Shown: positions 1 through 64,000 of the stretch, piece after piece
Layout of the letters: each line of letters opens with the position of its first letter
How positions within the stretch are numbered: position 1 is the first letter of the stretch
Origin: an uncultured Mycoplasmatota bacterium
GTDB taxonomy: Bacteria; Bacillota_I; Bacilli_A; RF39; UBA660
Assembly (NCBI GenBank): GCA_947056845.1
Contig: CAMSCJ010000009.1
Span: 554-64,553, forward strand
Direction of reading: 5' to 3'
Length of the DNA: 64,000 nucleotides
Made by a program: the position numbers and the translations under genes
Notes under the pieces: model-generated
Told to the model about the DNA's origin: nothing
Database searches by the model: none
The model's input: the letters and a program-made list of their open reading frames with translations, nothing else

Positions 1-135
1 CAATAGCAATCCAGCCTTTGTCTCTCTATGTAAAGCAGAAATCGTTAATATTTAGATTAGTGTTGTTTTGAATTATATATTTTTGAACTAATTTATATAG
101 GGATAATAAAAAAATCGACTTATAAATCGATTTTT

Positions 136-1107
136 TTATTTGTAACTTGAAATTGTATCATCATAAACTTTTTTTAGGTCACTATCAATAATATTTAAAT
201 TATATTTTTTTCTTATATCAGCCCAATATTTAGCACTTAAATTTTTATCGTTTTGTAATTTGTCTTCAACTAATGTTGTTAAAATATCATCTTTAGTATC
301 ATCTAGGCTAGGTCTTTCATTTTGACTAACTCTTAAAATAATATGATATCCAAATGAACTTTTAACAGGCTCTTGTGTATATTCTCCATCTTTTAATTCA
401 GCTGATGCATTCCAAAATTCTGGAACAACACTATTTTCTCCAACTTTTGTAAAGTCTTTAATTAAGCCTCCTTCACTAGCTGAACCAGTATCAGCTGAGT
501 GTTCTTTAGCTAAATCTTCAAAATTAGCACCATCATTTAATTGATTAATCAAGCCCTTAGCGTAGTTTAAAGCTTCTTCTTCTTTAGATTTTTTTTCTTC
601 ATCATTCATAGTACTAGTTATTTCTGGTTTTATTAAAATATGTTTAGCTGTAATCTCACCAAAAATATTTTCATCATAGTATTTTTGAATTTCTGAATCT
701 TCAATTTGTTCTTTAGCATAATTTTCTACAACTTTATCCTTTTTATATTGTAATATTATTTCATCTAATAATTTTTCTTCAGATTCGTATCCAGCTTGTT
801 TCATGGCTGTATCAAAATCCATTTGATATAGCTCATATTGATACTTTAAGTTTTCAAGTTCTGTTTTTGCAAATTCTTTAGCTTTATCATCTGTTTCAAT
901 TTCTTCGTTAGCTATATGGTTATCAATCATATTTACTAGGAATGATGTTCCTGAAGAATTTTTAAGGTCATTATAAAGCTCATTAGCGGTAAAACTTTTT
1001 CCATCAATCTCAGCTATGACTTCTTCACCATTTTCTAATTTTGGTATTTTACCACAACCTGTTAATAATAAAGAACAGGTAATAATAGTTAATAATTTTT
1101 TTTTCAT
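136..1107 (-). CDS. prsA: PrsA-type foldase lipoprotein (parvulin PPIase)
   Basis: Lipobox LLLTGCGK follows a signal peptide. A parvulin motif (FGYHIILRV) is present. The second ATG (MKKK) is preferred because GGAAGGAG lies 6 nt upstream of it on the minus strand, while the ORF-track start is a TTG. Confidence 0.8.
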   Translation of the reverse strand: MKKKLLTIITCSLLLTGCGKIPKLENGEEVIAEIDGKSFTANELYNDLKNSSGTSFLVNMIDNHIANEEIETDDKAKEFAKTELENLKYQYELYQMDFDTAMKQAGYESEEKLLDEIILQYKKDKVVENYAKEQIEDSEIQKYYDENIFGEITAKHILIKPEITSTMNDEEKKSKEEEALNYAKGLINQLNDGANFEDLAKEHSADTGSASEGGLIKDFTKVGENSVVPEFWNASAELKDGEYTQEPVKSSFGYHIILRVSQNERPSLDDTKDDILTTLVEDKLQNDKNLSAKYWADIRKKYNLNIIDSDLKKVYDDTISSYK

Positions 1108-1268
1108 TTTGTCTCCTTCCAATTTGTAATATTATAATTTAAATGCTTAAGCTTACATTTATATGATAACAAAAATAATAAAAAAATACAATAATTAGTT
1201 GTAAGTATTCACACAATTTTCAAAATTCCATACAATAATGTGAAAAGACAAAAAAGGAGGAATGAACT

Positions 1269-1352
1269 ATGTGTAATACAGGAGTTTCTGGAGCTGCTAT
1301 CGTTTTAGTATTATTTATACTTTTAATTATTATACTTGGGGCATACATTTAA
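1269..1352 (+). CDS. Tiny single-TM protein, YjcZ/TIGR01732-like (27 aa: MCNTGVSGAAIVLVLFILLIIILGAYI)
   Basis: SD GGAGG is about 7 nt upstream of the ATG. The hydrophobic core resembles the tiny TM proteins found in tandem in sporeforming bacilli. The ORF is below the track size cut-off. Confidence 0.45.
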   Translation: MCNTGVSGAAIVLVLFILLIIILGAYI

Positions 1353-1375
1353 GCCTAAAATAGGAGGTGATATAA

Positions 1376-1519
1376 GTGGCCTGTCAAAATTCTCATCAAT
1401 GTAATACTAATTGTAACAAGCGAAATTCATCAACTAACCAAGTTTCAAATTATTGGATTGTAATTATTTTATATATTTTACTTGCTATTATTATTGGATC
1501 TTTTGTTAGTTGGTATTAA
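1376..1519 (+). CDS. Second tiny TM protein (47 aa, GTG start), tandem paralog-like
   Basis: AGGAGGTGA lies 6 nt upstream of a GTG start. The C-terminus is hydrophobic (YWIVIILYILLAIIIGSFVSWY). A terminator follows directly. Confidence 0.4.
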   Translation: MACQNSHQCNTNCNKRNSSTNQVSNYWIVIILYILLAIIIGSFVSWY

Positions 1520-1542
1520 AAGAGGTGAACCTCTTTTTTTCT
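1520..1542 (+). terminator. Rho-independent terminator (AGAGG-tgaa-CCTCT plus T7)
   Basis: Hairpin and T-run are visible in the sequence. Confidence 0.6.
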
Positions 1543-1622
1543 TACAATAAACTATATGTGAAGAATACAATCTTAATGCGAGGTTTTATTGTAAAATACT
1601 AAAATTTTTGCTATTAAAGTAT

Positions 1623-1690
1623 TTACAAGATGGGGATAAAAGAGTAAAATAGTGGTGTACAGTGGTTAAAAGTGGATAAAAGTGGGTGAT
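1623..1690 (+). promoter_or_regulatory. mraZ promoter region with phased AGTGG direct repeats (putative MraZ operator)
   Basis: A candidate -35 TTACAA (1623-1628) and -10 TAAAAT (1645-1650) are present. AGTGG (or AGAGT) recurs at 1641, 1651, 1661, 1671 and 1681 with exact 10-bp spacing. This matches the known MraZ autoregulatory GTGG[GT] repeat arrays. The last repeat overlaps the mraZ SD. Confidence 0.55.
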
Positions 1691-1693
1691 TTT

Positions 1694-2128
1694 ATGCTAA
1701 TGGGTGAGTATCATCATACAATTGATGAAAAAGGTCGATTAACAATTCCATCCAAAATTCGATATGAATTGGGCGAGGGTTTTGTTGTTACAAGAGGCTT
1801 AGATAAATGTTTATCTATTTATCCTAAAGAAGAGTGGGATAATATTATTAGAAAGTATAAAGAATTACCACAAACTAAGGATGTTCGAAATTTTATGAGA
1901 ATTTTTTTATCGGGAGCTACCACTTTAGAATTTGATAAACAAGGTCGAATTAATATTCCATCCCCACTTGTTACTTTTGCTAATTTAAAAAAAGATTGCA
2001 TTATTATAGGTGTTAATGATCGATTAGAAGTATGGAGTCACGAAAATTGGCAAGAATTTATTAATACTAATGAAGATAATTTATCTGATATAGCCGATAA
2101 TCTATTTGCAACAAACATTAATATTTAA
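1694..2128 (+). CDS. mraZ: Transcriptional regulator MraZ
   Basis: The product begins MLMGEYHHTIDEKGRLTIP and carries a duplicated MraZ fold motif (GRINIP). It sits at the head of mraZ-rsmH-ftsL-pbp. The ATG at 1694 is preferred over the GTG at 1682. Confidence 0.9.
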   Translation: MLMGEYHHTIDEKGRLTIPSKIRYELGEGFVVTRGLDKCLSIYPKEEWDNIIRKYKELPQTKDVRNFMRIFLSGATTLEFDKQGRINIPSPLVTFANLKKDCIIIGVNDRLEVWSHENWQEFINTNEDNLSDIADNLFATNINI

Positions 2129-2139
2129 GGGGTGACTTC

Positions 2140-3063
2140 ATGCATAAGAGTGTTTTACTAGATAGCTGTTTAGAATATTTGAATTTACAAGAAAATAGTA
2201 TTATCGTTGATTGTACTTTGGGGTATGGTGGGCATAGTAGTAAAATACTTGAAAAAGTAAAGAAGGGTTTTTTATATTGTTTTGACCAAGATGTTGAGGC
2301 AATTAATTATAGTAAAGAACGATTTTCGAATATTGCTTCAAATTTTGAAATTATTAAAAGTAATTTTGTAAATTTAAAGGATGAGTTAAATAGGCGAAAT
2401 ATTTATAAGGTTGATGGTGTTTTATTTGATCTGGGTGTATCATCACCACAATTAGATACAGATTATCGTGGTTTTAGTTTTCATAAAGATGCTCCATTAG
2501 ATATGCGTATGGATTTAAATAATGAATTATCAGCTTTTCATGTGGTTAATGAATATTCTTGTGAAGATTTAGTACGTATTTTTCGCGACTATGGGGAAGA
2601 AAAGTATGCAGTACCAATAGCTAAAAAAATTATTGATTATCGTCAAAATAAGAATATTTCAACGACTTTAGAATTGGTAGAAATAATTAAAAGCGCTGTT
2701 CCTGAAAAATATAAACGTGAAAAGCATCCAGCTAGAAAGATTTTTCAGGCTATTAGAATTGAGGTTAATGATGAATTAAATGTTTTTGAGCAGTCTTTAA
2801 TTGCTGCTTTAAAAATGTTAAAGGTTGGAGGCCGTATTTGTGTAATTACATTTCATTCATTAGAAGATAAAATTTGTAAAAGGATTTTTAAAGAGAGTAG
2901 TACAGTTGATAAAGCAATAAGTAAAATGCCCATAATACCTTTACAATATCAACCTAAATTTAAGGTAATAGCTAGTATTACGCCAGATAATAATGAATTA
3001 ATTGAGAATAACCGAAGTCGAAGTGCTAAATTAAGAGTTATAGAAAGAATAAAAGAGGGATAA
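2140..3063 (+). CDS. rsmH: 16S rRNA m4C1402 methyltransferase RsmH (MraW)
   Basis: Motifs DCTLGYGGHS and DLGVSSPQLD are present. GGGGTGA SD. Conserved dcw position. Confidence 0.95.
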   Translation: MHKSVLLDSCLEYLNLQENSIIVDCTLGYGGHSSKILEKVKKGFLYCFDQDVEAINYSKERFSNIASNFEIIKSNFVNLKDELNRRNIYKVDGVLFDLGVSSPQLDTDYRGFSFHKDAPLDMRMDLNNELSAFHVVNEYSCEDLVRIFRDYGEEKYAVPIAKKIIDYRQNKNISTTLELVEIIKSAVPEKYKREKHPARKIFQAIRIEVNDELNVFEQSLIAALKMLKVGGRICVITFHSLEDKICKRIFKESSTVDKAISKMPIIPLQYQPKFKVIASITPDNNELIENNRSRSAKLRVIERIKEG

Positions 3064-3064
3064 T

Positions 3065-3361
3065 ATGAAAAAGAAGAAAGTAAGAAAAATGAAAATTACA
3101 AAATTTGAAAAATTGTTATATATGACAGCTTTTTTGTGTTTAATTTCGACAATGGTTTTTAAAATATTTTGTGGAGCTAGTGTAGGCCATTTAAGCATGA
3201 GTGTTGAAAAGTTAAAATTTGATATTAGTGAACAAGAAAAGAAAATTGAGAGTTTGAACATGCAGGTTAACGAATTAACGTCTTTTACTGAAGTTCAGGA
3301 TGTTGTTAAAAATATGGGTTTATCATATAACAATCAAAATGTCATCATTATTAATGAATAA
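3065..3361 (+). CDS. ftsL: Cell division protein FtsL-like (small bitopic coiled-coil)
   Basis: 98 aa with one TM helix followed by a coiled coil. Lies between rsmH and the PBP gene. Confidence 0.6.
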   Translation: MKKKKVRKMKITKFEKLLYMTAFLCLISTMVFKIFCGASVGHLSMSVEKLKFDISEQEKKIESLNMQVNELTSFTEVQDVVKNMGLSYNNQNVIIINE

Positions 3362-3377
3362 ATAGAGGTGTTTAATT

Positions 3378-5591
3378 ATGAAAACAAATAAAATGAAAAG
3401 TAAACATTGGCTTTTTCCTAAAAGAGTTTTTATTTGTTTTCTTTTTTTAATGTTTATTTTATTTGTTCAATTATGCTATTTGGCTTTATCCCCTAATATT
3501 TATGGTATTAATATGAAAGAATTTTCAGCTAATCGAAATACAGTTACAAATGTTTTAAAGTCTAATCGCGGAACTATTTATGATTCTTTAGGAAATACGT
3601 TAGCTTCTAATGTTACATCTTATACTGTTATTGCTTATGTTAATCCTAATGTGACAGGTAATTCTAAAGTTCAAAAACATGTTACAGATGTTATTACAAC
3701 AGCTGAAGCTCTTTCTCCTATTTTGGATATGGATGTTGAAGTTATAAAAAAACTTTTAAATGATGCGATTAATAAAAATGCTTGGCAAGTAGAATTGGGT
3801 CCAGGTGGAAGAAATATTACGGAATTAAAAAAGGAAGAAATCGAGTCTTTAGGTTTACCTGGCATTGATTTTGTTGAGTCAACCAAAAGGTATTATCCTA
3901 ATGGTGATTTTGCTTCATATATAATTGGCTATGTACGACGCTATGAGCAAGAGGTTAATGAGGATGGTATTGATAAATTACAATATAATTTAGTTGGTGA
4001 AATGGGAATAGAATCACGCTATAATAAAGAACTTAGTGGTAGAGATGGCTCATTAACTTATCAAAGAGATTTATCTGGTTATAAAATCCCAGATACACCG
4101 GAGATACTTGATCCTGCAATCGATGGGAATGATATTTATTTAACAATTGATTCTAATATTCAAAGATTTGTTGAATCATCTGTTAAAGAGGTGATGGAGA
4201 ATAATAATCCTGAGTGGATGACATTAACAGTTATGAATGCTAAAACAGGTGAAATTTTAGGTACTTCAGCAACACCATCTTTTGATCCAAATATTAAGAA
4301 TATTACTAATTATGAAAATCCGCTCATATCAACTACTTATGAACCAGGTTCAACTATGAAAATATATACCTATATGTGTGCGATGGAGACAGGGTTATAT
4401 AATGGTGAAGATTTATATCAATCTGGTAGTATTCGATTTACTGATGACGTAGTTAAGGATTGGAATGTTTGGGGATGGGGTAAAATTAGTTATGATAAAG
4501 GTTTTGAATATTCTAGTAATGTAGCTGTTTCGACTTTGATGCAAACAATTTTAGATAAACAAAAATTGCGCTCATGTTTAGAAAGCTATGGTTTTGGAGA
4601 ACAAACTGGGATTGAACTTTCTAATGAGGCGGCCGGAAATATATCATCATTTAATTATCCAATTGAGGTCGCTAATGCCTCATTTGGTCAAGGAATTACC
4701 ATTACAGCTATTCAACAATTGCAAGCATTAACGATTATTTCTAATAATGGTAAAATGCTGAAACCACATATTGTAAAAAAAATTGTTGATAGTAGTACTG
4801 GAGAAACTTTATTTGAAACAAAAGTTGAAGAAAGTGAACAGCTTGTTAGCGAGGAAACGATAAAAAAAATAAAAAAATTAATGTATAATGTTATTAATAG
4901 TGATGATCCTGTAGCTACAGGTAAAAATTATAAAATTAATGGTTTAGATGTTATAGGTAAAACTGGAACAGCTCAAATTTATGATAATACTTTAGGGCGA
5001 TATTTAGATGGAGAAAATGACTATATCTTTTCATTTGCTGGAATGTATCCGTATGATGATCCTCAAATAATTGTTTATGCAACGATGAAGAAACCTAGTA
5101 ATGGTGCTAGTAGTGGATTAGTAGCAGCTTCAAAATCAGTTATGGAGAGTGTAGCTAAGTTTAAAAATATTTTTAACGATAAAAGTAATATTGAAGTAGT
5201 TGATACACTTGAAATCGAAAATTATAATAATATGTTATTAGATGATGTTGTGAATGATTTGTCAAAACATGGCTTTAATTTGGTAATTATTGGAGATGGT
5301 AAAAAGGTTGTTGATCAATATCCTAAACCCAATACCACAATGATTACTGGTGATAAAATTTATTTAATAACAAATGGTCAAAATATAGTATTGCCAGATA
5401 TGTTAGGATGGGCTTTAGCCGATGTTCAAAAGTTCTTCGAATTAACAAAATTTAATTATACATTTGAAGGATTTGGATATGTCTATGAGCAATCAATTGC
5501 TAAAGATACGGTTTTAACTAATGAAATGACTGTTGATTTAAAATTAAGGGATAAGTTTTTTGATAAGCAGGAAAATGCAAATACTGAGTAG
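3378..5591 (+). CDS. pbpB: Class B penicillin-binding protein with C-terminal PASTA domains (PBP2B/FtsI-like)
   Basis: N-terminal TM anchor, a transpeptidase domain (STMK, SSN, KTGTA motifs) and two PASTA-like repeats. Confidence 0.9.
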   Translation: MKTNKMKSKHWLFPKRVFICFLFLMFILFVQLCYLALSPNIYGINMKEFSANRNTVTNVLKSNRGTIYDSLGNTLASNVTSYTVIAYVNPNVTGNSKVQKHVTDVITTAEALSPILDMDVEVIKKLLNDAINKNAWQVELGPGGRNITELKKEEIESLGLPGIDFVESTKRYYPNGDFASYIIGYVRRYEQEVNEDGIDKLQYNLVGEMGIESRYNKELSGRDGSLTYQRDLSGYKIPDTPEILDPAIDGNDIYLTIDSNIQRFVESSVKEVMENNNPEWMTLTVMNAKTGEILGTSATPSFDPNIKNITNYENPLISTTYEPGSTMKIYTYMCAMETGLYNGEDLYQSGSIRFTDDVVKDWNVWGWGKISYDKGFEYSSNVAVSTLMQTILDKQKLRSCLESYGFGEQTGIELSNEAAGNISSFNYPIEVANASFGQGITITAIQQLQALTIISNNGKMLKPHIVKKIVDSSTGETLFETKVEESEQLVSEETIKKIKKLMYNVINSDDPVATGKNYKINGLDVIGKTGTAQIYDNTLGRYLDGENDYIFSFAGMYPYDDPQIIVYATMKKPSNGASSGLVAASKSVMESVAKFKNIFNDKSNIEVVDTLEIENYNNMLLDDVVNDLSKHGFNLVIIGDGKKVVDQYPKPNTTMITGDKIYLITNGQNIVLPDMLGWALADVQKFFELTKFNYTFEGFGYVYEQSIAKDTVLTNEMTVDLKLRDKFFDKQENANTE

Positions 5592-5662
5592 TTGTCAGTA
5601 TTTTTCTTGTTTGCCTAACTATTATTGTTATACAATTTTTTTAATTTTTATGGGGTGAGATT

Positions 5663-6193
5663 ATGCGAATAATATTTATTTCTGATATTCATGGAATAAC
5701 TAAAAATTTAGATTATATAAAGAAAACTTTTGATATTTTAAATTGCGACAGAATAGTTGTTTTAGGTGATTTATTTAATGGTCCTTCTATTTTAGAAGAT
5801 TATAATTCTTTATATGTTTTAGAATTTTTAAATAGTTTTAAAGATAAACTAATTTGTATGCGAGGTAATTGTGATACTAATAGCGATTTAAAAAAGTGCG
5901 ATTTTAGCATTTATGATGGCTTATTTAAAATAAAAATAGATAATTATAATTTTTATTTTAATCATGGTAATAGTTATAATTATGATAATTTAGGCGATAT
6001 TAATGAAGGCGTTTTAATATACGGTCATGAGCATAAGCCATATATTCGAAAAAAAGGTAATGTTTTGTGTATAAACCCAGGTTCTATTTCTTTACCAAGA
6101 GGAAATTTTATGGAAAGCTATTTATTATATGACAATGGTAAATTTAGTATATATGAGATTAACAATAATTTAGTTTGTGAATATTTATTGTAA
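5663..6193 (+). CDS. Metallophosphoesterase (YfcE/MPP family)
   Basis: Motifs DIHG, GDLFNGP, GNCD and GHEHKP. Confidence 0.8.
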   Translation: MRIIFISDIHGITKNLDYIKKTFDILNCDRIVVLGDLFNGPSILEDYNSLYVLEFLNSFKDKLICMRGNCDTNSDLKKCDFSIYDGLFKIKIDNYNFYFNHGNSYNYDNLGDINEGVLIYGHEHKPYIRKKGNVLCINPGSISLPRGNFMESYLLYDNGKFSIYEINNNLVCEYLL

Positions 6194-6267
6194 ATTCATA
6201 CAAAGTATATTGTTTTAATTGTAGTTTTTTAGTAAGATTAATATGTCTTATTTTTATAAGATGAAAT

Positions 6268-6341
6268 GTCCTGCTAGCTTAATTGGATAGAGCAACTCTC
6301 CAACTAAGAGGTAGATAGGGGTTCGATTCCCCTGCGGGATA
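6268..6341 (+). tRNA. tRNA gene with canonical T-arm but atypical anticodon loop (CCAACUA); isotype uncertain
   Basis: The acceptor stem GUCCUGC/GCGGGAU has two G-U pairs. D-arm is GCTT-AATTGGATA-GAGC. T-arm is AGGGG-TTCGATT-CCCCT. A T7 run follows the discriminator base. The anticodon stem CUCU/AGAG leaves a loop with C33 and U37, so the anticodon cannot be read with confidence. Confidence 0.55.
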
Positions 6342-6425
6342 TTTTTTTGTGATTTTAAAAAAATTATTTTAAATTTGTTTCTAAAAAACTTAATTTATGA
6401 TATAGTTAATTAGAGGTAGATGATA

Positions 6426-7472
6426 ATGGCTAATGTAATAAACGAAAAATGTCCAACATGCAATGCACCACTTAAATATGATGCTAAAAAAGATCAATTT
6501 AAGTGTGAATACTGTGCTAATGTATATTCATTAGAAGATTTAGAAAAGTATAAGAAAAAGAACGAAAAATTTAAAATTTTAGAAAAAATGTCTGATATGG
6601 ATGGATATAGATGTTCTAGTTGTGGAGCCGAAATTATAACAGGCGATAATGTGGCATCAACATCTTGTGTTTATTGTAAAAATACAGCGCTTATAAAAGA
6701 GCGATTAACAGGGCTATATGCCCCAAGTAAAATTATAACTTTTAAATATAATAAAGACGACGCTATTAATGCTTTTAAGAAAAAATGTAAGGGTAGATTA
6801 CTTCTTCCTAGTCAATTTAATGATATTAAAAATATTCAAGAGATGGAGGGACTTTATGTACCATTTTGGCTATACGATTGTAACAATGATGCTAGTTTAA
6901 CGGCAAAATGTACTAAGGTTAAGTCTTGGTCAGATTCTAGGTATGTTTATACCAAAACAGATACTTATAATGTATCACGTTCTGGAGATTTAAATTTTGT
7001 TAAAGTACCAGCTGATGGCTCTAGTCGTTTTGATGATACGATAATGAGTGCGATTGAGCCATTTAATTATGATGAATTTAAAAATTTTAATATGTCGTAT
7101 TTGTCGGGTTATATTTCTGAAAAATATGATGTTGATAAAGATGCAGCTTATAATGTAACTATGAATAGAATAAAAGAAGATTCAAAACGTTATTTATTGG
7201 ATAGTATTGTTGGTTATACAACCAAAGTGATTAATTCTAATAATGATGATATTAAATTAAATAATACTGATTATGTATTGTTACCTGTTTGGGTATTGAA
7301 TATAAAATTTAAAGAAAAAATTTATCATTTTGCTTATAATGGTCAAACTGGAAAAATGGTTGGAGAAATACCTGTTGATAAGAAAAAATTATTATTAACA
7401 ATTATTATTAGCTTTATAGTACCTTTTATTATTATATTACTTATTTTTGTTTCTCAAGGATATAGGTGGTAA
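6426..7472 (+). CDS. Double zinc-ribbon protein with C-terminal TM anchor (unknown function)
   Basis: Two CxxC...CxxC pairs at the N-terminus, a roughly 220-aa middle domain, and a C-terminal TM helix. The ATG at 6426 fits the GAGGT SD spacing best. Confidence 0.7.
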   Translation: MANVINEKCPTCNAPLKYDAKKDQFKCEYCANVYSLEDLEKYKKKNEKFKILEKMSDMDGYRCSSCGAEIITGDNVASTSCVYCKNTALIKERLTGLYAPSKIITFKYNKDDAINAFKKKCKGRLLLPSQFNDIKNIQEMEGLYVPFWLYDCNNDASLTAKCTKVKSWSDSRYVYTKTDTYNVSRSGDLNFVKVPADGSSRFDDTIMSAIEPFNYDEFKNFNMSYLSGYISEKYDVDKDAAYNVTMNRIKEDSKRYLLDSIVGYTTKVINSNNDDIKLNNTDYVLLPVWVLNIKFKEKIYHFAYNGQTGKMVGEIPVDKKKLLLTIIISFIVPFIIILLIFVSQGYRW

Positions 7473-7473
7473 T

Positions 7474-8370
7474 ATGAAGAAGTTTTTAATATTTTTTATA
7501 ACTTTATTTTGTAGTATTCAAAATGTCGGGGCAATGGTAACTACTTATGAAAGAACAACCGATGACTATTTAGTTCCTGATTCAATTAATATTACTTCTA
7601 GTAATAGAAATGCTATTTTAAAAACGCCAGCTGTTAATGAAAATGAAAAAGTTTACGATTTTGCCAATTTACTTGATGATAGTGAAGAAGATCAATTATA
7701 TAATAAAATTAATAATTATATTGAAACGAGTAAATATGATTTAGTAATTGTTACAATTAATGATAATAATAAGTATAGTGCTACAGAGTATGCTGACGAT
7801 TTCTTTGATTATAATAATTTTGGGTTTGGAACTAGTCGCGATGGTCTTTTGATTCTAATTGATATGGATACACGAGTGATATGGATATCGACTAGTGGTA
7901 TGGCTATAAAGATGTATGATGATTCAAGGATTGATAGTATTATTGATGCAGGTTATTATTATTTAAAAAATCAGGAATATTATGAATGTTTAACAAGAGT
8001 GATAGATAAAATAAATAATTATTTTTTATCTGGTTATCCAAGTAGTAATAGTAATTTATTTATTGATGAAGATGGAAATCCTTACTATATTAAAAAGATT
8101 CCTTATGTAATGGTATTATTAATGTCTGGTGCTATATGCGCCATTACATCATTAATTTTATATTTTAAAACATCCTCGAAGATTAAAAAACAGAATACCG
8201 TTACTTATATTAACCCTAATATGACTAATATAATTAAGAATGATCAATTTGTTACAACTTATACATCACGTGTTAGAATTCAATCTAGTTCTAGTGGTTC
8301 AGGTGGTGGTAGTAGTTTTCATTCAAGTAGTAGTGGAAGAAGTCATGGTGGTGGAGGTCGAAGCTTTTGA
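7474..8370 (+). CDS. TPM-domain (TLP18.3/Psb32/MOLO-1 type) protein with C-terminal TM and Gly/Ser-rich tail
   Basis: Signal peptide. TPM signature (VYDFANLL...DLVIVTI...RDGLLILIDMDTRVIWISTSG). TM helix followed by an SSSGSGGGSS tail. Abuts the stop of the zinc-ribbon gene. Ends with a TGA stop. Confidence 0.8.
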   Translation: MKKFLIFFITLFCSIQNVGAMVTTYERTTDDYLVPDSINITSSNRNAILKTPAVNENEKVYDFANLLDDSEEDQLYNKINNYIETSKYDLVIVTINDNNKYSATEYADDFFDYNNFGFGTSRDGLLILIDMDTRVIWISTSGMAIKMYDDSRIDSIIDAGYYYLKNQEYYECLTRVIDKINNYFLSGYPSSNSNLFIDEDGNPYYIKKIPYVMVLLMSGAICAITSLILYFKTSSKIKKQNTVTYINPNMTNIIKNDQFVTTYTSRVRIQSSSSGSGGGSSFHSSSSGRSHGGGGRSF

Positions 8371-8397
8371 TCTTGGTTTTATTTAACCAAGATTTTT
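8371..8397 (+). terminator. Rho-independent terminator (TCTTGGTT-loop-AACCAAGA plus T6)
   Basis: Hairpin and T-run directly after the TPM gene stop. Confidence 0.6.
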
Positions 8398-8427
8398 TGC
8401 TTTTTATTATTTAAAATTATTATTATG

Positions 8428-8436
8428 TGATATAAT
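8428..8436 (+). promoter_or_regulatory. Extended -10 promoter (TGaTATAAT) for the membrane-LRR/rSAM operon
   Basis: A TGnTATAAT element lies about 18 nt upstream of the GGTGA SD of the 8454 gene. Confidence 0.45.
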
Positions 8437-8453
8437 TAAATTAGGTGAGTTGT

Positions 8454-9182
8454 ATGTACAATAAGTTATACTTTTTCTTGGTTATAGTTATATTTTGTTT
8501 TCCAATTATATTAGCCCTTTTTCCTTGGATATTAATATATTGGCTTCCTATCTTGGTTTTAATATTAGTTATTATTATCATTTTTAAAGTCAAAAAAATT
8601 GGGAATTTTAATAAATTTAGAAAAATTTTATTAGAGTATCCCAACAATGGTATTAATATTGATGAAATTATTAATTTAATTGCTAAAAATAAAGAAGATA
8701 ATTATATTAGTGTTATGATTGAAAAGGAGCTTATAAAAAATAATTATACGCGAAAAAACAATTTAAAGATAATTACCAAAAGAAAGTTTATTTTAACGAT
8801 TATTTTTTCTACTATTAATTTTTCCTTTTTAGTAGGTGTATTTTTTCATTTTCCAATTTATATTTATTTTTTAGAACTACTAAATATAATTTTATATATT
8901 GTATTTATGAAAAAAATTAATGTCATAAATGTTATCAAAAAAGAAATTAAATCAAGACCAACGGAAAATATTTCTTATATTATTTCTAGTATGCTAAATG
9001 GAAATATTGTTTATTCTTCGGGTAAATTTAAAAATTGTATTTTTATATTAGTTTCTATTGTATTACCACTTTTTATTTTCTTTAATCCGCATATTTTGTA
9101 TGAAAAAGTCGATGGTGGTTATTATGTTAGATTTTATACAATTGGTATAACAAATTATCAAACAGTTACTATTCCTGATTAA
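8454..9182 (+). CDS. Polytopic membrane protein; N-terminal portion of a membrane-anchored LRR protein interrupted by an in-frame TAA
   Basis: GGTGA SD 5 nt upstream of the ATG at 8454. Multiple TM helices. The last residues (YTIGITNYQTVTIPD) already follow the BspA-type LRR pattern, which continues in frame after the TAA at 9180-9182. Confidence 0.6.
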   Translation: MYNKLYFFLVIVIFCFPIILALFPWILIYWLPILVLILVIIIIFKVKKIGNFNKFRKILLEYPNNGINIDEIINLIAKNKEDNYISVMIEKELIKNNYTRKNNLKIITKRKFILTIIFSTINFSFLVGVFFHFPIYIYFLELLNIILYIVFMKKINVINVIKKEIKSRPTENISYIISSMLNGNIVYSSGKFKNCIFILVSIVLPLFIFFNPHILYEKVDGGYYVRFYTIGITNYQTVTIPD

Positions 9183-10112
9183 TATAAAGGTGAAAAGGTA
9201 ATTGGTATTAGAGGTAATGTTTTTAAAAATATGGTATTTTTAAAAGAGATTAAGTTGCCAGATACGATACAGGTAATTCGTGGTGGAGCTTTCGAAAATG
9301 TTTATAATTTAACAGCAATCGATTTACCAAAAGACTTAATTTATTTAGGTGGTAGTGCTTTTAAAAACTGTAGGTCCCTAAAAAGTATAACAATACCTAG
9401 TGGTGTTAAGGAAATTAATGGTAATACTTTTGAAAATTGTTATTCGTTAGAAGATGTTAACCTACATAATGAAATTACTAGTATTCATGGTGAGGTATTT
9501 AAAAATTGTACTTCTTTAGTAAAAATAAATTTGCCTAGTAAGATAACCGAAATAAGAGGATCAACATTTGAAGGTTGCACTGCGCTAAAAGAAATAGATA
9601 TTCCATCTGGTGTTACTAGAATCGGTGGACATGCATTTCATGGGTGTAGTTCTTTGACTAAGGTTAGTGTGCCTTCAACCGTAGAGGAAATAGGTAGTTC
9701 AGCTTTTAGAGCCTGCACTTCTTTATATTCAATAAAAATTCCTAAAAATGCAATAGTTAATGAGAGAGCATTCAAAGAAAGCCCAACAAGTGTTAGTTAT
9801 ATAGGAGAGGATAATCCAACTTATAACAATAACAATAATTCTGTTGATTCAAAAACGTATACATTATATTTAAATCAAGAGAAATATATTAATGATGAAT
9901 TGCGTATTACCCTAATATCATTTACCGATACAACTCATGATGAAAATATATTTATTGGGATGAGTGGAACAATCAAAATAGTTACAAAAAAGGATACATA
10001 TTATTTTGATTTTCAAACATCATCTCCACAAAATTATAAATATATTTTTGAAGGTTATACTTTAGAAGTAAAATCAGGGATGGATAATTATATTAAAATA
10101 ATTTTTCGTTAA
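9183..10112 (+). CDS. BspA-type leucine-rich repeat (LRR_5) domain plus beta-rich C-terminal domain; same frame as 8454..9182 with no independent RBS
   Basis: Repeats such as IPSGVKEINGNTFENCYSL and IPSGVTRIGGHAFHGCSSL. The frame is open from 9183, and the first Met (9231) lacks any SD. The ORF-track call is 9231..10112. Confidence 0.6.
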   Translation, partial: YKGEKVIGIRGNVFKNMVFLKEIKLPDTIQVIRGGAFENVYNLTAIDLPKDLIYLGGSAFKNCRSLKSITIPSGVKEINGNTFENCYSLEDVNLHNEITSIHGEVFKNCTSLVKINLPSKITEIRGSTFEGCTALKEIDIPSGVTRIGGHAFHGCSSLTKVSVPSTVEEIGSSAFRACTSLYSIKIPKNAIVNERAFKESPTSVSYIGEDNPTYNNNNNSVDSKTYTLYLNQEKYINDELRITLISFTDTTHDENIFIGMSGTIKIVTKKDTYYFDFQTSSPQNYKYIFEGYTLEVKSGMDNYIKIIFR

Positions 10113-10130
10113 GTATTTACAGGAGGTTTT

Positions 10131-11882
10131 ATGAGCGACTACAAATTTATGCATCTTCTTTATGTTCCAACTATGGCTTGTAATATGGCCTGTAAGTATT
10201 GCTATTTAGAAGATAATACCAAAGATGAATGGGGTAAGTATAAAGCAATTGATACATTAAAATTTGCTATAGAAAAATTTAAGAAATCTAATGTAATCCC
10301 TTTTAATATTTCATTACATGGTGGTGAAGTTACAACTTTAAGCAAAGATGAATTTCATAATTTGATTGAATATATTGATGCTTATTATAAAGATAATAAC
10401 AACTTAATTACGGGAAATGGTTTTAAAGTTGGCAATCCACATATTAAAACTAATTTATATGATTTAAAAAAGCATATTGATACGATTAGAAAGTTTTCTG
10501 TTTCTATTAGTGGTAGTTTGGATCTTCCGTTTTCCTTACATGATAAGTTTAGGATAACTAAAGGTGAAAAGAAAACATTACATAATATTTTAACTAACAT
10601 TGCTTTATTAGAAACAATCCCTAATAAAAAGAAAATCTCGGCAACCATTTTTAAAGAACATTATAAATATATTGAAGAGATAATTAATGATATAAAATTT
10701 TTAGATAAAAGTACTTGTTTAGATATGAACGATTTTAATTTTATGATTGGTTTTGATTATAATTCAAATGGCTTGTTAACACCTTTGACAGAAGAAGAAC
10801 AAGTTAAATTTTTTAAACGAATGCACAAAGAATTTGATGGAACTAATTTGGATAAAGGTGTTAATGGTGCTTGGTTTAATGAGTTTGGACCAGAGTATTG
10901 TACCAATTGTGATAATTGTGGGGAAAAATTCTTTTTGTTAGAAAAAAATGGCGATATTTACTCTTGTGTTAGAGGTCAAAAAAATAAAGATTTCTATTAT
11001 GGAAATATTTATAAGGATAGTGTGGAAACAATTTTAGAAAATGCTAAAATAAAAATATTTAAAATTCATAATCAACTATCTTTTAATGCGGAATGTTCTA
11101 AATGTGAATACTTATATTTATGTAAAACAGGTTGTCCATTTGTAAAAAATGTTTATAAATCTAATAAATCATACACTTGTAAATTACAATTAGAATTATA
11201 CCAACAAAGAAATTATGAAAAAGACGCATATCCAGATGAAACAACTTATGAATATGTATCTAAATTACACCCTAGTTTAATTGAAAAATATTATCCAAAT
11301 CAGGAACCAAATCTTGGTTATCCCAGTCTAGAAAAAATAATAGAAGAAGACTCCAGATTAAAATATTTATATGATAATAATACCTTTATTCTATCAGTTG
11401 ATGATTATAAATATTTTTTAGAATCACAAATTTTAAGAAAAAAAAGAGAAATTATTTATATTAGTGATGAAAGTAAAATTAAGATATATTTAGATAAAAA
11501 AGTAATGGAAGCTGAATGTGATTATCCACAAAACAATTCTTTATATATAATGGTATTAAGTGGCAATTTAATTCAGTATGGTGATGAAGGTCGAATTAAA
11601 CAGGAACATATTATGTCTGAACAAATATATAAGGGTGTTTTAGAAAAAAATGAATCTGATTTAGATGAATATTTTTGTTATGATATTTCAAATATGCTTA
11701 AAGAATTTAAAAAATACTATTCAAAAGATAATCCTAATAATTTATTTTTTACAACTAATGCCTTAAGAGATTATCATTATACAAAGCAAAAAAATAATGC
11801 TTATTATCATTTTCAAGCAATTAATTTACCATTTCAAAATATTGAGTTTTATTATGTAGAGGAGGAAGATTATGTTAAATAA
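10131..11882 (+). CDS. Radical SAM/SPASM-domain enzyme (anSME/peptide-maturase-like) with roughly 200-aa C-terminal extension
   Basis: AGGAGG SD. A Cx3Cx2C motif (CNMACKYC) spans residues 17-24. SPASM-type cysteine clusters (CTNCDNCGE...YSC and CSKCEYLYLCKTGCPF). The protein is 583 aa, whereas anSME-type enzymes are about 370-400 aa. Confidence 0.85.
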   Translation: MSDYKFMHLLYVPTMACNMACKYCYLEDNTKDEWGKYKAIDTLKFAIEKFKKSNVIPFNISLHGGEVTTLSKDEFHNLIEYIDAYYKDNNNLITGNGFKVGNPHIKTNLYDLKKHIDTIRKFSVSISGSLDLPFSLHDKFRITKGEKKTLHNILTNIALLETIPNKKKISATIFKEHYKYIEEIINDIKFLDKSTCLDMNDFNFMIGFDYNSNGLLTPLTEEEQVKFFKRMHKEFDGTNLDKGVNGAWFNEFGPEYCTNCDNCGEKFFLLEKNGDIYSCVRGQKNKDFYYGNIYKDSVETILENAKIKIFKIHNQLSFNAECSKCEYLYLCKTGCPFVKNVYKSNKSYTCKLQLELYQQRNYEKDAYPDETTYEYVSKLHPSLIEKYYPNQEPNLGYPSLEKIIEEDSRLKYLYDNNTFILSVDDYKYFLESQILRKKREIIYISDESKIKIYLDKKVMEAECDYPQNNSLYIMVLSGNLIQYGDEGRIKQEHIMSEQIYKGVLEKNESDLDEYFCYDISNMLKEFKKYYSKDNPNNLFFTTNALRDYHYTKQKNNAYYHFQAINLPFQNIEFYYVEEEDYVK

Positions 11883-12264
11883 ACAACCAAAAACTTATCA
11901 GGAATTAATTATGTTTAAACAATGTTGTGAATTATCAAAATATTATATAATAACTGATGAATTATTTAATGAAATCTATGACTTTTTAAGTGAAAGAACG
12001 GATAATAGTATTTATATATCTACGGCTAGTAATGTTTTAAATTTTTATAGTAACGAAAATAATAATAATAACTTTTTTGTGAGAGAACCAATTGTATTAA
12101 CACCTAAAAAAAATAATCTTAGTAGTTCTATTGATAAGATTTATATAAAAAATAATAAATTTGAAATTATACAACATTTTACAAGTTCAACATATCATAG
12201 TGGAAGTTCAGGTTCTTCTTCAAATAACAACAATAACAATAACAATAATAACAACAATAATTAA
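11872..12264 (+). CDS. Hypothetical 130-aa protein with poly-Asn tail, translationally coupled to the rSAM gene
   Basis: The GAGGAGG SD is embedded in the last rSAM codons, and the start overlaps the rSAM stop by 11 nt. The tail reads SGSSGSSSN(13). Confidence 0.55.
   Translation: MLNKQPKTYQELIMFKQCCELSKYYIITDELFNEIYDFLSERTDNSIYISTASNVLNFYSNENNNNNFFVREPIVLTPKKNNLSSSIDKIYIKNNKFEIIQHFTSSTYHSGSSGSSSNNNNNNNNNNNNN
12223..12261 (+). repeat. Trinucleotide (AAT/AAC)n simple-sequence repeat encoding poly-Asn
   Basis: About 13 consecutive AAY codons at the 3' end of the 11872 ORF. Confidence 0.7.
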
Positions 12265-12275
12265 TGAGGTAATGT

Positions 12276-13310
12276 ATGGCAAGAATAACAGAAAAATTAC
12301 ATATTGCGAGACTAAAAAAATTTAATATTAATATAAAAACTAAATATAAAGATGACGATGATATTTTAGAAAGAAATACAGATAATTCTAAAAATGATGA
12401 TATTAATAATGGTATTAGAATTGAAAAAGATTATTATCAAAATGGTATTTTATTAAAAAAACTTTATAATTTTGACCCTAGAATAAAATATACTTTTATA
12501 TCTAAAGATAGTGAAAATAAAGAAATTGAATGTCCTAATTGTGGTAATCGTGGTATTGTTAAAGATTTTTTAGAAGGTTGTGAATATTGTGGCACGCATT
12601 ATAATATAGATTATAATAATAAAGGCTTAGGGGCTAAATATCATTATGATAGAACGATTCATAGTAATCATTATATAACAATAACTTTTCTTATTGATTT
12701 AATTGTTTGTTTAATAATCTTTTTAATATATATAAAGGGAAGTAGTCGAACTTTTAATATATACGATATTTGTAAAGTTTTAATTGGTGGTGTTATTACG
12801 GCTTCAGCTCTTTTCTATGTATTTTATATGCTTGACGCTGTAATCGTTCTTTTACCTATAAAAATATATAAAGATAAACAAAATCAAAAGCAAATAGCGT
12901 TTTGGAATAGAATGAAAGAAAAAAATATTGATGCACTAACATTTTATAACAATTTTAATTATGAATTACAAGATTATTATTACGGAAGTCTATCAGAAGA
13001 TGATAACATAATTGATTATGATATAATTGATTACCATAGTTTTAATGATTCTCTTGATTCTAATAATTTTTTAAATATTGAGGTATGTGTAAGTATTCGT
13101 ATTGTAAGACTAATCAATAATAAAATTACTTCAAAAATTGAGAAGAAATTGTTTAAATTAAAGAAAAATAATAAAAAAATGGAAAGATTAAATAATGGTG
13201 TTAATTTGATTAATTGCCATAATTGTGGAGCCTCAATTGATGTTACTCATGGTGAGTGTGATTATTGTCATACTAAGAATAATTATTTACAAGAGTGGTA
13301 TTTGGTTTAA
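12276..13310 (+). CDS. Membrane protein with N- and C-terminal zinc ribbons flanking TM helices (unknown function)
   Basis: GAGGT SD. The N-terminal part carries CPNCGNRG...CEYCG. Two or three TM helices lie in the middle. The C-terminal part carries CHNCGA...CDYCH. Confidence 0.65.
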   Translation: MARITEKLHIARLKKFNINIKTKYKDDDDILERNTDNSKNDDINNGIRIEKDYYQNGILLKKLYNFDPRIKYTFISKDSENKEIECPNCGNRGIVKDFLEGCEYCGTHYNIDYNNKGLGAKYHYDRTIHSNHYITITFLIDLIVCLIIFLIYIKGSSRTFNIYDICKVLIGGVITASALFYVFYMLDAVIVLLPIKIYKDKQNQKQIAFWNRMKEKNIDALTFYNNFNYELQDYYYGSLSEDDNIIDYDIIDYHSFNDSLDSNNFLNIEVCVSIRIVRLINNKITSKIEKKLFKLKKNNKKMERLNNGVNLINCHNCGASIDVTHGECDYCHTKNNYLQEWYLV

Positions 13311-13392
13311 AAAAATAAATGAAAAATAAGTGTAATTTCTAATATTTATACTTATTTTTTTTTAAATTCATAAAATTTTATGAGGTGTTATC

Positions 13393-15300
13393 ATGTTTGT
13401 AAGAGATTATCATAAAAGAATTAAAATTATATTAGTTGTAATTATTTTATTATTTGTTTTAATAATTGGTAAGATATTTTATATTCAAGTTTTTAGTTAT
13501 AATAAGTTAAATGATTATGCGAATGATTTATGGAGTAGAAATTTACCAATTGAGGCTAACCGAGGAATTATTTATGATCGTAATGGTGTAGTAATTGCTG
13601 ATAATATTACGACAACTTCATTAGTTTTAATCCCTAATCAAATTGATGATAAAGAAAAAACAGCTAAAGAATTAGCCGAAGTATTAAATGTAAGTTATGA
13701 TGATATGTATGCGCATGTCTCTAAAAAAACATCTATTGAAAGAGTCCATCCTGAAGGAAGAAGATTATCGTATGAAGTTGCTGACAAAATAGCTAGTTTA
13801 AATCTGCCGGGTGTTTACTTAGTTAAAGAGTCAAAACGTAATTATCCCTTTGATACTTATTTATCTCATACATTAGGTTTTGTTGGAATTGATAACCAGG
13901 GTCTAAGTGGCTTAGAGTTAATGTATGATAATCTTTTGACAGGTGAATATGGCGCAATAAAATATTTTAGTGACGCAAAGGGAAATAGGTTAAGTTTAAA
14001 TGAGGTTTATGAAAAACCGCAAGATGGAATAAATATGACTTTGACAATTAATATGGATATTCAAGTCTCGTTAGAAAGAGAACTTGATAATGCGATGTTA
14101 AAATATAATCCAGATCAAGCCTTAGGAATTGTTATGGACCCTAAAACTGGTGAAATTTTGGCAATTTCATCACGACCTAATTTTTCACCTAGTGAATATC
14201 AAAATTATACAGTAGAAGAGATAAATAGAAATTTACCAGTATGGATGACTTATGAACCTGGTTCAACTTTTAAAATAATTACTTTAGCTGCTTCGTTAGA
14301 AGAAAAAATTGTTGATTTAGATAATGATCATTTTTCTGATTCAGGTGCGATTAGAGTAGATAATGCCACACTTCATTGTTGGAAACATGGGGGACATGGG
14401 GAACAAACTTATCTGCAAGTCGTTGAAAATTCATGCAATCCAGGATTTGTAAATTTAGGTTTAAAATTAGGTAAGGAAACACTATTTGATTATATAGATA
14501 AATTTGGTTTTGGAGAAAAAACTGGTGTAGATTTAAATGGTGAAGGAACAGGAATTATTTTTAATCTTGATAAAGTTGGTAATGTTGAATTAGCAACAAC
14601 CGCTTTTGGTCAAGGTGTATCAGTTACTCCAATCCAACAAATAACAGCAGTTAGTGCTGCCATTAATGGTGGTTATTTAAATAAACCTTATATTGTTAAA
14701 AGTCTAAATGAGCCAGAAACAAATACAGTAATACAAGAAAATGAAAGGCAAATTGTTAGAAAAGTAATAAGCGAAGAAACAAGCGAAAAGGTTAGATATG
14801 CACTAGAAAGTGTTGTATCAAATGGAACAGGACGGCCTGCTTATATTGACGGTTATCGTGTAGGGGGAAAAACTGGTACAGCTCAAAAAGTCCAAAATGG
14901 GCGTTATATGGTTGGGAATTATATTGTATCTTTTATAGGTTTTTTACCAGCTGATGATCCCCAAGTTATTGTTTATATAGCTTTGGATAACGCGAAAGGT
15001 GTTGTGCAATATGGTGGAACAGTAGCAGCTCCCATTGCTAAAACCGTTTTAACAGACGCAATAACAGCTTTGGGGATTGAGAAAAGGGAAGGAAGTACCG
15101 AAAAAAAATATAATTATAATGATAAAAAATATATTGATGTTGCTAATGTAGTAGGCATGGATAAAAATGAAGCTATTAAAAATTTAAAAAGCTTTAAAGT
15201 TGAATATACAGGAACAGGAAATAAGGTTATATATCAGTCTCCTAGTGCAGGCGAAAGAATTTTAGAAGGTGAAACAGTAAGATTGTTACTTGAGGATTAG
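13393..15300 (+). CDS. Class B penicillin-binding protein, SpoVD/FtsI-like, with one C-terminal PASTA domain
   Basis: TM anchor. Transpeptidase motifs STFK, SCN and KTGTA. A PASTA repeat at the C-terminus. GAGGTG SD. Confidence 0.9.
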   Translation: MFVRDYHKRIKIILVVIILLFVLIIGKIFYIQVFSYNKLNDYANDLWSRNLPIEANRGIIYDRNGVVIADNITTTSLVLIPNQIDDKEKTAKELAEVLNVSYDDMYAHVSKKTSIERVHPEGRRLSYEVADKIASLNLPGVYLVKESKRNYPFDTYLSHTLGFVGIDNQGLSGLELMYDNLLTGEYGAIKYFSDAKGNRLSLNEVYEKPQDGINMTLTINMDIQVSLERELDNAMLKYNPDQALGIVMDPKTGEILAISSRPNFSPSEYQNYTVEEINRNLPVWMTYEPGSTFKIITLAASLEEKIVDLDNDHFSDSGAIRVDNATLHCWKHGGHGEQTYLQVVENSCNPGFVNLGLKLGKETLFDYIDKFGFGEKTGVDLNGEGTGIIFNLDKVGNVELATTAFGQGVSVTPIQQITAVSAAINGGYLNKPYIVKSLNEPETNTVIQENERQIVRKVISEETSEKVRYALESVVSNGTGRPAYIDGYRVGGKTGTAQKVQNGRYMVGNYIVSFIGFLPADDPQVIVYIALDNAKGVVQYGGTVAAPIAKTVLTDAITALGIEKREGSTEKKYNYNDKKYIDVANVVGMDKNEAIKNLKSFKVEYTGTGNKVIYQSPSAGERILEGETVRLLLED

Positions 15301-15320
15301 GCATTTTAATATACTAAAAA

Positions 15321-15350
15321 ATGAAAAGCATATTATTACTTTTCATTTTT
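15321..15350. terminator. Bidirectional terminator between convergent genes (AAAATGAAAAG-loop-CTTTTCATTTT)
   Basis: A palindrome flanked by an A-run on one side and a T-run on the other. Confidence 0.5.
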
Positions 15351-15854
15351 TATAAGTATTTTATTATAAGTTGGTTTTAATTTAGATATTCTAATTTGCT
15401 CTCCTAAATATTTTTGATTTTCAATAGGAGATAAGGACCAATCGTTGTTTAAATATCTAATAATATTTTGAATTATATATAATTCATTTTCTTCAATGTG
15501 TTCACTAGATTCTAAAAATACTAAAGCTGATTTTTCAATGTTTGAAGTTTCAAAATTTAAAGAAAATCTTTTTAATTCGTCGACTAAATCATTTAATTCA
15601 TGTTTATTTTTTATGATAGGGATTTCTTGTTTAGAGATGGCAATACAAAAATCTAGATTAGTTGGATCTTGAATAATTTTAAGCGTATAATCTTCTTTTA
15701 AACTCATAAACATTTCATTTAAAATATCAATTTCTGTATCAGTAATATCAAATTTTGAATCAATCAAAGTTATTGCCTCTTGCATAATTCTCTTATCATT
15801 TAAATCGGTAACATGTGCCATATACTCTTTAATAATTTGACTAAAATTATCCAT
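15336..15854 (-). CDS. Hypothetical protein (about 172 aa), co-transcribed with the HD-GYP gene
   Basis: Overlaps the HD-GYP gene stop. AAAGGAG SD upstream of the second ATG (MDNF). Confidence 0.55.
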   Translation of the reverse strand: MDNFSQIIKEYMAHVTDLNDKRIMQEAITLIDSKFDITDTEIDILNEMFMSLKEDYTLKIIQDPTNLDFCIAISKQEIPIIKNKHELNDLVDELKRFSLNFETSNIEKSALVFLESSEHIEENELYIIQNIIRYLNNDWSLSPIENQKYLGEQIRISKLKPTYNKILIKNEK

Positions 15855-17073
15855 TATTCGCATCTCCTTTTACTAATTGTTTATCACGTTTTTGTTTTTG
15901 CCCATCTTGTTCTTTTTTGTAATTTATATTTAAGTCAGCTTGTCTTTTGGCTTCCCTTAAATTATCCATTGTCGTTTTACTATTACTAATGACATCAATA
16001 AATTTGTCAACCAATTTGGGATTATAGAAGACACCTAATCCATCGCCATCACCATAAGGTTTTGTATGTCTTTTTAAGTCTTCAAAGGCTTCTTCGGCCG
16101 ATTTTACCCTGTTATAGGAACGCTGTGATGTCATGGCGTCAAAACTATCAGCAATTGCTAGAATTTGCGCTAATAAGGGAATTTGTTCTCCTTTTAAACC
16201 ATCAGGATAGCCACTTCCATCATATTTTTCATGATGTGCTCTAACTGCGTCTTTTAAATATCCTAATTGATTTGCTGGTAGCAATGTAGCTCCAAGCTCA
16301 ACATGTTTTTTCATTAAATTAAATTCCAAATCATTTAATTTATCTGTTTTAGTTATAACTGCATCAGGTAAGGCAATCTTTCCAATATCATGAAGGTTAG
16401 CTGCTAAAATTAAATTTTCTAATTCTTCTTCATTCATACCCAAAGCATGACCTAGAGCTTCCGCATAATTAGCAACTCTTTCACAATGACCTCTAGTATA
16501 ATTGTCCTTTAAAGAAATAAAATCATTTAATGTTTGTGCTAATTTGAATAGGTATTTTTTTGAGATATAATTTACACTTTTACCACTATTTAAATCTGCC
16601 TCAATATCCATTGACTTATATATGTTTTTGGCACCTAAATTAGTTAATATTTGTAATTTCATAATGTTAGATAATTGGCACATATCAATAATTTGTTTCA
16701 TCGATTTCTCAGTTTTGGTTGTTGTTATTTGTTTACCTTTTTTTACTTCTTCAACCTTCTCATTAGTTAATTCAAAGGTATTATCTAAATTTACTTGTTG
16801 TTTTTTAGTACTAACTTTGGCTAAACTACAATGTGATTCATATAAAATATTTATAATTTTATTATCAATTAAACTATCTATATCACAGATTACAATATCT
16901 GGTTTTTGTAAGATATGAAAATCTTTCAATTCATTAAACCTGGAAGAATCATTTCCAATATCTACGACATCAAAATGTTCTGTCGGAAGGTATTTATTAA
17001 TAATCATATATTCTCTAGCACTAATATTATATAGCCATATAGTGTATTTACTGTTTTTATAAATTTCTTGCAT
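15847..17073 (-). CDS. HD-GYP domain phosphohydrolase with degenerate receiver-like N-terminal domain
   Basis: HD motif (HDIGK) and GYP motif (HHEKYDGSGYPDG). AAAGGTGA SD. Confidence 0.8.
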   Translation of the reverse strand: MQEIYKNSKYTIWLYNISAREYMIINKYLPTEHFDVVDIGNDSSRFNELKDFHILQKPDIVICDIDSLIDNKIINILYESHCSLAKVSTKKQQVNLDNTFELTNEKVEEVKKGKQITTTKTEKSMKQIIDMCQLSNIMKLQILTNLGAKNIYKSMDIEADLNSGKSVNYISKKYLFKLAQTLNDFISLKDNYTRGHCERVANYAEALGHALGMNEEELENLILAANLHDIGKIALPDAVITKTDKLNDLEFNLMKKHVELGATLLPANQLGYLKDAVRAHHEKYDGSGYPDGLKGEQIPLLAQILAIADSFDAMTSQRSYNRVKSAEEAFEDLKRHTKPYGDGDGLGVFYNPKLVDKFIDVISNSKTTMDNLREAKRQADLNINYKKEQDGQKQKRDKQLVKGDANNG

Positions 17074-17311
17074 TTTATCACCTTTATTATATTATCATAT
17101 ATTAGAAAAAAAATGCCTATTTATAACTTACAAAAATAAATTTTTTTACTATTAGTTTGGAAGGAGAAAAAAATATGTAAATAAATGTAAAATATTATTA
17201 TGCTATTGCATCAATTAAATAATTATTTTTTTGTCAATTGGTTGATAAAATCATTAATTTAGTTAAATTTATGGTATAATACTTTATATAAAAATTGGGA
17301 GAGATTATATA

Positions 17312-18013
17312 ATGGAATTTATTGAATTTAAAAATGTTAGTAAAGAATATACGATGGGTGAGGTTACAATAAAAGCATTAAATAAAACTAATTTTACAAT
17401 TAAAAAGGGTGAATTAGTTGTTATTTTGGGACCATCTGGAGCTGGAAAAACAACTTGTCTTAATATTTTAGGTGGTATGGATACTGTTACTAGTGGTCAG
17501 GTTTTAATTGATGGGGCTGATATAACTAAATATAAGGCTAAAAATTTAATTGATTATCGCCGACATGATATTGGTTTTGTTTTTCAATTTTATAATTTAA
17601 TTCAAAATTTGACATCTTTAGAAAATGTAGAATTAGCGGTTCAGTTATGTAACGATCACTTAAATCCAGAACAAATTTTAAAAAGTGTTGGTCTTAAAAA
17701 TCGTCTACATAATTTCCCATCACAGTTATCTGGCGGGGAACAACAAAGGGTATCCATTGCTAGAGCAATTGCCAAAAATCCGAAAATACTTTTATGTGAT
17801 GAACCAACAGGGGCTCTAGATTATAAAACTGGAAAACAGATTTTAAAATTATTAGAGGATACTGCACGTGAAAAAAATATGACTGTTATAATTGTAACGC
17901 ATAATAGTGCCTTAGCTGATATGGCGAATAAGGTCATTAAATTTAAAAATGGTTCCGTTGAAGAGATAATAATTAATAAAAAACCAAAATCAATTGAAAG
18001 TATTGAGTGGTAA
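17312..18013 (+). CDS. ABC transporter ATP-binding protein (MacB/LolD-type)
   Basis: Walker [10 protein letters not shown], signature LSGGEQQR and Walker B ILLCDEPT. An extended -10 (TGGTATAAT) lies upstream at about 17269-17280. Confidence 0.9.
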
Positions 18014-18014
18014 T

Positions 18015-20498
18015 ATGAAAAATAGAATACTTACGAATAGTTTAAGGCAAATTAAAAAGTCATATAAAAGGTTTATATCATTATTATTAATGAGTTTGTT
18101 AGGTGTAGGTTTTTTTGTAGGCATTCAATTAACTAGTCCTGATATGTTAAAAACTTTGGATAATTATTTGGATGAGACTTCTTATTATGATTTAGAAATT
18201 ATATCTAACTATGGTTTGACAGAGGATGATCTAAATGTTTTAAAAAATATTGATGATGATTTAGATGTTGTTGGTTCTAAAGGTATCGATTCAGTAATAA
18301 GTGTTGATAAGTATCAATATGTTGTAAAGTTAATTGAATTAACAAATGTTAATAGGGTTACGGTTATTGATGGACAGTTACCAACTAATAATCAAGAAAT
18401 AGTTGTTGAGGAACAATTTTTAAATGATAATAATCTAGTAATTGGTGACTTTATAACCATAGATTCAGAAAGTTTAATAAACAAAGATTATAAAATTACT
18501 GGTATAATTGAAAGTCCATTATATTTTTCTAAAGAACGTGGAACATCACAACTTGGTAATGGAAGCATTTCTTATTATATGTATGTTTTAGATAGTGCCT
18601 TTAATATAGATTATTTTACTAATATTTATATTAATGTTAAGAATGCTAAAGAGTTAATTACTAGTGAGGAAGAATATATTGATTTAGTTGAAGAGGTAGA
18701 AAACAAAATTGAGGCAATTAAACATGATAGAGAAAAAATACGTTTAGATGATATAAAAAAATCGAAACTAAAAAAAATGTTAGGGATAGAACCAGATAAC
18801 TTTGATGCTTATGATCAATATTTTATCGATTTAGATGATTGCATTTGGTATATTTATGCACGAGATAATAGTAGTGCATATCAAGAGTATATTGATGCTA
18901 CTACTAGTTTAAAAAAATTAGGCAATGTCTTCCCAATTGTTTTTTATGTGATTGCGATTTTAATTAGTTTAATCTCAATGACAAGAATGGTTGAAGAGGA
19001 TAGGACTGAAATAGGTACTTTAAAATCTTTAGGTTTTGCAAATGGGAAAATATTATTCAAATATATTAGTTATGCTACCTTAGCGACTATTATTGGTGGT
19101 GGGCTTGGTGTTATTGTTGGTGGTTATTTAATTCCTAGTATTATTTGGGATATTTATTTAATGCTTTTTGATGTCCCTAATTTTGTTATTAGTTTTGATT
19201 TTAGAATTGTATTGGTTGGTATTTTAATCGCATTTGTTTGTATCGTTGGTGCCACTTTTATCGCAGTTTATAAAACACTTTTAAATATGCCATCCAAATT
19301 AATAAGACCTAAAGCTCCTATTGGTGGTAAGCGTATTTTATTAGAAAGAATACCATTTTTATGGAAACATTTAAAATTTTCTAATAAAATTTCAACGAGA
19401 AATTTATTTCGTTATAAAAAAAGAATCATTATGACTGTTATTGGTATATCAGGTTGTACGGCGCTTATTTTAGCTGGTTTTGGCTTAAGAGATTCTATTG
19501 TTGATATTGTCAATTTACAATTTAATAATGTTCAATTGTATGATGATATGGTAATTATGACATCTAATAAAGATAGTGATGCTTTATTAGAAAGATTAAA
19601 TAATGATAAATATGTTAAAAAAGTAACTATGGCGAGTATGAATAATGTTTCACTTAAAAATAGTAATATTTTAAAAAATGCTACAATGATAACTACGGAT
19701 AATGAATTTAAAGGTGTTATAAATTTAAATGACATAAGTAATAATAAAGTGCTGGAAGTTTCTGATGATGTTGTTTATATTTCGTCAAAATTGGCTAAAT
19801 TAATTGATGCTAAAGTTGGTGAAGATATTGAAATTATTTATGATAAGAAAAGTTATTTTATTGAAGTGGGAGCTATCGTTGAAAACTATGTTAATAATTA
19901 TATTTATATTAACAAAAATACTTATTTAAATTTATTTAAAAACTATACTGATAATATTATATATATTTCATTAGAAGATGGAGTAACTTGGGATTATAAT
20001 GAAAATTTAATGAGTGAGCTTTTAACGTTTTCTTCAGTAGCTAGTGTTTTATCGATTGATGAAACAGTCTCCTCAGTTAGTCAAATGCTCGAATCATTAG
20101 ATTCAGTAGTTGTTATTTTAATTATTTCTTCAGCTCTTTTAGCTTTTGTTGTTTTATATAATTTATCAACCATTAATATTAGCGAGCGTAAAAGAGAAAT
20201 TGCGACTCTAAAAGTTTTAGGTTTCTATGATAGTGAAGTGGATTCTTATATTACAAGAGAAAATATTATTTTAACTATTATTGGTTTAACTATTGGTTTG
20301 TTTTTAGGTTCTTATTTAAGTCATTTTATTATAAGTACATGTGAAACAGAAAACTTATTGTTTGTTCGCAATGTTAATTTTACAAGTTATATTTATTCTT
20401 CAATTATAACGGTTTCTTTTACAATTATTGTTAATATCGTAACGCACTTTAGTTTAAAGAAGATTGATATGATTGAGAGTTTAAAGGGCGTTGAATAA
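18015..20498 (+). CDS. ABC transporter permease, duplicated FtsX/MacB-type (about 828 aa)
   Basis: Two FtsX-like 4-TM modules, each preceded by a large extracytoplasmic domain. The ATG directly follows the ATPase stop. Confidence 0.85.
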   Translation: MKNRILTNSLRQIKKSYKRFISLLLMSLLGVGFFVGIQLTSPDMLKTLDNYLDETSYYDLEIISNYGLTEDDLNVLKNIDDDLDVVGSKGIDSVISVDKYQYVVKLIELTNVNRVTVIDGQLPTNNQEIVVEEQFLNDNNLVIGDFITIDSESLINKDYKITGIIESPLYFSKERGTSQLGNGSISYYMYVLDSAFNIDYFTNIYINVKNAKELITSEEEYIDLVEEVENKIEAIKHDREKIRLDDIKKSKLKKMLGIEPDNFDAYDQYFIDLDDCIWYIYARDNSSAYQEYIDATTSLKKLGNVFPIVFYVIAILISLISMTRMVEEDRTEIGTLKSLGFANGKILFKYISYATLATIIGGGLGVIVGGYLIPSIIWDIYLMLFDVPNFVISFDFRIVLVGILIAFVCIVGATFIAVYKTLLNMPSKLIRPKAPIGGKRILLERIPFLWKHLKFSNKISTRNLFRYKKRIIMTVIGISGCTALILAGFGLRDSIVDIVNLQFNNVQLYDDMVIMTSNKDSDALLERLNNDKYVKKVTMASMNNVSLKNSNILKNATMITTDNEFKGVINLNDISNNKVLEVSDDVVYISSKLAKLIDAKVGEDIEIIYDKKSYFIEVGAIVENYVNNYIYINKNTYLNLFKNYTDNIIYISLEDGVTWDYNENLMSELLTFSSVASVLSIDETVSSVSQMLESLDSVVVILIISSALLAFVVLYNLSTINISERKREIATLKVLGFYDSEVDSYITRENIILTIIGLTIGLFLGSYLSHFIISTCETENLLFVRNVNFTSYIYSSIITVSFTIIVNIVTHFSLKKIDMIESLKGVE

Positions 20499-20520
20499 AA
20501 GTATAAATATAAATTAAAAA

Positions 20521-20547
20521 AATAGTATAAGTTGTACTATTTTTTTC
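20521..20547 (+). terminator. Rho-independent terminator (AATAGTA-loop-TACTATT plus T6)
   Basis: Perfect 7-bp stem followed by a T-run, downstream of the permease gene. Confidence 0.6.
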
Positions 20548-20594
20548 ATATACTTTATTAGAAGTTTATAATAAAAAATAAAGTAGGTGTTTAT

Positions 20595-21587
20595 ATGTTT
20601 GTACTTACAAAGTCAGTTTTAGCGATGATGATTAGTTTTATTTTGGCAGTATTATTAGGTTTATTTTTAATCCCAATTTTAAAAAAATTAAAAGCTTCAC
20701 AACGTGTTAGTATTTATGTAAGCGAAATGCATAAGCAGAAAAATGGTACACCGACAATGGGCGGCTTAATATTTATTGTGCCAGTAATTGTTACAGTTGT
20801 TATTTTATATTTGCTTGGAAAAATTAATTTCAGTTATAATTTATTAATTATTGTGTTTACATTTATTTCTTATTCTTTGATTGGCTTTTTAGATGATTAT
20901 TTGATTATTAAAAGAAATAATAATAAGGGATTAACAGAAATTCAAAAACTATTATTACAAATAATTGTTGCTATTATCTTCTTTTATTTATTTATGAAGG
21001 GTGGTAATGAACCATTAATTTGGCTTCGAAGTCTTAATTTAAGGATAGAGATGGGATGGCTCTATGGATTATTTATTTTGTTTATTTTGGTCTCTAGTAG
21101 TAATGCTGTTAATATAACCGATGGTTTGGATGGTTTAGCTGGCGGATTATCAGTAATTGCTTTTTTAACTTTTGGGCTTATTGCTTGGAGTACAGGATGG
21201 TTAGAAGGATATGAAGATATTGCTGTTTTCTGTTTTATTTTGATTGGAGGTATTTTAGGCTTTTTGGTATTTAATTTAAATCCCGCTAAAGTTTTTATGG
21301 GTGATACAGGTTCACTTGCATTAGGGGCCACCTTAGGGGCAGTAGCAATTATTACAAGGTATGAATTTTTACTGATTTTGATTGGCATTGTTTTTGTTTT
21401 AGAAACGCTTAGTTGTGTTATACAAATTATTTATTTTAAATTAACAGGAAAACGTTTTTTTCCAATGACACCGATTCATCATAGTTTTGAAAAAATAGGC
21501 TTTAAGGAAACAGATATTGTTAAAATGTTTTTATTTGTTGGTTTACTTGCAAGTATGATTGCGATTATTTTGTGTGTATGGATCTAG
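20595..21587 (+). CDS. mraY: Phospho-N-acetylmuramoyl-pentapeptide transferase MraY
   Basis: Motif KNGTPTMGG and a polytopic membrane topology. AGGTG SD. Confidence 0.9.
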   Translation: MFVLTKSVLAMMISFILAVLLGLFLIPILKKLKASQRVSIYVSEMHKQKNGTPTMGGLIFIVPVIVTVVILYLLGKINFSYNLLIIVFTFISYSLIGFLDDYLIIKRNNNKGLTEIQKLLLQIIVAIIFFYLFMKGGNEPLIWLRSLNLRIEMGWLYGLFILFILVSSSNAVNITDGLDGLAGGLSVIAFLTFGLIAWSTGWLEGYEDIAVFCFILIGGILGFLVFNLNPAKVFMGDTGSLALGATLGAVAIITRYEFLLILIGIVFVLETLSCVIQIIYFKLTGKRFFPMTPIHHSFEKIGFKETDIVKMFLFVGLLASMIAIILCVWI

Positions 21588-21594
21588 GTGAAAT

Positions 21595-22686
21595 ATGAAA
21601 AAGAATAGTATTGATTTATTAATGTTTATTTCGATTATTGTAATATCTATTTTTGGTATTATTATGATTTATTCAGCTTCATATATTTGGGCTGAGTATA
21701 AATTTAATGATGCCTTTAAATATGTTAAACATCAGGGATTATTTTTTATTGTTGGTGTTATTCTTATGATAATTATTAGTAAAATTGATTATCATATTTA
21801 TTTAAAGTATGCTAATAAAATTTTACTAGGCTGTTTAGTTTTGCTTATTTTAGTAGCAATACCAGGTATTGGAACAGTTCGAAATGGAAGTCGTAGTTGG
21901 TTTGGAATTGGTTCATTTGGAATTCAACCGAGTGAATTTACCAAATTAGCGCTAATTATGTTTACGTCTAAATATTTAGTAAATAATGAAAAAAATTTAA
22001 AAGATATAAAAAGAGGTGTTTTACCAATATTAGGTATTACTATGTTTGTTTTCGCTCTTATTATGTTACAACCTGATTTTGGTACGGGTACGATTGTTGT
22101 TATATCGATTGTCGGTTTATTATTTGTGGCGGGGGTTAATTTTAAATTTTTCTTTAAAATAGGAATTATTGGTGTCATTGGTGTTGTTATTTTAATTGCA
22201 GTTGCACCTTACCGTCTTGCTAGAATTGTATCGTTTTTAGATCCATGGAGTGATCCTTTAGGTAGTGGTTTTCAAATAATTCAGTCATTATATGCGATTG
22301 GTCCTGGTGGTTTGTTTGGTTATGGTTTTTTGAATTCTAGGCAAAAACATTTTTATTTGCCTGAACCACAAACAGATTTTATCTTTTCTATAATTAGTGA
22401 AGAATTTGGCTTTTTAGGTATTGTTATTGTTTCTTCTTTATTTTTAACTATTATTGTTAGGGGTTTTAGAATTTCGCGGAATTGTTCTGATATGTTTGGC
22501 AAATATTTAGTTTTTGGAATTATTTTTCAGATTGCCTTTCAAACTGTTTTAAATTTAATGGTTGTAGTTGGTTTAATACCTGTAACAGGTGTGACGCTAC
22601 CATTTTTAAGCTATGGAGGTTCTAGCCTTTTAATTACTTTATGCAGTATGGGAATTATTTTAAATGTTTCTAGAAGTCAAAAATAA
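21595..22686 (+). CDS. ftsW: SEDS-family peptidoglycan glycosyltransferase FtsW/RodA
   Basis: 10-TM SEDS protein directly after mraY. Confidence 0.8.
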   Translation: MKKNSIDLLMFISIIVISIFGIIMIYSASYIWAEYKFNDAFKYVKHQGLFFIVGVILMIIISKIDYHIYLKYANKILLGCLVLLILVAIPGIGTVRNGSRSWFGIGSFGIQPSEFTKLALIMFTSKYLVNNEKNLKDIKRGVLPILGITMFVFALIMLQPDFGTGTIVVISIVGLLFVAGVNFKFFFKIGIIGVIGVVILIAVAPYRLARIVSFLDPWSDPLGSGFQIIQSLYAIGPGGLFGYGFLNSRQKHFYLPEPQTDFIFSIISEEFGFLGIVIVSSLFLTIIVRGFRISRNCSDMFGKYLVFGIIFQIAFQTVLNLMVVVGLIPVTGVTLPFLSYGGSSLLITLCSMGIILNVSRSQK

Positions 22687-22696
22687 GTTATTTTGT

Positions 22697-22721
22697 AATA
22701 GAACTTAGTTCTATTTTTTTT
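22697..22721 (+). terminator. Rho-independent terminator (AATAGAAC-tta-GTTCTATT plus T8)
   Basis: Hairpin and T-run after ftsW. Confidence 0.6.
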
Positions 22722-22775
22722 GTTGCTTTATCTTTAATTAGTGTAGTATAATTTTGTGATAAGGGAAGTGTTTAA

Positions 22776-23462
22776 ATGTCAAAAATTTTAGTTGTTGATG
22801 ATGATGTTGATATTTCGGAGTTAATCGCGCTTATTTTAGAACGTGAGCAGATGCAAGTTGTGGTTAAGAATGATAGTATAGAGGCTTTAGAATTATTAAA
22901 AAATGAGCATTTTGATTTAGTTTTATTAGATATTATGATGCCTAATCTAAGTGGTACCGAATTATGTGGAAAAATTAGAGATTTGGTTTCTGCACCTATT
23001 ATTTTTATTTCAGCTAAAAATCAAATTATTGATAAAATGTTAGGATTTGAAATTGGTGGAGATGATTATATAACAAAACCATTTGATAATGATGAGTTGG
23101 TTTTAAAAGTTAAATCACATTTACGTATTTCTAAGCGTATTAATAAGTCTAATCAAAGTGGTATTATAAAAATTGGCGATATTGTTTTAAATGTATCTAG
23201 TTTTGAAGTGAGAAAGAAAGATGAAAAGATTGATATTTCAACTAGAGAGTTTGAACTTTTACGTTATTTAATGGAGAATGCTGGACAGGCTCTTTCAAAG
23301 GAACAAATTTTTGCTTCAGTTTGGGGTAGTGAGTACGGGGATATTGGTACTGTCGCTGTCAATATTAAGAGTTTGCGTGATAAAATTGATTCAGAGGGAA
23401 AATATATTATAACTATTTGGGGTTATGGTTATAAATTTATAAAGGAAAGTGATTATGTATAG
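22776..23462 (+). CDS. OmpR-family response regulator
   Basis: Receiver domain (DD...D...K) followed by a winged-helix C-terminal domain. Confidence 0.9.
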   Translation: MSKILVVDDDVDISELIALILEREQMQVVVKNDSIEALELLKNEHFDLVLLDIMMPNLSGTELCGKIRDLVSAPIIFISAKNQIIDKMLGFEIGGDDYITKPFDNDELVLKVKSHLRISKRINKSNQSGIIKIGDIVLNVSSFEVRKKDEKIDISTREFELLRYLMENAGQALSKEQIFASVWGSEYGDIGTVAVNIKSLRDKIDSEGKYIITIWGYGYKFIKESDYV

Positions 23463-24708
23463 AAGATTTACTTTACGAAAAAGAGTATTTATCGGTTTAA
23501 TTTTGGCTATTTTTTTTAATTTTATTAGTTTGTTTGTTTTTAGTTTTGTTTATTTAAAGCCTAATATTGATAAGGTTACTAGTGAGGAAGAATCATTAAG
23601 AAAAGAAATTTTAAGTAGTAATTACGAAAATTATGAGCAATTAATAGTTAAATTAGATAGCATTGCTTCAATAAAATATACCTTACAGGATATTGATAAT
23701 AATTTTTTGCATCAAACAGAGGTTAAAAGGATTGATAAATCTTTTATTTCTAGTTTAATAAAAATTAATGATGCTAATTATTTATTACAGGTTTATTATG
23801 TCAATAATCTGAATGTATCTAAAATAATTGTTTTGTTTTTTGAAATACAGGCTTTTTTAATGTTACTTATTTTTATAGTTGCTGGCTTTAGTGCTAATAA
23901 AGGTATTTTAAGACCACTTGATAAATTAAATAATGATATTTGTAATTATAAGTTTGGTAAAAAACCGATAAGGAGTAAGATAAAGAATGAATTCGATTTA
24001 ATTCAAAATGAATTTGTCAATTTAACTGATTCTTTAGAAGAAGAAAGGGTCGAACAAACACGAATTATTGCTAGTATCTCCCATGATATAAAGACGCCTC
24101 TTACATCGATTATTGGTTATTCAGATTTAATCGCAAGTGGTAGTTTAAAATATGAGCAGGTAAAAAAATATAATGAAAAGATAAATTTAAAATCAAAGAT
24201 GATAAAGGAAATTTTAAATAACTTTGATGATTATTTAATTAATAACACTAATCAAACTTTGAAATTAGAAAAAATAAAATTGAAGGATTTAATTGAACAA
24301 TTAGATAATGATTATAAAATGGATTTAGAGGCTAATAATATTAAATTATTCATCAATTGTAATTGTCTTAATGATAATATTATGATTGATGTCATGAAAA
24401 TTAAAAGGGTTTTTTCTAATATTATTTCTAATAGTGTTAGGTATTTAAAAGGGAATGGCTTTATAAAGATATCCATAAAAAAGGTTAATGGTAGTTATGT
24501 TTTTAAAATAACTGATAATGGACCTGGTGTTGATGAGAGTATAATTAATAAAATTTTTGAACCTTTATATACAACTGACTATTCTAGAAAAATATCTGGT
24601 TTAGGTTTATCAATTTGTAAGGAATTTATTATTTTACATAGCGGAACTATTAAGGCCTATAATAATTACGGTTTAACAATTGAATTTACTATACCTATTA
24701 AAACGTAG
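23455..24708 (+). CDS. Sensor histidine kinase (HisKA + HATPase_c)
   Basis: Two TM helices, an H-box (SHDIKTPLTSIIGYSDL), and G-boxes (DNGPGV...GLGLSI). Overlaps the response-regulator stop. Confidence 0.85.
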   Translation: MYRRFTLRKRVFIGLILAIFFNFISLFVFSFVYLKPNIDKVTSEEESLRKEILSSNYENYEQLIVKLDSIASIKYTLQDIDNNFLHQTEVKRIDKSFISSLIKINDANYLLQVYYVNNLNVSKIIVLFFEIQAFLMLLIFIVAGFSANKGILRPLDKLNNDICNYKFGKKPIRSKIKNEFDLIQNEFVNLTDSLEEERVEQTRIIASISHDIKTPLTSIIGYSDLIASGSLKYEQVKKYNEKINLKSKMIKEILNNFDDYLINNTNQTLKLEKIKLKDLIEQLDNDYKMDLEANNIKLFINCNCLNDNIMIDVMKIKRVFSNIISNSVRYLKGNGFIKISIKKVNGSYVFKITDNGPGVDESIINKIFEPLYTTDYSRKISGLGLSICKEFIILHSGTIKAYNNYGLTIEFTIPIKT

Positions 24709-24820
24709 TGTATTAATATAAAATTGTGTATTTTTTTGCAATTTTTTTGTTTAAAAAAAGGATTTATTAAGATTATGTTGTATTTTTATATTTAAAGGAG
24801 AAAAAGGTTAAATTTTAATA

Positions 24821-24849
24821 TTGACTAATAGTCTGATATAATATATAAT
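24821..24849 (+). promoter_or_regulatory. Sigma-A type promoter TTGACT-N17-TATAAT
   Basis: Exact 17-nt spacer. Lies about 75 nt upstream of the Rpn-like ORF. Confidence 0.5.
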
Positions 24850-24926
24850 TTAACTAGTAATTAACAATTATAAAATTATATACATTAGAGAATGATTATT
24901 TATTTAAGTATATTTTTAGGAATGAA

Positions 24927-25703
24927 TTGTATTTAAAAAAATTACTATTAGATTTTTTTGATGTGAAATGTGAAACAGTAGAATATCTAAATACTGAATT
25001 AATAAGGTCAAACAAAAACGATAAAATAGGCATAGTTGATTTATTACTTAATATTGATAATAATATTGTAATTTTAGAGTTACAAAATATAGATAGGCAT
25101 AATTTTAAAGAAAGATTATTATTTTATTCATCAAGTATAATCGCTAATCATTGTTTAAAAGTAAGTGAAGATTATAGAAATTTAAGAATGATTAAATTAT
25201 ATGCGATAATTAATTATAATTTACTTGATAATAGTGTAAAAAATAGGGTTAGATTAAAAAGTAAAAATAAAATATTTACAAAAAAGTTGGAGTATCAAAT
25301 ATTTAATTTAGCTAGAGTCGATATTAATAATAAAAATAACAGTTATTATGAAATGGCAAATTTGTTTAAAACCAATAATTTAAATAAACTAACTAGAATA
25401 ATTGAAAATAATTTAAATATGGAAATATTAAATAAAATTAAATATTATAATTTAGATAGTAAGGAGTATAAAAAAATGGACGATATAGCAAAAATGATGA
25501 TGGAAGAAACAGAACATTATGAAAGTGCTTATGAAGACGGAATAGAAATTGGAATCGAGCGCGGGCTAAGTGAAGGTATAAGTCAAGGTATAAGTCAATA
25601 TAAAAGACAAATAGCTAAAAATATGTTAATAGAAAATGTTGATATTTCACTTATTTCAAAGTATACAAATATGTCAATAGAAGAAATAGAATCTTTAAGG
25701 TAA
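24927..25703 (+). CDS. Rpn/YhgA-like PD-(D/E)XK nuclease (putative transposase family); the conserved N-terminal segment appears to be missing
   Basis: Family-typical core (GIVDLLL...ILELQN...ERLLFYSS) and C-terminal EDGIEIGIERGLSEGISQGI...EEIESL. TTG start. No upstream in-frame ATG before a TAA at 24858. Confidence 0.55.
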   Translation: MYLKKLLLDFFDVKCETVEYLNTELIRSNKNDKIGIVDLLLNIDNNIVILELQNIDRHNFKERLLFYSSSIIANHCLKVSEDYRNLRMIKLYAIINYNLLDNSVKNRVRLKSKNKIFTKKLEYQIFNLARVDINNKNNSYYEMANLFKTNNLNKLTRIIENNLNMEILNKIKYYNLDSKEYKKMDDIAKMMMEETEHYESAYEDGIEIGIERGLSEGISQGISQYKRQIAKNMLIENVDISLISKYTNMSIEEIESLR

Positions 25704-25814
25704 ATCTTGAAGATTTTATTTTTCTTAATAATTTTTAATAATATAATAATTTATTTTTAATTTTTATTTAATATAATGTATAATGTAGTAGGAAAAATAG
25801 GAGGAATTTTAATA

Positions 25815-26624
25815 ATGAAATTATTATTTAAACGCATAGGTGCTTATATATTAGATATGATTTTAGTTATACTAGTTGCTTCATTAATAAGTTCTTTAAC
25901 TTTTATTAATAAAGATTATAAGGCATATAATTCTACTTATAATGAGTATAGTAATAGATTAATTGTTTATCAAGATTTTATTAAAGATTTAGAAGATAAT
26001 TATGAAGATGAAGAAATTGATGATGAAGAATATGATAATTTACTTTCTAATTATAGTGAATTTTCTATTTATATCACAAATAGATATGAAGATAAAGTAA
26101 TTAGTAATGAGGAATATGAACAAATATTAAATGATTTGCTAGATTTATACCGAGATGAGTCTATATCATATAATTATAAATTATCTAAATTAAATGTTAT
26201 ATCTTCAATTATTTTAATTATTTGTTTAATTTTATATTTTGGTATTATTCAGTATTTTATGAATGGTCAAACATTAGGGAAAAGAATTTTTAATTTAAAA
26301 GTAGTTAATAAAAATAATGAAAAAGTTAATTTAGGATGTTTATTAGTTAGAACTATGATTGTTACAGGGATATTAGTTTCTCTTAGTCAAATTTTATGTT
26401 TATTTATTTTAAATGAAAATGATTATTATACAGCTTCTTATTATATGAAAATGATCTCTTATGGAATTGAGTTTATGATTTTAATTACAATATTATTAAG
26501 AACAGATAGTCGTGGCTTACATGATCTTATTGCACAAACTAAGGTTATAGATGTTAATACTAAATCTAGTGGTGATAAAGTAATTGATGCTCAATATACA
26601 GAACATGATTTAACTAAAAAATAA
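25815..26624 (+). CDS. RDD-family membrane protein
   Basis: N-terminal KRIGAYILDMILV motif. The ATG at 25815 lies 8 nt after AGGAGG. Confidence 0.7.
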   Translation: MKLLFKRIGAYILDMILVILVASLISSLTFINKDYKAYNSTYNEYSNRLIVYQDFIKDLEDNYEDEEIDDEEYDNLLSNYSEFSIYITNRYEDKVISNEEYEQILNDLLDLYRDESISYNYKLSKLNVISSIILIICLILYFGIIQYFMNGQTLGKRIFNLKVVNKNNEKVNLGCLLVRTMIVTGILVSLSQILCLFILNENDYYTASYYMKMISYGIEFMILITILLRTDSRGLHDLIAQTKVIDVNTKSSGDKVIDAQYTEHDLTKK

Positions 26625-26702
26625 TATTGATTAATGCTATTATTTTTTAGTTTGTGGTATAATTGTTTTGCAAAATTATACTACCTATAAGGAAGGTGAG
26701 AT

Positions 26703-27167
26703 ATGAATTTTATAAACAAGATAGCAAGATTTATGTATGGTAGATATGGGATTGATGATTTATATAAATTTTTATTTAAAGTCTTTTTTTGTTTAACTTT
26801 AATCAATTTATTTTTTCATAATTCTATTTTATTCTATATTGAGTTATTTTTATTTATTATTTCTATTTATCGGGTATTATCTAAAAATATATATAGAAGA
26901 AGGAGAGAAAATGAAAGATTTTTAAATATTAAGAAAATATTATTAAAACCTTTTTTCAATTTTAAAAGAAACTATCGTGATAGGAAAACTTATGTCTATA
27001 AAAAATGTCATCATTGTAAAACAACTCTAAGGTTACCATTACCAAGTAAAAGAGGTATAAATCATGTAAAATGTCCAGAATGTAGAAAAAGGTTAACAGT
27101 GTTTTCATTACGAAAAGAAAGAATAGAGATTATAAGAACTAAAAGAAAGGAAATGAAAAATGTTTAA
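26703..27167 (+). CDS. Small basic membrane protein with C-terminal zinc ribbon (CHHC...CPEC)
   Basis: A TM segment, an Arg/Lys-rich stretch, then CxxC-x21-CxxC. Overlaps the next gene by 8 nt. Confidence 0.55.
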   Translation: MNFINKIARFMYGRYGIDDLYKFLFKVFFCLTLINLFFHNSILFYIELFLFIISIYRVLSKNIYRRRRENERFLNIKKILLKPFFNFKRNYRDRKTYVYKKCHHCKTTLRLPLPSKRGINHVKCPECRKRLTVFSLRKERIEIIRTKRKEMKNV

Positions 27168-28923
27168 GTTATTTAAAAATTTTAAAAAAAGAGACTATTT
27201 AATTATTTTAATTTGTATTTTTTTAATATTTTTTCAGGTTTGGTTAGATTTGCGATTACCAGATTATATGTCGAGTATTACAAGGCTTGTCCAAACTGAA
27301 GGAAATAATATGGGTGAAATTGTTATGCAAGGAGCCTATATGTTATTTTGTGCTTTTGGTAGTTTGTTGTCAGCTGTTTGTGTTGGCTATTTGGCATCAT
27401 TATTATCTGCTAGTTTTTCTAAACTACTTCGTCAAAAAATATTTAATAAGGTTGAAGATTTTGGGACAGAAGAGATTAAAAAGTTTTCAACAAGTAGTTT
27501 AATTACAAGAACAACTAATGATGTTACTCAAATTGAGATGTTAATTTCAATGGGATTACAAATGTTAATTAAAGCACCCATTATGGCTGTATGGGCGATT
27601 AGCAAAATACTAAATAAGAGTATTGAGTGGAGTGCTTTAACAGGAGCTGGTGTTTTTATATTACTACTTACGATTGGTATTTTAATGATTATTGTGTTAC
27701 CAAGGTTTGAGAGAGTTCAAAAATTAATTGATAGGGTTAATGGCGTGACACGCGAGAATTTAACAGGTATTAGAGTTATTAGAGCATTTAATGCTGAGAA
27801 GTATCAAGAAAAAAGATTTGAAAGCGTTAATAGTGAACTTACTAATACACAATTATTTAATCAAAAATGTTTTGCCATTTTAAATCCTGTTATGAATATT
27901 GTTATGCATTTTTTGACTTTGGGCATCTATTTTATTGGCGCAATTTTAATTGAAAAAGCAGGAATGGTTGATAAAATTAATTTGTTTAGTAATATGGTTG
28001 TTTTTTCTAGTTATGGTATGCAAGTAATTATGTCATTTCTTATGTTAGCAATGATATTTATGATGTGGCCAAGAGCACAGGTTTCAGCTAAACGTATAAA
28101 TGAAGTAATGGATGAGACAATTTCAATAGTTGATGGAAATTTAGATGAAGTTGCTTCTAAAGATGTTGGGACAATTGAATTTAAAAATGTATCATTTAAA
28201 TATCCTGATGCTGATGAATATCTACTTAAAAATATTTCGTTTAAGGTTGAAAAAGGTGAGACAATAGCATTTATCGGTTCGACTGGTAGTGGTAAATCAA
28301 CTTTAATTAATTTAGTACCTAGATTTTATGATGTAACTGATGGTGAAATTTTAGTTGATGGTATTAATGTCAAGGATTATAAACAAGAAGTATTACATAA
28401 TAAAATTGGTTATGTACCACAAAAAGCGGTTATGTTTACGGGTACGATTGTTGAGAATGTTGCCTATGGTGATAATGGAAAAGGTAAAGCTACTTTAGAA
28501 CAAATAAAAAAGGCAATTGACGTAGCTCAAGGAACCGATTTTGTTATGAAAATGGATGGCGAGTATGAAGCACATATTGCTCGTGGTGGGACCAATGTAT
28601 CAGGTGGTCAAAAACAGAGACTTGCAATAGCTCGTGCCATTGCTCGTAATCCTGAAATTTATATATTTGATGATTCTTTTTCAGCTTTAGATTATAAAAC
28701 AGATGCTACATTACGTAAGGAGTTAAAAAATTATACGAAAGATGCTACAAGCATGATTGTTGCCCAACGAATTGGTACCATTATTAATGCAGATAAGATT
28801 GTAGTTTTGGATAAGGGTGAATGTGTAGGAATTGGCAATCACAAAGAATTATTAAAAAGTTGTGATGTATATAAAGAAATTGCATTATCACAACTGTCAA
28901 AGGAGGAATTAGAAAATGCCTAG
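27160..28923 (+). CDS. ABC exporter, fused TMD-NBD half transporter (heterodimer partner 1)
   Basis: Six-TM domain plus Walker A GSTGSGKST, signature VSGGQKQR and Walker B. Confidence 0.9.
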   Translation: MFKLFKNFKKRDYLIILICIFLIFFQVWLDLRLPDYMSSITRLVQTEGNNMGEIVMQGAYMLFCAFGSLLSAVCVGYLASLLSASFSKLLRQKIFNKVEDFGTEEIKKFSTSSLITRTTNDVTQIEMLISMGLQMLIKAPIMAVWAISKILNKSIEWSALTGAGVFILLLTIGILMIIVLPRFERVQKLIDRVNGVTRENLTGIRVIRAFNAEKYQEKRFESVNSELTNTQLFNQKCFAILNPVMNIVMHFLTLGIYFIGAILIEKAGMVDKINLFSNMVVFSSYGMQVIMSFLMLAMIFMMWPRAQVSAKRINEVMDETISIVDGNLDEVASKDVGTIEFKNVSFKYPDADEYLLKNISFKVEKGETIAFIGSTGSGKSTLINLVPRFYDVTDGEILVDGINVKDYKQEVLHNKIGYVPQKAVMFTGTIVENVAYGDNGKGKATLEQIKKAIDVAQGTDFVMKMDGEYEAHIARGGTNVSGGQKQRLAIARAIARNPEIYIFDDSFSALDYKTDATLRKELKNYTKDATSMIVAQRIGTIINADKIVVLDKGECVGIGNHKELLKSCDVYKEIALSQLSKEELENA

Positions 28924-30880
28924 ACCAGGAGGTCCAAGAGGACATGTACCTGAAAAATCAAAAGATTTTAAAGGTTCTATGAAGAGATTATTCGCTAGTT
29001 TAAAACGTTGGCATGTGTTATTAATATTTTCTTTAATATTAGCTATGACTAGCGCAATATTAGCTTTAATTGCTCCAAATAAATTATCAGATTTAACTGA
29101 TACAATAACATTAGGTATAAGTCCTAAGATGGATGAGGAAACAATTAATGGTATTATGAGTAATCCTGATATTTCAAACGATGATAAAATGCAATTTAAA
29201 CAACTTTTGGATGGCATGGATGAAAGTAATACTGATAATAGTAAATTATTATCCGAACTTGATCAACTACCTACATCTATACAAGATATAATTAGACCAT
29301 CGATTGATATGAATCGTGTTAGGAATATTGCTATTTTACTTACTGTTCTATATTTAATAAGTGCTTTATTTAGTTATATTGAAGGTTATGCAATGACAGT
29401 TGTTTCTAATAATTTTGCTAAACAATTACGTTCTAGAATTAGCTTAAAAATTAATAAATTGCCTTTAAAATATTTTGATAATCATGAAACTGGGGATGTT
29501 TTATCACGTGTTACAAATGATGTTGATACGATTGCAATGAATATGAATCAGAGTTTAACAACATTAGTTACTAGTATTACTTTATTTTTAGGTTCTATTA
29601 TTATGATGTTTATAACTAATTTGATTATGGCTATAACCGCTATTGTTGCTAGTACAATTGGTTTTGGGTTAATGGGTTTAATTTTGGGTAAATCACAAAA
29701 ATATTTTACGCAAAGACAGGTTGAATTAGGAAATTTAAATGGTTATATTGAAGAAATATATTCAGGTCATAATGTTGTTAAAGCTTATAATGGTAGTAAG
29801 CAAGCTAAAAAAGAGTTTGAAGTTTTAAATGATAAATTGTTTGATTGTAATCGCAAAAGTCAATTTTTATCTGGTTTAATGCAACCGATTATGGGATTTG
29901 TTGGAAATTTTGGGTATGTTGCTGTTTGTGTTGTTGGTGCCTTACTAACTATGAATAATTCTATATCATTTGGTGTTATTGTGGCATTTATGATTTATGT
30001 AAGATTATTTACTAATCCATTATCACAAATGGCACAGGCTATGACTAGTTTACAATCAACCGCAGCTTCTAGTGAAAGAGTTTTTGAGTTTTTAGATGAA
30101 ATAGAAATGTCATCACAAGAAAAATTAACAAAGTATTTGGATAAAAATAAAGTTCGTGGTGAAATTGAATTTAAAAATGTTAGGTTTGGTTATGACGAAA
30201 AACGTACAATTATAAATGATTTTAGTGTCAAAGCTAAAAGTGGTGAAAAAATAGCGATTGTAGGTCCAACAGGAGCTGGAAAGACAACGATGGTTAATTT
30301 ACTTATGAAGTTTTATGAAATAAGTTCTGGGGATATTTTAATTGATGGTGTGTCAACTAAGGAGTTGACTCGTGAAAATATCCATGATTTATTTATAATG
30401 GTTTTACAGGATACATGGGTTTTTGATGGAACTATTCGTGATAATCTTAAATTTAATCGAGAAGAGATTACAGATGAAGAAATCTGGCAAGCTTGTAAAG
30501 TTGTTGGTATTGATCATTTTATTAAGACATTACCAGGTGGTTTGGATTGTGTTTTAAGTGATAATGATGCAATCAGTCAAGGACAAAAACAATTATTAAC
30601 AATTGCCCGTGGTATGATTGAAAATGCTCCATTTTTAATTTTGGATGAAGCTACTAGTAATGTTGATACCAGAACAGAAGAACTTGTTCAAAAAGCTATG
30701 GATAAATTGACGATAGGTAGAACTTCATTTATTATTGCGCATCGTTTATCTACTATTAAAAATGCTGATAAAATATTGGTTATGAAAAATGGAGATATTA
30801 TCGAGTCTGGTAATCATGAGGAATTGATGGCTAAAAATGGTTTTTATGCTGAACTTTATAATTCCCAATTTGAATTATAA
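28916..30880 (+). CDS. ABC exporter, fused TMD-NBD half transporter (heterodimer partner 2)
   Basis: Characteristic N-terminal segment (MPRPGGPRGH...KDFKGSMKRL). Walker A GPTGAGKTT, signature ISQGQKQL and a Walker B motif (ILDEATS) in the NBD. Confidence 0.9.
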   Translation: MPRPGGPRGHVPEKSKDFKGSMKRLFASLKRWHVLLIFSLILAMTSAILALIAPNKLSDLTDTITLGISPKMDEETINGIMSNPDISNDDKMQFKQLLDGMDESNTDNSKLLSELDQLPTSIQDIIRPSIDMNRVRNIAILLTVLYLISALFSYIEGYAMTVVSNNFAKQLRSRISLKINKLPLKYFDNHETGDVLSRVTNDVDTIAMNMNQSLTTLVTSITLFLGSIIMMFITNLIMAITAIVASTIGFGLMGLILGKSQKYFTQRQVELGNLNGYIEEIYSGHNVVKAYNGSKQAKKEFEVLNDKLFDCNRKSQFLSGLMQPIMGFVGNFGYVAVCVVGALLTMNNSISFGVIVAFMIYVRLFTNPLSQMAQAMTSLQSTAASSERVFEFLDEIEMSSQEKLTKYLDKNKVRGEIEFKNVRFGYDEKRTIINDFSVKAKSGEKIAIVGPTGAGKTTMVNLLMKFYEISSGDILIDGVSTKELTRENIHDLFIMVLQDTWVFDGTIRDNLKFNREEITDEEIWQACKVVGIDHFIKTLPGGLDCVLSDNDAISQGQKQLLTIARGMIENAPFLILDEATSNVDTRTEELVQKAMDKLTIGRTSFIIAHRLSTIKNADKILVMKNGDIIESGNHEELMAKNGFYAELYNSQFEL

Positions 30881-30888
30881 GTTATTAG

Positions 30889-30918
30889 GGAATGTTAATG
30901 AGAATTAATATTCCTTTT
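30889..30918 (+). terminator. Imperfect hairpin terminator after the ABC exporter
   Basis: GGGAATGTTAAT-gaga-ATTAATATTCC followed by T5. Confidence 0.4.
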
Positions 30919-30986
30919 TGTGTTAAATTATTGGCATATTTAATAAATTGTATATAATATTAAGCAATTTGAAAGGAGATTAAATT

Positions 30987-31052
30987 ATGAAAAAAGATAG
31001 ACAAAGTTATATTAATTATGAAATGTGTAAAATATGCATATTGCAAAGATAA
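30987..31052 (+). CDS. SD-initiated 21-aa small ORF (MKKDRQSYINYEMCKICILQR)
   Basis: AAAGGAG lies 8 nt upstream of the ATG. A candidate promoter TTGGCA-N16-TATAAT with a TG extension lies at about 30933-30961. Confidence 0.25.
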   Translation: MKKDRQSYINYEMCKICILQR

Positions 31053-31094
31053 AGTCAAAAAACTATTTTGTTATCTTTAGGTTTTGTCAAAAAA

Positions 31095-31118
31095 AATAAC
31101 GAATTTTATATCGTTATT
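31095..31118 (-). terminator. Terminator for the minus-strand lipoprotein gene (AATAACGA-loop-TCGTTATT, T8 on the minus strand)
   Basis: A hairpin that includes the stop codon, followed by an A8 run on the plus strand (T8 on the minus strand). Confidence 0.5.
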
Positions 31119-31407
31119 TTATTGTGCATGTATAACCAATGCTTTCATTTAATTCTTTTAATTTGTTAGCAATATCTTCACTTGTTTCATCACCATTGAA
31201 TTCATAAAAGTTTTTTAGAGTTTCCCATTCTTCATCAGTAACAGTCTCTTCATCGTCATTAATAGCTGATTTAGTTATTTTTCCTTTTTCAATGGTAATA
31301 GTGCTAATTTCACCATTTTGTTTACATTCAAGTACTTTTTGATCTTTATTACAACCTGTTAAGCAAAGACATAGAATAAAAATGCTAATTATAGTTAACT
31401 TTTTCAA
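31114..31407 (-). CDS. Small lipoprotein, acidic
   Basis: Signal peptide with lipobox LTGC. Confidence 0.6.
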   Translation of the reverse strand: MKKLTIISIFILCLCLTGCNKDQKVLECKQNGEISTITIEKGKITKSAINDDEETVTDEEWETLKNFYEFNGDETSEDIANKLKELNESIGYTCTIK

Positions 31408-31511
31408 TTATACTCACCAACCTCACTATAATTATAACATATTTATTTTAAAATATAACTTTGGTTTTTAAAAAATGTAAAGTTTTTATGAAATAATATT
31501 AAAAATGCTAA

Positions 31512-32783
<1,272 letters not shown>

Positions 32784-32858
32784 TAAAACTTGTTTTTGCT
32801 AGAATATATATGATATACTCATAATAGTATTAATTGAGATTATTAAAGGACGAATGCT

Positions 32859-33572
32859 ATGAATGTTATATTAACTATTATTTTAATATTATTGGTTATT
32901 GTTATTTTGATATATTGGCAAGTTAAAAAAAAACTTAGAGAATTTTCATCATCTATTTTTGGGACTTCTAATATTATTGAAGGAATTAAAAATCAAAAAA
33001 TAGCTTTGACTAATGAGCCAAAATCAGTATTTGGAATGGAAAAATTGTTACTTCCAAATATTGTTAAAGATTTTCCTAATTTAAATATTAATGAAATGAA
33101 AAAAATGGTTGAAGATAGCATTTTGATGTGTTTACAATCAATTGAAAAAAAACAGGTTTTAAAAGCTGATTATGTTAGTGAGGCAATCATAAATTGGATT
33201 CAAAGTCGGATTGACGACTTGAATAAAGAAGAATTTGTAAATTATGATGCAATAAAGTTTCATCGAACGGTATTAAGTCAGTATACTAATAAAGATGGGG
33301 TTTATGCACTAACATTTCAAACAGCTGTAGAATACTTATATAAAAAAAATGATACTAATTATGAAAAAATTCAAAATCGTTTTAATACAGAATTTATTTA
33401 TATTTTTGATGACACAAAGGTAAGTAAGTATCAATCTGGTATTGCTTTAAATTGTCCAAATTGTGGGGCTCCAATTAAAGATTTGGGCGTTAAAATATGC
33501 AATTATTGTGGTACTGGTGTGATAGATTTAGTAAAGAAAACATGGATATTAAATAATATCAAAGAAAGTTAG
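32859..33572 (+). CDS. Membrane-anchored protein with C-terminal zinc ribbon (YdjG/YdjH-like accessory)
   Basis: N-terminal TM helix, then a C-terminal CPNCGAPIKDLGVKICNYCGT motif. Confidence 0.55.
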   Translation: MNVILTIILILLVIVILIYWQVKKKLREFSSSIFGTSNIIEGIKNQKIALTNEPKSVFGMEKLLLPNIVKDFPNLNINEMKKMVEDSILMCLQSIEKKQVLKADYVSEAIINWIQSRIDDLNKEEFVNYDAIKFHRTVLSQYTNKDGVYALTFQTAVEYLYKKNDTNYEKIQNRFNTEFIYIFDDTKVSKYQSGIALNCPNCGAPIKDLGVKICNYCGTGVIDLVKKTWILNNIKES

Positions 33573-33590
33573 AAAGAAAGAGGTAAAAAA

Positions 33591-34844
33591 ATGGGTTTAA
33601 TAAAATCTGCATTCAGTTCCATTGGTGGAACATTACATGAACAATGGGAAGATTACATCAAATGTGACGAACTTAATAATGAAACATTGATGGTTAAAAA
33701 AACAACTAAAACAGGTCAAATTTCAGCAAAAAGTAGAATTCAGGTAAATCCTGGACAATGTGCGATTATAATGGATAGTGGTCAAATTCTAGATGCAACA
33801 GCTGAAGAAGGTATATATACTTTTGATGCTTCAACATCACCATCTTTATTTGCTGGCCAATTTGGTGGTATGTTTAAGGAAATGTGGGAAAGATTTAAAT
33901 ATAATGGCACGCCTGCTAAAGAACAAGCTATTTATTATATTAATATTAAAGAAATTGTTGATAATAAATTTGGAACACCAAATCCAATTCCATTTCAAGA
34001 TTGGTCTCATCCAATCCCAAATCAGATGACAGGAACTGTAACGCCACTTCGTGTCCAAGTTAAATGTCATGGTAAATATACTTTTAAAATATCTGATCCA
34101 ATGACTTTTATGCGTGAAATTGCTGGGACACCTGATGTTTATAGAAGAGAAGATATAACAGAACAAATGCGTTCAGAAGTTATTGCGGCATTCCAAAATG
34201 TTGCTAATGAGCTTGGTAATAGTGAACATAAGGTTCCTGTTTTAGAAATGCCAAGTGCAACTGATGAAATCCAAACAATGATGGAAGCAAAAGAATTTGA
34301 TGTGGCTATTAAAAGAAGAGGTATAAGTTTAGTTGGATTTGCTGTTGAATCGGTTATTTTAGATGATGAGTCATCGAAAAAAATTGATAATTATGAATTG
34401 AGCTCAAACAGTTTCATGCAACAAGGTACACTTGTTGGATCTTATGCAGAAGCTATGCCAGCAGCTGCTAAAAATGAAGGTGGCGCAATGAATGGTTTTA
34501 TGGGTGTCGGAATGATGAATATGGCATCAGGCGGTATGATGGGTGGAGTTGCCCAGGCTCCATTTAATAATCAACCAAATAATTCATTTCAACAAATGAG
34601 TGATCCATTTGCAAAACAAAATAATATGCAATCTACTACAGCAGGAGTGGCTGAAACAGTAGTTGATAATAAAAAATATTGCGCCAATTGTGGTAATGAA
34701 GTAACTGGCAAGTTTTGTACTAATTGTGGAACAAAGTATGAAGAGGTTATTTCAGAAGAACCAAAAACTAGTAAGTGTCCAAATTGTGGTGTAGACGTTC
34801 AAGGTAAATTTTGTTCTGAATGTGGAACTGCGATTGAACAATAA
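33591..34844 (+). CDS. SPFH-like (YdjI-like) protein with Gly/Met-rich linker and two C-terminal zinc ribbons
   Basis: N-terminal MGLIKSAFSSIGG...NPGQCAIIMDSGQILD resembles YdjI-type SPFH-like proteins. The C-terminus carries CANCGN...CTNCGT and CPNCGV...CSECGT. Confidence 0.6.
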   Translation: MGLIKSAFSSIGGTLHEQWEDYIKCDELNNETLMVKKTTKTGQISAKSRIQVNPGQCAIIMDSGQILDATAEEGIYTFDASTSPSLFAGQFGGMFKEMWERFKYNGTPAKEQAIYYINIKEIVDNKFGTPNPIPFQDWSHPIPNQMTGTVTPLRVQVKCHGKYTFKISDPMTFMREIAGTPDVYRREDITEQMRSEVIAAFQNVANELGNSEHKVPVLEMPSATDEIQTMMEAKEFDVAIKRRGISLVGFAVESVILDDESSKKIDNYELSSNSFMQQGTLVGSYAEAMPAAAKNEGGAMNGFMGVGMMNMASGGMMGGVAQAPFNNQPNNSFQQMSDPFAKQNNMQSTTAGVAETVVDNKKYCANCGNEVTGKFCTNCGTKYEEVISEEPKTSKCPNCGVDVQGKFCSECGTAIEQ

Positions 34845-34860
34845 ATAAAAAAAGTAGGGA

Positions 34861-35724
34861 GTGTATAAAATGAAATGTCCAAATTGTGGAAAAGAAGTTA
34901 AAGAGGGAGCTAAATTCTGTGTTGGCTGTGGAACATCTTTAGTGGAAACTAAAGAGGAAACAAAAAATGATGCAAGTCAAAAAGTTGAGGCAGTAAAAGA
35001 AAAAGTTACAGCTAAGATGAGTGAAGTTAAAGAAAGTGCTAAAAAAGCTGCTGATAGTGATTTTATGAAAATGATATTAGCAAGTTTAATGTTTTTAGTT
35101 AATATTATATTAAAACCAATTAAGACTTTAAAATCTAAAATAGAAGATTATTCCGATCCTAAAAATGGTTTTATTTTAGCTTCAGTTGTTGCTCTTGCGA
35201 CAATGATTGTTAGAGTAGTTGTATCATTTATTATGGCTTTAATACAAAAACAATGTACTACTTCTATTTTTGGTAAAGGAAGTTGTTTATCATTTGGTGA
35301 AAAGTTAAAAACAATTGATTGGATGGGAATTACTTTAAAACATCTATTGATTATTTTAATTTCAATGTTTGCTGTTGCTGGTATTTATTATCTAGCTAGT
35401 TTAATTGCTAAAAAGTCAGCAAACTTTATGAGATTACTTACAATTACAGCTGTTTCATTTGTGCCAGCATGTGCGGCAATGTATTTATTAACACCAATAT
35501 TTGGGTGGATTAATATTCATCTTGGGGTAATTGTTACAATAGTAGGATTTGTTTATTCATTAGTAATATTCTTTAGTGCAATAAAGGATGAATTTAAATT
35601 TGAGAGTGATGATAAGGCAGTGTATTTTCACTTAATATGTGTTAGTATAATTTTGATTGTTTTATATTTTGTTGGTATAAATGTTGCTAATAATCAATTA
35701 AATAATTCTTCACTTAATTGGTAA
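34861..35724 (+). CDS. Zinc-ribbon N-terminal domain with 4-5 C-terminal TM helices
   Basis: N-terminal CPNCGKEVKEGAKFCVGCG followed by a polytopic C-terminus. Confidence 0.6.
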   Translation: MYKMKCPNCGKEVKEGAKFCVGCGTSLVETKEETKNDASQKVEAVKEKVTAKMSEVKESAKKAADSDFMKMILASLMFLVNIILKPIKTLKSKIEDYSDPKNGFILASVVALATMIVRVVVSFIMALIQKQCTTSIFGKGSCLSFGEKLKTIDWMGITLKHLLIILISMFAVAGIYYLASLIAKKSANFMRLLTITAVSFVPACAAMYLLTPIFGWINIHLGVIVTIVGFVYSLVIFFSAIKDEFKFESDDKAVYFHLICVSIILIVLYFVGINVANNQLNNSSLNW

Positions 35725-35736
35725 TAAGATACATTA

Positions 35737-35762
35737 AAGGGAGTTTAAATACTCTTTTTTTG
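35737..35762 (+). terminator. Rho-independent terminator (AAGGGAGT-loop-ACTCTTTT plus T-run)
   Basis: Hairpin with G-U pairs and a T7 run after the 34861 gene. Confidence 0.5.
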
Positions 35763-35873
35763 TTGCATTTTTGTTTATAAATAGCTATGTAAAAATCGAT
35801 TTTAATGTTATAATTGATTTATGTTTTATTATTGATTAGAATTAAATTATTAATGATTAATGGGTGGTATAGT

Positions 35874-36797
35874 GTGGACGATAATTTTATTTTAAATGAT
35901 TTAACAAATATTGATGATATGGATTATACGACTGTGTTATATATAAGAGAGGTTGAACATATTCCTTTATTAACAACTAAAGAGCAAAAAGAATTATTTT
36001 ATCGTTTAGCTAATGGAGATCTTTGTGCTAGAAATAGGCTTATTGAAGCCTATTTGTATTTGGTGATCAAAGTTGTAAAAAAGATGATGTCTAAGGGACT
36101 TTCTTTTATTGACCTAATTGATGAAGGTAATATCGCGCTTATAAATGCTGTTGAAACTTTTGATATTAATAGTGATTCGAGCTTTTATTCTTATGCACAT
36201 CTTCTAATATATCGTCATATTTGTAATGTAGTTGATAGTCAAATAAGAAGTATTAAGGCACATAATATTTCTTATTCTAAAGTCTTAAAATGTAGGAATA
36301 TTCAGCAAAAGTTAATGGAGGAGTTAGGGTATAAACCAACTACTGAACAAATTTCTGAAAAATTGGGTATGCCAGTAGAGGAAACTAAGTTAATTCTAAA
36401 ATGGCAAATGTATCCTAGTATTGATGAATTATCAAATCAAGAAAGTAAATTATTTATAGCTGATACTTTAGTGGAAGATTATGTTATAACAAAATTGGAT
36501 TTTTTAACGGCTAAAGAGATGTTTAAGATATTAGGCGAGGATGAGGTCTTGGTTTTAACATACCATTTTGGTCTTAACGGTGTTGAAAAACAGTCACTAG
36601 AAAAAATTGGAAATTATTTAAATATAAAAAAAGAAACGACTAGACAAATAGAGTTAAGAGCTTTAAAGAAACTAAGAAGAGAATTTAATAAAAGAAAACT
36701 TGATGCTTTAAAAAAGAATGCAATGCTATTAAAACAAAAAAAACAGAAAAAATATATAAGAAGATTTATATATAAAGGAAAAAATAATGATAGGTAA
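35874..36797 (+). CDS. Sigma-70 family alternative sigma factor (regions 2-4) with Lys-rich C-terminal tail
   Basis: Region 2 (FIDLIDEGNIALINAVETFD) and a region 4 helix-turn-helix (TTRQIELRALKKLRREF). The start is uncertain: GTG at 35874 after GGTGG, or ATG at 35853. Confidence 0.7.
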   Translation: MDDNFILNDLTNIDDMDYTTVLYIREVEHIPLLTTKEQKELFYRLANGDLCARNRLIEAYLYLVIKVVKKMMSKGLSFIDLIDEGNIALINAVETFDINSDSSFYSYAHLLIYRHICNVVDSQIRSIKAHNISYSKVLKCRNIQQKLMEELGYKPTTEQISEKLGMPVEETKLILKWQMYPSIDELSNQESKLFIADTLVEDYVITKLDFLTAKEMFKILGEDEVLVLTYHFGLNGVEKQSLEKIGNYLNIKKETTRQIELRALKKLRREFNKRKLDALKKNAMLLKQKKQKKYIRRFIYKGKNNDR

Positions 36798-36916
36798 ATA
36801 TGGAATTGACTATATTTATTTTTTTATAATTGTTTACTTTTACTTATTTTAAAAATTATTTTTTGTTTTAAGTAAAAATTTATGATATACTTATATTAGT
36901 AGTCTAGGAGGTAGTT

Positions 36917-39202
36917 ATGGCAAAGAAAAAGAAAAGAAAAGAGGATAAAAAGAGTAGTAGTAATTTTAAAATAGAATTTGTTGGAATACTACTTGTTTTG
37001 GGAGCTATTATTGGTTTTGTACCATATAACGGATTTGTTGGGAATTTGATTAAAGCTTTTGCCATTTTTTTATTTGGAGCTTGGTATTGGATTTTTTTAG
37101 TATCAATATTTGCTATTGGTGGATATATGATAATAAAACGTGAAAGTGTTAAGTTTTTTAGTATAAAGTTAATTGGGTTTTATATGATTGTTTTAAGCAT
37201 CTTAGTTTTTGCGCATTCAACCTATATTGAAAAACAATTTTCAAGCGATACAAATTTAGTTTCAAATTTAAATGCAATGGAAGTTATAAAAGAAACGGTT
37301 GATAATTTTATGGCTTCAATTAATGAAATAAGAGAACCTCAAGGTGGGGGAATTATTGGTGCAAGTGTATCGGTTTTATTTTTTAATTTATTTGGTACAC
37401 AGGCAATTTGGATTGTTGTAGTTACGATTGCTTTAGGTGGTTTTGTTTTGTTTACAGGTTTCTCTATTATTGACTTTTTAAAAAATACATCTAATAAGGC
37501 TAAAGAAAAAATGCTTCAAAATAAAGAAAAGCGTGATAAGAAAGAAATTTCAAAGGCCGAGGAAAAATTTGAAAGTGATAATAAGATTGTAGTATCTAGT
37601 GTCGATGAATTAATACATATTAATGATGAAAAAGTTGATGAGATTCAGGATAGACATGAAAAGCCCGATAATAAAATTAATGAAAAATTGTCTTCTATTG
37701 ATGAGGAAATGTCTAATGTTGTAATAAATAGTGATATTTATGAAGAAAATAAGGGATATGTGTTTCCATCATTTAATTTATTAGCAAAACCATCACGAAG
37801 TAAAACAACAGAAAATCAAGAAAGTATTAAACATAATGTACCAATTTTAATTCAAGTTTTAAAAGATTTTGGAATTGAAGGGAAAATAATTGCTGCTAAT
37901 ATTGGACCTTCCGTTACACAATATGAACTTGAAATCAAAGCGGGAACAAAGGTTAGCAAACTACTTGGAATTCATCGAGAAATTGCGTTAGCTTTGGCTG
38001 CTAAAGAAGTTAGAATCCAAGCGCCAATTCCAGGTAAGAGTACAATTGGTATTGAAATTCCTAATAAAAGTATTTCGATGGTTGTTGTAAGAGAAATATT
38101 AGAAAGAGTTCCTAAATCTTTGGATAGTAGTAAATTACTTGTAACACTAGGAAAATCGATTGATAATAATCCTGTATGGTGTGAAATAAATAAAACACCA
38201 CATTTATTAGTAGCTGGTTCGACAGGTAGTGGTAAATCTGTTTGTATTAATAGTATAATTGTCTCAATTTTAATGCGAGCAAAACCAGAAGAAGTAAAGC
38301 TTGTGTTAGTTGATCCTAAAAAAGTAGAATTATCAATGTATAATGGGGTTCCGCATTTATTAGCGCCAGTTGTAACAGATCCCAAAAAAGCTAATGTTGC
38401 TTTAAAAAAGATTGTTGTAGAAATGGAAAGGCGATATGATGCTTTTAGTGAAAGTGGAACTAAAAATATTGCTGGTTATAATACTTATATTGAAAAGAAA
38501 AATGAGACGTTACCTGATGGTGAAAAATTACGTAAGATTCCTTATATTGTGGTAATTATTGATGAACTTGCTGATTTAATGCTTGTAGCTGCTAAAGAAG
38601 TCGAAGATTCAATTATGCGTATTACGCAAATGGCGAGAGCTGCGGGTATTCATTTAATTGTAGCTACGCAAAGGCCATCGACGGATGTCATTACAGGTGT
38701 CGTGAAGGCTAATATTCCATCACGTATATCGTTTGCAGTTTCTAGTAGTATTGATTCACGAACAATTTTGGATATGACAGGAGCTGAAAAATTATTGGGT
38801 AAAGGAGATATGTTGTTTTTACCACAGGGAGAAAACACACCAATTAGAGTACAGGGAACATATATTTCTGAAGAGGAAATTAGTGCAGTTGTCGATCATG
38901 TTATTAAGCAACAAAAAGCACATTATGATGAAACACTCCTAATGGATGATGAGGAAATGCATGCGACAACAAATGTTGAATCTAGTGATGATGCCGATGA
39001 GCCTCTTTATAATGAAATCGTCGAATTTGTTGTAACGCAAGGAAAAGCTAGTGCTTCTTTATTACAGCGAAGATTTCGTCTAGGTTATAATCGAGCTGCA
39101 CGTGTTATAGATTTATTAGAGGAAAGAGGTATAATTGGTCCTAACAATGGTTCTAAACCACGTGAGGTTTTAGTAAAATTAGATAATGGTGATAATGAAT
39201 AA
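36917..39202 (+). CDS. ftsK: DNA translocase FtsK/SpoIIIE
   Basis: N-terminal TM helices, a motor domain with Walker A GSTGSGKS, and a C-terminal gamma winged-helix domain. Confidence 0.9.
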   Translation: MAKKKKRKEDKKSSSNFKIEFVGILLVLGAIIGFVPYNGFVGNLIKAFAIFLFGAWYWIFLVSIFAIGGYMIIKRESVKFFSIKLIGFYMIVLSILVFAHSTYIEKQFSSDTNLVSNLNAMEVIKETVDNFMASINEIREPQGGGIIGASVSVLFFNLFGTQAIWIVVVTIALGGFVLFTGFSIIDFLKNTSNKAKEKMLQNKEKRDKKEISKAEEKFESDNKIVVSSVDELIHINDEKVDEIQDRHEKPDNKINEKLSSIDEEMSNVVINSDIYEENKGYVFPSFNLLAKPSRSKTTENQESIKHNVPILIQVLKDFGIEGKIIAANIGPSVTQYELEIKAGTKVSKLLGIHREIALALAAKEVRIQAPIPGKSTIGIEIPNKSISMVVVREILERVPKSLDSSKLLVTLGKSIDNNPVWCEINKTPHLLVAGSTGSGKSVCINSIIVSILMRAKPEEVKLVLVDPKKVELSMYNGVPHLLAPVVTDPKKANVALKKIVVEMERRYDAFSESGTKNIAGYNTYIEKKNETLPDGEKLRKIPYIVVIIDELADLMLVAAKEVEDSIMRITQMARAAGIHLIVATQRPSTDVITGVVKANIPSRISFAVSSSIDSRTILDMTGAEKLLGKGDMLFLPQGENTPIRVQGTYISEEEISAVVDHVIKQQKAHYDETLLMDDEEMHATTNVESSDDADEPLYNEIVEFVVTQGKASASLLQRRFRLGYNRAARVIDLLEERGIIGPNNGSKPREVLVKLDNGDNE

Positions 39203-39251
39203 TTGACTTTATAATTTAAATATAGTAATATTATGAAAACGGAGGGAAAGA

Positions 39252-41183
39252 ATGGAAAAAAAGAAAAATATTATTTTGCCAATTATAATTTTAGTTGCTA
39301 TAGTAGTGATAGCGATTGTTTTGGTTTTAGTTTTCAAAGGTGGAAAGAGTAGTCAGTTAGGTAGTATTGATAAAAATAAGAGTGTAAGTAAGGCTTTAGA
39401 ATTAATTCCTAATGATTATCAATTGATTGATTGTGTTGATGATTGCAAATATCTTTATGCTTATAAAGGTGAAGATAAACTTACAGGAAAATTTGATTTT
39501 TATAATGAAGTAGGTAAAAAATTAGGTGATTTTGATTTATCTAAGGTTGATCCTAAAATTGCTACAACTTTTAGTATTGAAGATATTGCTGATAGTTATT
39601 TTATTGCTAGTTATTTAGTAGCTGGTGAATTAGATTATAAGTATGTTGTTTATGATATGAAAGGGAAAGTATTGGTAGAAGCTAGCGATGCTGAAAAATT
39701 AACTAATAAGTATTTTAAAGCTGAAAAAGATGACAAGGAATATCTTGTCGATAATAGTGGTAAAACGGTTTATGAAAATATTGAAAATGTTGATGTATAT
39801 AATGAAAAATATATAACTTTTAGAATTAACAAGGTTGATAAAATTGTAGATGAAAATGCTAAAGAAATTTTATCTGGTTATACCATTGCAAAAGTTGTGT
39901 TAGATGAAAATGAGGAAATCGATTATTTAATTATTAGAAATACTGAAGAATCAGTATATAATTATTATAATATTAAAGATAATAGTAAGAAGGGTGATTC
40001 ATTTACTAATTATACAACTGATAAAGATAAGGTTATTATAACTAAAAAGGTTGATTCAAAAAATAAAAAATTTGTTTTAAATTCTAATGGTGAACAGGTA
40101 GAATATGTAGATGTTAAGGAAGATGATATTGATACTGATGCATATTTTGATGTTATTAAAGAAAAAGTAAATCTTGATAAATATGGTATTTTTAAAGCTG
40201 CCTTAAATTCAGAAAATCAAAATTATATTTTAGTGGATATTCCAGGTGAAAATAAATATGGTGTTTTAGATGTTACTAAGGATGAGTTTAAAGAATTAGG
40301 ACATTATAAAGAAAATTCTAATCGTCGTTTAAATTTGAAAAAAATATCAGGTAATGATGATATATCAGGTAATGATGATATTATTTATTCAATTGAGTGT
40401 ACTACTTATAATTGTGATAATAATGTGATGTATATTTACAATTTTAGTAAGAACGAATTATTAATTGAAAGAAATGCTTCAGAAAAGTCACCAATTTATT
40501 CTTATAAATTATATGATAATGGTTATTATGTAATTAGGACATCGACTTCAAAATTTGATGATTCCAATAAATATTTCTTGTATGATAATAAAGGTGAAGA
40601 GTTATTTAATAATAAAAATGATATTAAAATAATTGATAGTAATTTAACTTATTATATGGGAACTCCTAGTGATACTGGTAAAATTAATTTATATAGTTTG
40701 AAAGAAAAAAAGATTATTAATTTAGATTCTGATGATGAGGTTATTAGTGTAACAAGTCAAAAATTCGATGATACTAAATTATATCAATTCGTTAGTGAAG
40801 ATGCTACATATTTGATAAATAACGATGGCGATGTTACTAAGTTAGAAGGCACATATAAAGCAAATGATGGTATTGGTTATTATTTATCCAATGACAATAA
40901 ACTTTCTTATTATAATGTATTTACAAAGGAAACTACTATTTATGAATTAGGCAAAGACGAATCTATAAATGGAAGTACTGGTAATGAGTTAATACCATAT
41001 AGAAATGCGATTTTTGTAAATAATTCATATAACAATAGTTTTAAAGTTATTGGTGTAGATGGTAAAGTATTATTAGAAAAGAAGGATTTACAAATTCATA
41101 GTATTCATAAAAGAGATGATGGAAGCATACTTGTTATGGTTATTGATAAAAATGATAATAAGGGTATGTATATTGTTAGATAA
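39252..41183 (+). CDS. Large N-terminally anchored extracytoplasmic protein (unknown function)
   Basis: A single N-terminal TM helix and an Asp/Lys/Asn-rich beta-type sequence. Contains an in-frame 18-bp tandem duplication. Confidence 0.55.
   Translation: MEKKKNIILPIIILVAIVVIAIVLVLVFKGGKSSQLGSIDKNKSVSKALELIPNDYQLIDCVDDCKYLYAYKGEDKLTGKFDFYNEVGKKLGDFDLSKVDPKIATTFSIEDIADSYFIASYLVAGELDYKYVVYDMKGKVLVEASDAEKLTNKYFKAEKDDKEYLVDNSGKTVYENIENVDVYNEKYITFRINKVDKIVDENAKEILSGYTIAKVVLDENEEIDYLIIRNTEESVYNYYNIKDNSKKGDSFTNYTTDKDKVIITKKVDSKNKKFVLNSNGEQVEYVDVKEDDIDTDAYFDVIKEKVNLDKYGIFKAALNSENQNYILVDIPGENKYGVLDVTKDEFKELGHYKENSNRRLNLKKISGNDDISGNDDIIYSIECTTYNCDNNVMYIYNFSKNELLIERNASEKSPIYSYKLYDNGYYVIRTSTSKFDDSNKYFLYDNKGEELFNNKNDIKIIDSNLTYYMGTPSDTGKINLYSLKEKKIINLDSDDEVISVTSQKFDDTKLYQFVSEDATYLINNDGDVTKLEGTYKANDGIGYYLSNDNKLSYYNVFTKETTIYELGKDESINGSTGNELIPYRNAIFVNNSYNNSFKVIGVDGKVLLEKKDLQIHSIHKRDDGSILVMVIDKNDNKGMYIVR
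40346..40381 (+). repeat. Perfect 18-bp tandem duplication (ATCAGGTAATGATGATAT x2), in frame, encoding ISGNDD-ISGNDD
   Basis: Two adjacent identical 18-mers. Confidence 0.8.
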
Positions 41184-41191
41184 AACCGATA

Positions 41192-41226
41192 AAATAGAAT
41201 TGTAAAGCAATTCTATTTTCTTTTAT
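41192..41226 (+). terminator. Rho-independent terminator (AAATAGAATTG-taaag-CAATTCTATTT plus T-run)
   Basis: 11-bp stem followed by a T-rich tail. Confidence 0.6.
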
Positions 41227-41288
41227 TTTAGATTGATTTAAGATGCTTGTTTTGGTATAATGAATACTAGTTGATAGGAGCGTTGCAA

Positions 41289-42608
41289 ATGAAAAAAAGA
41301 GTACTTAATAAACAAAAATTATTTATTTTTATAAGTATAATTTTTATAAGTTTTTGTATCTTATTTTATGGATTTAGGTTTATATATTATTATCGTAAAT
41401 TTCATAAAAAAACCGATAATGGCCAATTAATTCAGTTATTATCAGCAACTGTTAGAAGCAACAATGAACCAGTAACAAGTGGGGATGGCTTGTATAGCGT
41501 TGGTAGTGAATTTATATTCAAGGGTAAAAATGTTAATAATTATTTAATGTATTCTGGTTTATTATGGCGAATTGTTAAAATTAACAATGATGGTTCAATC
41601 AATTTAGTTACTGATAAAAGTATGAATGAGTTTATGTGGGGCTCAACAGGGTCTAATTATAATAATAGCGAAGTAAGGAAATGGTTGAGCGAGCTTGGAA
41701 GCGATACAGGTATATTTTATCGGAATCTGTATAATCCAGAAACTTATTTAAAAACAAATATGTTATGTTTAGATACAGTTTCAAATATATCTAGTTTTAA
41801 ATGCGATAAAAAGTTAACGGATGATTATGTTGGTCTTCTTAGTGTTATCGATTATACTAGCAGTATTGTTGATGAGAATACGTATTTAAATATAAATGAT
41901 GAATATTGGCTTTCAACGATGGTTGATAGCAGTAACGCTTGGTTTGTTGATTGTGATAAAGTTTCTAAAACAAAAATAACAGATTCGTATGGAATTAGAC
42001 CAACAATAACGCTTAATGAAATGGTTTCTTACGAAAGTGGTGATGGTACAATCAGTAATCCTTATAAAATTGGTTATAATGATGGCTTAGTATTAGGTAG
42101 TCATGTTAAATTAGGAAATGATATTTGGATTGTTTATGAAATCAATAATGATAATATTCGTTTGGCTTTATCTAATTATGTTGATAATGGAAAAGCTACT
42201 TATAAATTTGGTAGTAGTAATACTTATTCGGTAACTACAACAGGAAATCTAGGATATTATTTAAATAATAATCTTTATGGAAATTTACCATATAAAGATT
42301 TGATTATTAATAATGAGTGGTATATAGGTTCATATAAAGATGATTTTACAGATATTTATAAAGATAAAATAACAGCTAAAATAGGATTATATAATATAGC
42401 TGATATTAAGCTAAATAATGAGACAAAAAATTACTATTTACTTACTGGTGGTAGTGATAATAAAGTGTTTGCTTTTGATATGAGTGGTTATTTGTTTGAG
42501 TCTGGCACAACCCAAAATCGTCTTATAAAGCCGGCTATTACTATTAGAAAAAGTAAAATAGTTAGTGGGGATGGAACATTAAGTGACCCATATATATTGG
42601 AGGGATAA
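41289..42608 (+). CDS. N-terminally anchored protein with repeated SGDGT(I/L)S(N/D)PY motif (unknown function)
   Basis: TAGGAG SD before the ATG at 41289. One TM helix. Two copies of a GDGTxSxPY motif. Confidence 0.55.
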   Translation: MKKRVLNKQKLFIFISIIFISFCILFYGFRFIYYYRKFHKKTDNGQLIQLLSATVRSNNEPVTSGDGLYSVGSEFIFKGKNVNNYLMYSGLLWRIVKINNDGSINLVTDKSMNEFMWGSTGSNYNNSEVRKWLSELGSDTGIFYRNLYNPETYLKTNMLCLDTVSNISSFKCDKKLTDDYVGLLSVIDYTSSIVDENTYLNINDEYWLSTMVDSSNAWFVDCDKVSKTKITDSYGIRPTITLNEMVSYESGDGTISNPYKIGYNDGLVLGSHVKLGNDIWIVYEINNDNIRLALSNYVDNGKATYKFGSSNTYSVTTTGNLGYYLNNNLYGNLPYKDLIINNEWYIGSYKDDFTDIYKDKITAKIGLYNIADIKLNNETKNYYLLTGGSDNKVFAFDMSGYLFESGTTQNRLIKPAITIRKSKIVSGDGTLSDPYILEG

Positions 42609-42609
42609 A

Positions 42610-43653
42610 ATGAACGAAAATAATAATATAAAACCTAAAAAGAATAAAAAAATCTATAAATTAACAATAGTTTTTGCTCTTTTAGATTTATGCGCGATTG
42701 CGTGCTTTATTGCTGTATATTTTACTCCTTTAAAGAGTTTAGTTATTACAACGGCTTTAAATACAATGACTCATAAGTATTTAGCTAATGTATTTTATAG
42801 TGATAAAATGATTCAGGAAGTCCGTAATTCTAATTATTCTATTCCTGTTAATGAAAATGTGGATTTAGATCAAATCGTTATTGATACGTCGATTAAAACG
42901 CGATATGATTCACCAGAAGAGGAACAAATTTTAAAACGTGATCCAGGTAATGATGATTATAAAATTATTGATGTTGAGATTGGCAATAATAAGGGCTATT
43001 TAGTTGCGATATATGATCCATCCCGAGTGCATTTAATAACCAAAGAAGTTTTGGGAACAAAATTGGGTGAAAGAACAATTGATATGTGTAAACGATATAA
43101 CGGGTTAGTTTGTATTAATGGTGGTGGATTTTTAGAAGAAGATGGCTGGGGAATTGGTTCACCAATGGGTTATGTTGTTAATAATGGTGAAATTATTTGG
43201 TCATCTGGTTATAATCCTAATGCACAATTAATTGCGATGACAAATGATAATAAATTATTATTGACAATTGATTCAGCCGAAAATGCTATCGCTAATAGTA
43301 ATGTTCGTGACGCATTAGAATTTGGACCATTTTTAATTGTTAATGGTACACCAATGACAACTGTTGGCGATGGTGGTTATGGAAGATCTCCTCGTGTAGC
43401 TATTGCGCAAAGAAAAGATGGAATTATTTTATTCTTAGTTGTTGACGGAAGTGCATTATATGTTGATGGTGCCAAGATATCAGAAATGATTGATTTATTG
43501 ATGCGTTATGGGGCTCATAATGCAGCTAATTTAGATGGAGGTAATTCTTCAACTTTAATTGTTAATGGAGAAACATATAATAAATTGATGCCAAACGCTG
43601 CTAGAACAGGTGGTAGGTATGTTGTTAATGGCTGGGGATTACTACCAAAATAG
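42610..43653 (+). CDS. Phosphodiester glycosidase family protein (DUF2233/NAGPA-like), membrane anchored
   Basis: Motifs CINGGGF and NLDGGNSS. GGAGGG SD. The ATG directly follows the upstream stop. Confidence 0.65.
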   Translation: MNENNNIKPKKNKKIYKLTIVFALLDLCAIACFIAVYFTPLKSLVITTALNTMTHKYLANVFYSDKMIQEVRNSNYSIPVNENVDLDQIVIDTSIKTRYDSPEEEQILKRDPGNDDYKIIDVEIGNNKGYLVAIYDPSRVHLITKEVLGTKLGERTIDMCKRYNGLVCINGGGFLEEDGWGIGSPMGYVVNNGEIIWSSGYNPNAQLIAMTNDNKLLLTIDSAENAIANSNVRDALEFGPFLIVNGTPMTTVGDGGYGRSPRVAIAQRKDGIILFLVVDGSALYVDGAKISEMIDLLMRYGAHNAANLDGGNSSTLIVNGETYNKLMPNAARTGGRYVVNGWGLLPK

Positions 43654-43663
43654 GAAGTTTTTT

Positions 43664-43695
43664 AAAAAAAGTTATATTTTTTATAACTTTTTTTC
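43664..43695 (+). terminator. Rho-independent terminator (AAGTTATA-ttttt-TATAACTT plus T-run)
   Basis: Hairpin flanked by an A-run and a T-run. Confidence 0.55.
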
Positions 43696-43754
43696 ATAAA
43701 AAAAAGGATTTTTAAAACTTTTGTTGTATATTTATATATAGGGAGTGTGGATAT

Positions 43755-45521
43755 ATGCTTACAAATGAACAAATCAATAATATTAGAAGTAGTGTTAATA
43801 TTGTAGATATTGTGTCTAGCTATATTCCACTAACTAAGAAAGGGAAAAATTATTTTGGTGTTTGTCCGTTTCATCCCGATAGTGATCCAAGTTTTTGTGT
43901 ATCAGAACAAAAACAAATATACACTTGTTTTTCTTGTAAAGCTACTGGTAATGTTTTGCATTTTATTATGAATTATGAAAATATTAGTTTTATGGATGCA
44001 TTAAAAATAATTGCTAATAAAGCAAATATTGATATAAGTATAGGCGATACTTCAAAGTATTTGCCAGATAAAAATAAAAAATTATTTGAAATTTATGATG
44101 TTGCAAGTAAATTTTATCAAAATAATATTAATACTGTAAATGGCGGTAAAGCTAGAGATTATTTACATAATAGAGGTTTTGATGATGAAATTATTAAGGA
44201 GTTTATGATTGGTCTTTCATTAACTAATCATGATTTATTAACAAAAATTTTAATTAATAGTAAAAATTCTTATGAGGATATGATAAAAAGCGGTTTAGTT
44301 GTTAAAAATAATTATGGTTATAGTGATATTTATAATAACCGTATTATGTTCCCAATTTGGGATGTTACAGGTAAGGTTGTTGGGTTTAGCGGAAGGATTT
44401 TTAATGGTGAGGATACTAATAAGTATGCAAAATATATTAATACTAAAGAGACGCCTATTTTTAAAAAAGGTGAACTTTTATATAATTATCATCGAGCTAA
44501 GAATGCATGTCGTCAAAAAAATTTTACGGTTATAGTTGAAGGGCAACTTGATTTAATTAGAGTATATAGTATAGGTCTATTCAATATTGTGGCAACAATG
44601 GGAACTGCTTTTACAAAAGAACATGCCATGCTAGTAAAAAGACTAGCTAGAGATGTTGTAATATGTTTTGATGGTGATGGGGCAGGAGAGAAAGCTACTT
44701 TAGCTTGTGGAAATGAGCTTGAAAATTTAGGAATTACTCCTAAAATTGTCCGTTTAGAGGATTCATTAGATCCTGATGAATATATAAGAAAATATGGGAA
44801 GAATAGATTTTTAGAAAAGATAGATAATCCTATAAGCTTTATGGATTTTAAATTATCATTTTATAAAAATAATAAGAATTTAAATGATAATAATGATGTT
44901 GCTAATTATGTTAATACAATTGTTAATGAATTATCTAGAATTGATGATGATGTCTTAAAAGAGCTAACTTTAAAAAAACTTAGTTTAGAATCAAAATTAG
45001 ATATTGAATTTTTACGAAATAGTTTGAATAATAAAAAAGTAGTGAAAAAAGATATTAAAATAGTTACGAATCCTGTTCGGGAAAATAAATATGAGCTTGC
45101 TACTAAATATTTAATTTATTATATGCTAAAAGATAAAAAGGCTATAAAAATATATAATAATTCTAAAGTTTTTATTCCAAATGAAAAATATCGTCTTTTG
45201 GCTAAGGAAATTAGTTGTTTTTACTTAAATAATGGTTTTATTAAGGTAGCTGATTTGATGAATTCATTTGTTAATGATGATGATATTATTAAATTAATTG
45301 GTGAAATTGAAAAACTTGAGTTAAGTGATGATTATGATATAAAAAAAATAAACGATTGTATTAATGTTTTAAAACAGTATACAGTTAATTATGAAACAAA
45401 AAATTTAGATCAAAAGTTACATAATACTGATAGTTATGATGAAAAAATTGCGTTAGCACAAAGATTATTGGATTTAAAAAAGGAACAAAGTAAAGTTATG
45501 GAGGAAAAAAAGTATGAATGA
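43755..45521 (+). CDS. dnaG: DNA primase DnaG
   Basis: CHC2 zinc finger ([11 protein letters not shown]...CFSC) and a TOPRIM domain. Confidence 0.9.
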
Positions 45522-46593
45522 AATTAAAACATTTGAGGAAAGAAAAAATATACTTGTAAAAAATGGTAAGGAAAAAGGGTTTATTACTTATGAGGAATTA
45601 GCCAATGCACTAAAGGGGTTGGATTTGGATTCTGATTCTTTAGATGAATTATATAATTTATTTAATGAAAATAATATTGCAATAGTATCAGAGGATGATG
45701 ATGAATCTAGTGGTGGAGTTGATAAATTATTATTAGATGATAATGATATTACTAAGGATTTAACCATTAATGATCCTGTTAGAATGTATTTAAAAGAGAT
45801 TGGGCAAATTAAGTTATTAACAATGGATGAAGAATTAAAATTGGCAGATCGCATTTTGGCTGGTGATGAGTCAGCTAAATCAACTTTAGCAGAGGCTAAT
45901 TTACGTTTAGTTGTTAGTATTGCTAAAAGATATGTCGGAAGAGGAATGCTATTTCTTGATTTAATCCAAGAAGGTAATATTGGGCTTATGAAAGCTGTTG
46001 AAAAATTTGATGTTTCGAAAGGATATAAATTTTCAACTTATGCGACTTGGTGGATTAGACAAGCTATCACTCGAGCTATTGCTGATCAGGCTAGAACGAT
46101 TAGGGTACCTGTTCATATGGTTGAAACAATTAATAAGTTAGCTCGTGTTCAAAGACAATTAACATTGGAACTTAATCGAGAGCCAAGTGAAGAGGAATTA
46201 GCTAAAAAGATGAATATTTCGATTGATAAAATCCGTGATATTTATAAAATTTCTCAGGAACCTGTTAGTTTAGAAACGCCAATTGGCGAAGAGGATGATT
46301 CACATTTAGGCGATTTCATTAAGGATGAGAGAAATATGAGTCCTGAGGAATATGCCGAGAATGAATTATTAAAAGATGAAATTTCTGAAGTATTATTAAC
46401 TTTGACAGAACGTGAAGAGAAAGTTATTCGTTTAAGATTTGGCCTTGAAGATGGGAAGTCTCGTACATTAGAAGAAGTTGGGCAAATGTTTGGGGTTACA
46501 CGTGAAAGAATCCGTCAAATAGAAGCTAAGGCGTTAAGAAAATTACGTCATCCTTCACGTTCACGAAAATTAAAAGATTATACGAGTGATTAA
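45514..46593 (+). CDS. sigA: RNA polymerase sigma factor SigA (RpoD)
   Basis: Regions 1.2 to 4 are conserved ([10 protein letters not shown], region 4 [20 protein letters not shown]). Sits in the dnaG-sigA operon. Confidence 0.95.
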
Positions 46594-47257
46594 ATTGGAA
46601 TTATCAAAAAGATTAAAGTTTATTGCTGATATGATTGAGGTTGGTAGTACTGTATTTGATGTAGGTTGTGATCATGGTTTATTAGATATTTATTTAACTA
46701 AAAATAAGGATTGTCATTGTATAGCTAGTGATATTAGCTTAAATGTTTTAAAAAACACAACTATGAATATTAATAAAAATGGGTTAGAAGATAAAATTAA
46801 AATTGTTCATAGTGCTGGTCTTGCCAATCTTGAAATTGCAAATGGTGATATTGTAGTTGTATCGGGTATGGGTACAAAAACAATTTTGAATATTTTAGAT
46901 TGTGATAAGGTATTAAAAATTACTAATTTAATAATTCAATCTAATAATGAGATAGAATTATTGAGGGAAATGGTTATTAAAAAAGGTTTTTATATTTTTA
47001 ATGAATGTATAGTGGAGGACCATAATAAGGATTATGTTATCATTTATTTTAAACGAGGCTTTAAACAGTATAGAAAAGTGGATTATTTGTTTGGACCAAT
47101 TGCTAGAAAAGACATCATATATAGTGAATATTATAATTCCCTTTATAAAAAAAATCTAAAAATAATGAAAAATATTCCTAAAAAATATATTATAAAAAAA
47201 TTTCGTTATTATGTTTATTTGCATAAAATAAAAAAATTCACAAGTATGAACTCTTAA
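46586..47257 (+). CDS. trmK: tRNA (adenine22-N1)-methyltransferase TrmK (YqfN-like)
   Basis: Begins [17 protein letters not shown] and carries a [12 protein letters not shown] motif. Occupies the conserved position after sigA. GTG start. Confidence 0.75.
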
Positions 47258-47275
47258 TCTACTTGTGAATTTTTT
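47236..47275. terminator. Bidirectional terminator between convergent genes (ATTCACAAGTA-loop-TACTTGTGAAT)
   Basis: 11-bp stem flanked by an A6 run and a T5 run. The hairpin includes the trmK stop codon. Confidence 0.6.
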
Positions 47276-47639
47276 AAATAAAGAATGTTGGACCATTATT
47301 AGTGTCAATCTGCTTATTATCTATACTTGTGTTGTCAATATTTTGTGGCTGATTATTTTGAATATTAGTATTAGTTTGATTATTATTTGTTACTGGTGTA
47401 TCAACTTTTTTAAATTCATTCATAATTTTAAACATTGTTTTGGCATTATTTACAATTGGCGATACTTGCTTTACCATGGGAATTGCTTGATTGACAATTC
47501 CTAACGTTTTTTGGACATTTGATAATAGACCAGACCAATTAAAACTTTTAACACCACCGAAAATGCTACTTAATATTCCTTTACTAGCAGGAGCAGCCGT
47601 GTATGGTGCATAACTAAAATAAGGTGAATAATAGTTCAT
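47274..47639 (-). CDS. Hypothetical Tyr/Asn/Gln-rich small protein
   Basis: GGGAG SD. The sequence is low-complexity (YSPYFSYAPY...NNQTNTNIQNNQPQN). Confidence 0.5.
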   Translation of the reverse strand: MNYYSPYFSYAPYTAAPASKGILSSIFGGVKSFNWSGLLSNVQKTLGIVNQAIPMVKQVSPIVNNAKTMFKIMNEFKKVDTPVTNNNQTNTNIQNNQPQNIDNTSIDNKQIDTNNGPTFFI

Positions 47640-47764
47640 GATAAATACTCCCTTCTAATTTATTATATGAAATAATAAAAAAATGTTTTACAATTTATAC
47701 ATTTATGGTATAATTTATGGTAGAATAAATAGTGGCATAGAATAAAGGATATTGGTGATGTGTG

Positions 47765-49510
47765 ATGATAAAAAAAGTACTTTTAGCACCTTTTATGTTT
47801 ATTTATAAACTTATTACATTTATCTTGAGTAATTTTTGGTATGGTTTTTTAGTTATCTGCTATGGTATTTATTTTCTTGTATCTGGTTTTTTTAAATTAA
47901 TTACTTTTCCTATAAGAGTTTTATTTAAGAAGGCTAATCATAGTGAAAAGCAATTGTTAAAGCAAGAAAAAGAACGAACAGAAAAACTAAGTAAATTACA
48001 AAAGGTTCAAGAAAAACAACGTGAGAAGGAACGAAAATATTTACAAGAGCAAGAGCGTATTGCGGCTAGAAAACGAGAGAAAGATGAAGACAGTTTATAT
48101 TTAGCTAAAAGAGAAAAGAAAAAATTGGGTGATGTTCTTAATGATTTCATTACTTCAATTGTTTCAATTCCTAAAAATATAAAAAAGAAAAATGATGAAC
48201 AAAGACAAAAGCAATTAGAACGTAAAAATTTATCTAGACAAGTATTATTAATTGATTTTGATGGTGAAGATGCGGTTAAGAGTAGTGAAAAACAAATATA
48301 TGAGTATGTGGCTAAGGATAAAGAAGGAAAAATCATTAAAGGATATTTTGATGCTTTTTCTAAAGTTGAGGTACATTCATTTTTATTAAATGAGGGTTAT
48401 GAAGTTTATAGTATTAGGACTTCAAAATGGATTAAACTTTTACATAGTAATTATTCATCAAATCGTGTTAAAATAAAAACAAAAGATTTAATTTTCTTTT
48501 TAACCCAGTTATCAACTTATATTAAAGCTGGTATTCCTCTAGTTGATTCGCTTCAAATTTTGAGTCGTCAATATAAACAAAAAAGCTATCAGAGGATTTT
48601 TAGATCAATGATGTATGATTTGACAATGGGTGAAAATTTTAGCGTAGCTATGGAAAAACAGGGGGTAGCCTTTCCAAAATTATTGATAAATATGGTTAAG
48701 GCATCAGAAATGACCGGTGAATTGCCTGAAGCTTTGGATGATATGGAACAATATTATACTGAGGCCGAGGCTACGAGAAAACAAATGATTACAGCATTAA
48801 CTTATCCATCGATTGTGTTTGTTATTGCGATTGGTGTTATGACATTTATTATGATTTATATTGTACCAAAATTTGTTGAAATTTATGATACAATGGATTC
48901 AGCTCAAATTCCTGGCTTTACAGTAGCTGTTATGAAAATGAGTGACTTTTTACAAAATAATGTTATTTGGATAATGATTGCTATTGTTATTATAATTATT
49001 TTATTTAAATGGCTTTATGATAATGTTAAGGCGATTAGAACAATGATGCAAACATTTGCGATGAAATTGCCTGTGTTTGGAAATATTATAATTTATAATG
49101 AGGTTACAATGTTTACAAAAACTTTTGCTTCATTATTAAAACATAATGTTTTTATTACTGATAGTATGGAAATTTTAAATAAAATTACTAATAATGAAAT
49201 ATATAAAAATATGATTTTGGATACTATTAGTAATTTAGCTAAGGGTGAAAAAATTTCATTAGCATTTAATAATCAATGGGCTTTTCCAATTCCTGCTTAT
49301 GAAATGATTGTTACAGGTGAGCGAACAGGGCAATTACCTGAAATGATGTCTAAGGTTTCTTCTTATTACCAAGAGCAACATCGAAACGCTGTAACACGTG
49401 TTAAAGCTTTTATTGAGCCAGCTTTGATTATTTTCTTAACAATTGGTGTTGGGTTTATAATATTATCAATTGTTATTCCAATGTTTAATATGTATAGTGA
49501 AATTCAATAG
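47765..49510 (+). CDS. Type II secretion/type IV pilus platform protein (GspF/PilC/ComGB family) with roughly 170-aa N-terminal extension
   Basis: Two GspF repeats. The N-terminal extension has a TM segment and a Lys/Glu/Arg-rich coiled coil not typical for PilC. Confidence 0.75.
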   Translation: MIKKVLLAPFMFIYKLITFILSNFWYGFLVICYGIYFLVSGFFKLITFPIRVLFKKANHSEKQLLKQEKERTEKLSKLQKVQEKQREKERKYLQEQERIAARKREKDEDSLYLAKREKKKLGDVLNDFITSIVSIPKNIKKKNDEQRQKQLERKNLSRQVLLIDFDGEDAVKSSEKQIYEYVAKDKEGKIIKGYFDAFSKVEVHSFLLNEGYEVYSIRTSKWIKLLHSNYSSNRVKIKTKDLIFFLTQLSTYIKAGIPLVDSLQILSRQYKQKSYQRIFRSMMYDLTMGENFSVAMEKQGVAFPKLLINMVKASEMTGELPEALDDMEQYYTEAEATRKQMITALTYPSIVFVIAIGVMTFIMIYIVPKFVEIYDTMDSAQIPGFTVAVMKMSDFLQNNVIWIMIAIVIIIILFKWLYDNVKAIRTMMQTFAMKLPVFGNIIIYNEVTMFTKTFASLLKHNVFITDSMEILNKITNNEIYKNMILDTISNLAKGEKISLAFNNQWAFPIPAYEMIVTGERTGQLPEMMSKVSSYYQEQHRNAVTRVKAFIEPALIIFLTIGVGFIILSIVIPMFNMYSEIQ

Positions 49511-49513
49511 GAG

Positions 49514-50287
49514 TTGTGTATGATGGAAATTTATTATATTGTTGTATTTTTTATCTTTGGGGCGATATTAGGATCATTTTATAATGTTGTTGGATATCGT
49601 ATACCTAAGGGTGAATCAATAATTTTTCCATCCTCACATTGTACTAATTGTGGACATAAATTGAAGTCCTATGAATTAGTTCCTATTTTTTCTTTTTTAT
49701 TTCTAAGGGGCAAATGTAGTAAATGTAAACAAAGAATTTCCTGGTTTTATACGATTTTTGAAATTTTGACTGGACTATTGTTTGTACTTTGTTATTGTAT
49801 TTTTAAGGATAGTATTATTGATTTGCTTATTGCTTTAACTTTCATTTCAATGTTAATAATTATCTTTGTGAGTGATTTTCATTATTTGATTATTCCTGAT
49901 TCTGTTCTATTAATTTCATCTATTATTTTATTAGTAGAATTAATTGTTAAAAATGGTTTAAGTAATTTTTATGTTCCACTTATTAATGGTTGCTTATCAT
50001 TTATAATAATGTATGCGATTAAATTATTAGGTGATTTTATCTTTAAAAAAGAGTCAATGGGTGGCGGGGACATCAAATTATTATTTGTCATTGGTATGGT
50101 TTTAGGATTTCCACAAGCTTTATTTTCTATTTTTGTTGGATCTTTAGTTGGCTTACCAATTGCCTTCGTTATTTTATTAAAGAAGAATGATCATGTTATC
50201 CCTTTTGGACCTTTGTTAGGAGTGGGTTCAATAATTGTTATGTTAACACAGTTTAATGTAATGGATTTCTTTAATTCTATGATATAG
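49514..50287 (+). CDS. Prepilin peptidase (A24 family, PilD/ComC)
   Basis: N-terminal CxxC...CxxC zinc site, a polytopic membrane domain, and GGGDIKL. Confidence 0.85.
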   Translation: MCMMEIYYIVVFFIFGAILGSFYNVVGYRIPKGESIIFPSSHCTNCGHKLKSYELVPIFSFLFLRGKCSKCKQRISWFYTIFEILTGLLFVLCYCIFKDSIIDLLIALTFISMLIIIFVSDFHYLIIPDSVLLISSIILLVELIVKNGLSNFYVPLINGCLSFIIMYAIKLLGDFIFKKESMGGGDIKLLFVIGMVLGFPQALFSIFVGSLVGLPIAFVILLKKNDHVIPFGPLLGVGSIIVMLTQFNVMDFFNSMI

Positions 50288-50290
50288 AGA

Positions 50291-50317
50291 ACATACAAAT
50301 TTGTATGCTTTTTTTGT
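50291..50317 (+). terminator. Rho-independent terminator (ACATACAAA/TTTGTATG palindrome plus T7)
   Basis: Hairpin and T-run after the prepilin peptidase gene. Confidence 0.6.
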
Positions 50318-50368
50318 TTACATTATATATTTTTAATGTTATAATAAGTCACTAAAAGGTGATTTCGT

Positions 50369-50515
50369 ATGGAAAAAGTAACCATGGCAATAATTTTTCA
50401 ACATAAAAAAATTAAAGGTAATTTATGGCAAATATATGATTCCGATAATGAATTCTCTAAATTGATTGTTAATGAAGAAATAGTTAGTAATCATAAAAAC
50501 TTTATTTTGAAATAA
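50369..50515 (+). CDS. SD-initiated 48-aa small ORF (MEKVTMAIIFQHKKIKGNLWQIYDSDNEF...)
   Basis: AAAGGTGA lies 7 nt upstream of the ATG. The ORF is below the track size cut-off. Confidence 0.3.
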   Translation: MEKVTMAIIFQHKKIKGNLWQIYDSDNEFSKLIVNEEIVSNHKNFILK

Positions 50516-50538
50516 TGTATTAATATAGTATAATTGTT

Positions 50539-51360
50539 TTGGTGGATAAAATGGAAAAATATCGTGAAATAGAGAAAAGTATTATAAAAAAATATCGTAA
50601 AGAAATATGGAGTAGATTTATTAAAGCAATTAAAGAGTATCAATTAATTCAAGAAAATGACAAAATTGCAGTTTGTATTAGTGGCGGTAAAGATTCCTTT
50701 TTATTGGCTAAATGTATGGAAGAATTAAAAAGGCATGGGCAATTTAAATTTGACTTAGAATTTATTGTTATGAATCCTGGTTATAATGAAGAAAACTTAA
50801 ATAAGATTTTAGAAAATGTAAAGTTGTTAAATTTAAATATTCATTTATTTGAAAGTAATATTTTTGAAGTTTCTAAAAAAAGTTTTAAAGATAATCCATG
50901 CTATTTATGTGCAAGAATGCGAAGGGGATATTTATATAGTAAAGCTAAAGAATTAGGTTGTAATAAAATAGCTTTAGGCCATCATTTTAACGATGTTATT
51001 GAAACCGTAATGCTCAATATGATTTTTAATGGACAGTTTTCTAGTATGATGCCAAAATTAAAAAGTGATAATTTTGAAGGATTAGAGCTTATTAGACCAT
51101 TATATTTTATTTTTGAAAAAGATATTATTTCATGGGCTAAATATAATAACTTGCAATTTATTGATTGTGCTTGTTCAGTTACTAAAAAGGGTATAGGAAA
51201 AAGAAAACAAATTAAGGATTTAATCGAATGCTTAAAAGAACTAAATCCTAATATTGATTTAAATATTTTTAAATCGACTTGTAATGTTAATTTGAATACA
51301 ATGATTTCTTATCATAAGGATGGGAAAGAATTTAATTTTTTAGATGATTATAATAAATAA
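50539..51360 (+). CDS. PP-loop ATPase of the TtcA family (tRNA 2-thiocytidine synthetase-like)
   Basis: SGGKDS PP-loop and a CxxC pair (CYLCARMRRG) typical of TtcA. Confidence 0.65.
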   Translation: MVDKMEKYREIEKSIIKKYRKEIWSRFIKAIKEYQLIQENDKIAVCISGGKDSFLLAKCMEELKRHGQFKFDLEFIVMNPGYNEENLNKILENVKLLNLNIHLFESNIFEVSKKSFKDNPCYLCARMRRGYLYSKAKELGCNKIALGHHFNDVIETVMLNMIFNGQFSSMMPKLKSDNFEGLELIRPLYFIFEKDIISWAKYNNLQFIDCACSVTKKGIGKRKQIKDLIECLKELNPNIDLNIFKSTCNVNLNTMISYHKDGKEFNFLDDYNK

Positions 51361-51390
51361 TTTTGACTTATTTATAAAGGGAGGTTTTTT

Positions 51391-51954
51391 ATGATAAATG
51401 GTATCTATGATTTTATTAAACAGTATGGTATATATAATTTTATTAAGCATTATGGAATATATCAAGATGATAGGTGTAAATCTTATGATTGTTGGAAGTT
51501 ATTGCCAGTTTATAAAAGGGAAAAGGGATTAGAACCAGGAAAAGATTGGGTTAGATTACTTATTTTGGTTTATGTAAATAGTAAGGATAAGTTTTATTTT
51601 GATTATTTATTTCAACATATTTCGCAAATGCCTAAAGAATTGATTGATTTATATGATAGTTCTATTTATTCAGTTCCTAAAAAGGAGGATTTAGAGGCCA
51701 TTGGCTTTATTGACTATACGCAAATAGCGCCTATAATAAAAGAGTATAATAAATATAGTAATTATGTTATATATCATAGGTATTTAGAGAAAATACGTAA
51801 TACTAATTCATCTAAGACGGATGAGATAGTAGATACTATGAACTCATTTAAACAGGTTTTGTTTGATATTGCTAATTCTAAGGAAGGTATTATTGGAACT
51901 GATTCTTTAGATAAAATATTAACTTTTGGGAAAAAGATAGGAATTAAAAAATGA
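51391..51954 (+). CDS. Hypothetical protein
   Basis: GGGAGG SD. The N-terminus has an imperfect 10-aa repeat, IYDFIKQYGIYNFIKHYGIY. Confidence 0.5.
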   Translation: MINGIYDFIKQYGIYNFIKHYGIYQDDRCKSYDCWKLLPVYKREKGLEPGKDWVRLLILVYVNSKDKFYFDYLFQHISQMPKELIDLYDSSIYSVPKKEDLEAIGFIDYTQIAPIIKEYNKYSNYVIYHRYLEKIRNTNSSKTDEIVDTMNSFKQVLFDIANSKEGIIGTDSLDKILTFGKKIGIKK

Positions 51955-52023
51955 TTTTATTTAAATGTGTAAAGTTTTAATATCTATCTGTATATTTTTT
52001 ATAATTTGTGGTATAATATAATT

Positions 52024-52203
52024 GTCTAGGAGATAGGAAGACCTATTTAAGAAAAACCTACTAATTGAAACGATTGGGAATCTAATTTATCGGTGGTGTT
52101 GAATATTTGCATTTATGCAAAGCTCCTAAAACCGATAATGTGATGCCCACCTGGGAGACTAGGTTTTGATCGTTAAGGGTCCCTTCTTCTGGACTTTTTT
52201 TTG
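52024..52203 (+). ncRNA. Candidate structured small RNA (about 180 nt), possibly 6S RNA (ssrS)-like
   Basis: An extended -10 TGGTATAAT sits at 52009-52017, and a hairpin with a T8 run ends at 52202. No ORF. Extensive 5'/3' complementarity is visible, for example UUUAUCGG with CCGAUAA, AACGAU with AUCGUU, and GGAAGACC with GGUC..CUUCU. An apical hairpin UUGCA-uuua-UGCAA is present. The element lies immediately upstream of a ThiF-family (tcdA/yrvM-like) gene. Confidence 0.4.
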
Positions 52204-52238
52204 TGTTCAAAAGATGTTATAATTAAATTGGTGAGGCT

Positions 52239-52919
52239 ATGAATCAGTTTTCTAGATTAGAGTTATTAGTAGGACAAGATAATTTAAATAAAATAAAAAA
52301 TACTACAGTTCTTATTATAGGTCTTGGTGGTGTTGGTAGTTTTGCTCTTGAATCATTAGTTAGAAATGGTATAGGGAAAGTTATTATTGTTGATAATGAT
52401 ATTGTTGATATAACTAATTTAAATAGGCAGATTATGTCTTTACAAAATAATATAGGTTTATTAAAAACAGATGTTTGGGAGAAGAGAATTTTTGAAATAA
52501 ATCCCACTTGTAAAGTTAAAAAAATTACCAAATTTATTACTAAAGAAAATATAAATGAATTATTTAGCGAAGATATTGACTATATTGTTGATGCTTGTGA
52601 TACAATAGAAGTTAAGAAGGAATTAATTAGACAGTCAAAATTTAGAAAAATTAAATTGATTTCTTCAATGGGAACTGGAAATAAAATGGATCCAGGACGC
52701 TTAAAAATTATGGATATAAGAAAAACTAGTTATGATCCTATTGCGGGTATTTTAAGGCGAATGGTTAGAGATGAGAATATAAGCGGAAAAGTTATGGTGG
52801 TATCTAGTGATGAGCCATTGCTTAAAAGTGAGACTAAAAAGTTGGGTTCTAATTGTTTGGTTCCATCAGTTGCTGGGTTATTATGTGCTAGTTTTGTCAT
52901 TAATGATATAGTGGGGTGA
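52239..52919 (+). CDS. tcdA: ThiF/MoeB-family E1-like enzyme, tRNA t6A37 cyclodehydratase TcdA (YrvM-like)
   Basis: GLGGVGS nucleotide-binding motif. Size and the absence of a rhodanese domain fit TcdA. Confidence 0.7.
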   Translation: MNQFSRLELLVGQDNLNKIKNTTVLIIGLGGVGSFALESLVRNGIGKVIIVDNDIVDITNLNRQIMSLQNNIGLLKTDVWEKRIFEINPTCKVKKITKFITKENINELFSEDIDYIVDACDTIEVKKELIRQSKFRKIKLISSMGTGNKMDPGRLKIMDIRKTSYDPIAGILRRMVRDENISGKVMVVSSDEPLLKSETKKLGSNCLVPSVAGLLCASFVINDIVG

Positions 52920-52923
52920 TTTT

Positions 52924-53460
52924 TTGAAACATGATTTATTAAAAGTTATTTCTAATTTTAAAGGCAATGTTTTTACACTAGGAATTGTTGATAAGGATTT
53001 AATATCTGCTATTCAAAATAATACACAAATCGGACATTATTTAATGTTAAATATTAATCAAACTATTGAATATGCAAAGTCTGATAAATATAAGCCTACA
53101 AAACGAATTAAAATTAAAAAGATAAAGAAAAAGAATAAAAAGAAAAAGATAGATTATACTCTATGTGAAATAAGTGATTGTAAGGCACATTTCCACACCT
53201 TTATTAATGATACTATTTACTTTAATAAAGCTAAAGTGTTTTATTATGGTGATATAAATGAATATGATGTAGATGTTTTAATTAGAAAATATCGTCGTTA
53301 TAATGTTGTAATTAATATTACAAAATATCCTAATGGGGAATTTATTTTAGAGATAGATACATCTAAAGCTAAAACAAATAGATTTAAAAGTCTTTTTTAC
53401 CGTATTATTGATTTTTTTACAATGCTTTTTGATTATTTAACTGATTTTTTATTAAGTTAG
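52924..53460 (+). CDS. Hypothetical protein with Lys-rich central segment
   Basis: ORF with a KIKKIKKKNKKKK stretch. No recognised domain. Confidence 0.45.
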   Translation: MKHDLLKVISNFKGNVFTLGIVDKDLISAIQNNTQIGHYLMLNINQTIEYAKSDKYKPTKRIKIKKIKKKNKKKKIDYTLCEISDCKAHFHTFINDTIYFNKAKVFYYGDINEYDVDVLIRKYRRYNVVINITKYPNGEFILEIDTSKAKTNRFKSLFYRIIDFFTMLFDYLTDFLLS

Positions 53461-53466
53461 GGTTTT

Positions 53467-54180
53467 ATGCAACGATATTTTGCGCAAGCTAAAAATAGTA
53501 ACAGTTTTGTTTTAAATTCTGATGATTTATTTCATATAAAAACGGTTATGCGAATGGTAGATGGCGATTTAATTGAAGTTGTTCATCAGAATGATGTGTA
53601 TATTTGTAGCTTGAATAATGTAAATGATGATATTAAAATTATAATAGTTAAAAAATTAGAAAATATTGTAAAAAAAGATGTAGAGATAGTTTTGGCTATA
53701 CCATTAGTAAAAGAACAAAAAATGGATTTTATTCTTCAAAAAAGTACAGAACTAGGTGTTAAAAAAATTATACCTTTTATAGCAGAACGAAGTATTATTA
53801 AATTGACAGATGATAAGGAACAAAATAAAATAAAGCGTTGGCAAAAGATTTGCAAAGAGGCTAGTGAACAATCAAAAAGAGTGGATATACCTGTTGTTAC
53901 TAATGTCAAAAGTTTAAAAGATTTAATTGATTTTGATGGGCAAAAAATTGTTTGCTCGACAAAAAAAGATGTCAATAGTGTCAAATTATTTTTGCAAAAA
54001 CAAATTTATTGTGATAAACTGTTATTAGTGATAGGTCCTGAAGGTGGTCTTTCAGAAAAAGAGGAGACTTATTTAGTTAATCATGATTTTTATCAAGTAA
54101 CGCTAGGGAATAGAATAATGCGAGTTGAAACTGTACCATTATTTTTACTTAGTATTATTAATTATGAATTTATGGAGTGA
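53467..54180 (+). CDS. rsmE: 16S rRNA m3U1498 methyltransferase RsmE
   Basis: Begins MQRYFA, with a PUA-like N-terminal domain and a SPOUT C-terminal domain (GPEGGLS). Confidence 0.85.
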   Translation: MQRYFAQAKNSNSFVLNSDDLFHIKTVMRMVDGDLIEVVHQNDVYICSLNNVNDDIKIIIVKKLENIVKKDVEIVLAIPLVKEQKMDFILQKSTELGVKKIIPFIAERSIIKLTDDKEQNKIKRWQKICKEASEQSKRVDIPVVTNVKSLKDLIDFDGQKIVCSTKKDVNSVKLFLQKQIYCDKLLLVIGPEGGLSEKEETYLVNHDFYQVTLGNRIMRVETVPLFLLSIINYEFME

Positions 54181-54186
54181 TGTTTT

Positions 54187-55131
54187 ATGGGCAATATTAT
54201 TAATATGGTAGTTAGTAATGATTCATTATTTTATGGTATTATTGTTTTTTTAATAGTTGGTGTTATTTTATTATTTATGTACTTACATCATAAAAAATTT
54301 ATTAAATTATTAGAAGAAGAAGTTGATTTTACTAAAGTTGATGATGAGGTTAGTAGTGATAGTTCAGAAATTTTAGCTAAAGTGGAAGAGGCTAATGCTT
54401 CTTTAAAAAAAATTGAGGAAGAAAAGATAGCAGAAAAGATTTCTAATATAGATGGTAAAGTGGCAATTGAGAAAATACTTAATGAGGATAAAGTTGTTTC
54501 TAATGATATTGCTCAAGATAAAAATACTTCTAATTTAATAACTAAAGATAGTACAAAAGGTGAAGATGTAATTGATAAAGAAGTTGTCCAATCTGAACCA
54601 AAGTCAGAATTAGAATTAATGTTAGAAAAAATGCAACAAGATTTAGAAGAACAGAAGGATAAAGATGCAGTCGCTATTTTTGAGCAGGAACAAGAAGAAA
54701 AATCAATTATTAGTTATAAAGAATTATTGGAACGCAAAAATGATTTAACTAATCCTAAAGTATTAAATGATACAAGATTTGAAAATGAGCCTACTATTTT
54801 AGAAAATACTGATAAGAGTTTAACTGATAGCTATGTTGATTTAATAGATAATGTAAATGATACTATTAGTATTGATGCTAGTAAAGAGGAAAATCGTACT
54901 CCTTCTAAAAAGTTTGTGACAACAGATTTTATTTCACCAGTATTTGGAAGGCAAACAGCTGAATTTGATTATCCAAAAGTTCCTAATTTTAAGGATATGG
55001 TAGTTAAACCTGAAAAGAGTAATACTTATGAGTTAGAAGCAACTTTAAATTTAGAACCACTTACAGAACAAATAAAAAAGGATGACGCATTTTTAAGTGC
55101 TTTAAAAGAGTTTAGAAAAAATTTAGAATAG
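54187..55131 (+). CDS. Hypothetical membrane-anchored acidic coiled-coil protein
   Basis: N-terminal TM helix followed by a Glu/Lys-rich region. Confidence 0.5.
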   Translation: MGNIINMVVSNDSLFYGIIVFLIVGVILLFMYLHHKKFIKLLEEEVDFTKVDDEVSSDSSEILAKVEEANASLKKIEEEKIAEKISNIDGKVAIEKILNEDKVVSNDIAQDKNTSNLITKDSTKGEDVIDKEVVQSEPKSELELMLEKMQQDLEEQKDKDAVAIFEQEQEEKSIISYKELLERKNDLTNPKVLNDTRFENEPTILENTDKSLTDSYVDLIDNVNDTISIDASKEENRTPSKKFVTTDFISPVFGRQTAEFDYPKVPNFKDMVVKPEKSNTYELEATLNLEPLTEQIKKDDAFLSALKEFRKNLE

Positions 55132-55161
55132 GCCTTAGGTCTATTTTTTTGGAGGTGTAAA

Positions 55162-56454
55162 ATGAGTTTTTATATTTATACATTAGGGTGTAAGGTTAAT
55201 ACTTATGAGTCTAGTGTTATGGCAAATGATTTGAAGAAGGCTGGATTTATTGAATTATCAAAAGATGATAATGTAGATATATATATAATAAATACATGTA
55301 CAGTTACTAATACAGCTGGTAATAAATCTTTAAAAATGATTCGTCAAGCTTATCGAAAAAATAATCAGGCTTTATTAATTGTTGTTGGTTGTTTATCACA
55401 GGTTGAAAGTAATCTTGTTTCAAAATTACCAAATGTTGGGATTATATTAGGAAATAAAAATAAAAGTAAGATTGTTGATTATATTTATGAATATCAAAGA
55501 ACTAAAAAACAAATTATAGATATTTATGATTTGAATAAAGTTGATTTTGAATGCATGAAACTTGACAATGTAAAGCAAACTAGAGCGTTTGTTAAAATTC
55601 AAGATGGATGTAATAATTTTTGTTCTTATTGTATAATTCCTTATACGAGAGGTGATGTTAGAAGTAAAGGAAGACAAGATGTTTTAGATGAAATTAGTTC
55701 TTTGGTACTTAGTGGACATCGAGAGATAGTATTAACGGGTATTCATACTGGCCATTATGGTAGTGATTTAGAAAATTATGATTTTGCGGACTTATTAAAG
55801 GAAATTGTTCAAATCAAAAATTTAGAACGCTTGAGAATTTCCTCAATTGAAATAACTGAATTAGATGATAAAGTTTTAGATATTATAAATTCAAGTAAAA
55901 TTATTGTTGATCATTTGCATATTCCTCTTCAATCAGGGTGTGATAAAACGCTTAGGGGTATGAACCGAAAATATGACATGAATTATTTTATGAATAAGGT
56001 TTTAAAAATTAGGAAAATTAGACCTAATATATCACTTACTACGGATGTTATTGTGGGATTTCCTGGTGAGACAAATTCCGATTTTGAGACTACATATAAT
56101 AATATAAAAACAATTAATTTTTCAAAAATTCATGTTTTTCCTTATTCAGTTCGAAAGGGAACAAAGGCCGAAGCTATGTCTAATCAAGTAAGCGAAGTTG
56201 TTAAAAAAGAAAGGGTAAAAAGCTTGCTAAATTTATCAAAGCAATTAGAAATTTGTTATATGGAAAAGTTTAGAAATCAAGAGGTTTTATTTATTCCAGA
56301 GGTGTATCATGAGCCTTATTTAATTGGACATACAGGAAATTATCTTTTAATTAAAGCATTAGGGGTTGAATCATTAATTAATACCGAGGTGACAGTAATT
56401 ATTACAGATGTTTCTTATCCATATTGTATTGCATCTTTAAAAATTAAAGATTAG
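55162..56454 (+). CDS. mtaB: tRNA methylthiotransferase MtaB (YqeV-like, radical SAM MiaB family)
   Basis: MTTase N-terminal domain (IYTLGCKVNTYES), a radical SAM CxxxCxxC motif (CNNFCSYC) and a TRAM domain. Confidence 0.8.
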   Translation: MSFYIYTLGCKVNTYESSVMANDLKKAGFIELSKDDNVDIYIINTCTVTNTAGNKSLKMIRQAYRKNNQALLIVVGCLSQVESNLVSKLPNVGIILGNKNKSKIVDYIYEYQRTKKQIIDIYDLNKVDFECMKLDNVKQTRAFVKIQDGCNNFCSYCIIPYTRGDVRSKGRQDVLDEISSLVLSGHREIVLTGIHTGHYGSDLENYDFADLLKEIVQIKNLERLRISSIEITELDDKVLDIINSSKIIVDHLHIPLQSGCDKTLRGMNRKYDMNYFMNKVLKIRKIRPNISLTTDVIVGFPGETNSDFETTYNNIKTINFSKIHVFPYSVRKGTKAEAMSNQVSEVVKKERVKSLLNLSKQLEICYMEKFRNQEVLFIPEVYHEPYLIGHTGNYLLIKALGVESLINTEVTVIITDVSYPYCIASLKIKD

Positions 56455-56458
56455 TTGG

Positions 56459-56487
56459 TTGACATTTAAATATTTACATGCTATATT
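56459..56487 (+). promoter_or_regulatory. Sigma-A promoter TTGACA-N17-TATATT
   Basis: Consensus -35, an exact 17-nt spacer, and a -10 element with one mismatch. Lies upstream of the 56508 gene. Confidence 0.5.
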
Positions 56488-56507
56488 TTTTATAGTGGAG
56501 TTGATGA

Positions 56508-57113
56508 ATGATGGGGAATATGGATATATATAAATTTATTGGGGCTGATATTGATCCTACTGCAAAAAAAATTGAAAATGGGATTCCTACATCTGACCTT
56601 TTTAAGAAAGAACAGATTTACCATGCCCTAGAAGTAGCCATAAAGGATTGTAAGATTACAGAGGCTTTAAAGATAGAGGATGATTCTAAGCAATTTATAG
56701 AGTATATATTTAGTAATAAAAAAGATAAAATTAAAGTTTTGATGCCTAATCCTAATTTTAATCGTGGATTTGTCAAAAATATTTATCATAGTGAATTGTC
56801 AGTTGATGAAGCTGAGCTTGGTTCTAAATATATAAAAAAATTTGATGACTTAATAAAATTAAGGGTTAAAGTAAGGAGAGAAAATATAGCTTTATTTTTA
56901 GCAACTGGTATTTTGGTAGTAGGAATGGTTGGTAGTAGTATCAATTCTTATTTTAAAGAATGTAAAATTAATGAGATAAAAAATCAACAATATATTGATG
57001 AAATGAATAAAGAGAGACAGAAAAATGGCGTTGGACCAATTCAATATGCATGGTTAGAAGAAACGGTCGATGAAAATATTTATGAAGAAGGTTTAGGTGG
57101 AAGAAAATTATAG
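56508..57113 (+). CDS. Hypothetical protein with one TM helix near the C-terminus
   Basis: GGAG SD. No recognised domain. Confidence 0.5.
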   Translation: MMGNMDIYKFIGADIDPTAKKIENGIPTSDLFKKEQIYHALEVAIKDCKITEALKIEDDSKQFIEYIFSNKKDKIKVLMPNPNFNRGFVKNIYHSELSVDEAELGSKYIKKFDDLIKLRVKVRRENIALFLATGILVVGMVGSSINSYFKECKINEIKNQQYIDEMNKERQKNGVGPIQYAWLEETVDENIYEEGLGGRKL

Positions 57114-57156
57114 TTAATATAATTTTTTTTATTAAAGAATTAATTTATAAAAACAG

Positions 57157-57185
57157 TTGTAACACTAACAAACGAATGCTATAAT
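57157..57185 (+). promoter_or_regulatory. Sigma-A promoter TTGTAA-N17-TATAAT
   Basis: Exact 17-nt spacer and a consensus -10. Lies upstream of recD2. Confidence 0.5.
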
Positions 57186-57235
57186 ATTTTTATAAATATA
57201 AGCAATTTATATTGAAAATAGAAAAGGGTGAATTA

Positions 57236-59437
57236 ATGCCTAATTTTATTAAAGGAAATTATAAAAGGACTATTTTTTCAACTGAAAAAGGATATGTTGT
57301 CGGCCTTTTTAAAATTAAAGAAACTAATGATGCTTTGATGGAAGACTTTGTTGGAAAAACAATTACTTTTACGGGTTTTTTTGAACAGTTAAATGAAAAT
57401 GAATTGTATGCCTTTTATGGAGAGGTAGTAGAACATCCTAAGTATGGGATACAGTATCAGGTTAAAGAGTATGAGAGATTAAAGCCAGAAGATAAAGACG
57501 GAATTGTCGCGTTTTTGTCTAGTGATTTATTCCCTGGTATTGGTGTTAAAATGGCTGATAAAATTGTTGAAAAACTTGGTGAAAATACATTAGAATTAAT
57601 TATTAATGATCCTAAATGTTTATTAACGGTTAAAGGACTTAATTTAAAAAAGAGACAACTTATTTATGAGACTTTAATTCATTATGAAGATAGTCATAAA
57701 ACAATCGTCTATCTAACAGAATTGGGTTTTTCAATGCGTGATAGTTTAGTAATTTATAATAAATATCGAAATAATACAATTATGCAAATCGAAAATGATA
57801 TTTTTAAAATAATAGATGATATTAGTGATATTTCTTTTTTAAAGGTTGATGAGGTAGCTAAAGGTATGAATTTACCGTATGATGATGAAAAAAGAATAAA
57901 AGCGTGTATTTTATATATTATGAACAATTTAACATTTAATAGTGGTGATAGTTATTTTTTATTGGACGAATTGTATGAAGAATTATTTGGCTTTCTTAAA
58001 TTTCCAATAGATATTGATTTGTTAAAAACATATTTATTAGATTTATCATACGATGATAAGATTGTTTTTAAAAATGAAAAATATTATTTAAAAGATATGT
58101 ATGATGCTGAGATTAATATATGTCAAACTTTACGGTTTTTAAATAAAAAAGTTAAAACAAAAAATATAAATGCTAGTATTAAATTGCAAGAATTGGAAAT
58201 ACTAAATAATATAGCTTATGATTTAAAACAAAAAGAGGCAATTATTACTTCTTTAGAAAATAATATTACTATTATTACAGGTGGACCAGGAACTGGTAAA
58301 ACAACAATTGTTAAAGCTATTGTTGACTTATATCAAATGCTTAATAATTATGATAATAGTAAAATGCTTGAAAATGTTACGTTATTAGCTCCAACTGGTC
58401 GGGCTAGCAAAAGACTTGGTGAGGCAACACATTTTCCGGCTATGACTATTCATCGCTTTTTAAAATGGAATAAAGATAATAATTCTTTTGGAATTAATGA
58501 ATATAATAAGGATTATAGCAAGTTAATTATTGTTGATGAAGTCAGTATGTTAGATATTAATATATTCAATAGCTTGTTAAAAGGTTTAACTACTGATATT
58601 AAATTAATTTTAGTAGGTGATTATAATCAATTGCCTAGTGTTGGTCCAGGGCAGGTTTTGAAGGATTTAATAATTAGTAATGTTTTTCCAACTATTTATT
58701 TAGAATTATTATATCGTCAAAAGGAAAATTCTTATATAAATTCCCTCGCTTATGAGATAAGAGAAAATTGCTTAAGTAATTTTTTGGAAACAAAAGATGA
58801 TTATACTTTTTTAAATTGTTCTAGTGGTAGTATTAAGAGAAATTTGCGCAATTTATGTGAACAAATCTTAAGTAAGGGCATTGATCATCAAGAATTTCAA
58901 GTTATGGCCCCTATGTATTATGGGGAGGTAGGCATTGATAGTTTAAATATAGAATTACAAGCTATTTTTAATCCACCAAATATTTCTAAAAAAGAAATTA
59001 AAATCGGTAATATTATTTATAGAGAAAATGATAAAGTTTTAGAATTGACTAATATGCCTGATGAAAATATATATAATGGTGATATTGGTTTTATAAAAAA
59101 AATTATTGATGAACATGAAAGCGAAAGCAAAAAAACGGAAATTTATGTTGATTTTTATGGCAATATAGTAAAGCTTTTTCCTAAGGATTTTGGTCAAATC
59201 CGTCATGGTTATGTTATAAGTATTCATAAATCACAAGGTAGTGAGTTTCCTATTACCGTTGTTATTTTAAGTAATTTTTATAAAAGGATGTTATACCGAA
59301 AACTTATTTATACAGCAGTAACTAGAGCTAAGCGAAAACTAATTTTAATTGGTGAGGAGGAAGCTTTTAAATATGCTGTTTCAAATAATAATGAGTATAT
59401 ACGAAAAACGACATTATTAGAACATTTAGTTGAATAA
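57236..59437 (+). CDS. recD2: ATP-dependent RecD-like DNA helicase RecD2
   Basis: Walker A GGPGTGKTT, helicase motifs (VDEVSM, SVGPGQVL, SIHKSQGSE) and an N-terminal OB-like domain. The ATG at 57236 follows AAGGGTGA. Confidence 0.9.
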   Translation: MPNFIKGNYKRTIFSTEKGYVVGLFKIKETNDALMEDFVGKTITFTGFFEQLNENELYAFYGEVVEHPKYGIQYQVKEYERLKPEDKDGIVAFLSSDLFPGIGVKMADKIVEKLGENTLELIINDPKCLLTVKGLNLKKRQLIYETLIHYEDSHKTIVYLTELGFSMRDSLVIYNKYRNNTIMQIENDIFKIIDDISDISFLKVDEVAKGMNLPYDDEKRIKACILYIMNNLTFNSGDSYFLLDELYEELFGFLKFPIDIDLLKTYLLDLSYDDKIVFKNEKYYLKDMYDAEINICQTLRFLNKKVKTKNINASIKLQELEILNNIAYDLKQKEAIITSLENNITIITGGPGTGKTTIVKAIVDLYQMLNNYDNSKMLENVTLLAPTGRASKRLGEATHFPAMTIHRFLKWNKDNNSFGINEYNKDYSKLIIVDEVSMLDINIFNSLLKGLTTDIKLILVGDYNQLPSVGPGQVLKDLIISNVFPTIYLELLYRQKENSYINSLAYEIRENCLSNFLETKDDYTFLNCSSGSIKRNLRNLCEQILSKGIDHQEFQVMAPMYYGEVGIDSLNIELQAIFNPPNISKKEIKIGNIIYRENDKVLELTNMPDENIYNGDIGFIKKIIDEHESESKKTEIYVDFYGNIVKLFPKDFGQIRHGYVISIHKSQGSEFPITVVILSNFYKRMLYRKLIYTAVTRAKRKLILIGEEEAFKYAVSNNNEYIRKTTLLEHLVE

Positions 59438-59520
59438 ATATTGATTTTTTGGTGATGATAATAGTGTATATATGATAATATATATACGATATCATATTGG
59501 ATTAGCTGTGAGGTGATAGT

Positions 59521-59673
59521 ATGAAATTAGGAAAAAATGTCGCGCTTATGGCAGTGGGCGCTGGAGCTGTTTTAGCATATCAAAAATATAGTAAGCCAAT
59601 GATGAAAGCAGTTGATAAAACTGCAAAAAAAGCCCTAAAAAAAGCTAATGATAAGCTAGAAGATATGATGTAG
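59521..59673 (+). CDS. Small 50-aa protein (MKLGKNVALMAVGAGAVLAYQKYSKP...) with one TM-like segment
   Basis: GAGGTGA lies 6 nt upstream of the ATG. A strong terminator follows immediately. The ORF is below the track size cut-off. Confidence 0.45.
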   Translation: MKLGKNVALMAVGAGAVLAYQKYSKPMMKAVDKTAKKALKKANDKLEDMM

Positions 59674-59675
59674 AT

Positions 59676-59699
59676 AAAAACCCTTAATGGGTTTTTATT
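59676..59699 (+). terminator. Rho-independent terminator (AAAAACCC-ttaat-GGGTTTTT)
   Basis: GC-containing stem followed by a T-run. Confidence 0.65.
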
Positions 59700-59758
59700 G
59701 TTTGTATTTATTTTTTTTTTGAAATATGGTAAAATAATAATAGAATTGAGGTAATTAT

Positions 59759-60220
59759 ATGAAGGCAAAAAATAAAGGTTTTACGTTAGTTGAATTATTG
59801 GCTGTAATTGTTATTTTAGGACTCATTGCTTTGATTGCTGTTCCAATTGTTTTAAATAATATTAAAAAGACAAAAGAAGATTTGTATAATACACAAATAG
59901 AGCTAATTAAAGCTGGTGCGGTTAGTTATGTAACTGATGCAATCGCACATCCTAGTATGAATCCGACTATTTCTTCTATGGTTACAAGTCATAATCAAGG
60001 AATCATTAAAATTAAGTTAGAAGTGTTAGAAAAAGCTGGCGCCGTTGAGGTTAATGTTATGAATCCTTTTTGTGATGGTGATGATAAATATTTTTCGCCA
60101 GATTTAACTATAATAGAAATACAATATGATGGAAAAGAATTTGATTTTGATGTTTATTATGATGTTAGTTCTGGGGATAAGTATGAGGAACTTAAGAGTA
60201 GTTGCGTGGTCAAAAGGTGA
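59759..60220 (+). CDS. Type IV pilin/pseudopilin (ComGC/PilA-like) with class III signal
   Basis: N-terminal KGFTLVELLAVIVILGLIA prepilin cleavage/methylation motif. Confidence 0.85.
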   Translation: MKAKNKGFTLVELLAVIVILGLIALIAVPIVLNNIKKTKEDLYNTQIELIKAGAVSYVTDAIAHPSMNPTISSMVTSHNQGIIKIKLEVLEKAGAVEVNVMNPFCDGDDKYFSPDLTIIEIQYDGKEFDFDVYYDVSSGDKYEELKSSCVVKR

Positions 60221-60225
60221 GATGG

Positions 60226-60903
60226 ATGATTAATAAAATGAAAATTGTTTTTATTTGTCTATCTAGTATTTTACTGTTATTTATCATTAATGGTAGTTAT
60301 TATTCATTAGAAAAATTTAGGAATACATCTATAAATAATAGCAAACAGCTCGAGAAAATAATTTATTTATTAAATTATGATAAAAGTGAATTTACCTTTG
60401 ATATTATAGAAAATAATTTATATATAAATTATAAAACAGAGCGTGTTAATTATAAAGACTTAGAGAAGAATGCTTCAATTTTATTTTATTTAATAGATGG
60501 TTTGGATAATATTAATTATCAAATAAATAATCAAGATTATTTGTTTAAATATGATAAAATTGCTTTAATTTATGATAATTTCAATAATGTTGATATAGGT
60601 AAAATAAATAAAAGATATAAAAGTAAATATTTTGATGAAATATATTTAGGAAATATTGACGGCAAAACTGATTTATTTGATATATCTGAGGTATGTCTTG
60701 ATAATTATCTTGAATTAGGGTATGATAATGATTATATTTATTATATTACTTGTTCATCATTAGATAGTGTTATTATTATTAATGGGAATAAGGAATATCA
60801 GCTGTTAGAGGCTTTAGAAGATGGTATCATTAATATTAATGATTTAATGGATACTAATTTAAAAATAAGTAAGGAAAAAGTGAAGAATGAAAGTATTAGT
60901 TAG
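60226..60903 (+). CDS. Hypothetical membrane-anchored protein downstream of the pilin gene
   Basis: AAAGGTGA lies 5 nt upstream of the ATG. A hydrophobic helix (IVFICLSSILLLFII) occupies the N-terminus. Overlaps the pilin gene stop. Confidence 0.5.
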   Translation: MINKMKIVFICLSSILLLFIINGSYYSLEKFRNTSINNSKQLEKIIYLLNYDKSEFTFDIIENNLYINYKTERVNYKDLEKNASILFYLIDGLDNINYQINNQDYLFKYDKIALIYDNFNNVDIGKINKRYKSKYFDEIYLGNIDGKTDLFDISEVCLDNYLELGYDNDYIYYITCSSLDSVIIINGNKEYQLLEALEDGIININDLMDTNLKISKEKVKNESIS

Positions 60904-61576
60904 TGATTTTGATAAAACATTTTTTGATGATAATTATTTAAATAATATTGATATTGTGAATAGATTTGTCAAAAACGGCAATATGTTTATTATTGCAACA
61001 GGTAGGAGTTTTGATAGACTAAGTGAAGTAATTAAAGATTCTAATATTATGTATAGTTATTTAATTTGTAATGATGGAATGAATATTTATGATGATACAA
61101 ATAATAATATTTTTTCATGTAGTATTAATAAAGAAACATTGAAATCTGTATATAGATTATTAGAAAGTGAAAAAAATATTATAGAAATATTATTAGAAAG
61201 TAATAAAGATGAGTATTCTAGTCAAATTAATTCAATTGCTGGTAAATTTGTTAATAGGGATGCTGCTAGTGAATTAGTAGAAAAGATAAATGAACAATTT
61301 GATGATGTTTATGCATATTTAAGTGAATATCATGTTAATATTAGAAAAAAAAGTGCATCTAAAGCAACTGCTATAAATTTTTTGATTGATAATTATAATT
61401 TAAATAAAGAGGATATATATACTATTGGTGATGCAGTAAATGATAGTGATATGTGCCGAGAATTTAAAAGTTTTTCATTTGATGATGCTGAACAGTCAGT
61501 TAAAGATGTGAGTGAAAAAATTGTTAGTAGTTTTAAGGAAGCTATTGATAGCTTAAATAAGTTAAATAAAAACTAG
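60887..61576 (+). CDS. HAD-superfamily hydrolase, Cof-like (IIB)
   Basis: Motif I DFDKTF, a motif II Thr (IIATGRS) and motif IV GDAVNDSDM. Confidence 0.7.
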   Translation: MKVLVSDFDKTFFDDNYLNNIDIVNRFVKNGNMFIIATGRSFDRLSEVIKDSNIMYSYLICNDGMNIYDDTNNNIFSCSINKETLKSVYRLLESEKNIIEILLESNKDEYSSQINSIAGKFVNRDAASELVEKINEQFDDVYAYLSEYHVNIRKKSASKATAINFLIDNYNLNKEDIYTIGDAVNDSDMCREFKSFSFDDAEQSVKDVSEKIVSSFKEAIDSLNKLNKN

Positions 61577-61604
61577 GGTTCACATTATAAATCCTAGTTT
61601 TTTA
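61572..61604. terminator. Weak bidirectional hairpin between the convergent HAD and pgsA genes
   Basis: ACTAGG and CCTAGT flank a 15-nt loop, with a T6 run. The hairpin includes both stop codons. Confidence 0.35.
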
Positions 61605-62118
61605 ATAATTTATTAGTTTTAGTCAATCTTTTTATGTAACAAATAATACTGATAATTTGAAGTATTATCGTTATAACTAAAAATATATTCATTATTATAA
61701 TAAATTTATAATTAAAATATGCGATAAAACCTAAAATAACAGTTAAAAAGAGGGACCAAGTTTTGATTTTTCCAATGAAAAGTGATTTTGTTTTTTTTGT
61801 TTTATAGTAAATATATAAATTTATTATAGATATAATTAGTTCAAAACATAGACTAATTAACAAGATTGGGTATTTTATTGATAGAGCAATTAATAGACCA
61901 ATAGCGAAAAATTTATCACTAACCGCATCTAATTTAGCTCCGAATTCACTTTTAACATTAAATTTTCTAGCTATCAGTCCATCAAAATAGTCTGTGATAG
62001 CTGCAAAAATAGCTACGATAATGGTTAAATCAATTCGATTTAGTGTAAAGAAAGTGACAATGAATGGAATACTTATAATGCGAATTGAAGTTAAAATATT
62101 TGGTATATATTTAATCAT
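61594..62118 (-). CDS. pgsA: CDP-diacylglycerol--glycerol-3-phosphate 3-phosphatidyltransferase (CDP-alcohol phosphatidyltransferase family)
   Basis: Motif DGLIARKFN...GAKLDAVSDK (the D-G-x2-A-R...G-x3-D-x3-D signature). Confidence 0.8.
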   Translation of the reverse strand: MIKYIPNILTSIRIISIPFIVTFFTLNRIDLTIIVAIFAAITDYFDGLIARKFNVKSEFGAKLDAVSDKFFAIGLLIALSIKYPILLISLCFELIISIINLYIYYKTKKTKSLFIGKIKTWSLFLTVILGFIAYFNYKFIIIMNIFLVITIILQIISIICYIKRLTKTNKLLKN

Positions 62119-62225
62119 TAACTAACACCCTTTCATGTTAATTTTATATTTTTTATTTATTTTTGTCAATTATTCATATTAATTATTTTATTTCATATAA
62201 TTTAATGTATTAATTATTTAATACA

Positions 62226-62262
62226 GAGGAAACCTGTAGTGTTACAGTTTCCTTTTTTTATA
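62226..62262 (+). terminator. Strong hairpin plus T7 run with no obvious upstream plus-strand gene
   Basis: GGAAACCTGTA-gtgt-TACAGTTTCC followed by TTTTTTT. Confidence 0.5.
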
Positions 62263-62328
62263 TATTGTTTGTTGAATTTTGTCAGTTTTTATGGTATAAT
62301 TTATTAGATTATAATAGGAGGAAATTTT

Positions 62329-64000
62329 ATGAAAAAAATATTAAATTTTATTTTAGTAATTAATATTTTGTTTTGTTATTTATTTCCTGTTAATTTTAAT
62401 GTAAAGGCAGAGGGTGTTGAATATACTGTTTCTGTATTAAATAAAAAAGGTGATATTGAACAATTAGGAAAATATACAGATTATAATGAAGCAAAGAAAA
62501 AAATGAATGAGCATAATTCTACCTCAGATAGTGTAGCTGTTATATATAAAGATGGCAAAGTGATTAACGCTAAATACGCTATGGTCAAGTTTATTCCTGG
62601 TAGTGTTGCTAGATTATACCAAGAACCAACTAAATCTTATAATGATTTTTATACATCGGTTCATACATCTTATGGATTAGATGCTGCTTTTATTGATTAT
62701 GATCCAAATACCAATCGTGTTAAATTGAAGATAAGTGGTTTTACGGGGTGGGTCGATGCAGGTTATTTAAATATAGTTCCAATCGTTCAATTATATTCCA
62801 ATAATTTACGAATTACTGAAAATATTCATGATGCCTTGAATGTTAGAGAAAGTGCTAGTTCAAATGGTAATAAAATTGGGTATGTTGTAGCAGGTCAGAT
62901 ATTTTCTTATACAGAGAAAGTGGTTAGTGATGGTTATACTTGGTATAAGATAAATTATAATGGTTCTTACGGTTGGATTGCTAATGTTGATGCTGGTATT
63001 TCTGAGGATGTTGATGTTGATTTAAAAACATATTATCAAAATTGGGAGGCAACAGGTAATCTATTACATTATTTCGCGTATAATACATCTGGTGTTGAAA
63101 GTTCAACTTTCACAAATTTAGGCCCATCTCCAAGTTTTTTGACGCCATATAAAAATTATTATAGTTTTGATGGTAATTATTTTTATGATGATATTATTAA
63201 AATGTTAGATGATTATAAATCTGATAATTATAGCAAGGCTGTTAATAAAGATAATCCTTTTTATGCTTATTATTTGTATTTACCAAATCGTTCCCAAACA
63301 GCTTATACTGCTGATGATTTAAATTATTTTATTACACAAAAAGGTTATACTTCTAAACCAGACGCATCAGTAAGATATGTTGATGATAATGGCAATTTTA
63401 TTGGTGGAATTAATAGAAATGGAATTTCATTAATGGTAGGCGGGGGAGCAAGTTTTATTGCTAGTCAGGAAACGTATGGAGTTAATGCTTTGCTTACTTT
63501 TTCAGCCGCTATAAATGAGAGTGCAACAGGTACGAGTGCTATTGCGTTTGCGAAAAATAACTTATTTGGACATAGTGCTTATGATAGTTGTCCATTTACT
63601 TGTGCTACTACTTATAAAACTGTTAGTGAAGCTATTTATGAACATGCTAGATTGACTGGAGAAAATTATAATAATCCAAATCATAAATATTATCATGGTA
63701 GTCATTATGGAAATAAGGGTAGTGGTATGAATGTCATGTATGCGACTGATCCTTATTGGGGTGAAAAGGCTGCACAAGCATACTTTTTTACAGATAGCTC
63801 GTATGGTCGAGCTGATTATTTATATAATACTTTAGGAATAAAAATGAAAAGTAATGATATATTTATATATGCTGAACCAAATAGTCAGTCTAAAATAATT
63901 TATAATGTTAATAATGATTATGAAGTAGTTTCTAATATTCCACTAATTGTTTTAGATAAATTTAAAAATAATGATGGTTGGTGGTACAAGGTTTATACAG
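62329..64000 (+). CDS. Secreted peptidoglycan hydrolase: SH3b-like repeats plus GH73 N-acetylglucosaminidase domain (3' end outside window)
   Basis: AGGAGG SD. Signal peptide. SH3b-like segment GYTWYKINYNGSYGWIA. GH73 motifs (LLTFSAAINESATGTS, YATDPYWGEK). No stop codon before the window end. Confidence 0.75.
   Translation, partial: MKKILNFILVINILFCYLFPVNFNVKAEGVEYTVSVLNKKGDIEQLGKYTDYNEAKKKMNEHNSTSDSVAVIYKDGKVINAKYAMVKFIPGSVARLYQEPTKSYNDFYTSVHTSYGLDAAFIDYDPNTNRVKLKISGFTGWVDAGYLNIVPIVQLYSNNLRITENIHDALNVRESASSNGNKIGYVVAGQIFSYTEKVVSDGYTWYKINYNGSYGWIANVDAGISEDVDVDLKTYYQNWEATGNLLHYFAYNTSGVESSTFTNLGPSPSFLTPYKNYYSFDGNYFYDDIIKMLDDYKSDNYSKAVNKDNPFYAYYLYLPNRSQTAYTADDLNYFITQKGYTSKPDASVRYVDDNGNFIGGINRNGISLMVGGGASFIASQETYGVNALLTFSAAINESATGTSAIAFAKNNLFGHSAYDSCPFTCATTYKTVSEAIYEHARLTGENYNNPNHKYYHGSHYGNKGSGMNVMYATDPYWGEKAAQAYFFTDSSYGRADYLYNTLGIKMKSNDIFIYAEPNSQSKIIYNVNNDYEVVSNIPLIVLDKFKNNDGWWYKVYT

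Follow-up and report, generated by a model that had tools for sequence, protein, structure and literature searches.

The window, i.e. the whole stretch of DNA that was analysed (64,000 nt), derives from an uncultured gut member of the Bacilli with a low GC content (~26%). Its dcw genes are arranged in two conserved blocks, mraZ-rsmH-ftsL-pbp2B (block 1) and spoVD-mraY-ftsW (block 2), the mraY and ftsW part of the latter lying at 20595..22686. A gap of 7,801 nt separates pbp2B from spoVD and one of 5,294 nt separates spoVD from mraY. An earlier note on this sequence had described a dcw cluster split by extra DNA; its gene coordinates, both gap sizes and the gene content of the gaps (MPP, zinc-ribbon/TPM, LRR/rSAM, HD-GYP, MacB-type ABC) were confirmed (Table 1). 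The absence of murE, murD and murG was likewise borne out, as a Pfam scan of ~50 window ORFs returned neither Mur ligase nor MurG domains. These genes are missing from the cluster lineage-wide, and spoVD-mraY-ftsW is packed tightly in most species of the lineage, with spacers of a few to ~20 nt; their absence is not caused by the insertions. The dcw cluster of the lineage is reduced to two tight blocks, with the mur genes located elsewhere.

Table 1. Features of the dcw region and of the DNA between and behind its blocks
Feature	Position	Strand	Basis
Block 1, conserved (mraZ-rsmH-ftsL-pbp2B)	1682..5591	+	ORFs, Pfam
mraZ	1682/1694-2128	+	ORF, Pfam
rsmH	2140-3063	+	ORF, Pfam
ftsL	3065-3361	+	ORF, Pfam
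Class-B PBP, PBP2B-like, two PASTA domains	3378-5591	+	ORF, Pfam
YfcE-family metallophosphoesterase (MPP)	5663..6193	+	Pfam Metallophos_2; NCBIfam PRK09453, 137 bits (cutoff 117)
~188-nt insert holding the tRNA-like gene, this species only	6185..6372	.	blastn breakpoints, junction sequences
tRNA-like gene	6267-6342 (ARAGORN); 6268-6341 (Rfam tRNA, 45 bits)	+	cloverleaf; fold, Rfam alignment
Zinc-ribbon protein (double zinc-ribbon, membrane)	6420-7472	+	synteny
TPM protein	7447-8370	+	Pfam TPM_phosphatase
LRR/rSAM cassette, 4.9 kb, this species only	8369..13312	+	indel against L001; slot empty in L086
Multi-TM ORF	8445-9182	+	Pfam/NCBIfam annotation
BspA-type LRR ORF	9231-10112	+	Pfam/NCBIfam annotation
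Radical SAM/SPASM protein	10131-11882	+	Pfam/NCBIfam
Asn-rich 130-aa ORF (N130), 21% Asn	11872-12264	+	ORF composition
Zinc-ribbon membrane protein	12276-13310	+	Pfam/NCBIfam
Terminator-like hairpin and T-run in the conserved spoVD upstream region	13321..13360	+	fold z = -4.2; upstream alignment
SpoVD-like class-B PBP, one PASTA domain; opens conserved block 2	13393..15300	+	Pfam
Two-gene operon: 175-aa protein of unknown function (h175) and HD-GYP phosphodiesterase	15336..17073	-	Pfam HD_5; NCBIfam NosR-like
ABC transporter cassette with own promoter region	17105..20516	+	blastn breakpoints, junctions, Pfam
ABC ATPase	17312-18013	+	Pfam
Permease, MacB_PCD and two FtsX domains	17994-20498	+	Pfam
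Terminator-like hairpin before mraY	20516-20546	+	fold z = -4.0
Promoter-like site TTCATA-16-TATAAT before mraY	20545-20572	+	promoter scan, weak evidence in AT-rich DNA
mraY	20595-21587	+	Pfam
ftsW	21595-22686	+	Pfam
Variable segment past ftsW: OmpR-type response regulator, histidine kinase, Rpn gene	22776..25703	+	blastn, Pfam, NCBIfam
Rpn-family PD-(D/E)XK nuclease or putative transposase, this species only	24927-25703	+	Pfam, NCBIfam

For the synteny comparison we used 80 related species of uncultured gut Bacilli (loci labelled L001 etc.), whose names include 'Acholeplasma sp. CAG:878', 'Firmicutes bacterium CAG:822' and Candidatus Coprosoma and whose SpoVD-like PBPs are 70–95% identical. 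Block 1 is colinear in L001, L002, L007, L008, L010 and others. In favor of an assembly or binning chimera, the relatives are mostly metagenome-assembled genomes and L081 contains runs of N and frameshifts. We nevertheless regard such a chimera as extremely improbable: three independent assemblies of the same species (L081, L082 and L083) run colinear with the window wherever they overlap it. L081 spans pbp2B to the response regulator and is 97.5–99.5% identical to the window, L082 reaches from the N130 ORF to the HD-GYP gene and L083 from Zn344 to h175. In addition, the GC-skew plot is positive across all same-strand junctions.

The first gap begins with the MPP gene, which is common to genus-level relatives, yet just 69–74% identical, followed by the overlapping zinc-ribbon/TPM pair (6420..8370), which was found in all genus-level relatives. 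The rest is occupied by the LRR/rSAM cassette, whose span includes the TPM gene's own terminator (8369–8394). Compared to the sister locus L001 this cassette is a clean indel (positions 9919 and 9920 are adjacent there); in place of window positions 8369–13312 there are 0 nt in L001, 8.4 kb in L004 and, in L002, 1.4 kb made up of other genes. In L001 the TPM stop codon is joined base-perfect to the spoVD terminator. An insertion in this species or a precise deletion in the L001/L086 lineage may have produced this difference, both fit. Within the cassette the earlier note had listed separate membrane and LRR ORFs. This gene content stands but not the reading as two genes: they form one membrane-anchored BspA-LRR gene (8445–10112) cut by an in-frame TAA at 9180–9182, where same-species L081 carries GAA at the equivalent codon. 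The radical SAM protein has more than 100 homologues with 68–79% identity in gut Bacilli, and none between 79% and 99% in the protein database. In L094 and L096 the four-gene LRR-rSAM module is flanked by lepA and a second radical SAM gene, with pheST nearby.

The tRNA-like gene is located on the short insert between the MPP and zinc-ribbon genes. The insert is also present in L081; where it is lacking the spacer measures 16–30 nt (L001/L002) or 16–70 nt (L001, L002 and L086). The gene shows covariation with environmental homologues and is non-canonical. Its anticodon loop CCAACUA has C33 (no U33) and U37, the variable arm is short, and a run of seven T follows without an encoded CCA. The identity Ser ACU given by ARAGORN is at odds with the short variable arm. 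The tRNA reported for the first gap thus holds as a tRNA-like gene, not as an ordinary tRNA. Nearly all 80 related loci are without a tRNA, and the five loci L075–L079 carry ordinary tRNAs at least 2 kb from the dcw genes.

The earlier note had suggested insertion at a tRNA-associated hotspot. Site-specific integration of a foreign genomic island, with a tRNA gene marking the attachment site, would agree with the position of the tRNA-like gene inside the first gap and with a GC content of 21–23% in parts of the gap against 28–31% in the PBP genes. This explanation is largely refuted, and we give it very little probability. No integrase, transposase or recombinase was detected by Pfam/NCBIfam annotation between 5.6 and 20.6 kb. 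The proposed search for a direct repeat of the tRNA 3’ end at the far boundary yielded a single copy across the window, also when up to 3 mismatches were tolerated, and other boundary repeats were not found. The tRNA-like gene belongs to an insert peculiar to this species, which L001, L002 and L086 lack, and it sits 2 kb from the sole recent large cassette. The proposed codon-usage check likewise spoke against foreign DNA: GC3 of the cargo is 0.12–0.18 at a window mean of 0.159 (sd 0.029), and its codon-usage distances are unremarkable, within the range of the other window genes. Homologues of the cargo occur lineage-wide, and those of the ABC transporter and the rSAM module are close. A reading as accessory or foreign DNA is not supported: the cargo is the lineage's own, having either moved within the genome or passed between relatives.

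In the second gap, the opposite-strand operon encodes h175 and an HD-GYP protein, whose translation shows HHExxDGxGYP. This pair occupies the spoVD-mraY slot in L001, L002, L003 and L086, but not in L120, where the order is spoVD-ABC-mraY; in L004 it is found ~7 kb downstream of ftsW. The ABC cassette was found in the same slot in L084–L088 and L120 and is missing in L002, L003 and L004; window positions 17105–20516 correspond to 44–70 nt in L002 and L003. Close homologues of the transporter are present throughout the lineage. As to the segment past ftsW, L084–L086 have its regulator and kinase together with the ABC cassette, and L002 and L004 lack this regulator and kinase. The complete order in L086 is MPP, zinc-ribbon, TPM, spoVD, h175, HD-GYP, ABC, mraY, ftsW, response regulator and histidine kinase, with neither the LRR/rSAM module nor the tRNA.

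Among the genus relatives every cargo variant stops just before the hairpin region upstream of spoVD, and the hairpin sequence before mraY is also visible in L002 and L120. In relatives with a spoVD-mraY spacer of ~14 nt, spoVD and mraY-ftsW are almost certainly co-transcribed. Here a terminator-like hairpin lies ahead of each, and spoVD and mraY-ftsW would be transcribed as two units, judging only by predicted hairpins and by promoter-like hexamers, the latter being no commoner than expected from shuffled sequence (129 against 125).

We then consider the gene order across the lineage. The spacer between spoVD and mraY measures 5–59 nt in 63 of 75 related species, which span 70–83% SpoVD identity; in the other 12 it reaches up to 4,271 nt and holds unrelated cargo. 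Since spoVD and mraY are at most 59 nt apart in so many species, the second gap is clearly a derived state. mraY and ftsW are separated by no more than 51 nt in 49 of 55 cases. In contrast to these short spacers, linkage of pbp2B and spoVD is loose lineage-wide: among the 48 loci whose upstream sequence extends to 9 kb or more, pbp2B was found upstream of spoVD in only 17, at a distance of 147–7,687 nt. The gene adjoining spoVD belongs to 53 families among 68 species and the gene after ftsW to 43 families among 58 species. Elsewhere the slots are filled by ordinary genes, such as those for cardiolipin synthase, LDH, GlmS, LicD, CNNM and pheT. Judged from the spoVD-mraY spacers, the gaps exceed chance. 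The synteny check suggested in the earlier note recovered the same order at genus level for the older parts only (MPP-zinc-ribbon-TPM, the HD-GYP pair and ABC) and not at family level. The claim that non-cluster DNA separates the dcw genes is supported by the clusters of relatives lacking such DNA.

Alternatively, the interrupted order could be ancestral, the relatives with tight spoVD-mraY-ftsW or TPM-spoVD arrangements having lost genes as their genomes shrank. Their genomes are indeed small (1.25–1.5 Mb where closed), a deletion could also have produced the base-perfect L001 junction, and the patchy ABC cassette among close relatives requires at least some losses. However, dozens of independent precise deletions would be needed to arrive at a near-identical short spacer in the 63 species, the 12 exceptions hold unrelated cargo, and the rSAM module occupies another, housekeeping site (beside lepA) elsewhere. 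We therefore consider an ancestral interrupted order improbable.

We favor, as the probable explanation, that the dcw cluster was broken by the lineage's own genes through piecemeal gain and loss between conserved blocks. Among the closest relatives there are a minimum of five independent slots, those of the tRNA-like insert, the LRR/rSAM cassette, the HD-GYP pair, the ABC transporter and the two-component system, and each slot has a history of its own. The 15-kb stretch would be a nested mosaic built up by five or more separate gains of cassettes at intergenic junctions, with some losses and of differing ages, so that each of the two interruptions described before is a composite of several events. 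The MPP-zinc-ribbon-TPM genes upstream of spoVD are common to a genus-level clade, the ABC transporter between spoVD and mraY to L120 and the L084–L088 group, and the opposite-strand h175/HD-GYP pair between spoVD and the ABC genes to L001, L002, L003 and L086; the order of the ABC and HD-GYP events is tentative, being read from a few short contigs of metagenomic origin. The four-gene LRR-rSAM module that separates TPM from spoVD and the 188-nt insert with the tRNA-like gene are found in this species only. The response-regulator/kinase (and Rpn nuclease) segment after ftsW behaves like the other cassettes, and turnover of the DNA around and between the dcw blocks is fast.

Illegitimate recombination, or the assistance of insertion sequences, may have brought the cassettes in, and homologous recombination in the conserved flanking genes may then have spread or removed them. 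Since target-site duplications, repeats and recombinase genes were not found at the window junctions, we infer homologous replacement from the pattern only. In a relative, L002, the final ~60 nt of spoVD recur in degraded form past a 1.85-kb insert, a recombination footprint. Insertions exactly between a stop codon and the terminator or promoter of the next gene would presumably be the survivors, which would explain the common boundaries of different cargoes.

Movement of the cassettes by IS110-family elements or the Rpn-family nuclease, not by plain homologous exchange, is a further possibility. The closest non-conspecific LRR-rSAM copy (79% identity, L121) adjoins an IS110-family transposase on a 6.3-kb contig with the same ~30-nt terminator sequence at both ends, pointing to a contig that is either circular in the assembly graph or repeat-flanked. 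IS110 elements characteristically leave neither inverted repeats nor long duplications, and the clean junctions would fit these habits; the Rpn-family recombination-promoting nuclease gene is moreover specific to this species. On the other hand, the window yielded neither an IS110 gene nor a remnant of one, L121 consists of one short contig from a single sample, a role of Rpn as mover in this organism is only putative, and the junctions carry no diagnostic sequence. We consider this mode of transfer unlikely. In summary, the locus shows ordinary plasticity of the genome, in a lineage whose gene order is poorly conserved.

In Bacillus subtilis the dcw cluster reads mraZ-rsmH-ftsL-pbpB-spoVD-murE-mraY-murD-spoVE-murG-murB-divIB. 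The window shares with this canonical Bacillota cluster the first four genes and their order, then a second class-B PBP, mraY and an FtsW/SpoVE-family gene, all on one strand. It differs in that its lineage has no murE, murD and murG in the cluster, the two blocks are just loosely linked and, in its genus, unrelated genes lie between pbp2B and spoVD as well as between spoVD and mraY.

As in tRNA-linked islands (pathogenicity islands, ICEs and prophages), strain- or species-specific blocks lie beside a tRNA-like gene, but integrase, att repeat and conserved tRNA target are lacking, the composition is native and the tRNA-like gene is itself cargo. The latter resembles tRNAOther in being a lone gene with an aberrant anticodon region, beside variable DNA and among cell-wall genes. 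The tRNAOther anticodon is CCA and the window loop CCAACUA contains CCA, a likeness by description, not by sequence. Unlike tRNAOther, it forms no conserved island border, and it is known here from sequence alone.

Flexible or replacement genomic islands, a concept from marine and enteric population genomics, are exchanged by homologous recombination in conserved flanks. In contrast to these, the slots of the window are set within an operon that is essential and normally invariant, most of their contents being one to four ordinary genes, and recombination at them is something we only infer. The likeness is nevertheless evident: in closely related genomes one slot, flanked by the same conserved genes, takes up different cargoes, the boundaries are sharp and shared, and mobility genes are lacking.

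The dcw cluster is only partly intact in the window. The genes mraZ, rsmH, ftsL and pbp2B are contiguous and co-oriented (1682–5591) with spacers of 1–16 nt, as in a canonical dcw cluster. The uninterrupted run from a PBP gene to ftsW, likewise a canonical feature, is lacking, and the two gaps on either side of the second class-B PBP gene, spoVD, contain 13 unrelated ORFs and one tRNA-like gene. The earlier note had described gaps of about 7.8 kb and 5.3 kb; the ORF map gave 7,801 and 5,294 nt, and Pfam and NCBIfam searches recovered the gap contents it had listed. It had also found murE, murD and murG missing from their expected places, and indeed no Mur ligase or MurG domain was detected by Pfam among the about 50 window ORFs scanned: there is no murE (or murF) before mraY, no murD after mraY and no murG after ftsW. 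In most relatives spoVD, mraY and ftsW are separated by a few to about 20 nt, which leaves no space for mur genes there. The remaining window is ordinary chromosomal housekeeping, e.g. enolase, FtsK, DnaG, SigA, RecD2 and a 6S RNA; the latter reaches 55.9 bits in Rfam (gathering score 46.4) and has no connection to the dcw finding.

Coordinates of features in the window and in related or matching contigs
Feature	Position	Source or remark
mraZ	1682/1694–2128	ORF map
rsmH	2140–3063	ORF map
ftsL	3065–3361	ORF map
Class-B PBP (pbp2B)	3378–5591	ORF map
YfcE-type metallophosphoesterase (MPP)	5663–6193	Pfam, NCBIfam
tRNA-like gene	6267/6268–6341/6342	ARAGORN and Rfam
Zinc-ribbon protein (ZnR)	6420–7472	Pfam, NCBIfam; pair with TPM
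TPM-domain protein	7447–8370	Pfam, NCBIfam
Predicted terminator directly after TPM	8369–8394
LRR-rSAM-N130-Zn344 module	8369–13312	4.9 kb
BspA-type LRR protein		Pfam, NCBIfam
Radical SAM/SPASM enzyme (rSAM)		Pfam, NCBIfam
Strong hairpin then T-run ahead of spoVD	13321–13360	z = -4.2
Second class-B PBP (spoVD)	13393–15300	ORF map
HD-GYP protein, opposite strand		Pfam, NCBIfam
175-aa ORF (h175) ahead of HD-GYP gene		Pfam, NCBIfam
ABC ATPase and MacB_PCD/FtsX permease	17312–20498	Pfam, NCBIfam
Strong hairpin then T-run ahead of mraY	20516–20546	z = -4.0
mraY	20595–21587	ORF map
ftsW	21595–22686	ORF map
Two-component system	22776–24708
Rpn-family gene	24927–25703	NCBIfam
6S RNA	52020–52199	Rfam
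spoVD 3'-end duplicate	L002:11868–11902 and 13818–13852	insert between encodes fn3-domain protein
Contig with IS110-family transposase and rSAM module	L121:1–6332	LRR-rSAM-130aa-345aa
Environmental tRNA-like gene	L089:208–281
Environmental tRNA-like gene	L090:76–149
Environmental tRNA-like gene	L091:796–869
Environmental tRNA-like gene	L092:9091–9164	minus strand
Environmental tRNA-like gene	L093:886–959
Phage tRNA-like gene	L109:11430–11459	minus strand

The exact SpoVD sequence was found on three more contigs of the same species. One of them (L081, a second strain) follows the gene order of the window from pbp2B through to the response regulator gene at 97.5–99.5% identity, and the other two carry the same genes around spoVD. 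Since all three agree with the window, an assembly artefact is not the source of the arrangement. A membrane ORF (8445–9182) and an LRR ORF (9231–10112) had previously been listed as separate genes; they form a single frame cut by an in-frame TAA codon at 9180–9182, where L081 reads GAA. The TAA reflects a nonsense mutation of this strain or else a sequencing error. Unsplit, the gene (8445–10112) corresponds to a membrane-anchored BspA-type LRR protein of about 555 aa. All window ORFs are intact under genetic code 11. Code 4, considered on account of the 'Tenericutes' labels of some relatives, was rejected, as the TGA stop codon of TPM aligns with TAA in the relatives L001 and L002.

A scan for the SpoVD-like PBP with one genome per species yielded 80 loci at 70–95% identity, all from uncultured gut Bacilli labelled as Bacilli, 'Tenericutes', 'Acholeplasma sp. 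CAG:878', 'Firmicutes bacterium CAG:822' or Candidatus Coprosoma. Closed genomes among these species measure 1.25–1.5 Mb; closed relatives include OW818670.1, OZ006994.1, OZ007038.1 and OZ007022.1. For two of the named genera NCBI taxonomy gives only Bacillota or Bacilli incertae sedis; the relatives probably belong to the GTDB order RFN20. The window proteins were mapped onto the 80 loci and the spacers were then measured. Between spoVD and mraY the spacer is 5–59 nt in 63 of 75 species and 0.5–4.3 kb in the remaining 12, the window showing the largest gap with 5.3 kb. Between mraY and ftsW it is at most 51 nt in 49 of 55 species. A tight spoVD-mraY-ftsW block devoid of murE and murD is accordingly ancestral in this lineage, and the second interruption is derived.

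The link between pbp2B and spoVD is much looser. Among 48 loci having at least 9 kb of upstream sequence, pbp2B lies upstream of spoVD in just 17, at a distance of 147 nt to 7.7 kb, and in some loci (L006, L016, L053, L054) the mraZ block is located downstream or inverted. The immediate upstream neighbour of spoVD belongs to 53 different families across 68 species, the gene 3' of ftsW to 43 families across 58 species. Such varied neighbours, together with the loose pbp2B-spoVD link, indicate that, beyond the two tight blocks, gene order is little conserved anywhere in the lineage. Genes filling the junctions in other species include cardiolipin synthase, a PGA_cap protein, LicD, a metallo-beta-lactamase-fold protein, LDH, CNNM/CBS, an AMP-binding enzyme, GlmS, pheT and MMPL; no mobility genes were identified among them.

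We compared the closest relatives L001, L002, L003 and L004 (SpoVD identity 95, 95, 92 and 91%) by blastn and junction alignment, and added further contigs by means of the ABC permease (L084–L088 at 85–86%, L120 at 76%). This comparison revealed at least five independent slots. The MPP-ZnR-TPM group is present in L001, L002 and L086, ZnR-TPM also in L004, and all are missing from the interval in more distant species; the group is an old addition at the genus level. Only in L001 do a GDSL lipase gene and an acyltransferase gene separate pbp2B from MPP. The stretch 6185–6372 with the tRNA-like gene corresponds to merely 16–30 nt in L001 and L002 and to a 70-nt spacer in L086, and is therefore an insert specific to the species of the window. 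The LRR-rSAM-N130-Zn344 module (N130, an Asn-rich 130-aa ORF; Zn344, a zinc-ribbon membrane protein) occupies the slot between TPM and spoVD, which measures 0 nt in L001 and L086, is filled by different genes over 1.4 kb in L002 and extends to 8.4 kb in L004. In L001 the TPM stop codon directly abuts the terminator upstream of spoVD, and every cargo variant of this slot stops within a few nt of the same hairpin.

The slot between spoVD and mraY showed five states among close relatives: the h175/HD-GYP pair plus the ABC genes (window, L086–L088), an fn3 protein plus h175/HD-GYP (L002), h175/HD-GYP alone (L003), the ABC genes alone (L120), and a 0.5-kb spacer with the h175/HD-GYP pair found instead about 7 kb downstream of ftsW (L004). 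L001 has the h175/HD-GYP pair, and its contig stops short of the ABC position. Downstream of ftsW, the window and L084–L086 have the response regulator and kinase, which L002 and L004 lack. The variable segment just 3' of them contains an Rpn-family PD-(D/E)XK recombination-promoting nuclease/putative transposase (66.7 bits, cutoff 52.1), found in this species only. The ABC transporter and the two-component system, which bracket mraY-ftsW, are either both present (window, L084–L086) or both absent (L002, L004) and may be functionally linked. An obligate module in general was rejected, as 52%-identical ABC homologues occur without adjacent regulator or kinase. In L001 and L086 the shared accessory proteins are far less similar to those of the window (h175 62%, MPP 69%, TPM 76–78%) than SpoVD, MraY and FtsW (95–98%), and this fast divergence points to selection that is relaxed or diversifying, or to replacement of alleles.

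An insertion of accessory DNA at a tRNA-associated hotspot had been proposed earlier. Pfam, NCBIfam and PADLOC detected no integrase, transposase or recombinase gene in 5.6–20.6 kb, where every ORF of 95 aa or more was scanned. A direct repeat of the tRNA 3' end had been expected at the far boundary; GGTTCGATTCCCCTGCGGGAT (21 nt) occurs once in the 64 kb, allowing up to 3 mismatches. Direct and inverted repeats at cassette borders within 5.4–21 kb are merely low-identity AT-rich chance pairs. The region bears no defence-system signature, PADLOC giving only generic weak radical-SAM and HD matches. No tRNA marks the empty site at this position among the 80 related loci: nearly all lack tRNAs, and five (L075–L079) have ordinary ones at least 2 kb from the dcw genes. 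The tRNA-like gene is absent from L001, L002 and L086. With neither integrase nor att repeat, and with the tRNA-like gene itself being newly inserted cargo, the hotspot proposal was rejected.

The cargo itself is not foreign either, being similar in composition to other window genes and having homologues throughout the lineage. Its GC3 of 0.12–0.18 compares with a mean of 0.159 (sd 0.029) over 53 window genes, and its codon-usage chi-square per degree of freedom is within the range of other window genes. GC dips to 21–23% in parts of the cargo, and several clearly native genes are equally AT-rich. Only the 130-aa ORF is strikingly Asn-rich (21% Asn). Thus all four hallmarks of a tRNA-targeted island, namely an integrase, a 3'-end repeat, a tRNA at the empty site and deviant composition, are absent. 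Gut Bacilli contain more than 100 homologues of the rSAM protein at 68–79% identity, and on contigs L094 and L096 the four-gene LRR-rSAM module is flanked by lepA and another radical SAM gene, near pheS and pheT. The module is thus native to the lineage and has another location in the present species. The ABC permease has orthologues of 76–86% identity in the same slot of relatives and homologues of about 50% in unrelated contexts elsewhere.

Most likely, cassettes were gained and lost at intergenic junctions around the two conserved dcw blocks and have left a nested mosaic, in a lineage of rapid gene-order turnover. The comparisons show where the events begin and end, that their ages differ, that the cargo is native and that signatures of site-specific integration are absent, and close relatives hold different cargo in one slot between conserved flanks, as is characteristic of flexible or replacement islands. 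Cassettes may enter by illegitimate or IS-assisted events and could then spread or vanish by homologous recombination in the conserved flanks. Selection against disruption of the TPM stop codon or of the spoVD terminator and leader would produce the common sharp boundaries. The sole physical footprint comes from L002: beyond a 1.85-kb insert lies a degraded repeat of the final ~60 nt of spoVD, the trace of an insertion that took place inside the spoVD 3' end. The closest copy of the rSAM module outside the species (rSAM 79% identical) adjoins an IS110-family transposase on L121, a single 6.3-kb contig with the same ~30-nt terminator sequence at both ends. This contig may be circular in the assembly graph or repeat-flanked, and is a candidate mobile unit. 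No IS110-family transposase or anything comparable to L121 was detected in the window (Pfam, NCBIfam), and we regard the IS110 link as a lead on how the module moves.

The terminator after TPM and the hairpins ahead of spoVD and mraY suggest that the insertions would divide the transcription of the dcw genes. In relatives the spoVD-mraY spacer of about 14 nt implies co-transcription. A promoter scan was uninformative in such AT-rich DNA, returning 129 sites where 125 were expected.

In summary, the interruptions noticed earlier are real and derived; the reading attached to them was right to that extent and mostly wrong on mechanism and origin. The case is one of well-documented, ordinary genome plasticity and dcw-cluster erosion in an uncultured small-genome gut lineage, a modest finding that leaves current understanding unchanged. 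The dcw cluster is among the most order-conserved bacterial gene clusters. This lineage retains the cluster as just two short blocks and tolerates repeated unrelated insertions between essential cell-wall genes, making it a useful natural test of how far dcw co-transcription is needed. For annotation, a tRNA match beside variable DNA is no evidence of an integration site, and the Asn-rich genes that look accessory are here native to the lineage.

The tRNA-like RNA is the sole element with the potential for something new. The first gap had been said to contain a tRNA: a tRNA-like gene is present, but it is not a canonical tRNA. It forms a cloverleaf with stems of 7, 4, 5 and 5 bp and the conserved D- and T-loop residues (Rfam 45 bits; G18G19, T54-Psi55-C56 and A58 in place). 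By the Rfam numbering its anticodon loop reads C32 C33 A34 A35 C36 U37 A38, lacking the near-universal U33 and purine 37. ARAGORN called 'Ser(ACU)' using a shifted stem, which is at odds with the 5-nt variable arm and places A at position 33. CCA is not encoded. Folded as a single sequence, the RNA has a minimum-energy structure in which D-loop and anticodon loop pair and no cloverleaf forms.

We scanned metagenomes with a pattern consisting of the anticodon arm and the T-loop, which forced the arm to be identical in every match. Five environmental contigs (L089–L093, 37–42% GC) carry the same arm and loop (CUCU-CCAACUA-AGAG). Their D-loop, not forced by the search, is near-identical to that of the window. 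Compensatory changes distinguish their acceptor, D and T stems from those of the window, 12 of 26 pairs being altered on both sides, and the acceptor helix is extendable to about 12 bp in both lineages. In L091 and L093, where the region is assembled, the gene closes a 23S-5S operon, lying ~220–400 nt past 5S. About 110 nt downstream of the environmental gene, all five contigs contain a small unit: a conserved TTGACA-17-TATACT promoter-like site, followed by UAGUUGGAGAGG and a terminator. UAGUUGGAGAGG, the 5' end of this unit, is exactly complementary to the anticodon arm and loop.

Searched against phages, the tRNA-like gene gave only generic 77% matches to phage tRNA-Arg. Viral contigs contained neither its exact 3' half nor its anticodon arm, and a relaxed viral scan (loop and T-loop) returned 19 matches, 18 of which ARAGORN did not recognise as tRNA and which appear unrelated. 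The remaining one, on viral contig IMGVR_UViG_3300012979_000003 (L109), is an odd phage tRNA-like gene, called 'tRNA-???' by ARAGORN, with the anticodon-region loop CCAACUAA on a CAAC/GUUG stem.

The conserved features of the window and environmental genes could reflect an undescribed family of non-canonical tRNA-shaped RNAs acting outside translation, in place of a decayed tRNA, a reading to which we give a small chance. Against it, the arm was forced by the search pattern, only two lineages are known, L081 has C in place of U55, and the 64-kb window contains no complement of the anticodon arm, i.e. no antisense partner, beyond the arm itself. Given the forced arm, the two lineages and the lack of a partner in the window, we treat the family as a lead and not as a result. 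The nearest described case is tRNAOther, a pseudo-tRNA of B. cereus (PMC3399842), to which the gene is likened by description and not by sequence. If the reading is true, the RNA would mimic a tRNA and have an antisense partner, in spirit like tRNAOther.

Follow-up and report, generated by a model that had tools for sequence, protein, structure and literature searches.

A conserved radical-SAM/SPASM cassette of uncultured Bacilli with a poly-asparagine-tailed protein as candidate substrate

Organization and conservation of the four-gene cassette

The window, the whole 64,000-nucleotide stretch of DNA that was analyzed (GC content ~24–26%), contains four co-directional reading frames on the + strand, encoding a membrane-anchored LRR protein, a radical-SAM (rSAM)/SPASM enzyme, a 130-residue protein and a double-zinc-ribbon membrane protein. 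The operon spacing proposed in the first-pass annotation is borne out by the coordinates, with gaps of 18 nt (10112 to 10131) and 11 nt (12264 to 12276) on either side of an 11-nt overlap (11872–11882). Tight spacing is also kept across species: the median distance from the rSAM gene to the gene of its 130-residue partner is −4 nt, the two overlap in 51 of 70 loci, and they lie no more than 25 nt apart in 69. The operon is likewise conserved. The gene order is kept in 79 of 80 GTDB species loci, which have no flanking genes in common, and the rSAM proteins of these 80 species are 66–77% identical. In this Bacilli-type cassette, the LRR and zinc-ribbon genes are co-conserved with the enzyme in 79/80 and 73/80 loci, respectively. 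The cassette is a genuine, strongly conserved unit, and at least 219 species genomes in GTDB contain relatives of the enzyme family.

The unit is bounded at its 5′ end by a terminator-like hairpin and T-run at the end of the upstream TPM gene (8369–8394, +), the only terminator-like site between 8300 and 13500. An extended −10-like motif, TGATATAAT, can be read directly after the hairpin (8428–8436, +), followed by AGGTGAG (8443–8449, +) 5′ of the ATG at 8454. The motif annotated earlier as a TGnTATAAT promoter is present, but consensus promoter-like matches in this AT-rich stretch show no excess over shuffled sequences (47 observed, 49.6 expected), so that the promoter is plausible by position only.

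The first gene (8454–10112, +) would encode a BspA-type LRR protein of ~552 residues if intact, comprising an N-terminal multi-TM region, a predicted extracellular LRR domain, and a variable C-terminal domain. It belongs to Pfam family PF13306 LRR_5 (2.6e-57; 192.6 bits against a gathering score of 27.7). Although annotated as one gene, it is split in the window by an in-frame TAA that had gone unnoticed (E243*; 9180–9182, +). This codon is GAA in a 99%-identical locus (L160), whose intact orthologue scores 178.5 bits against LRR_5, and 77 of 79 related loci have the gene as one uninterrupted ORF. The TAA is either a nonsense allele or a sequencing error; with one of its genes broken, the local copy of the cassette may not be fully functional.

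The fourth gene (12276–13310, +) encodes a 344-residue membrane protein, consisting of an N-terminal domain, a CxxC-x12-CxxC zinc ribbon (C86, C89, C102, C105; 12531–12590, +), a hydrophobic TM hairpin (residues ~133–195; 12672–12860, +), a cytoplasmic domain and a CxxC-x10-CxxC ribbon (C314, C317, C328, C331; 13215–13268, +). Each of the eight Cys is retained by at least 95% of 68 homologues, and alignment shows both CxxC...CxxC pairs to be invariant. Zinc-ribbon Pfam matches of the window protein fall below the curated cut-off (PF12773 DZR, 18.2 bits; cut-off 27.3), and 24 of 24 homologues match DZR or HypA-type ribbons with E values down to 2e-6. The ribbons had been placed on both faces of the TM helices; they do flank the TM segments in sequence, but from the pattern of hydrophobicity and charge both are predicted to face the cytoplasm, on one side of the membrane.

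The cassette had not been recognized as a described system, and this assessment holds, as neither the enzyme nor the partner fits any family in NCBIfam, Pfam or PADLOC. Searches of the cassette ORFs against PADLOC defence-system models gave a single weak, generic pVip match at the rSAM N-terminus (27.3 bits) and nothing for the other four ORFs, and none of the papers in the collection searched deals with the pair of enzyme and Asn-tailed partner.

The rSAM/SPASM enzyme and its C-terminal domain

The 583-residue enzyme (10131–11882, +) was assigned from its reading frame and from Pfam and NCBIfam profile searches. Alignment confirms the suggested radical-SAM cluster motif as C17-x3-C21-x2-C24 (10179–10202, +), and none of these three residues varies among 80 close and 10 distant homologues, as expected of a radical SAM protein. 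Both SPASM-type Cys clusters reported earlier are also found. The SPASM region (residues 257–350; 10899–11180, +) has the characteristic spacing C263-x10-G-x4-C279, then C322-x2-C325-x5-C331-x3-C335, then C350, plus C257. Nine Cys (257, 260, 263, 279, 322, 325, 331, 335 and 350) are at least 95% conserved among 80 homologues, and all except C260 are invariant in an 11-sequence cross-clade alignment. The same eight align one-to-one with the eight auxiliary-cluster cysteines of anSME (PDB entry 4K36). The enzyme scores above the cut-offs of Pfam Fer4_12 (31.1; cut-off 22), Pfam SPASM (25.6; 21.5) and TIGR04085 (45.7; 27), and just below that of Pfam Radical_SAM (28.6 bits; 29.5). When compared with SPASM subfamily models in NCBIfam, it falls far short of every curated family (best scores ~83 bits, cut-offs 349–450). 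Given this and the neighbor linkage described above, the enzyme is not an unlinked member of a characterized housekeeping family. No RRE or PqqD-like recognition domain was found in the enzyme, which has only 16 residues before CX3CX2C and no PqqD match.

Residues 351–583 (11181–11879, +) form a family-specific C-terminal domain with a helical start, followed by a confidently predicted β-sandwich (pLDDT 87.9) whose structural neighbors are only generic Ig-like or carbohydrate-binding-like. Its invariant residues are N469, Y483, G484, R488, K490, H493, T541, T542, H549, Y550, N556, Y559, H560, N565 and P567. The domain is present in only 97 cluster representatives among 1.84 billion, and in full-length carriers (~590–616 residues) always occupies the C-terminal end.

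The Asn-tailed partner in Bacilli, other clades and phages

The partner gene (11872–12264, +) has its own GAGGAGG Shine–Dalgarno sequence, and its overlap with the rSAM gene end, common in related loci, agrees with the translational coupling claimed for the two. In the AF2 model, a folded α/β domain (residues 8–102; 11893–12177, +; pLDDT ~90) is followed by a low-confidence tail (residues 103–130). Alignment and model divide this tail into a Ser/Gly-rich linker, predicted to be disordered (residues 103–117, ...SSTYHSGSSGSSS; 12178–12222, +), and a C-terminal run of 13 Asn (12223–12261, +), the proposed substrate or recognition element. A Pfam search with the protein gave no match, and no structural relatives of the folded domain were found. 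Invariant residues of this domain (T8, E11, C18, Y25, Y36, D88, H102) are far from the tail; the partner has one N-terminal Cys, which is not fully conserved in a 26-sequence alignment drawn from the species loci. Partners are folded proteins of 105–190 residues, in keeping with the earlier statement that no conventional short RiPP precursor is visible.

The first-pass annotation used the Asn run, which is indeed present, as a mere label, but missed it as the defining conserved feature of the protein. Of 66 complete partners from related species, 65 end in N10–18, usually then R; in the sole exception (L005) the Asn codons are shifted one base out of frame. Among database cluster representatives of the partner family, 114/120 have a C-terminal N5 or longer. 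The residue just before the run (position −1) is Ser in 71/71, 23/23 and 42/50 loci of three groups, and position −2 is also invariantly Ser in the Bacilli partner linker. In the window run, 7 AAT and 6 AAC codons are intermixed. AAC makes up 37% of tail codons, compared with 14.5% in neighboring genes, and no N6+ run occurs among ~812 other ORFs of at least 100 residues from the same DNA.

Metagenomic loci of divergent enzyme clades (23–68% GC) have an adjacent gene ending in N6–24 in 73 of 80 cases, on the same strand and downstream of the enzyme in 70 of the 73. Runs of 7–22 Asn stand beside the enzyme in 28 loci with 55–68% GC, for example ...SRS-N22-G at 65% GC; the first divergent examples end in ...TWT-N10-G (L081) and ...GQS-N18-G (L082). 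Seven metagenomic loci are without a partner. In five of these the sequence ends within 360 nt of the enzyme gene, and no Asn-tailed neighbor was found at L192 and L213, which have room on both sides or downstream. As the tail is kept in nearly all homologues, is written in mixed codons and recurs in neighbors across this GC range, it is not a low-GC artefact. The partner domain of Bacilli shows weak homology to its counterpart in other clades (hhalign probability 31%, E 5e-4), and the Asn-ended partners are otherwise unrelated: the Bacilli protein, high-GC proteins of 150 residues, phage tail fibers and a collagen-like protein.

LRR and zinc-ribbon homologues were found only beside Bacilli-type enzymes (25/80 metagenomic loci). 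None was detected by tblastn in 55 loci of other enzyme clades (L161–L215), and both are missing from the gene lists of L081, L082 and the phage loci, where the Asn-tailed partner is present. A membrane protein adjoins the pair in every cellular clade, but its identity varies, different small membrane proteins occupying the same position in other clades. In none of the clades does the cassette include a conserved gene for a protease, a transporter/exporter or immunity.

Phage relatives of the enzyme are represented by phrog_1802 (‘radical SAM domain-containing protein’), which matches residues 9–573 over profile positions 46–549 of 556 (E 1.6e-42); PHROGs have no curated cut-off, and this entry carries no function. 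Judged by this alignment, phrog_1802 is the same family as the window enzyme, C-terminal domain included. In Campylobacter phage CAM-P21, a tail fiber (phrog_1162, ending ...SGSTNNNNY) is followed by a 211-residue helical protein and then the rSAM gene. Across IMG/VR loci, the gene two upstream of the rSAM gene ends in an N3+ tail in 11/14, encoding tail fibers in Campylobacter-type loci and small proteins of 84–108 residues in large viral contigs; in the other three it ends in GNNF or GNNS. The phage runs comprise 2–6 Asn, against 10–24 in cells, and the residue that follows a run differs among loci (R, G, Y, F, N, S, W), so that one uniform reaction is not guaranteed.

A candidate enzyme–substrate pair

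The core of the locus is probably a two-gene enzyme–substrate pair, in which the enzyme would modify the predicted-disordered Ser/Gly-poly-Asn tail of its partner. Gene linkage, coupling, conservation of the tail across GC contents and phyla, cofactor-binding residues and predicted tail disorder are the observations that support this reading. A protein had been suggested as the substrate, with the LRR, 130-residue and zinc-ribbon proteins as candidates; the sequence evidence supports the suggestion and narrows the three to the 130-residue protein, which is favored because an Asn-tailed partner is found across clades and homologues of the other two only beside Bacilli-type enzymes. Recurrence of the pairing in high-GC environmental bacteria and beside phage tail-fiber genes points to a protein modification not yet described.

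The enzyme may be pictured as anSME-like, with one SAM cluster, two auxiliary [4Fe-4S] clusters and the family-specific β-sandwich, and the partner as a small cytoplasmic protein with a folded domain of ~95 residues, a disordered Ser/Gly linker and a C-terminal Asn run. The partner would dock on the enzyme, probably via the β-sandwich, and its flexible tail would thread into the active site. There, a 5′-deoxyadenosyl radical could take hydrogen at Asn Cβ or Cα, or at the invariant Ser preceding the run, possibly at several positions, and by analogy with anSME, DynA and DarE the auxiliary clusters may finish an oxidative or cross-linking outcome. The modified protein probably acts at the membrane, given that the pair lies between surface LRR and cytoplasm-facing zinc-ribbon proteins in Bacilli, and beside other membrane proteins in other clades. 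The Asn run could be a docking handle only (a ‘follower’ peptide), with the chemistry elsewhere, or, just as plausibly, a tail whose function has nothing to do with the substrate of the enzyme.

The 130-residue protein might instead be an accessory subunit (scaffold, chaperone or targeting factor) for an enzyme acting on a metabolite, a lipid or envelope component, or a membrane protein, with the tail tethering or oligomerizing, for example as a polar zipper. The well-folded partner domain with its invariant residues remote from the tail, the constant presence of a membrane protein beside the pair in cellular clades and the generic resemblances of the β-sandwich are compatible with such a role. 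We consider it rather unlikely, though the strongest of the alternatives, since the tail is the sole feature common to otherwise unrelated partners, the membrane proteins vary between clades, and characterized SPASM enzymes with the same cysteine pattern are generally known to act on peptides or proteins.

It is less likely still that the locus is a RiPP cluster, its 130-residue protein a long precursor whose modified C-terminal Ser/Asn core would, after cleavage, be freed as a small, bioactive poly-Asn peptide. Conserved protease, exporter and immunity genes are missing in all clades, there is no RRE (the rSAM motif begins at residue 17), the phage tail belongs to structural tail-fiber proteins, and 66–77% identity over 80 species in fixed gene order looks cellular rather than like a patchy antibiotic cluster. 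In favor of such a cluster, the sequence models closest to the enzyme are those of RiPP maturases (DynA, DarE, PapB and cyclophane-forming enzymes), and the layout of the partner would formally allow a core placed after a structured N-terminal ‘leader’.

Modification of the LRR or zinc-ribbon protein, the 130-residue protein being incidental, is improbable. Both are co-conserved with the enzyme in the Bacilli-type cassette, but neither was found beside it in the loci of other clades or phages, and the LRR domain, once exported, would be beyond the reach of a cytoplasmic Fe–S enzyme; the LRR gene is also the one broken in the window, where the other three are intact. Scarcely credible, finally, is a run produced by AT bias or replication slippage beside an ordinary anaerobic sulfatase-maturing or housekeeping SPASM enzyme, for despite the low GC content of the window and anSME being the closest solved structure, the mixed codons, the background ORFs and the high-GC Asn runs contradict the former and the low anSME model score the latter.

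The chances are about even that the enzyme–substrate pair represents a widespread, unrecognized post-translational modification system, altering the poly-Asn C-termini of small proteins in gut Bacilli and high-GC bacteria and the distal ends of phage fibers. If so, radical-SAM enzymes would have poly-Asn as a new substrate class, and the receptor-binding fibers of phages would count among radical-SAM-modified proteins; the position of the enzyme after tail-fiber genes in Campylobacter Mu-like phages, and its presence in large viral contigs, suggest that some phages may modify their receptor-binding fiber tips. Much new protein and peptide chemistry has come from radical-SAM/SPASM enzymes, and so far every new class of substrate has led to a new bond type. 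As a substrate signature, an Asn tail kept against mutational bias at 65% GC is both highly unusual and sharply delimited, and an rSAM protein with this C-terminal domain beside a gene ending in S-N(n) offers a handle for genome mining. The abundance of the family in uncultured, reduced-genome gut Bacilli suggests a cellular role in organisms that cannot yet be grown.

Among known systems, general RiPP rSAM maturases differ from the window pair in having an RRE/PqqD-like domain, a short leader–core precursor and usually a protease or exporter. The top or near-top NCBIfam matches of the enzyme are DynA (NF041298, 82.9 bits, cut-off 450), DarE (NF038005, 62.8 bits, cut-off 650) and the cyclophane formers XyeB, GrrM (53.8 bits), FxsB and YhhB (54.4 bits), all scores being far below the cut-offs of 310–650; the divergent members P0150, P0125 and P0173 are likewise below those of DynA and DarE. 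DynA links Trp to Asn Cβ, a precedent for Asn Cβ chemistry in this branch of enzymes. However, these enzymes act on short leader–core peptides with aromatic motifs, whereas the candidate substrate here is a protein that is folded and ends in a homopolymeric Asn tail, without a consistently placed aromatic residue nearby. In phages with phrog_1802, the Asn-ended protein is encoded two genes upstream with a helical protein between, while the window partner lies directly downstream. QhpD (TIGR03906) is a weak match (39 bits, cut-off 453) and forms Cys-to-Asp/Glu thioethers, in contrast to the Cys-free tail here; this rSAM/SPASM enzyme works on a small, dedicated protein subunit, the product of a neighboring gene, rather than on a secreted peptide. 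The best solved-structure match to the family profile is anSME 4K36 (E 2.5e-16, profile positions 15–361), which shares CX3CX2C and the SPASM region. The TIGR03942 score (82.7 bits) is well below the cut-off of 349.45, the 233-residue C-terminal domain is absent in anSME, no sulfatase was found within the cassette, and the partner, translationally coupled to the enzyme, lacks the (C/S)xPxR sulfatase motif. In anSME the substrate is a protein and hydrogen is abstracted from Ser or Cys Cβ; here, an invariant Ser stands directly before the Asn run.

Organization and conservation of the cassette

Five plus-strand ORFs lie between positions 8428 and 13310 of the window (GC content 24–30%) in a mechanical ORF list. 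These are a hydrophobic ORF (8445–9182), a BspA-type leucine-rich repeat (LRR) ORF (9231–10112; Pfam LRR_5, 2.6e-57), a 583-residue enzyme (10131–11882; Pfam Radical_SAM, Fer4_12, and SPASM), a 130-residue partner protein without family (11872–12264), and a 344-residue protein with only sub-threshold Pfam zinc-ribbon matches (12276–13310). The first-pass annotation described a four-gene operon with spacings of 18, −11, and 11 nt, all three of which agree with the ORF coordinates, and a TGnTATAAT promoter. A terminator-like hairpin (8369–8394) precedes TGATATAAT at 8428–8436, making a transcription unit that begins there plausible, but in the AT-rich DNA of the window consensus promoter matches occur at chance level.

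The membrane-LRR gene, previously taken to be intact, is split by an in-frame TAA at 9180–9182 that had been overlooked. This codon is the sole separator of the 8445–9182 and 9231–10112 ORFs, which share one frame, and the LRR pattern carries on through the codons after it (YKGEKVIGIRGNVF...). Because the membrane and LRR parts form one ORF in 77 of 79 related loci, and a locus with 99.06% DNA identity encodes a single 552-residue product with GAA at this position, the TAA is either a private G→T nonsense change (GAA→TAA, E243*) or a sequencing error. A reassigned stop codon is unlikely, as the TAA is private relative to the 99% identical genome. The LRR gene differs from that of the 99% identical assembly by 17 synonymous and seven nonsynonymous codons. 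Of the four cassette genes in the window, only the LRR gene is interrupted.

Enzyme relatives were sought in one genome per GTDB species, and the best 80 of the 219 stretches found (66–77% identity) were examined. They derive from uncultured gut "Bacilli" MAGs, Clostridium sp. CAG:524/417/465, Mycoplasma sp. CAG:877, and Candidatus Faecimonas. By tblastn with the window proteins, the membrane and LRR parts are present in 79/80 loci, the 130-residue protein in 70/80, and the zinc-ribbon protein in 73/80, while the flanking genes of the window (PBP, TPM protein, phosphoesterase) occur in 1–3 of 80. Cassette gene order and strand are identical in all loci, and a six-frame check recovered the Asn-tailed ORF in 72 of 81 sequence sets. 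The median gap between enzyme and partner genes is −4 nt, with overlap in 51 of 70 loci. The four-gene cassette is also found on gut metagenome contigs at 42–48% GC (L216–L240). Since linkage is conserved across species and no housekeeping family fits the enzyme, the possibility entertained in the first-pass annotation, a housekeeping protein without linkage to these neighbors, fails. In one MAG the cassette is present twice, on separate contigs (L005 and L006).

Just upstream of the cassette, two genes overlap. The product of the first (6420–7472) carries two zinc ribbons and a C-terminal TM helix and matches no Pfam family; that of the second (7447–8370) has a TPM domain and a Gly/Ser-rich tail at its C-terminus. 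The pair is seen in the 99% identical relative and was not found beside the cassette in other species; its zinc-ribbon protein has no significant similarity to that of the cassette, and the two are not related. Beyond the PBP gene, the minus strand (15336–17073) encodes, in convergent orientation, an HD-GYP-type protein (HD_5/HD) and a small ORF upstream of it, neither linked to the cassette in other species.

The radical-SAM enzyme and its C-terminal domain

Cys17, Cys21, Cys24, and the downstream cysteines are invariant across enzyme homologs. A PDB search with the single enzyme sequence gave no match; with the family profile, the best solved relative is anSME (4K36; E = 2.5e-16), other PDB matches being weaker. 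The eight auxiliary-cluster ligands of 4K36 align with Cys257, Cys263, Cys279, Cys322, Cys325, Cys331, Cys335, and Cys350. No curated NCBIfam family fits the window enzyme, which scores 82.9 against DynA (cut-off 450), 82.7 against anSME (cut-off 349), 64 against HxsB, and 63 against DarE; the same holds for distant family members. With just 16 residues ahead of the radical-SAM motif, the enzyme has no N-terminal RRE.

Residues 351–583 form an extra domain, in which Asn469, Tyr483, Gly484, Arg488, Lys490, His493, Thr541, Thr542, His549, Tyr550, Asn556, Tyr559, His560, Asn565, and Pro567 are invariant. An exhaustive HMMER search of 1.84 billion cluster representatives returned only 97 matches to this domain, and in full-length matches (approximately 590–616 residues) it is always at the C-terminal end.

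Asn-tailed partner proteins

The 130-residue protein was initially noted as a poly-Asn protein translationally coupled to the enzyme, and alignment with its homologs showed this tail to be its decisive trait: 65 of 66 complete homologs end in ...PHY(T/E)PSS...GGSSS followed by 10–18 Asn, with Arg next in 47. In the coding sequence of the run, AAT and AAC codons are intermixed (AAT AAC AAC AAT AAC AAT AAC AAT AAT AAC AAC AAT AAT in the window), with 37% AAC compared to 14.5% in adjacent genes. In the sole tail-less homolog, from L005, Asn codons are present one base out of frame, and none of approximately 812 other ORFs of at least 100 residues in the window and the 80 loci contains a run of six or more Asn. 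The mixed codons, the out-of-frame exception, and the absence of such runs elsewhere are evidence that the Asn run is selected for. At L005 (7085–7115), eight Asn codons and a TAG lie out of frame after the stop, indicating a frameshift or an assembly error.

Searching proteins with the N-terminal part of the partner alone returned nothing, and a 26-sequence profile was needed to find the family. It comprises 195 clusters in a 5.8-billion-protein database, all unnamed or "hypothetical" and none with a Pfam domain; among those listed, 114 of 120 have a C-terminal Asn run. AlphaFold2 (45 sequences) predicts a folded α/β domain for residues 8–102 (pLDDT approximately 90) and a low-confidence tail (103–130). 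No structural relatives of the fold were identified in the PDB or BFVD, and Pfam and NCBIfam searches with partners from every clade gave nothing.

For distant enzyme homologs (29–41% identity over the C-terminal domain), the source contigs were examined. On a 58% GC contig the gene after the enzyme ends ...DGTWT-N10-G, and at 64% GC, on another contig, the enzyme gene is overlapped by the following one, which ends ...KPGQS-N18-G. Scanning metagenomes with a divergent-clade profile yielded 470 relatives, of which the best 80 loci (23–68% GC) were examined. In 73 of these 80 the adjoining gene ends in 6–24 Asn, most often 14, and in 70 it is the same-strand gene downstream of the enzyme; the last residue is Gly in 47 and Arg in 21. 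Of the seven partnerless loci, five break off at most 360 nt from the enzyme gene. Runs of 7–22 Asn occur in 28 loci at GC contents of at least 55%. This spread across composition rules out base composition or slippage as the origin of the run. Ser directly precedes the run in 71/71, 23/23, and 42/50 loci of three groups.

Between the high-GC and low-GC environmental clades, homology of the partner domains is clear (hhalign probability 99.8%). With the Bacilli family (hhalign 31%, E = 5e-4, same helix-helix-strand layout), a relationship is only suggested. LRR and zinc-ribbon genes are absent from both environmental clades. An approximately 154-residue protein with two TM helices is encoded immediately upstream of the enzyme in 28 divergent-clade loci, and an approximately 276-residue membrane protein downstream in 12. 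The former is conserved in the high-GC clade (L161–L189 and similar; for example L161 1250–1708 and L082 753–1259), often overlaps the enzyme gene, has no Pfam family, and replaces the LRR and zinc-ribbon proteins found in Bacilli cassettes. The latter, in the low-GC clade (L200 6037–6912 and 11 similar loci), follows the Asn-tailed gene and lies near the threshold for Pfam GIDE (23.3 vs. 23.6 bits).

The family extends to phages, where phrog_1802 ("radical SAM domain-containing protein") matches window enzyme residues 9–573. In Campylobacter phage CAM-P21 (MW462221.2), baseplate genes are followed by a tail fiber (phrog_1162, E = 8e-88) ending ...APSGSTNNNNY, a 211-residue helical protein (phrog_10241), and the radical-SAM enzyme (L088 4235–7743). 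The genome announcement of this phage is marked as retracted, with an expression of concern. In the viral set L088–L101 and L132, Mu-like Campylobacter phages or prophages likewise carry the enzyme after an ...NNNNY tail fiber and a phrog_10241 protein.

A viral scan with a single distant family member (P0173) was empty, and an alignment-based scan succeeded. Among 14 IMG/VR loci with full-length enzyme homologs, the gene two upstream ends in at least three Asn in 11 (NNNNY, NNNNN, NNNNNNRG, NNNNNNLAGNV, NNNGNNNNSCSGGW) and in GNNF or GNNS in the remaining three. Further contigs each show an Asn-ended gene, a small protein, and the enzyme, in that order, with endings ...N14G, ...GGGGGSGPNNNF, ...GGGGHSGNNNSKCSG, and, in a collagen-like protein, ...GYNNNNNGNNH. 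Given this collagen-like protein, the Asn-ended partners include several unrelated structural proteins. It contains Gly-X-Y repeats and is encoded at L087 1–243, two genes upstream of a divergent enzyme. On the large viral contigs (94–263 kb) of the L088–L101 and L132 set, an 869–1000-residue protein precedes the Asn-ended one, which is a small ORF of 84–108 residues. The helical "middle" proteins of phages show no relationship to the cellular partner family (hhalign probability 0.5%).

Proposed role of the tail and comparison with known systems

As judged from these sequences, the only element that accompanies the enzyme family in all clades is a protein with a flexible Ser/Gly/Thr C-terminus that closes with consecutive Asn residues. 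Read most economically, the Asn tail would be the substrate of the enzyme, or at least its recognition element. The family-specific β-sandwich would then serve as a docking module, the anSME-like core would abstract hydrogen from the tail, and the two auxiliary clusters would serve an oxidative or cross-linking outcome. Taken jointly, we consider this scheme reasonably probable, though well short of secure.

Three products would be consistent with the nearest relatives: oxidation at Cβ as by anSME, for which the invariant Ser is a possible site; cross-linking at an Asn Cβ as by DynA; or epimerization. The first-pass annotation suggested that the substrate may be a protein, and the data point the same way. 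The alternative, that the partner is a precursor released as a RiPP, is argued against by the lack of any protease, exporter, or RRE and by conservation of the folded domain; a modified protein is favored for these reasons. A thioether-forming reaction (ranthipeptide or QhpD-like) is unlikely, as Cys is missing from the tail and the only Cys of the partner is not invariant.

A modified protein may act at the membrane, as the clade-specific membrane proteins suggest. The Bacilli LRR protein would be at the surface, its LRR domain being predicted to be extracellular, and both ribbons of the cassette zinc-ribbon protein are predicted to be cytoplasmic. Pfam searches with the zinc-ribbon family matched zinc-ribbon models only, with nothing for the domains between them.

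That the gene combination matches no described system, as first proposed, is borne out by the sources consulted. The pairing is not described in NCBIfam release 20, Pfam, or PADLOC, the last of which gave no defense-system match, and database homologs are named only "radical SAM protein" or "hypothetical protein". Full-text searches on poly-Asn or asparagine-rich sequences with radical SAM, SPASM, or tail fiber gave nothing relevant in a literature library with few subscription-journal papers, and an earlier description may exist. A radical-SAM/SPASM maturase with a cognate partner is in itself a known kind of system. To the extent that these searches can tell, what is new is the substrate signature, the additional domain of the enzyme, and the connection to tail fibers of phages.

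Follow-up and report, generated by a model that had tools for sequence, protein, structure and literature searches.

Naturally segregating premature-stop alleles of a surface-protein gene are known from inlA of Listeria monocytogenes, where intact and truncated forms coexist and the surface function of the latter is lost. InlA is anchored at its C-terminus, and truncation frees a secreted LRR fragment. These alleles offer the closest analogy to the locus described here, in which a nonsense SNP likewise seems to segregate in the gene of an LRR surface protein; the present protein, however, belongs to another LRR class and carries its anchor at the N-terminus, so that truncation would keep the anchor and lose the LRR domain. 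With BspA-type LRR surface proteins (PF13306) it shares 23-residue units of the pattern L..I.IP..V..IG..AF..C and a predicted extracellular location, but it differs from them in having an N-terminal polytopic anchor instead of a signal peptide, lipobox, choline-binding or sortase anchor, in the C-terminal beta-sandwich found in this species (absent from the proteins P0001 and P0002) and in that its gene is always the first of a radical-SAM cassette. We consider it very probable that positions 8454–10112 of the window, i.e. of the whole stretch of 64,000 nucleotides that was analyzed, hold a single gene with a real and recent nonsense mutation, in which a G-to-T transversion at position 9180 converted a GAA codon for glutamate into TAA. 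Judged from the alleles on record, of which there are only about two assemblies each, this mutation appears to segregate within the species.

All positions given here and in Table 1 follow the numbering of the window, which is AT-rich (~27% GC), densely coding, almost entirely on the + strand, and uses the standard bacterial code. The ORF list contains two ORFs, 8445..9182 and 9231..10112, which an earlier reading of this DNA from the letters alone (the sequence-only reading) had placed in one frame and interpreted as a single gene with a nonsense codon, encoding about 550 aa with several TM segments at the N-terminus and an extracellular LRR domain. Translation of 8445–10112 indeed yields a single frame with one internal stop, ...YTIGITNYQTVTIPD*YKGEKVIGIRGNVFKNMVFLKEIKLPD... 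(asterisk, TAA). Since a common frame is found for seven pairs of neighboring open segments (each at least 100 codons long) in the window, a shared frame alone means little; what we take to be decisive for one gene is the homology that runs across the stop, which goes beyond chance. The true start of the gene is likely the ATG at 8454, which follows a Shine-Dalgarno sequence read by eye. A promoter ahead of this ATG may be proposed from an extended -10-like element, likewise read by eye; a consensus promoter scan at the gene was not above shuffle expectation.

Table 1. Features of the disrupted LRR gene and the adjoining radical-SAM cassette (window numbering)
Feature	Position	Strand	Remarks
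Terminator-like hairpin and T-run closing the upstream TPM-domain gene	8369..8394	+	Only such site in 8200-13500
Extended -10-like TGaTATAAT (8428-8436) and Shine-Dalgarno AGGTGAG (8443-8449)	8428..8449	+	Read by eye
Whole gene: polytopic membrane anchor, BspA-type LRR ectodomain, C-terminal beta-sandwich	8454..10112	+	Intact allele 552 codons; broken at codon 243 in the window
5' fragment	8454..9182	+	242 codons and premature TAA; N-terminal hydrophobic region (residues 5-44), K/R-rich loop, helices 105-130, 136-154 and 190-208, beta-hairpin 214-228, first LRR strand 237-239 (predicted from hydropathy, charge and AlphaFold)
Premature stop TAA	9180..9182	+	Sister-strain allele has GAA (Glu243); one change, G to T, at 9180
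3' fragment	9183..10112	+	309 open codons and natural TAA; remainder of LRR unit 0, eight more 23-residue units (to about 9803), linker, C-terminal beta-sandwich domain (about 9852-10106)
Radical-SAM/SPASM enzyme, 583 aa	10131..11882	+	Own GGAGG Shine-Dalgarno
g3, 130 aa	11872..12264	+	Start overlaps the radical-SAM stop
g4, 344-aa membrane protein with zinc-ribbon-like CxxC pairs at N- and C-terminus	12276..13310	+	Last cassette gene

The Pfam family LRR_5 (PF13306) matched the piece after the stop with 201.5 bits against a cut-off of 27.7, and this match begins 8 codons upstream of the ATG at 9231. While the 5' part by itself had no match in Pfam, the fused protein was matched by LRR_5 with 178.7 bits over residues 236–355, a range that spans the stop position 243. 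When the 5' part was used as query, it retrieved two proteins of 387 and 383 aa that contain the membrane domain and the LRR in a single chain and read ..VTIP(S/E)TYKDE.VIGIRGNVFK.. across the junction. The DNA of both proteins aligns codon for codon with the window and has ACA or ACT (Thr) opposite the TAA. The repeat register, which the sequence-only reading had traced through the stop, is continuous: in a first LRR unit, TVTIP corresponds to one half ('L..I.IP') and KVIGIRGNVF to the other ('V..IG..AF'), and eight units of 23 residues follow. A degenerate pattern spanning the junction, aimed at DNA of the same species, gave 0 matches in the metagenome_contigs set.

Related loci were collected by scanning genome and metagenome contigs with the neighboring radical-SAM protein, whose best protein identities in the genome_contigs and metagenome_contigs scans were 77% and 76%, respectively, so that these scans supplied orthologues but no alleles. 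This yielded 160 loci from uncultured gut bacteria, the record titles of which name uncultured Bacilli, Tenericutes or Mollicutes, Clostridium sp. CAG:524, Mycoplasma sp. CAG:877 and similar organisms. The frame is unbroken over the junction in 155 of the 156 informative loci, i.e. those that include the upstream region. The orthologous ORFs measure 383–775 aa and end beside the start of the radical-SAM gene with a median gap of 10 nt. It had been proposed to align orthologues and see whether they carry a sense codon at the site or two separate genes; a sense codon lies opposite the stop in every one of the 137 distinct orthologues (encoding T in 90, E in 25, S in 9, K in 9, M in 2, I in 1 and Q in 1), and none of them is split there. 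The alignment hence shows a family that, as far as these orthologues tell, is never split at the site of codon 243. The two halves are one gene.

To which part of the protein the stop falls can be read from its predicted anatomy. Hydropathy analysis indicates an N-terminal hydrophobic stretch (residues 5–44), two adjacent helices at about 111–153 and a further one at about 196–212. The intervening loops 45–112 and 152–195 are strongly basic, with 16 and 8 K/R residues, respectively. In longer orthologues the first loop, between TM2 and TM3, harbors zinc-ribbon domains, which fits a cytoplasmic location of this loop. Mainly on the basis of the positive-inside rule, the K/R-rich loops would thus lie in the cytoplasm and the LRR outside, and it is this charge pattern together with the zinc ribbons of the orthologues that suggests extracellular display of the LRR. 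An AlphaFold model of the intact allele built on a 45-sequence alignment reached a mean pLDDT of 87.6; its first 60 residues score 60–70, so that the number of N-terminal helices is less certain. An alignment of 3 sequences had given a poor model of the membrane part (pLDDT 60.9). The model comprises helices at 105–130, 136–154 and 190–208, a beta-hairpin at 214–228, LRR strands between residues 237 and 450, a linker of low confidence at 453–463 and a beta-sandwich at 467–551. The LRR region scores 95–98. Since the 10-residue block containing residue 243 has a pLDDT of 98, the stop cuts one folded domain, between the TVT strand and the KVIGIRG strand. Foldseek against the PDB retrieved 4gt6 (E = 8e-11), 4fs7 (E = 1.3e-10), 6mlx (E = 2e-9) and also 4cp6, and phmmer against the PDB was likewise topped by the gut-bacterial LRR_5 surface proteins 4gt6 and 4fs7, Treponema pallidum TpLRR (6mlx) and pneumococcal PcpA (4cp6). 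Hence, both the Pfam score and the LRR solenoid fold place the protein in LRR_5. Foldseek returned LRR proteins only, neither PDB search gave anything informative for the membrane domain, and this anchor has no match in Pfam or NCBIfam.

A cluster look-up placed both window ORFs in one 90% cluster with P0005, an intact protein of 552 aa that reads ..TVTIPDEYKGEKIIGIRG.. and has a glutamate at codon 243 (..TVTIPD-E-YKGEK..). The contig encoding it, from a sister strain (L166; ENA ERZ14651007, 36,881 bp), has the gene order of the window and is 98.76% identical to it on the nucleotide level over 20.1 kb. At codon 243, L166 reads GAA as against TAA in the window, which amounts to a single G-to-T change at 9180; the gene as a whole differs at 25 positions between both. 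Comparison of the alleles shows that the ancestral codon was GAA. The gene is thus uninterrupted in the close relative represented by L166 and P0005, and the full set of aligned orthologues has a sense codon at the site. The existence of this intact 552-aa protein and of about 150 orthologous loci that encode a single protein lends support to the one-gene interpretation of the sequence-only reading.

The differences between the window and L166 also bear on the age of the mutation. Before the stop there are 10 synonymous and 3 non-synonymous differences (pN/pS 0.07), and after it 8 synonymous and 3 non-synonymous ones, all of the latter Val/Ile exchanges (pN/pS 0.10); for the neighboring genes, values between 0.02 and 0.22 were obtained. 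The 309 downstream codons contain neither another stop nor a frameshift. As pN/pS is equal on either side and no extra lesion has been added, the mutation should be young relative to the strain divergence of ~1.2%, and the missing secondary decay, be it further lesions or a raised dN/dS, is what would be expected at such an age. The gene has not decayed any further since the nonsense mutation, and nearly all of the divergence arose while the entire gene was under purifying selection. These values and the GAA sister allele fit a recent pseudogenisation, which had been listed among several alternatives for the in-frame stop.

From these observations a simple course of events can be proposed. The intact 552-aa protein would possess an N-terminal polytopic membrane domain whose last helix (190–208) leads outward, and would expose the beta-hairpin, a nine-unit BspA-type LRR solenoid and the small beta-sandwich outside the cell. 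In the TAA strain, translation would halt in the first LRR unit and leave a 242-residue membrane stub with about 30 extracellular residues; the product of the TAA allele is likely a five-helix membrane stub without the extracellular LRR domain. The stretch from 9183 to 9230 contains no in-frame ATG, GTG or TTG. The GAGG closest to the ATG at 9231 stops 16 nt short of it, which agrees with the earlier remark that the downstream part has no Shine-Dalgarno sequence before its first Met; this ATG encodes Met260, a conserved internal methionine, and its Shine-Dalgarno sequence is poorly placed. The 3' fragment has no signal peptide. Since its 309 codons lack a start, a ribosome-binding site in range and an export signal, the LRR ectodomain is most likely either not made or not displayed. 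We infer that surface display is lost and that the event, be it neutral or selected, is a simple loss of function. The radical-SAM gene further downstream lies behind an 18-nt spacer and carries a strong GGAGG of its own, so that it should be translated independently of the LRR gene and its translation would be expected to persist. As a phenomenon the event is an ordinary one, a strain-level loss-of-function SNP of a kind that is common in surface-protein genes.

The uncharacterized cassette which this gene opens is a more interesting object than the stop codon. That the gene is the first of the operon encoding the radical-SAM enzyme, as had been suggested, is supported by the terminator-like site just upstream, which probably marks the 5' boundary of the transcription unit of the cassette, as well as by the conserved gene order and the short median gap between the first two genes. 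The order TM-LRR, radical-SAM/SPASM enzyme (about 583 aa), g3 (about 130–138 aa) and g4 (about 344 aa) is kept in about 150 of 163 loci, and the genes flanking the four-gene cassette vary between loci of these uncultured low-GC gut Bacilli. The enzyme carries CX3CX2C at residues 17–24, the SPASM signature CX2CX5CX3C at 322–335 and a conserved C-terminal extension of ~230 aa. It shares both motifs with the SPASM maturases (anSME, DynA, DarE and the cyclophane-forming enzymes), which it matches weakly at 50–83 bits, far under the family cut-offs of 300–650 bits. In NCBIfam it stays below every cut-off, with the best scores of ~83 bits for DynA and anSME, and no sequence relative was found in the PDB. 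It further differs from these maturases by its C-terminal extension, by having no N-terminal recognition domain, and by its partners: the membrane-bound LRR protein, g3 with its poly-Asn tail and the zinc-ribbon membrane protein g4. An alignment of 127 distinct g3 orthologues reveals that the C-terminal tail, aromatic-Ser-GGS-SS-Asn(12-18)(-Arg), is conserved, from which one might speculate that g3 is a substrate of the radical-SAM enzyme. PADLOC gave no defense-system match for the cassette proteins beyond generic radical-SAM similarity, and no relevant literature on the cassette was found with searches on RF39, radical SAM and LRR or on Asn-rich SPASM precursors.

A wider interpretation would view the loss of the LRR as selected, for instance by escape from phage or host IgA, in an undescribed cassette whose radical-SAM enzyme modifies g3 with the TM-LRR and zinc-ribbon proteins as membrane partners. 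Frameshifts are present in 4 of about 137 orthologues, and these broken copies in other species would then represent repeated inactivation of the surface-exposed member while the enzymatic core is kept. Taken as a whole, we regard this scenario as unlikely. Irrespective of it, the two alleles constitute a natural knock-out, and comparing strains that have the LRR ectodomain with otherwise near-identical ones that do not could help to test the role of the cassette in a group of gut bacteria that are mostly uncultured.

On sequence alone, the constraint after the stop would fit a very recent loss and the use of a separate product alike. We considered whether the gene has become a functional split, in which translation reinitiates after the TAA (e.g. 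at ATT 9201 or ATG 9231) and two proteins still cooperate. The 309 downstream codons are fully open with their low pN/pS, an SD-like sequence, AAAGGTGAAAAGG, lies right after the stop at 9186–9198, and Met260 would be usable as a start. However, AAAGGTGAAAAGG merely codes for the conserved K-G-E-K, Met260 is conserved as an internal residue, and neither the stretch up to 9230, devoid of start codons, nor the distance of the best GAGG from ATG 9231 is favorable to reinitiation. A reinitiated LRR fragment would, moreover, remain cytoplasmic because it has no signal peptide or TM helix, and the break would part the beta-hairpin 214–228 and the strand 237–239 from the rest of a single folded domain. 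With 0 of 137 orthologues split at this point, we judge a functional split to be improbable and favor a nonsense mutation with loss of the ectodomain.

On/off switching typically targets surface LRR proteins, and the sequence-only reading had offered a phase-variable or readthrough-dependent surface protein as an alternative. Programmed expression by readthrough, suppression, a reassigned codon or phase variation would yield a conditional full-length protein, and the locus shares with genes under programmed readthrough or repeat-based switching the in-frame stop, the surface-protein gene and the intact downstream frame. It differs from them in every feature that would drive such control. Neither the sister strain nor any orthologue has the stop, so that it is no conserved recoding site, and TAA is not a sense codon elsewhere: it is the main stop in the window (26 of 48 long ORFs), and its TAAT context is an ordinary one that occurs at 10 natural stops and is among the two commonest. 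RNA folding around the stop is unexceptional (z = -1.5), with 16 of 200 shuffles folding at least as well. The sole tRNA in the window is a tRNA-Ser, and hence no suppressor tRNA was found there. No homopolymer and no simple or tandem repeat surrounds 9180, which speaks against slipped-strand phase variation, and the lesion is a base substitution without a useful reversion rate. No other gene in the window is split by a TAA. An alternative genetic code was rejected, as TGA, TAG and TAA all end conserved genes. Neither alternative thus finds a supporting feature, and both are contradicted by the GAA allele, so that we give programmed expression hardly any credence. The locus should be annotated as one disrupted gene and not as two 'hypothetical proteins', nor should it serve as evidence of recoding.

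The TAA allele of this disrupted gene is real. It recurs in L165 (ENA ERZ13692144, 1,225 bp), a separate assembly of separate reads with 2.8x coverage that may or may not stem from another biological sample than the source of the window; L165 is identical to window positions 8139–9308 except for two SNPs (8363 and 9096) and reads ...CCTGATTAATATAAAGG... with the same TAA. A sequencing error had also been raised; with such an error, or one of assembly, the codon would truly be GAA and the assembly of the window would have put a false T at 9180. This view could appeal to the single-base difference from the sister allele and to the nature of the related contigs, which come from short-read metagenome assemblies of low coverage and end in untrimmed adapter. 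It is very unlikely because L165 was assembled separately, differs from the window at two other positions and yet has the identical TAA, because consensus assemblies rarely contain substitution errors, and because the site is neither a homopolymer nor a repeat. Exact look-ups of the 3' ORF, taken either from ATG 9231 or from TTG 9255, found no record, and two contigs, one of them L165, are recorded with the exact 242-aa product of the 5' part. Wherever L165 covers a site that varies between the window and L166, it has the base of the window, and hence the TAA is a lineage marker and no one-off.

The membrane-anchored LRR gene (TM-LRR) that carries the premature TAA is the first member of a closely packed, partly overlapping set of four genes that is kept as a cassette in uncultured low-GC Bacilli of the gut, at about 150 of the loci L001–L163, while the genes flanking it differ between loci. 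No curated family, defence model or literature report was found for this four-gene cassette. Its radical-SAM/SPASM enzyme (rSAM) is extended at the C-terminus by about 230 aa, and the small third gene, g3, encodes a protein without a match in Pfam or NCBIfam. Comparison of the g3 orthologues reveals a C-terminal tail that is kept across 127 distinct sequences, the remainder of the protein being just 30–56% identical. This tail runs, in order, ...PHY-(T/E)PS-S..., an aromatic residue (Y/W/F/H), Ser, GGS, SS and 12–18 Asn, often closed by a final Arg, and a second conserved motif, P.TY.ELIR.KRC..L..YY, is located at the N-terminus. It is possible that g3 is a substrate of the neighbouring SPASM enzyme.

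Four TM-LRR orthologues are broken by frameshifts, three of them at or close to A-runs of 5–7 bases, and the adjoining rSAM gene is unbroken in all four loci. These frameshifts could represent genuine repeated inactivation or assembly errors at homopolymers. Two further orthologues are longer and have one or two zinc-ribbon domains inserted in the loop that connects the first hydrophobic region to the helices after it; zinc ribbons also occur in the g4 protein and in a 350-aa protein encoded upstream of the cassette.

Coordinates of the cassette and of the individual features discussed
Feature	Coordinates	Remarks
Four-gene cassette	window 8454-13310	TM-LRR, rSAM/SPASM, g3, g4 zinc-ribbon membrane protein; loci L001-L163
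g3	window 11872-12264	third gene of cassette; orthologues in L001-L163
Frameshifted TM-LRR orthologue	L050:5185-5260	at or near A-run
Frameshifted TM-LRR orthologue	L088:1360-1420	at or near A-run
Frameshifted TM-LRR orthologue	L111:385-465	
Frameshifted TM-LRR orthologue	L130:3080-3140	at or near A-run
Long TM-LRR orthologue	L033:3803-5986	728 aa
Long TM-LRR orthologue	L047:3658-5982	775 aa
Diverged gene upstream of cassette	window 6420-7472	zinc-ribbon protein (350 aa)
Diverged gene upstream of cassette	window 7474-8370	TPM protein
tRNA-Ser, anticodon ACT	window 6267-6342	ARAGORN prediction

When compared to the sister-strain contig L166, the window shows highly patchy divergence along positions 1682-18013: 0% in the mraZ-like gene, 0.25–0.5% in rSAM and g3, and 3.6–4.4% in the two genes directly upstream of the cassette. 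This unevenness suggests that these membrane and surface genes have recombined or evolve faster.

Downstream of the TAA, the codons of VFKNMVFLK give rise to a perfect 11-bp inverted repeat of A/T only (window 9221-9245, TTTTAAAAATA tgg TATTTTTAAAA), which flanks ATG 9231 on both sides and, if folded in RNA, would partly occlude it.

The public contig L164 finishes with Illumina adapter sequence (AGATCGGAAGAGCGTCGTGTAGGGAAAGAGTGT, L164:2303-2340), and in L165, which carries the same TAA, the last 55 or so bases bear no relation to the window (L165:1171-1225); these ends are untrimmed or chimeric contig termini of the source assemblies. Finally, the predicted tRNA-Ser has an A at the wobble position, and such an ACT anticodon is uncommon among bacterial tRNA-Ser.

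Follow-up and report, generated by a model that had tools for sequence, protein, structure and literature searches.

A very probable 6S RNA gene of the 6S-1 type upstream of tcdA in an uncultured gut Bacilli/Mycoplasmatota bacterium

The locus upstream of tcdA

The window, which is the whole stretch of 64,000 nucleotides (64 kb) analyzed here, contains a tcdA/yrvM-like gene of the ThiF family, and the region directly upstream of this gene on the same strand is the subject of the present analysis. The ThiF-family ORF begins 36 nt after a run of eight T residues, and the ORFs upstream of the region encode a 187-aa protein without a Pfam match and a PP-loop ATPase. Between the promoter and the terminator, the first-pass annotation had described about 180 nt free of ORFs, and no meaningful ORF was found there: the longest one on the + strand has 20 aa (TTG start, 52107-52169), and the antisense ORFs on the - strand have 42 aa (TTG start) and 21 aa. 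The local G+C content is 36-38%, compared with about 25% in the genome and 20-30% otherwise in the surroundings. The features of the locus, in positions of the window, are the following.

52009-52017, + strand: extended -10 promoter element TGGTATAAT (TGnTATAAT) of the 6S gene, read directly in the sequence; TGnTAnnnT in 46/46 homologues
52020-52203, + strand: 6S RNA gene (ssrS/bsrA type), very probable; RF00013 55.9 bits, R1 219 bits, z -4.84
52177-52202, + strand: closing stem 3′ strand (52177-52194) followed by T8 (52195-52202), intrinsic-terminator-like
52215-52223, + strand: second extended -10 element TGTTATAAT (TGnTATAAT), after the 6S terminator and outside the RNA, 6 nt before a GGTGAGG ribosome-binding site
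52239-52919, + strand: tcdA/yrvM-like ThiF-family gene (Pfam ThiF, E 1e-38), the conserved downstream neighbor, outside the RNA

Elsewhere in the window, two consecutive ORFs of 582 and 257 aa occupy 47762-50287 (+). Visual inspection suggests for the first a long Lys/Glu-rich N-terminal extension ahead of a membrane domain resembling the platform protein of type II secretion systems or type IV pili, and for the second a prepilin peptidase.

Fold and structural parts of the RNA

The RNA read from the + strand is predicted to fold with a minimum free energy (MFE) of -55.1 kcal/mol, as compared with -38.0 +/- 3.5 kcal/mol for its dinucleotide-preserving shuffles, none of which (0/200) folded as well (z -4.84). 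Its parts are listed below; the two alternative elements at the end of the list share nucleotides with the canonical ones.

52024-52044, + strand: closing (terminal) stem, 5′ strand, paired with 52177-52194; 17/18 pairs (helices 1-3) change on both sides in homologues
52053-52059, + strand: helix P2 (downstream helix), 5′ strand AAAACCU, paired with AGGUUUU at 52161-52167; the Rfam alignment pairs AAAACC with GGUUUU
52060-52075, + strand: central bubble, 5′ strand ACUAAUUGAAACGAUU, unpaired in the Rfam consensus
52076-52148, + strand: internal stem with bulges (GGGAAUC...GAUGCCC) and apical hairpin (52106-52121); helices 5-8 have compensatory changes in 19/22 pairs
52149-52160, + strand: central bubble, 3′ strand
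52149-52164, + strand: 3′-bubble hairpin ACCUGG-GAGA-CUAGGU, predicted in 37/37 distinct homologous segments
52168-52174, + strand: 3′ strand GAUCGUU of a collapse-helix-like pairing with AACGAUU at 52069-52075; present in the MFE structure and mutually exclusive with P2

The complementary arms quoted in the first-pass annotation are all present, among them UUUAUCGG and CCGAUAA, which correspond to 52087-52094 paired with 52131-52138, and the apical hairpin was found as well. Its several internal bubbles of about 7 x 7 nt have to be replaced by a single central bubble measuring about 16 x 12 nt and an internal loop of 8 x 9 nt. The pairing of AACGAU with AUCGUU, which had been counted among the arms of the duplex, is real and covaries, but it is not compatible with the canonical P2, as the pairs of the two cross. 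For this reason it stands outside the polymerase-binding form and would belong to the alternative, released conformer, where it would be accompanied by the conserved 3′-bubble hairpin. By analogy, its counterpart in 6S-1 is the central-bubble collapse helix.

The pairs of P2 are nearly invariant across the 45 distinct sequences described below, and P2 is therefore without covariation evidence either way; the distal 4-bp part which the Rfam consensus assigns to this helix is not formed here and is marked as non-canonical. The stem of the 3′-bubble hairpin, whose outer pairs take the GG otherwise paired in P2, differs among homologues (CUGG/CUAG, CUGU/GCAG, CUCGC/GCGAG, CUGUGUG/CGCGCGG).

Family assignment

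The complete 64-kb window was scanned with Rfam 15 at the gathering thresholds, which returned two matches, one to tRNA and one to the 6S/SsrS family (RF00013). The latter lies at 52020-52199 and reaches 55.9 bits, only 9.5 bits above the gathering score of 46.4, with an E-value of 2.1e-8 for the scan of the whole window. The match spans the entire model (positions 1-187 of 187), is limited to the + strand, and represents the single 6S copy within the window. A permissive scan of 51850-52350 gave no riboswitch, T-box, leader, SRP, tmRNA or sRNA, the next best match having an E-value of at least 2.5. The first-pass annotation had recognized the long-duplex shape of a 6S RNA and had named 6S, SRP, tmRNA and riboswitch models for such a comparison; 6S alone matches, and the match agrees with the prediction in strand and, to within 4 nt, in position.

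Other properties of the family are found at the locus as well. The long irregular duplex of about 180-200 nt, with the closing stem, central bubble, internal stem and apical loop, is present in the MFE and canonical structures and in the homologues, and the conserved sequence blocks around the central bubble align to the corresponding positions of the Rfam consensus. The features of the Firmicute 6S-1 subtype are a position directly before yrvM/tcdA in the same orientation, which is observed directly, and a 3′-bubble hairpin together with a collapse helix in place of the long 3′ hairpin of the E. coli type, which is supported by prediction and covariation (this definition of the subtype was taken from PMC8876501). 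The region upstream of tcdA is thus, with high confidence, the 6S RNA gene (ssrS; bsrA/6S-1 type by its neighbors) of an uncultured AT-rich gut Bacilli/Mycoplasmatota bacterium, RF39-like by name only. The grounds for the 6S-1 (bsrA) type, as read from the sequence, are synteny and the predicted release elements. This kind of RNA is already known and not new, and it would be picked up in any routine annotation with Rfam.

The lone tRNA gene of the window, at 6267-6342 (+), scores 45 bits with Rfam and is called tRNA-Ser by ARAGORN, with the anticodon ACT at position 37. It is devoid of a long variable arm, has no U at position 33 in either of the two possible 7-nt anticodon loops (CCAACUA or CAACUAA), and is directly followed by T7 on its 3′ side.

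Homologues and conservation of the structure

A TcdA protein search, restricted to one genome per species, yielded 80 loci with 40-87% TcdA identity, all of them from metagenome-assembled genomes of uncultured gut "Bacilli", "Tenericutes" or "Mycoplasmatota". One relative, Candidatus Pelethosoma, is classed under Mycoplasmatota by NCBI. A covariance model, R1, was constructed from the window and six homologues passing the Rfam threshold, with the canonical 6S structure. R1 detects one copy each in 45 of the 80 loci, with scores of 70-215 bits and without exception on the strand of tcdA, and the identical 45 loci are recovered by nhmmer. On the window itself, the model gives 219 bits for the forward strand versus 31.7 bits for the reverse strand. 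The Rfam model passes 25 of 28 R1-positive loci tested and misses three (L003, L005 and L050).

The conservation of base pairing was evaluated in a model-based alignment of 48 rows (A2), including two reverse-strand rows that count against the structure. Standard pairs are formed by 93.9% of the cells, versus 38-52% in controls with the 3′ partners shifted by 1-3 columns, changes on both sides occur in 38/47 pairs, and none of the 500 shuffles reaches any of the five measures; these pair statistics are inflated by the fitting of A2 to the model and by the relatedness of its sequences. Most of the compensatory changes fall in the closing stem, the internal stem and the apical hairpin. The comparison with related genomes for which the first-pass annotation had called thus revealed compensatory changes in 45 genomes.

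Among the 45 distinct sequences, the best conserved block is AAAACCnACUAA, which unites the 5′ strand of P2 with the first nucleotides of the 5′ bubble strand, where the pRNA template is predicted to begin. Within this bubble strand, ACUAA is conserved at 80-95% or more. The further most-conserved blocks are GGGAAUCUAAU, GAUGCCCACCUG, GGUUUU-AUCG, and the bulge motifs GGUGUUGAA and AUCCUAAA of the internal stem.

The collapse helix also covaries. The cognate duplexes have a mean energy of -4.7 kcal/mol, compared with -3.0 kcal/mol for non-cognate ones, and none of 5000 permutations is as low, in a test that ignores phylogeny. Examples of compensatory variants are UGAGU/ACUCA (L048), AUGAC/GUCAU (L067), GGUGAU/AUCACU (L073) and GUGAUA/UAUCAC (L072).

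Promoter, predicted transcript ends and terminator

The extended -10 element at 52009-52017, which the first-pass annotation had marked as the promoter, is read in the sequence and retained throughout the group: TGnTAnnnT occurs not more than 15 nt before the RNA in 46/46 copies, mostly as TGnTATAAT ending 3 nt before model position 1. The -35 region is weak (TGTATA at 51989-51994, 3/6 matches). The sequences characterize the 6S promoter in this group as an invariant extended -10 type. A promoter scan listed a different candidate, TTAATA-17-TATAAT at 51977-52005, and omitted the element at 52009-52017 because the -35 is too weak for the rule of the scan; the listed candidate was set aside in favor of 52009-52017, whose position is conserved in 46/46 homologues. 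Transcription probably starts at G52024, because this nucleotide lies 7 nt after the -10 element, occupies a column which is always a purine, and forms the first pair of the closing stem. The predicted primary transcript would run from about G52024 into the T-run and measure roughly 175-179 nt.

The 3′ end of the gene carries the lone terminator-like site in 51300-53000, located at 52175-52198 (+), where 0.3 such sites are expected from shuffles. The first-pass annotation had placed a terminator hairpin with a T8 run at 52181-52202. The eight T residues are present, but the GUCC/GGAC hairpin is in fact the 3′ strand of the closing stem and pairs with the 5′ end of the RNA. A run of at least five T residues follows the closing stem in 32/46 homologues, and therefore the closing stem together with the U-run would serve as the terminator, setting the 3′ end of the RNA. 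The -10 element in 46/46 copies and this T-run lend indirect support to the view that the RNA may be an independent, discrete transcript.

Linkage of the 6S RNA gene with tcdA

The 6S copy stands directly upstream of tcdA in 38/45 homologous loci and ends 8-120 nt before it, and at least one gene is placed between the two in the other 7/45. An example of the separated arrangement is L040 (967-1241), in which a SAM riboswitch (RF00162, 68 bits) begins 7 nt past the end of the 6S homologue; in L045 and L046, the homologue is likewise not adjacent to tcdA. In B. subtilis, 6S-1 (bsrA) is flanked by aspS and yrvM (tcdA) (PMC11077062), and the ORF downstream of the RNA described here is of the ThiF family; the linkage of 6S and yrvM given in the first-pass annotation is hence borne out.

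No 6S was found within 3 kb in 35/80 tcdA loci, and in the 32 of these that were tested Rfam at the gathering score gave none either. Therefore, the linkage is frequent and not obligatory. In the 35 loci, tcdA directly follows another gene and the upstream space is mostly below 100 nt. That the 6S RNA is merely too diverged there to be detected was considered and rejected on the negative Rfam result in the 32 loci and on the small upstream space, from which it follows that the 6S gene is elsewhere or absent in those genomes. The loci in question are L006-L011, L013-L017 and 24 more. In some of them, TcdA is nearer to that of the window (62-68% identity) than in many loci which keep the linkage, and the sequences suggest a relocation or a loss of the 6S gene in a sublineage.

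The second extended -10 element, at 52215-52223, is kept in the nearer relatives (L001-L005, L018, L020, L022, L031, L041, L044 and L055) and is likely, judging from its sequence and position, tcdA's own promoter. Given its distance of 6 nt from the ribosome-binding site, the leader of the tcdA mRNA would be only about 9 nt long. In 13/38 adjacent loci, which belong to more distant relatives, the spacer measures 25 nt or less and has a ribosome-binding site only and no promoter, so that transcription of tcdA there must either read through from the 6S gene or begin at a promoter within it.

Alternative explanations

Such close spacing invites the reading of the element as a cis-acting 5′ leader of tcdA, i.e., an attenuator or a riboswitch whose hairpin and T-run form a conditional terminator controlling read-through. 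The element has the orientation of tcdA, is separated from it by 36 nt and carries a terminator-like site at its end, the short promoter-free spacers of the 13 loci point in the same direction, and in B. subtilis, 6S-1 extended by yrvM sequence was found on sigma-A (PMC11077062). Co-transcription with a neighbor is, however, known for genuine 6S genes and is therefore no argument against 6S. A match to a cis-regulatory leader, which the first-pass annotation had named as a result that would speak against 6S, was looked for, and among the Rfam families no cis-regulatory one matches while 6S alone does. Moreover, a strict coupling of the element with tcdA is not observed: 35 tcdA loci are without it, in 7 loci other genes separate the RNA from tcdA, and in L040 the RNA is followed by a SAM riboswitch. 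Past the terminator, the window and its near relatives carry a separate conserved TGnTATAAT for tcdA. A leader of tcdA is on this evidence very improbable, and the 6S RNA gene remains the preferred reading.

The structured RNA could also be derived from 6S, or resemble it, and no longer act on RNA polymerase, either through the acquisition of another partner or as a decaying gene in a reduced genome. The score modestly above the threshold, the lost distal part of P2 and the predicted preference of the free RNA for the collapsed form are compatible with this explanation. It is opposed by the promoter, which is intact in 46/46 copies, and by the conservation and covariation in 45 genomes, at TcdA identities down to about 47-50%, of the bubble flanks, the template block and both alternative helices; this pattern is the one expected from selection on the complete 6S cycle and gives no sign of decay. 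We regard a repurposed or decayed 6S RNA as highly unlikely. Finally, the fold could have arisen by chance in AT-rich intergenic DNA, or the region could be the coding part of a 42-aa antisense ORF with a TTG start, which does exist on the - strand (52082-52210). Against chance stand the E-value of 2e-8, the z of -4.84 and the compensatory changes in the homologues, and against the opposite strand stands the R1 score, which drops to 31.7 bits there. The antisense ORF was rejected as a gene, as it is not conserved, the longest antisense ORF measuring 4-45 aa in the 45 homologues. The pattern of conservation excludes both forms of this explanation, which is left with a negligible probability.

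Comparison with known 6S RNAs

The closest known counterparts of the 6S RNA described here include B. subtilis 6S-1 (bsrA), with which it shares the Rfam family, the gene order with the co-oriented ThiF-family gene yrvM/tcdA as the next gene downstream, and a similar size of about 180-190 nt. Further likenesses concern the elements described for 6S-1 (PMC8876501): a small 3′-bubble hairpin, a collapse helix that joins the distal part of the 5′ bubble strand to the segment around the 3′ strand of P2, and an early C in the 5′ bubble strand, here a candidate G-initiating pRNA start, comparable to C40. There are also differences. The upstream neighbor is the 187-aa ORF without a Pfam match here and aspS in B. 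subtilis; P2 is cut here to 6-7 A/U-rich pairs, with the distal 4 consensus pairs missing; the 7-bp collapse helix is predicted here to be about as stable as P2, and consequently the collapsed form is the computed MFE; and the 3′ end looks here like a direct terminator, composed of the closing stem and U8.

With E. coli 6S (ssrS), the RNA has in common the family, the architecture of closing stem, P2, large central bubble and internal stem, and the proposed cycle of holoenzyme sequestration and pRNA-driven release. Both genes also have a conserved, co-oriented downstream neighbor, although the neighboring genes themselves differ; in E. coli, the neighbor is ygfA. The two RNAs diverge in the 3′ bubble strand. 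In E. coli 6S, this strand is unstructured when the RNA is free, and a 9-bp hairpin is formed only after P2 is unwound (PMC8876501), whereas here a 6-bp 3′-bubble hairpin is already predicted, and the release would also need the collapse helix, as in B. subtilis. The second RNA of B. subtilis, 6S-2 (bsrB), is similar in the Rfam family and general shape, but it is the copy not linked to yrvM. According to PMC3753640 and PMC3923129, the two B. subtilis 6S RNAs differ, and the initiating nucleotide determines the efficiency of pRNA synthesis in this species.

Proposed polymerase cycle and the two conformers

In the 6S family, a bubble resembling an open promoter binds the holoenzyme containing the housekeeping sigma factor, and on outgrowth the RNA is used as the template of a short pRNA, which unwinds P2 and refolds the RNA, and the polymerase is released (PMC8876501). 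The 3′-bubble hairpin, the collapse helix and the pRNA start at C40 have been described for B. subtilis 6S-1, and the central-bubble collapse helix for the 6S RNA of Aquifex as well (PMC8876501). By analogy with these RNAs, the following cycle may be proposed, in which polymerase binding, the pRNA start site, pRNA synthesis, the refolding and the transcript ends are all predictions.

An RNA of about 177 nt would be produced from its own extended -10 promoter, probably from G52024, and would end at T8 after the closing stem. It would adopt the long irregular duplex, whose central bubble (52060-52075 / 52149-52160) would imitate an open promoter. As the homology to 6S of E. coli and 6S-1 of B. 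subtilis suggests, the sigma-A RNA polymerase holoenzyme would bind the RNA in its active site and thereby be held back when nutrients are scarce. During outgrowth, the polymerase would use the RNA as a template, starting at the predicted C52061 and reading into P2, which would give a pRNA of the sequence 5′-GUAGGUUUUU... The choice of C52061, located in the conserved ACU just past P2, as a G-initiating start is likely by comparison with C40 of B. subtilis 6S-1 (PMC8876501). The sequence prerequisites for pRNA templating are seen at the locus, namely the conserved C in the 5′ bubble strand, the weak P2 and the covarying alternative helices. The pRNA:6S hybrid would then unwind P2, the freed 3′ strand would complete the 3′-bubble hairpin (52149-52164), and the pairing of 52069-52075 with 52168-52174 in the collapse helix would close the bubble, leading to the release of the polymerase.

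The computed energies place the two conformers close to each other. For the free RNA, the collapsed form is the MFE at -55.1 kcal/mol versus -54.1 kcal/mol for the best fold that keeps P2, and keeping the bubble strictly open costs 6.8 kcal/mol relative to the MFE. Across the group, the collapsed form is the computed MFE in 39/45 sequences, with a median gap of 1.9 kcal/mol. A free RNA locked in the collapsed form, as a new variant of the family, was considered and rejected, given that the best P2-keeping structure lies a mere 1.0 kcal/mol above the MFE, a gap smaller than the error of the energy model. Two states nearly equal in energy within this error are what is expected for a switch, and they constitute no departure from the known mechanism.

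A stronger version of this model can be formulated, although we hold it to be rather unlikely. The 6S RNA of reduced-genome gut Bacilli would, according to it, be a tuned two-state switch in which the collapsed form, with the 3′-bubble hairpin and the 7-bp collapse helix, is at least as stable as the open one; in the distant members, tcdA would be expressed only by read-through from 6S, in a true 6S-tcdA operon. If the two-state switch were true, the polymerase would have to bind the rarer of the two conformers, and its release might need no more than very short pRNAs.

Significance

The identification of the 6S RNA gene adds little beyond the correct annotation of the locus, and it opens no new question. 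It extends the 6S-tcdA(yrvM) gene order of B. subtilis to uncultured RF39-like gut Bacilli/Mycoplasmatota, in which it is found in 38/80 loci. The compensatory changes in the collapse helix provide independent comparative support for the known model, which was derived from experiments with B. subtilis 6S-1.
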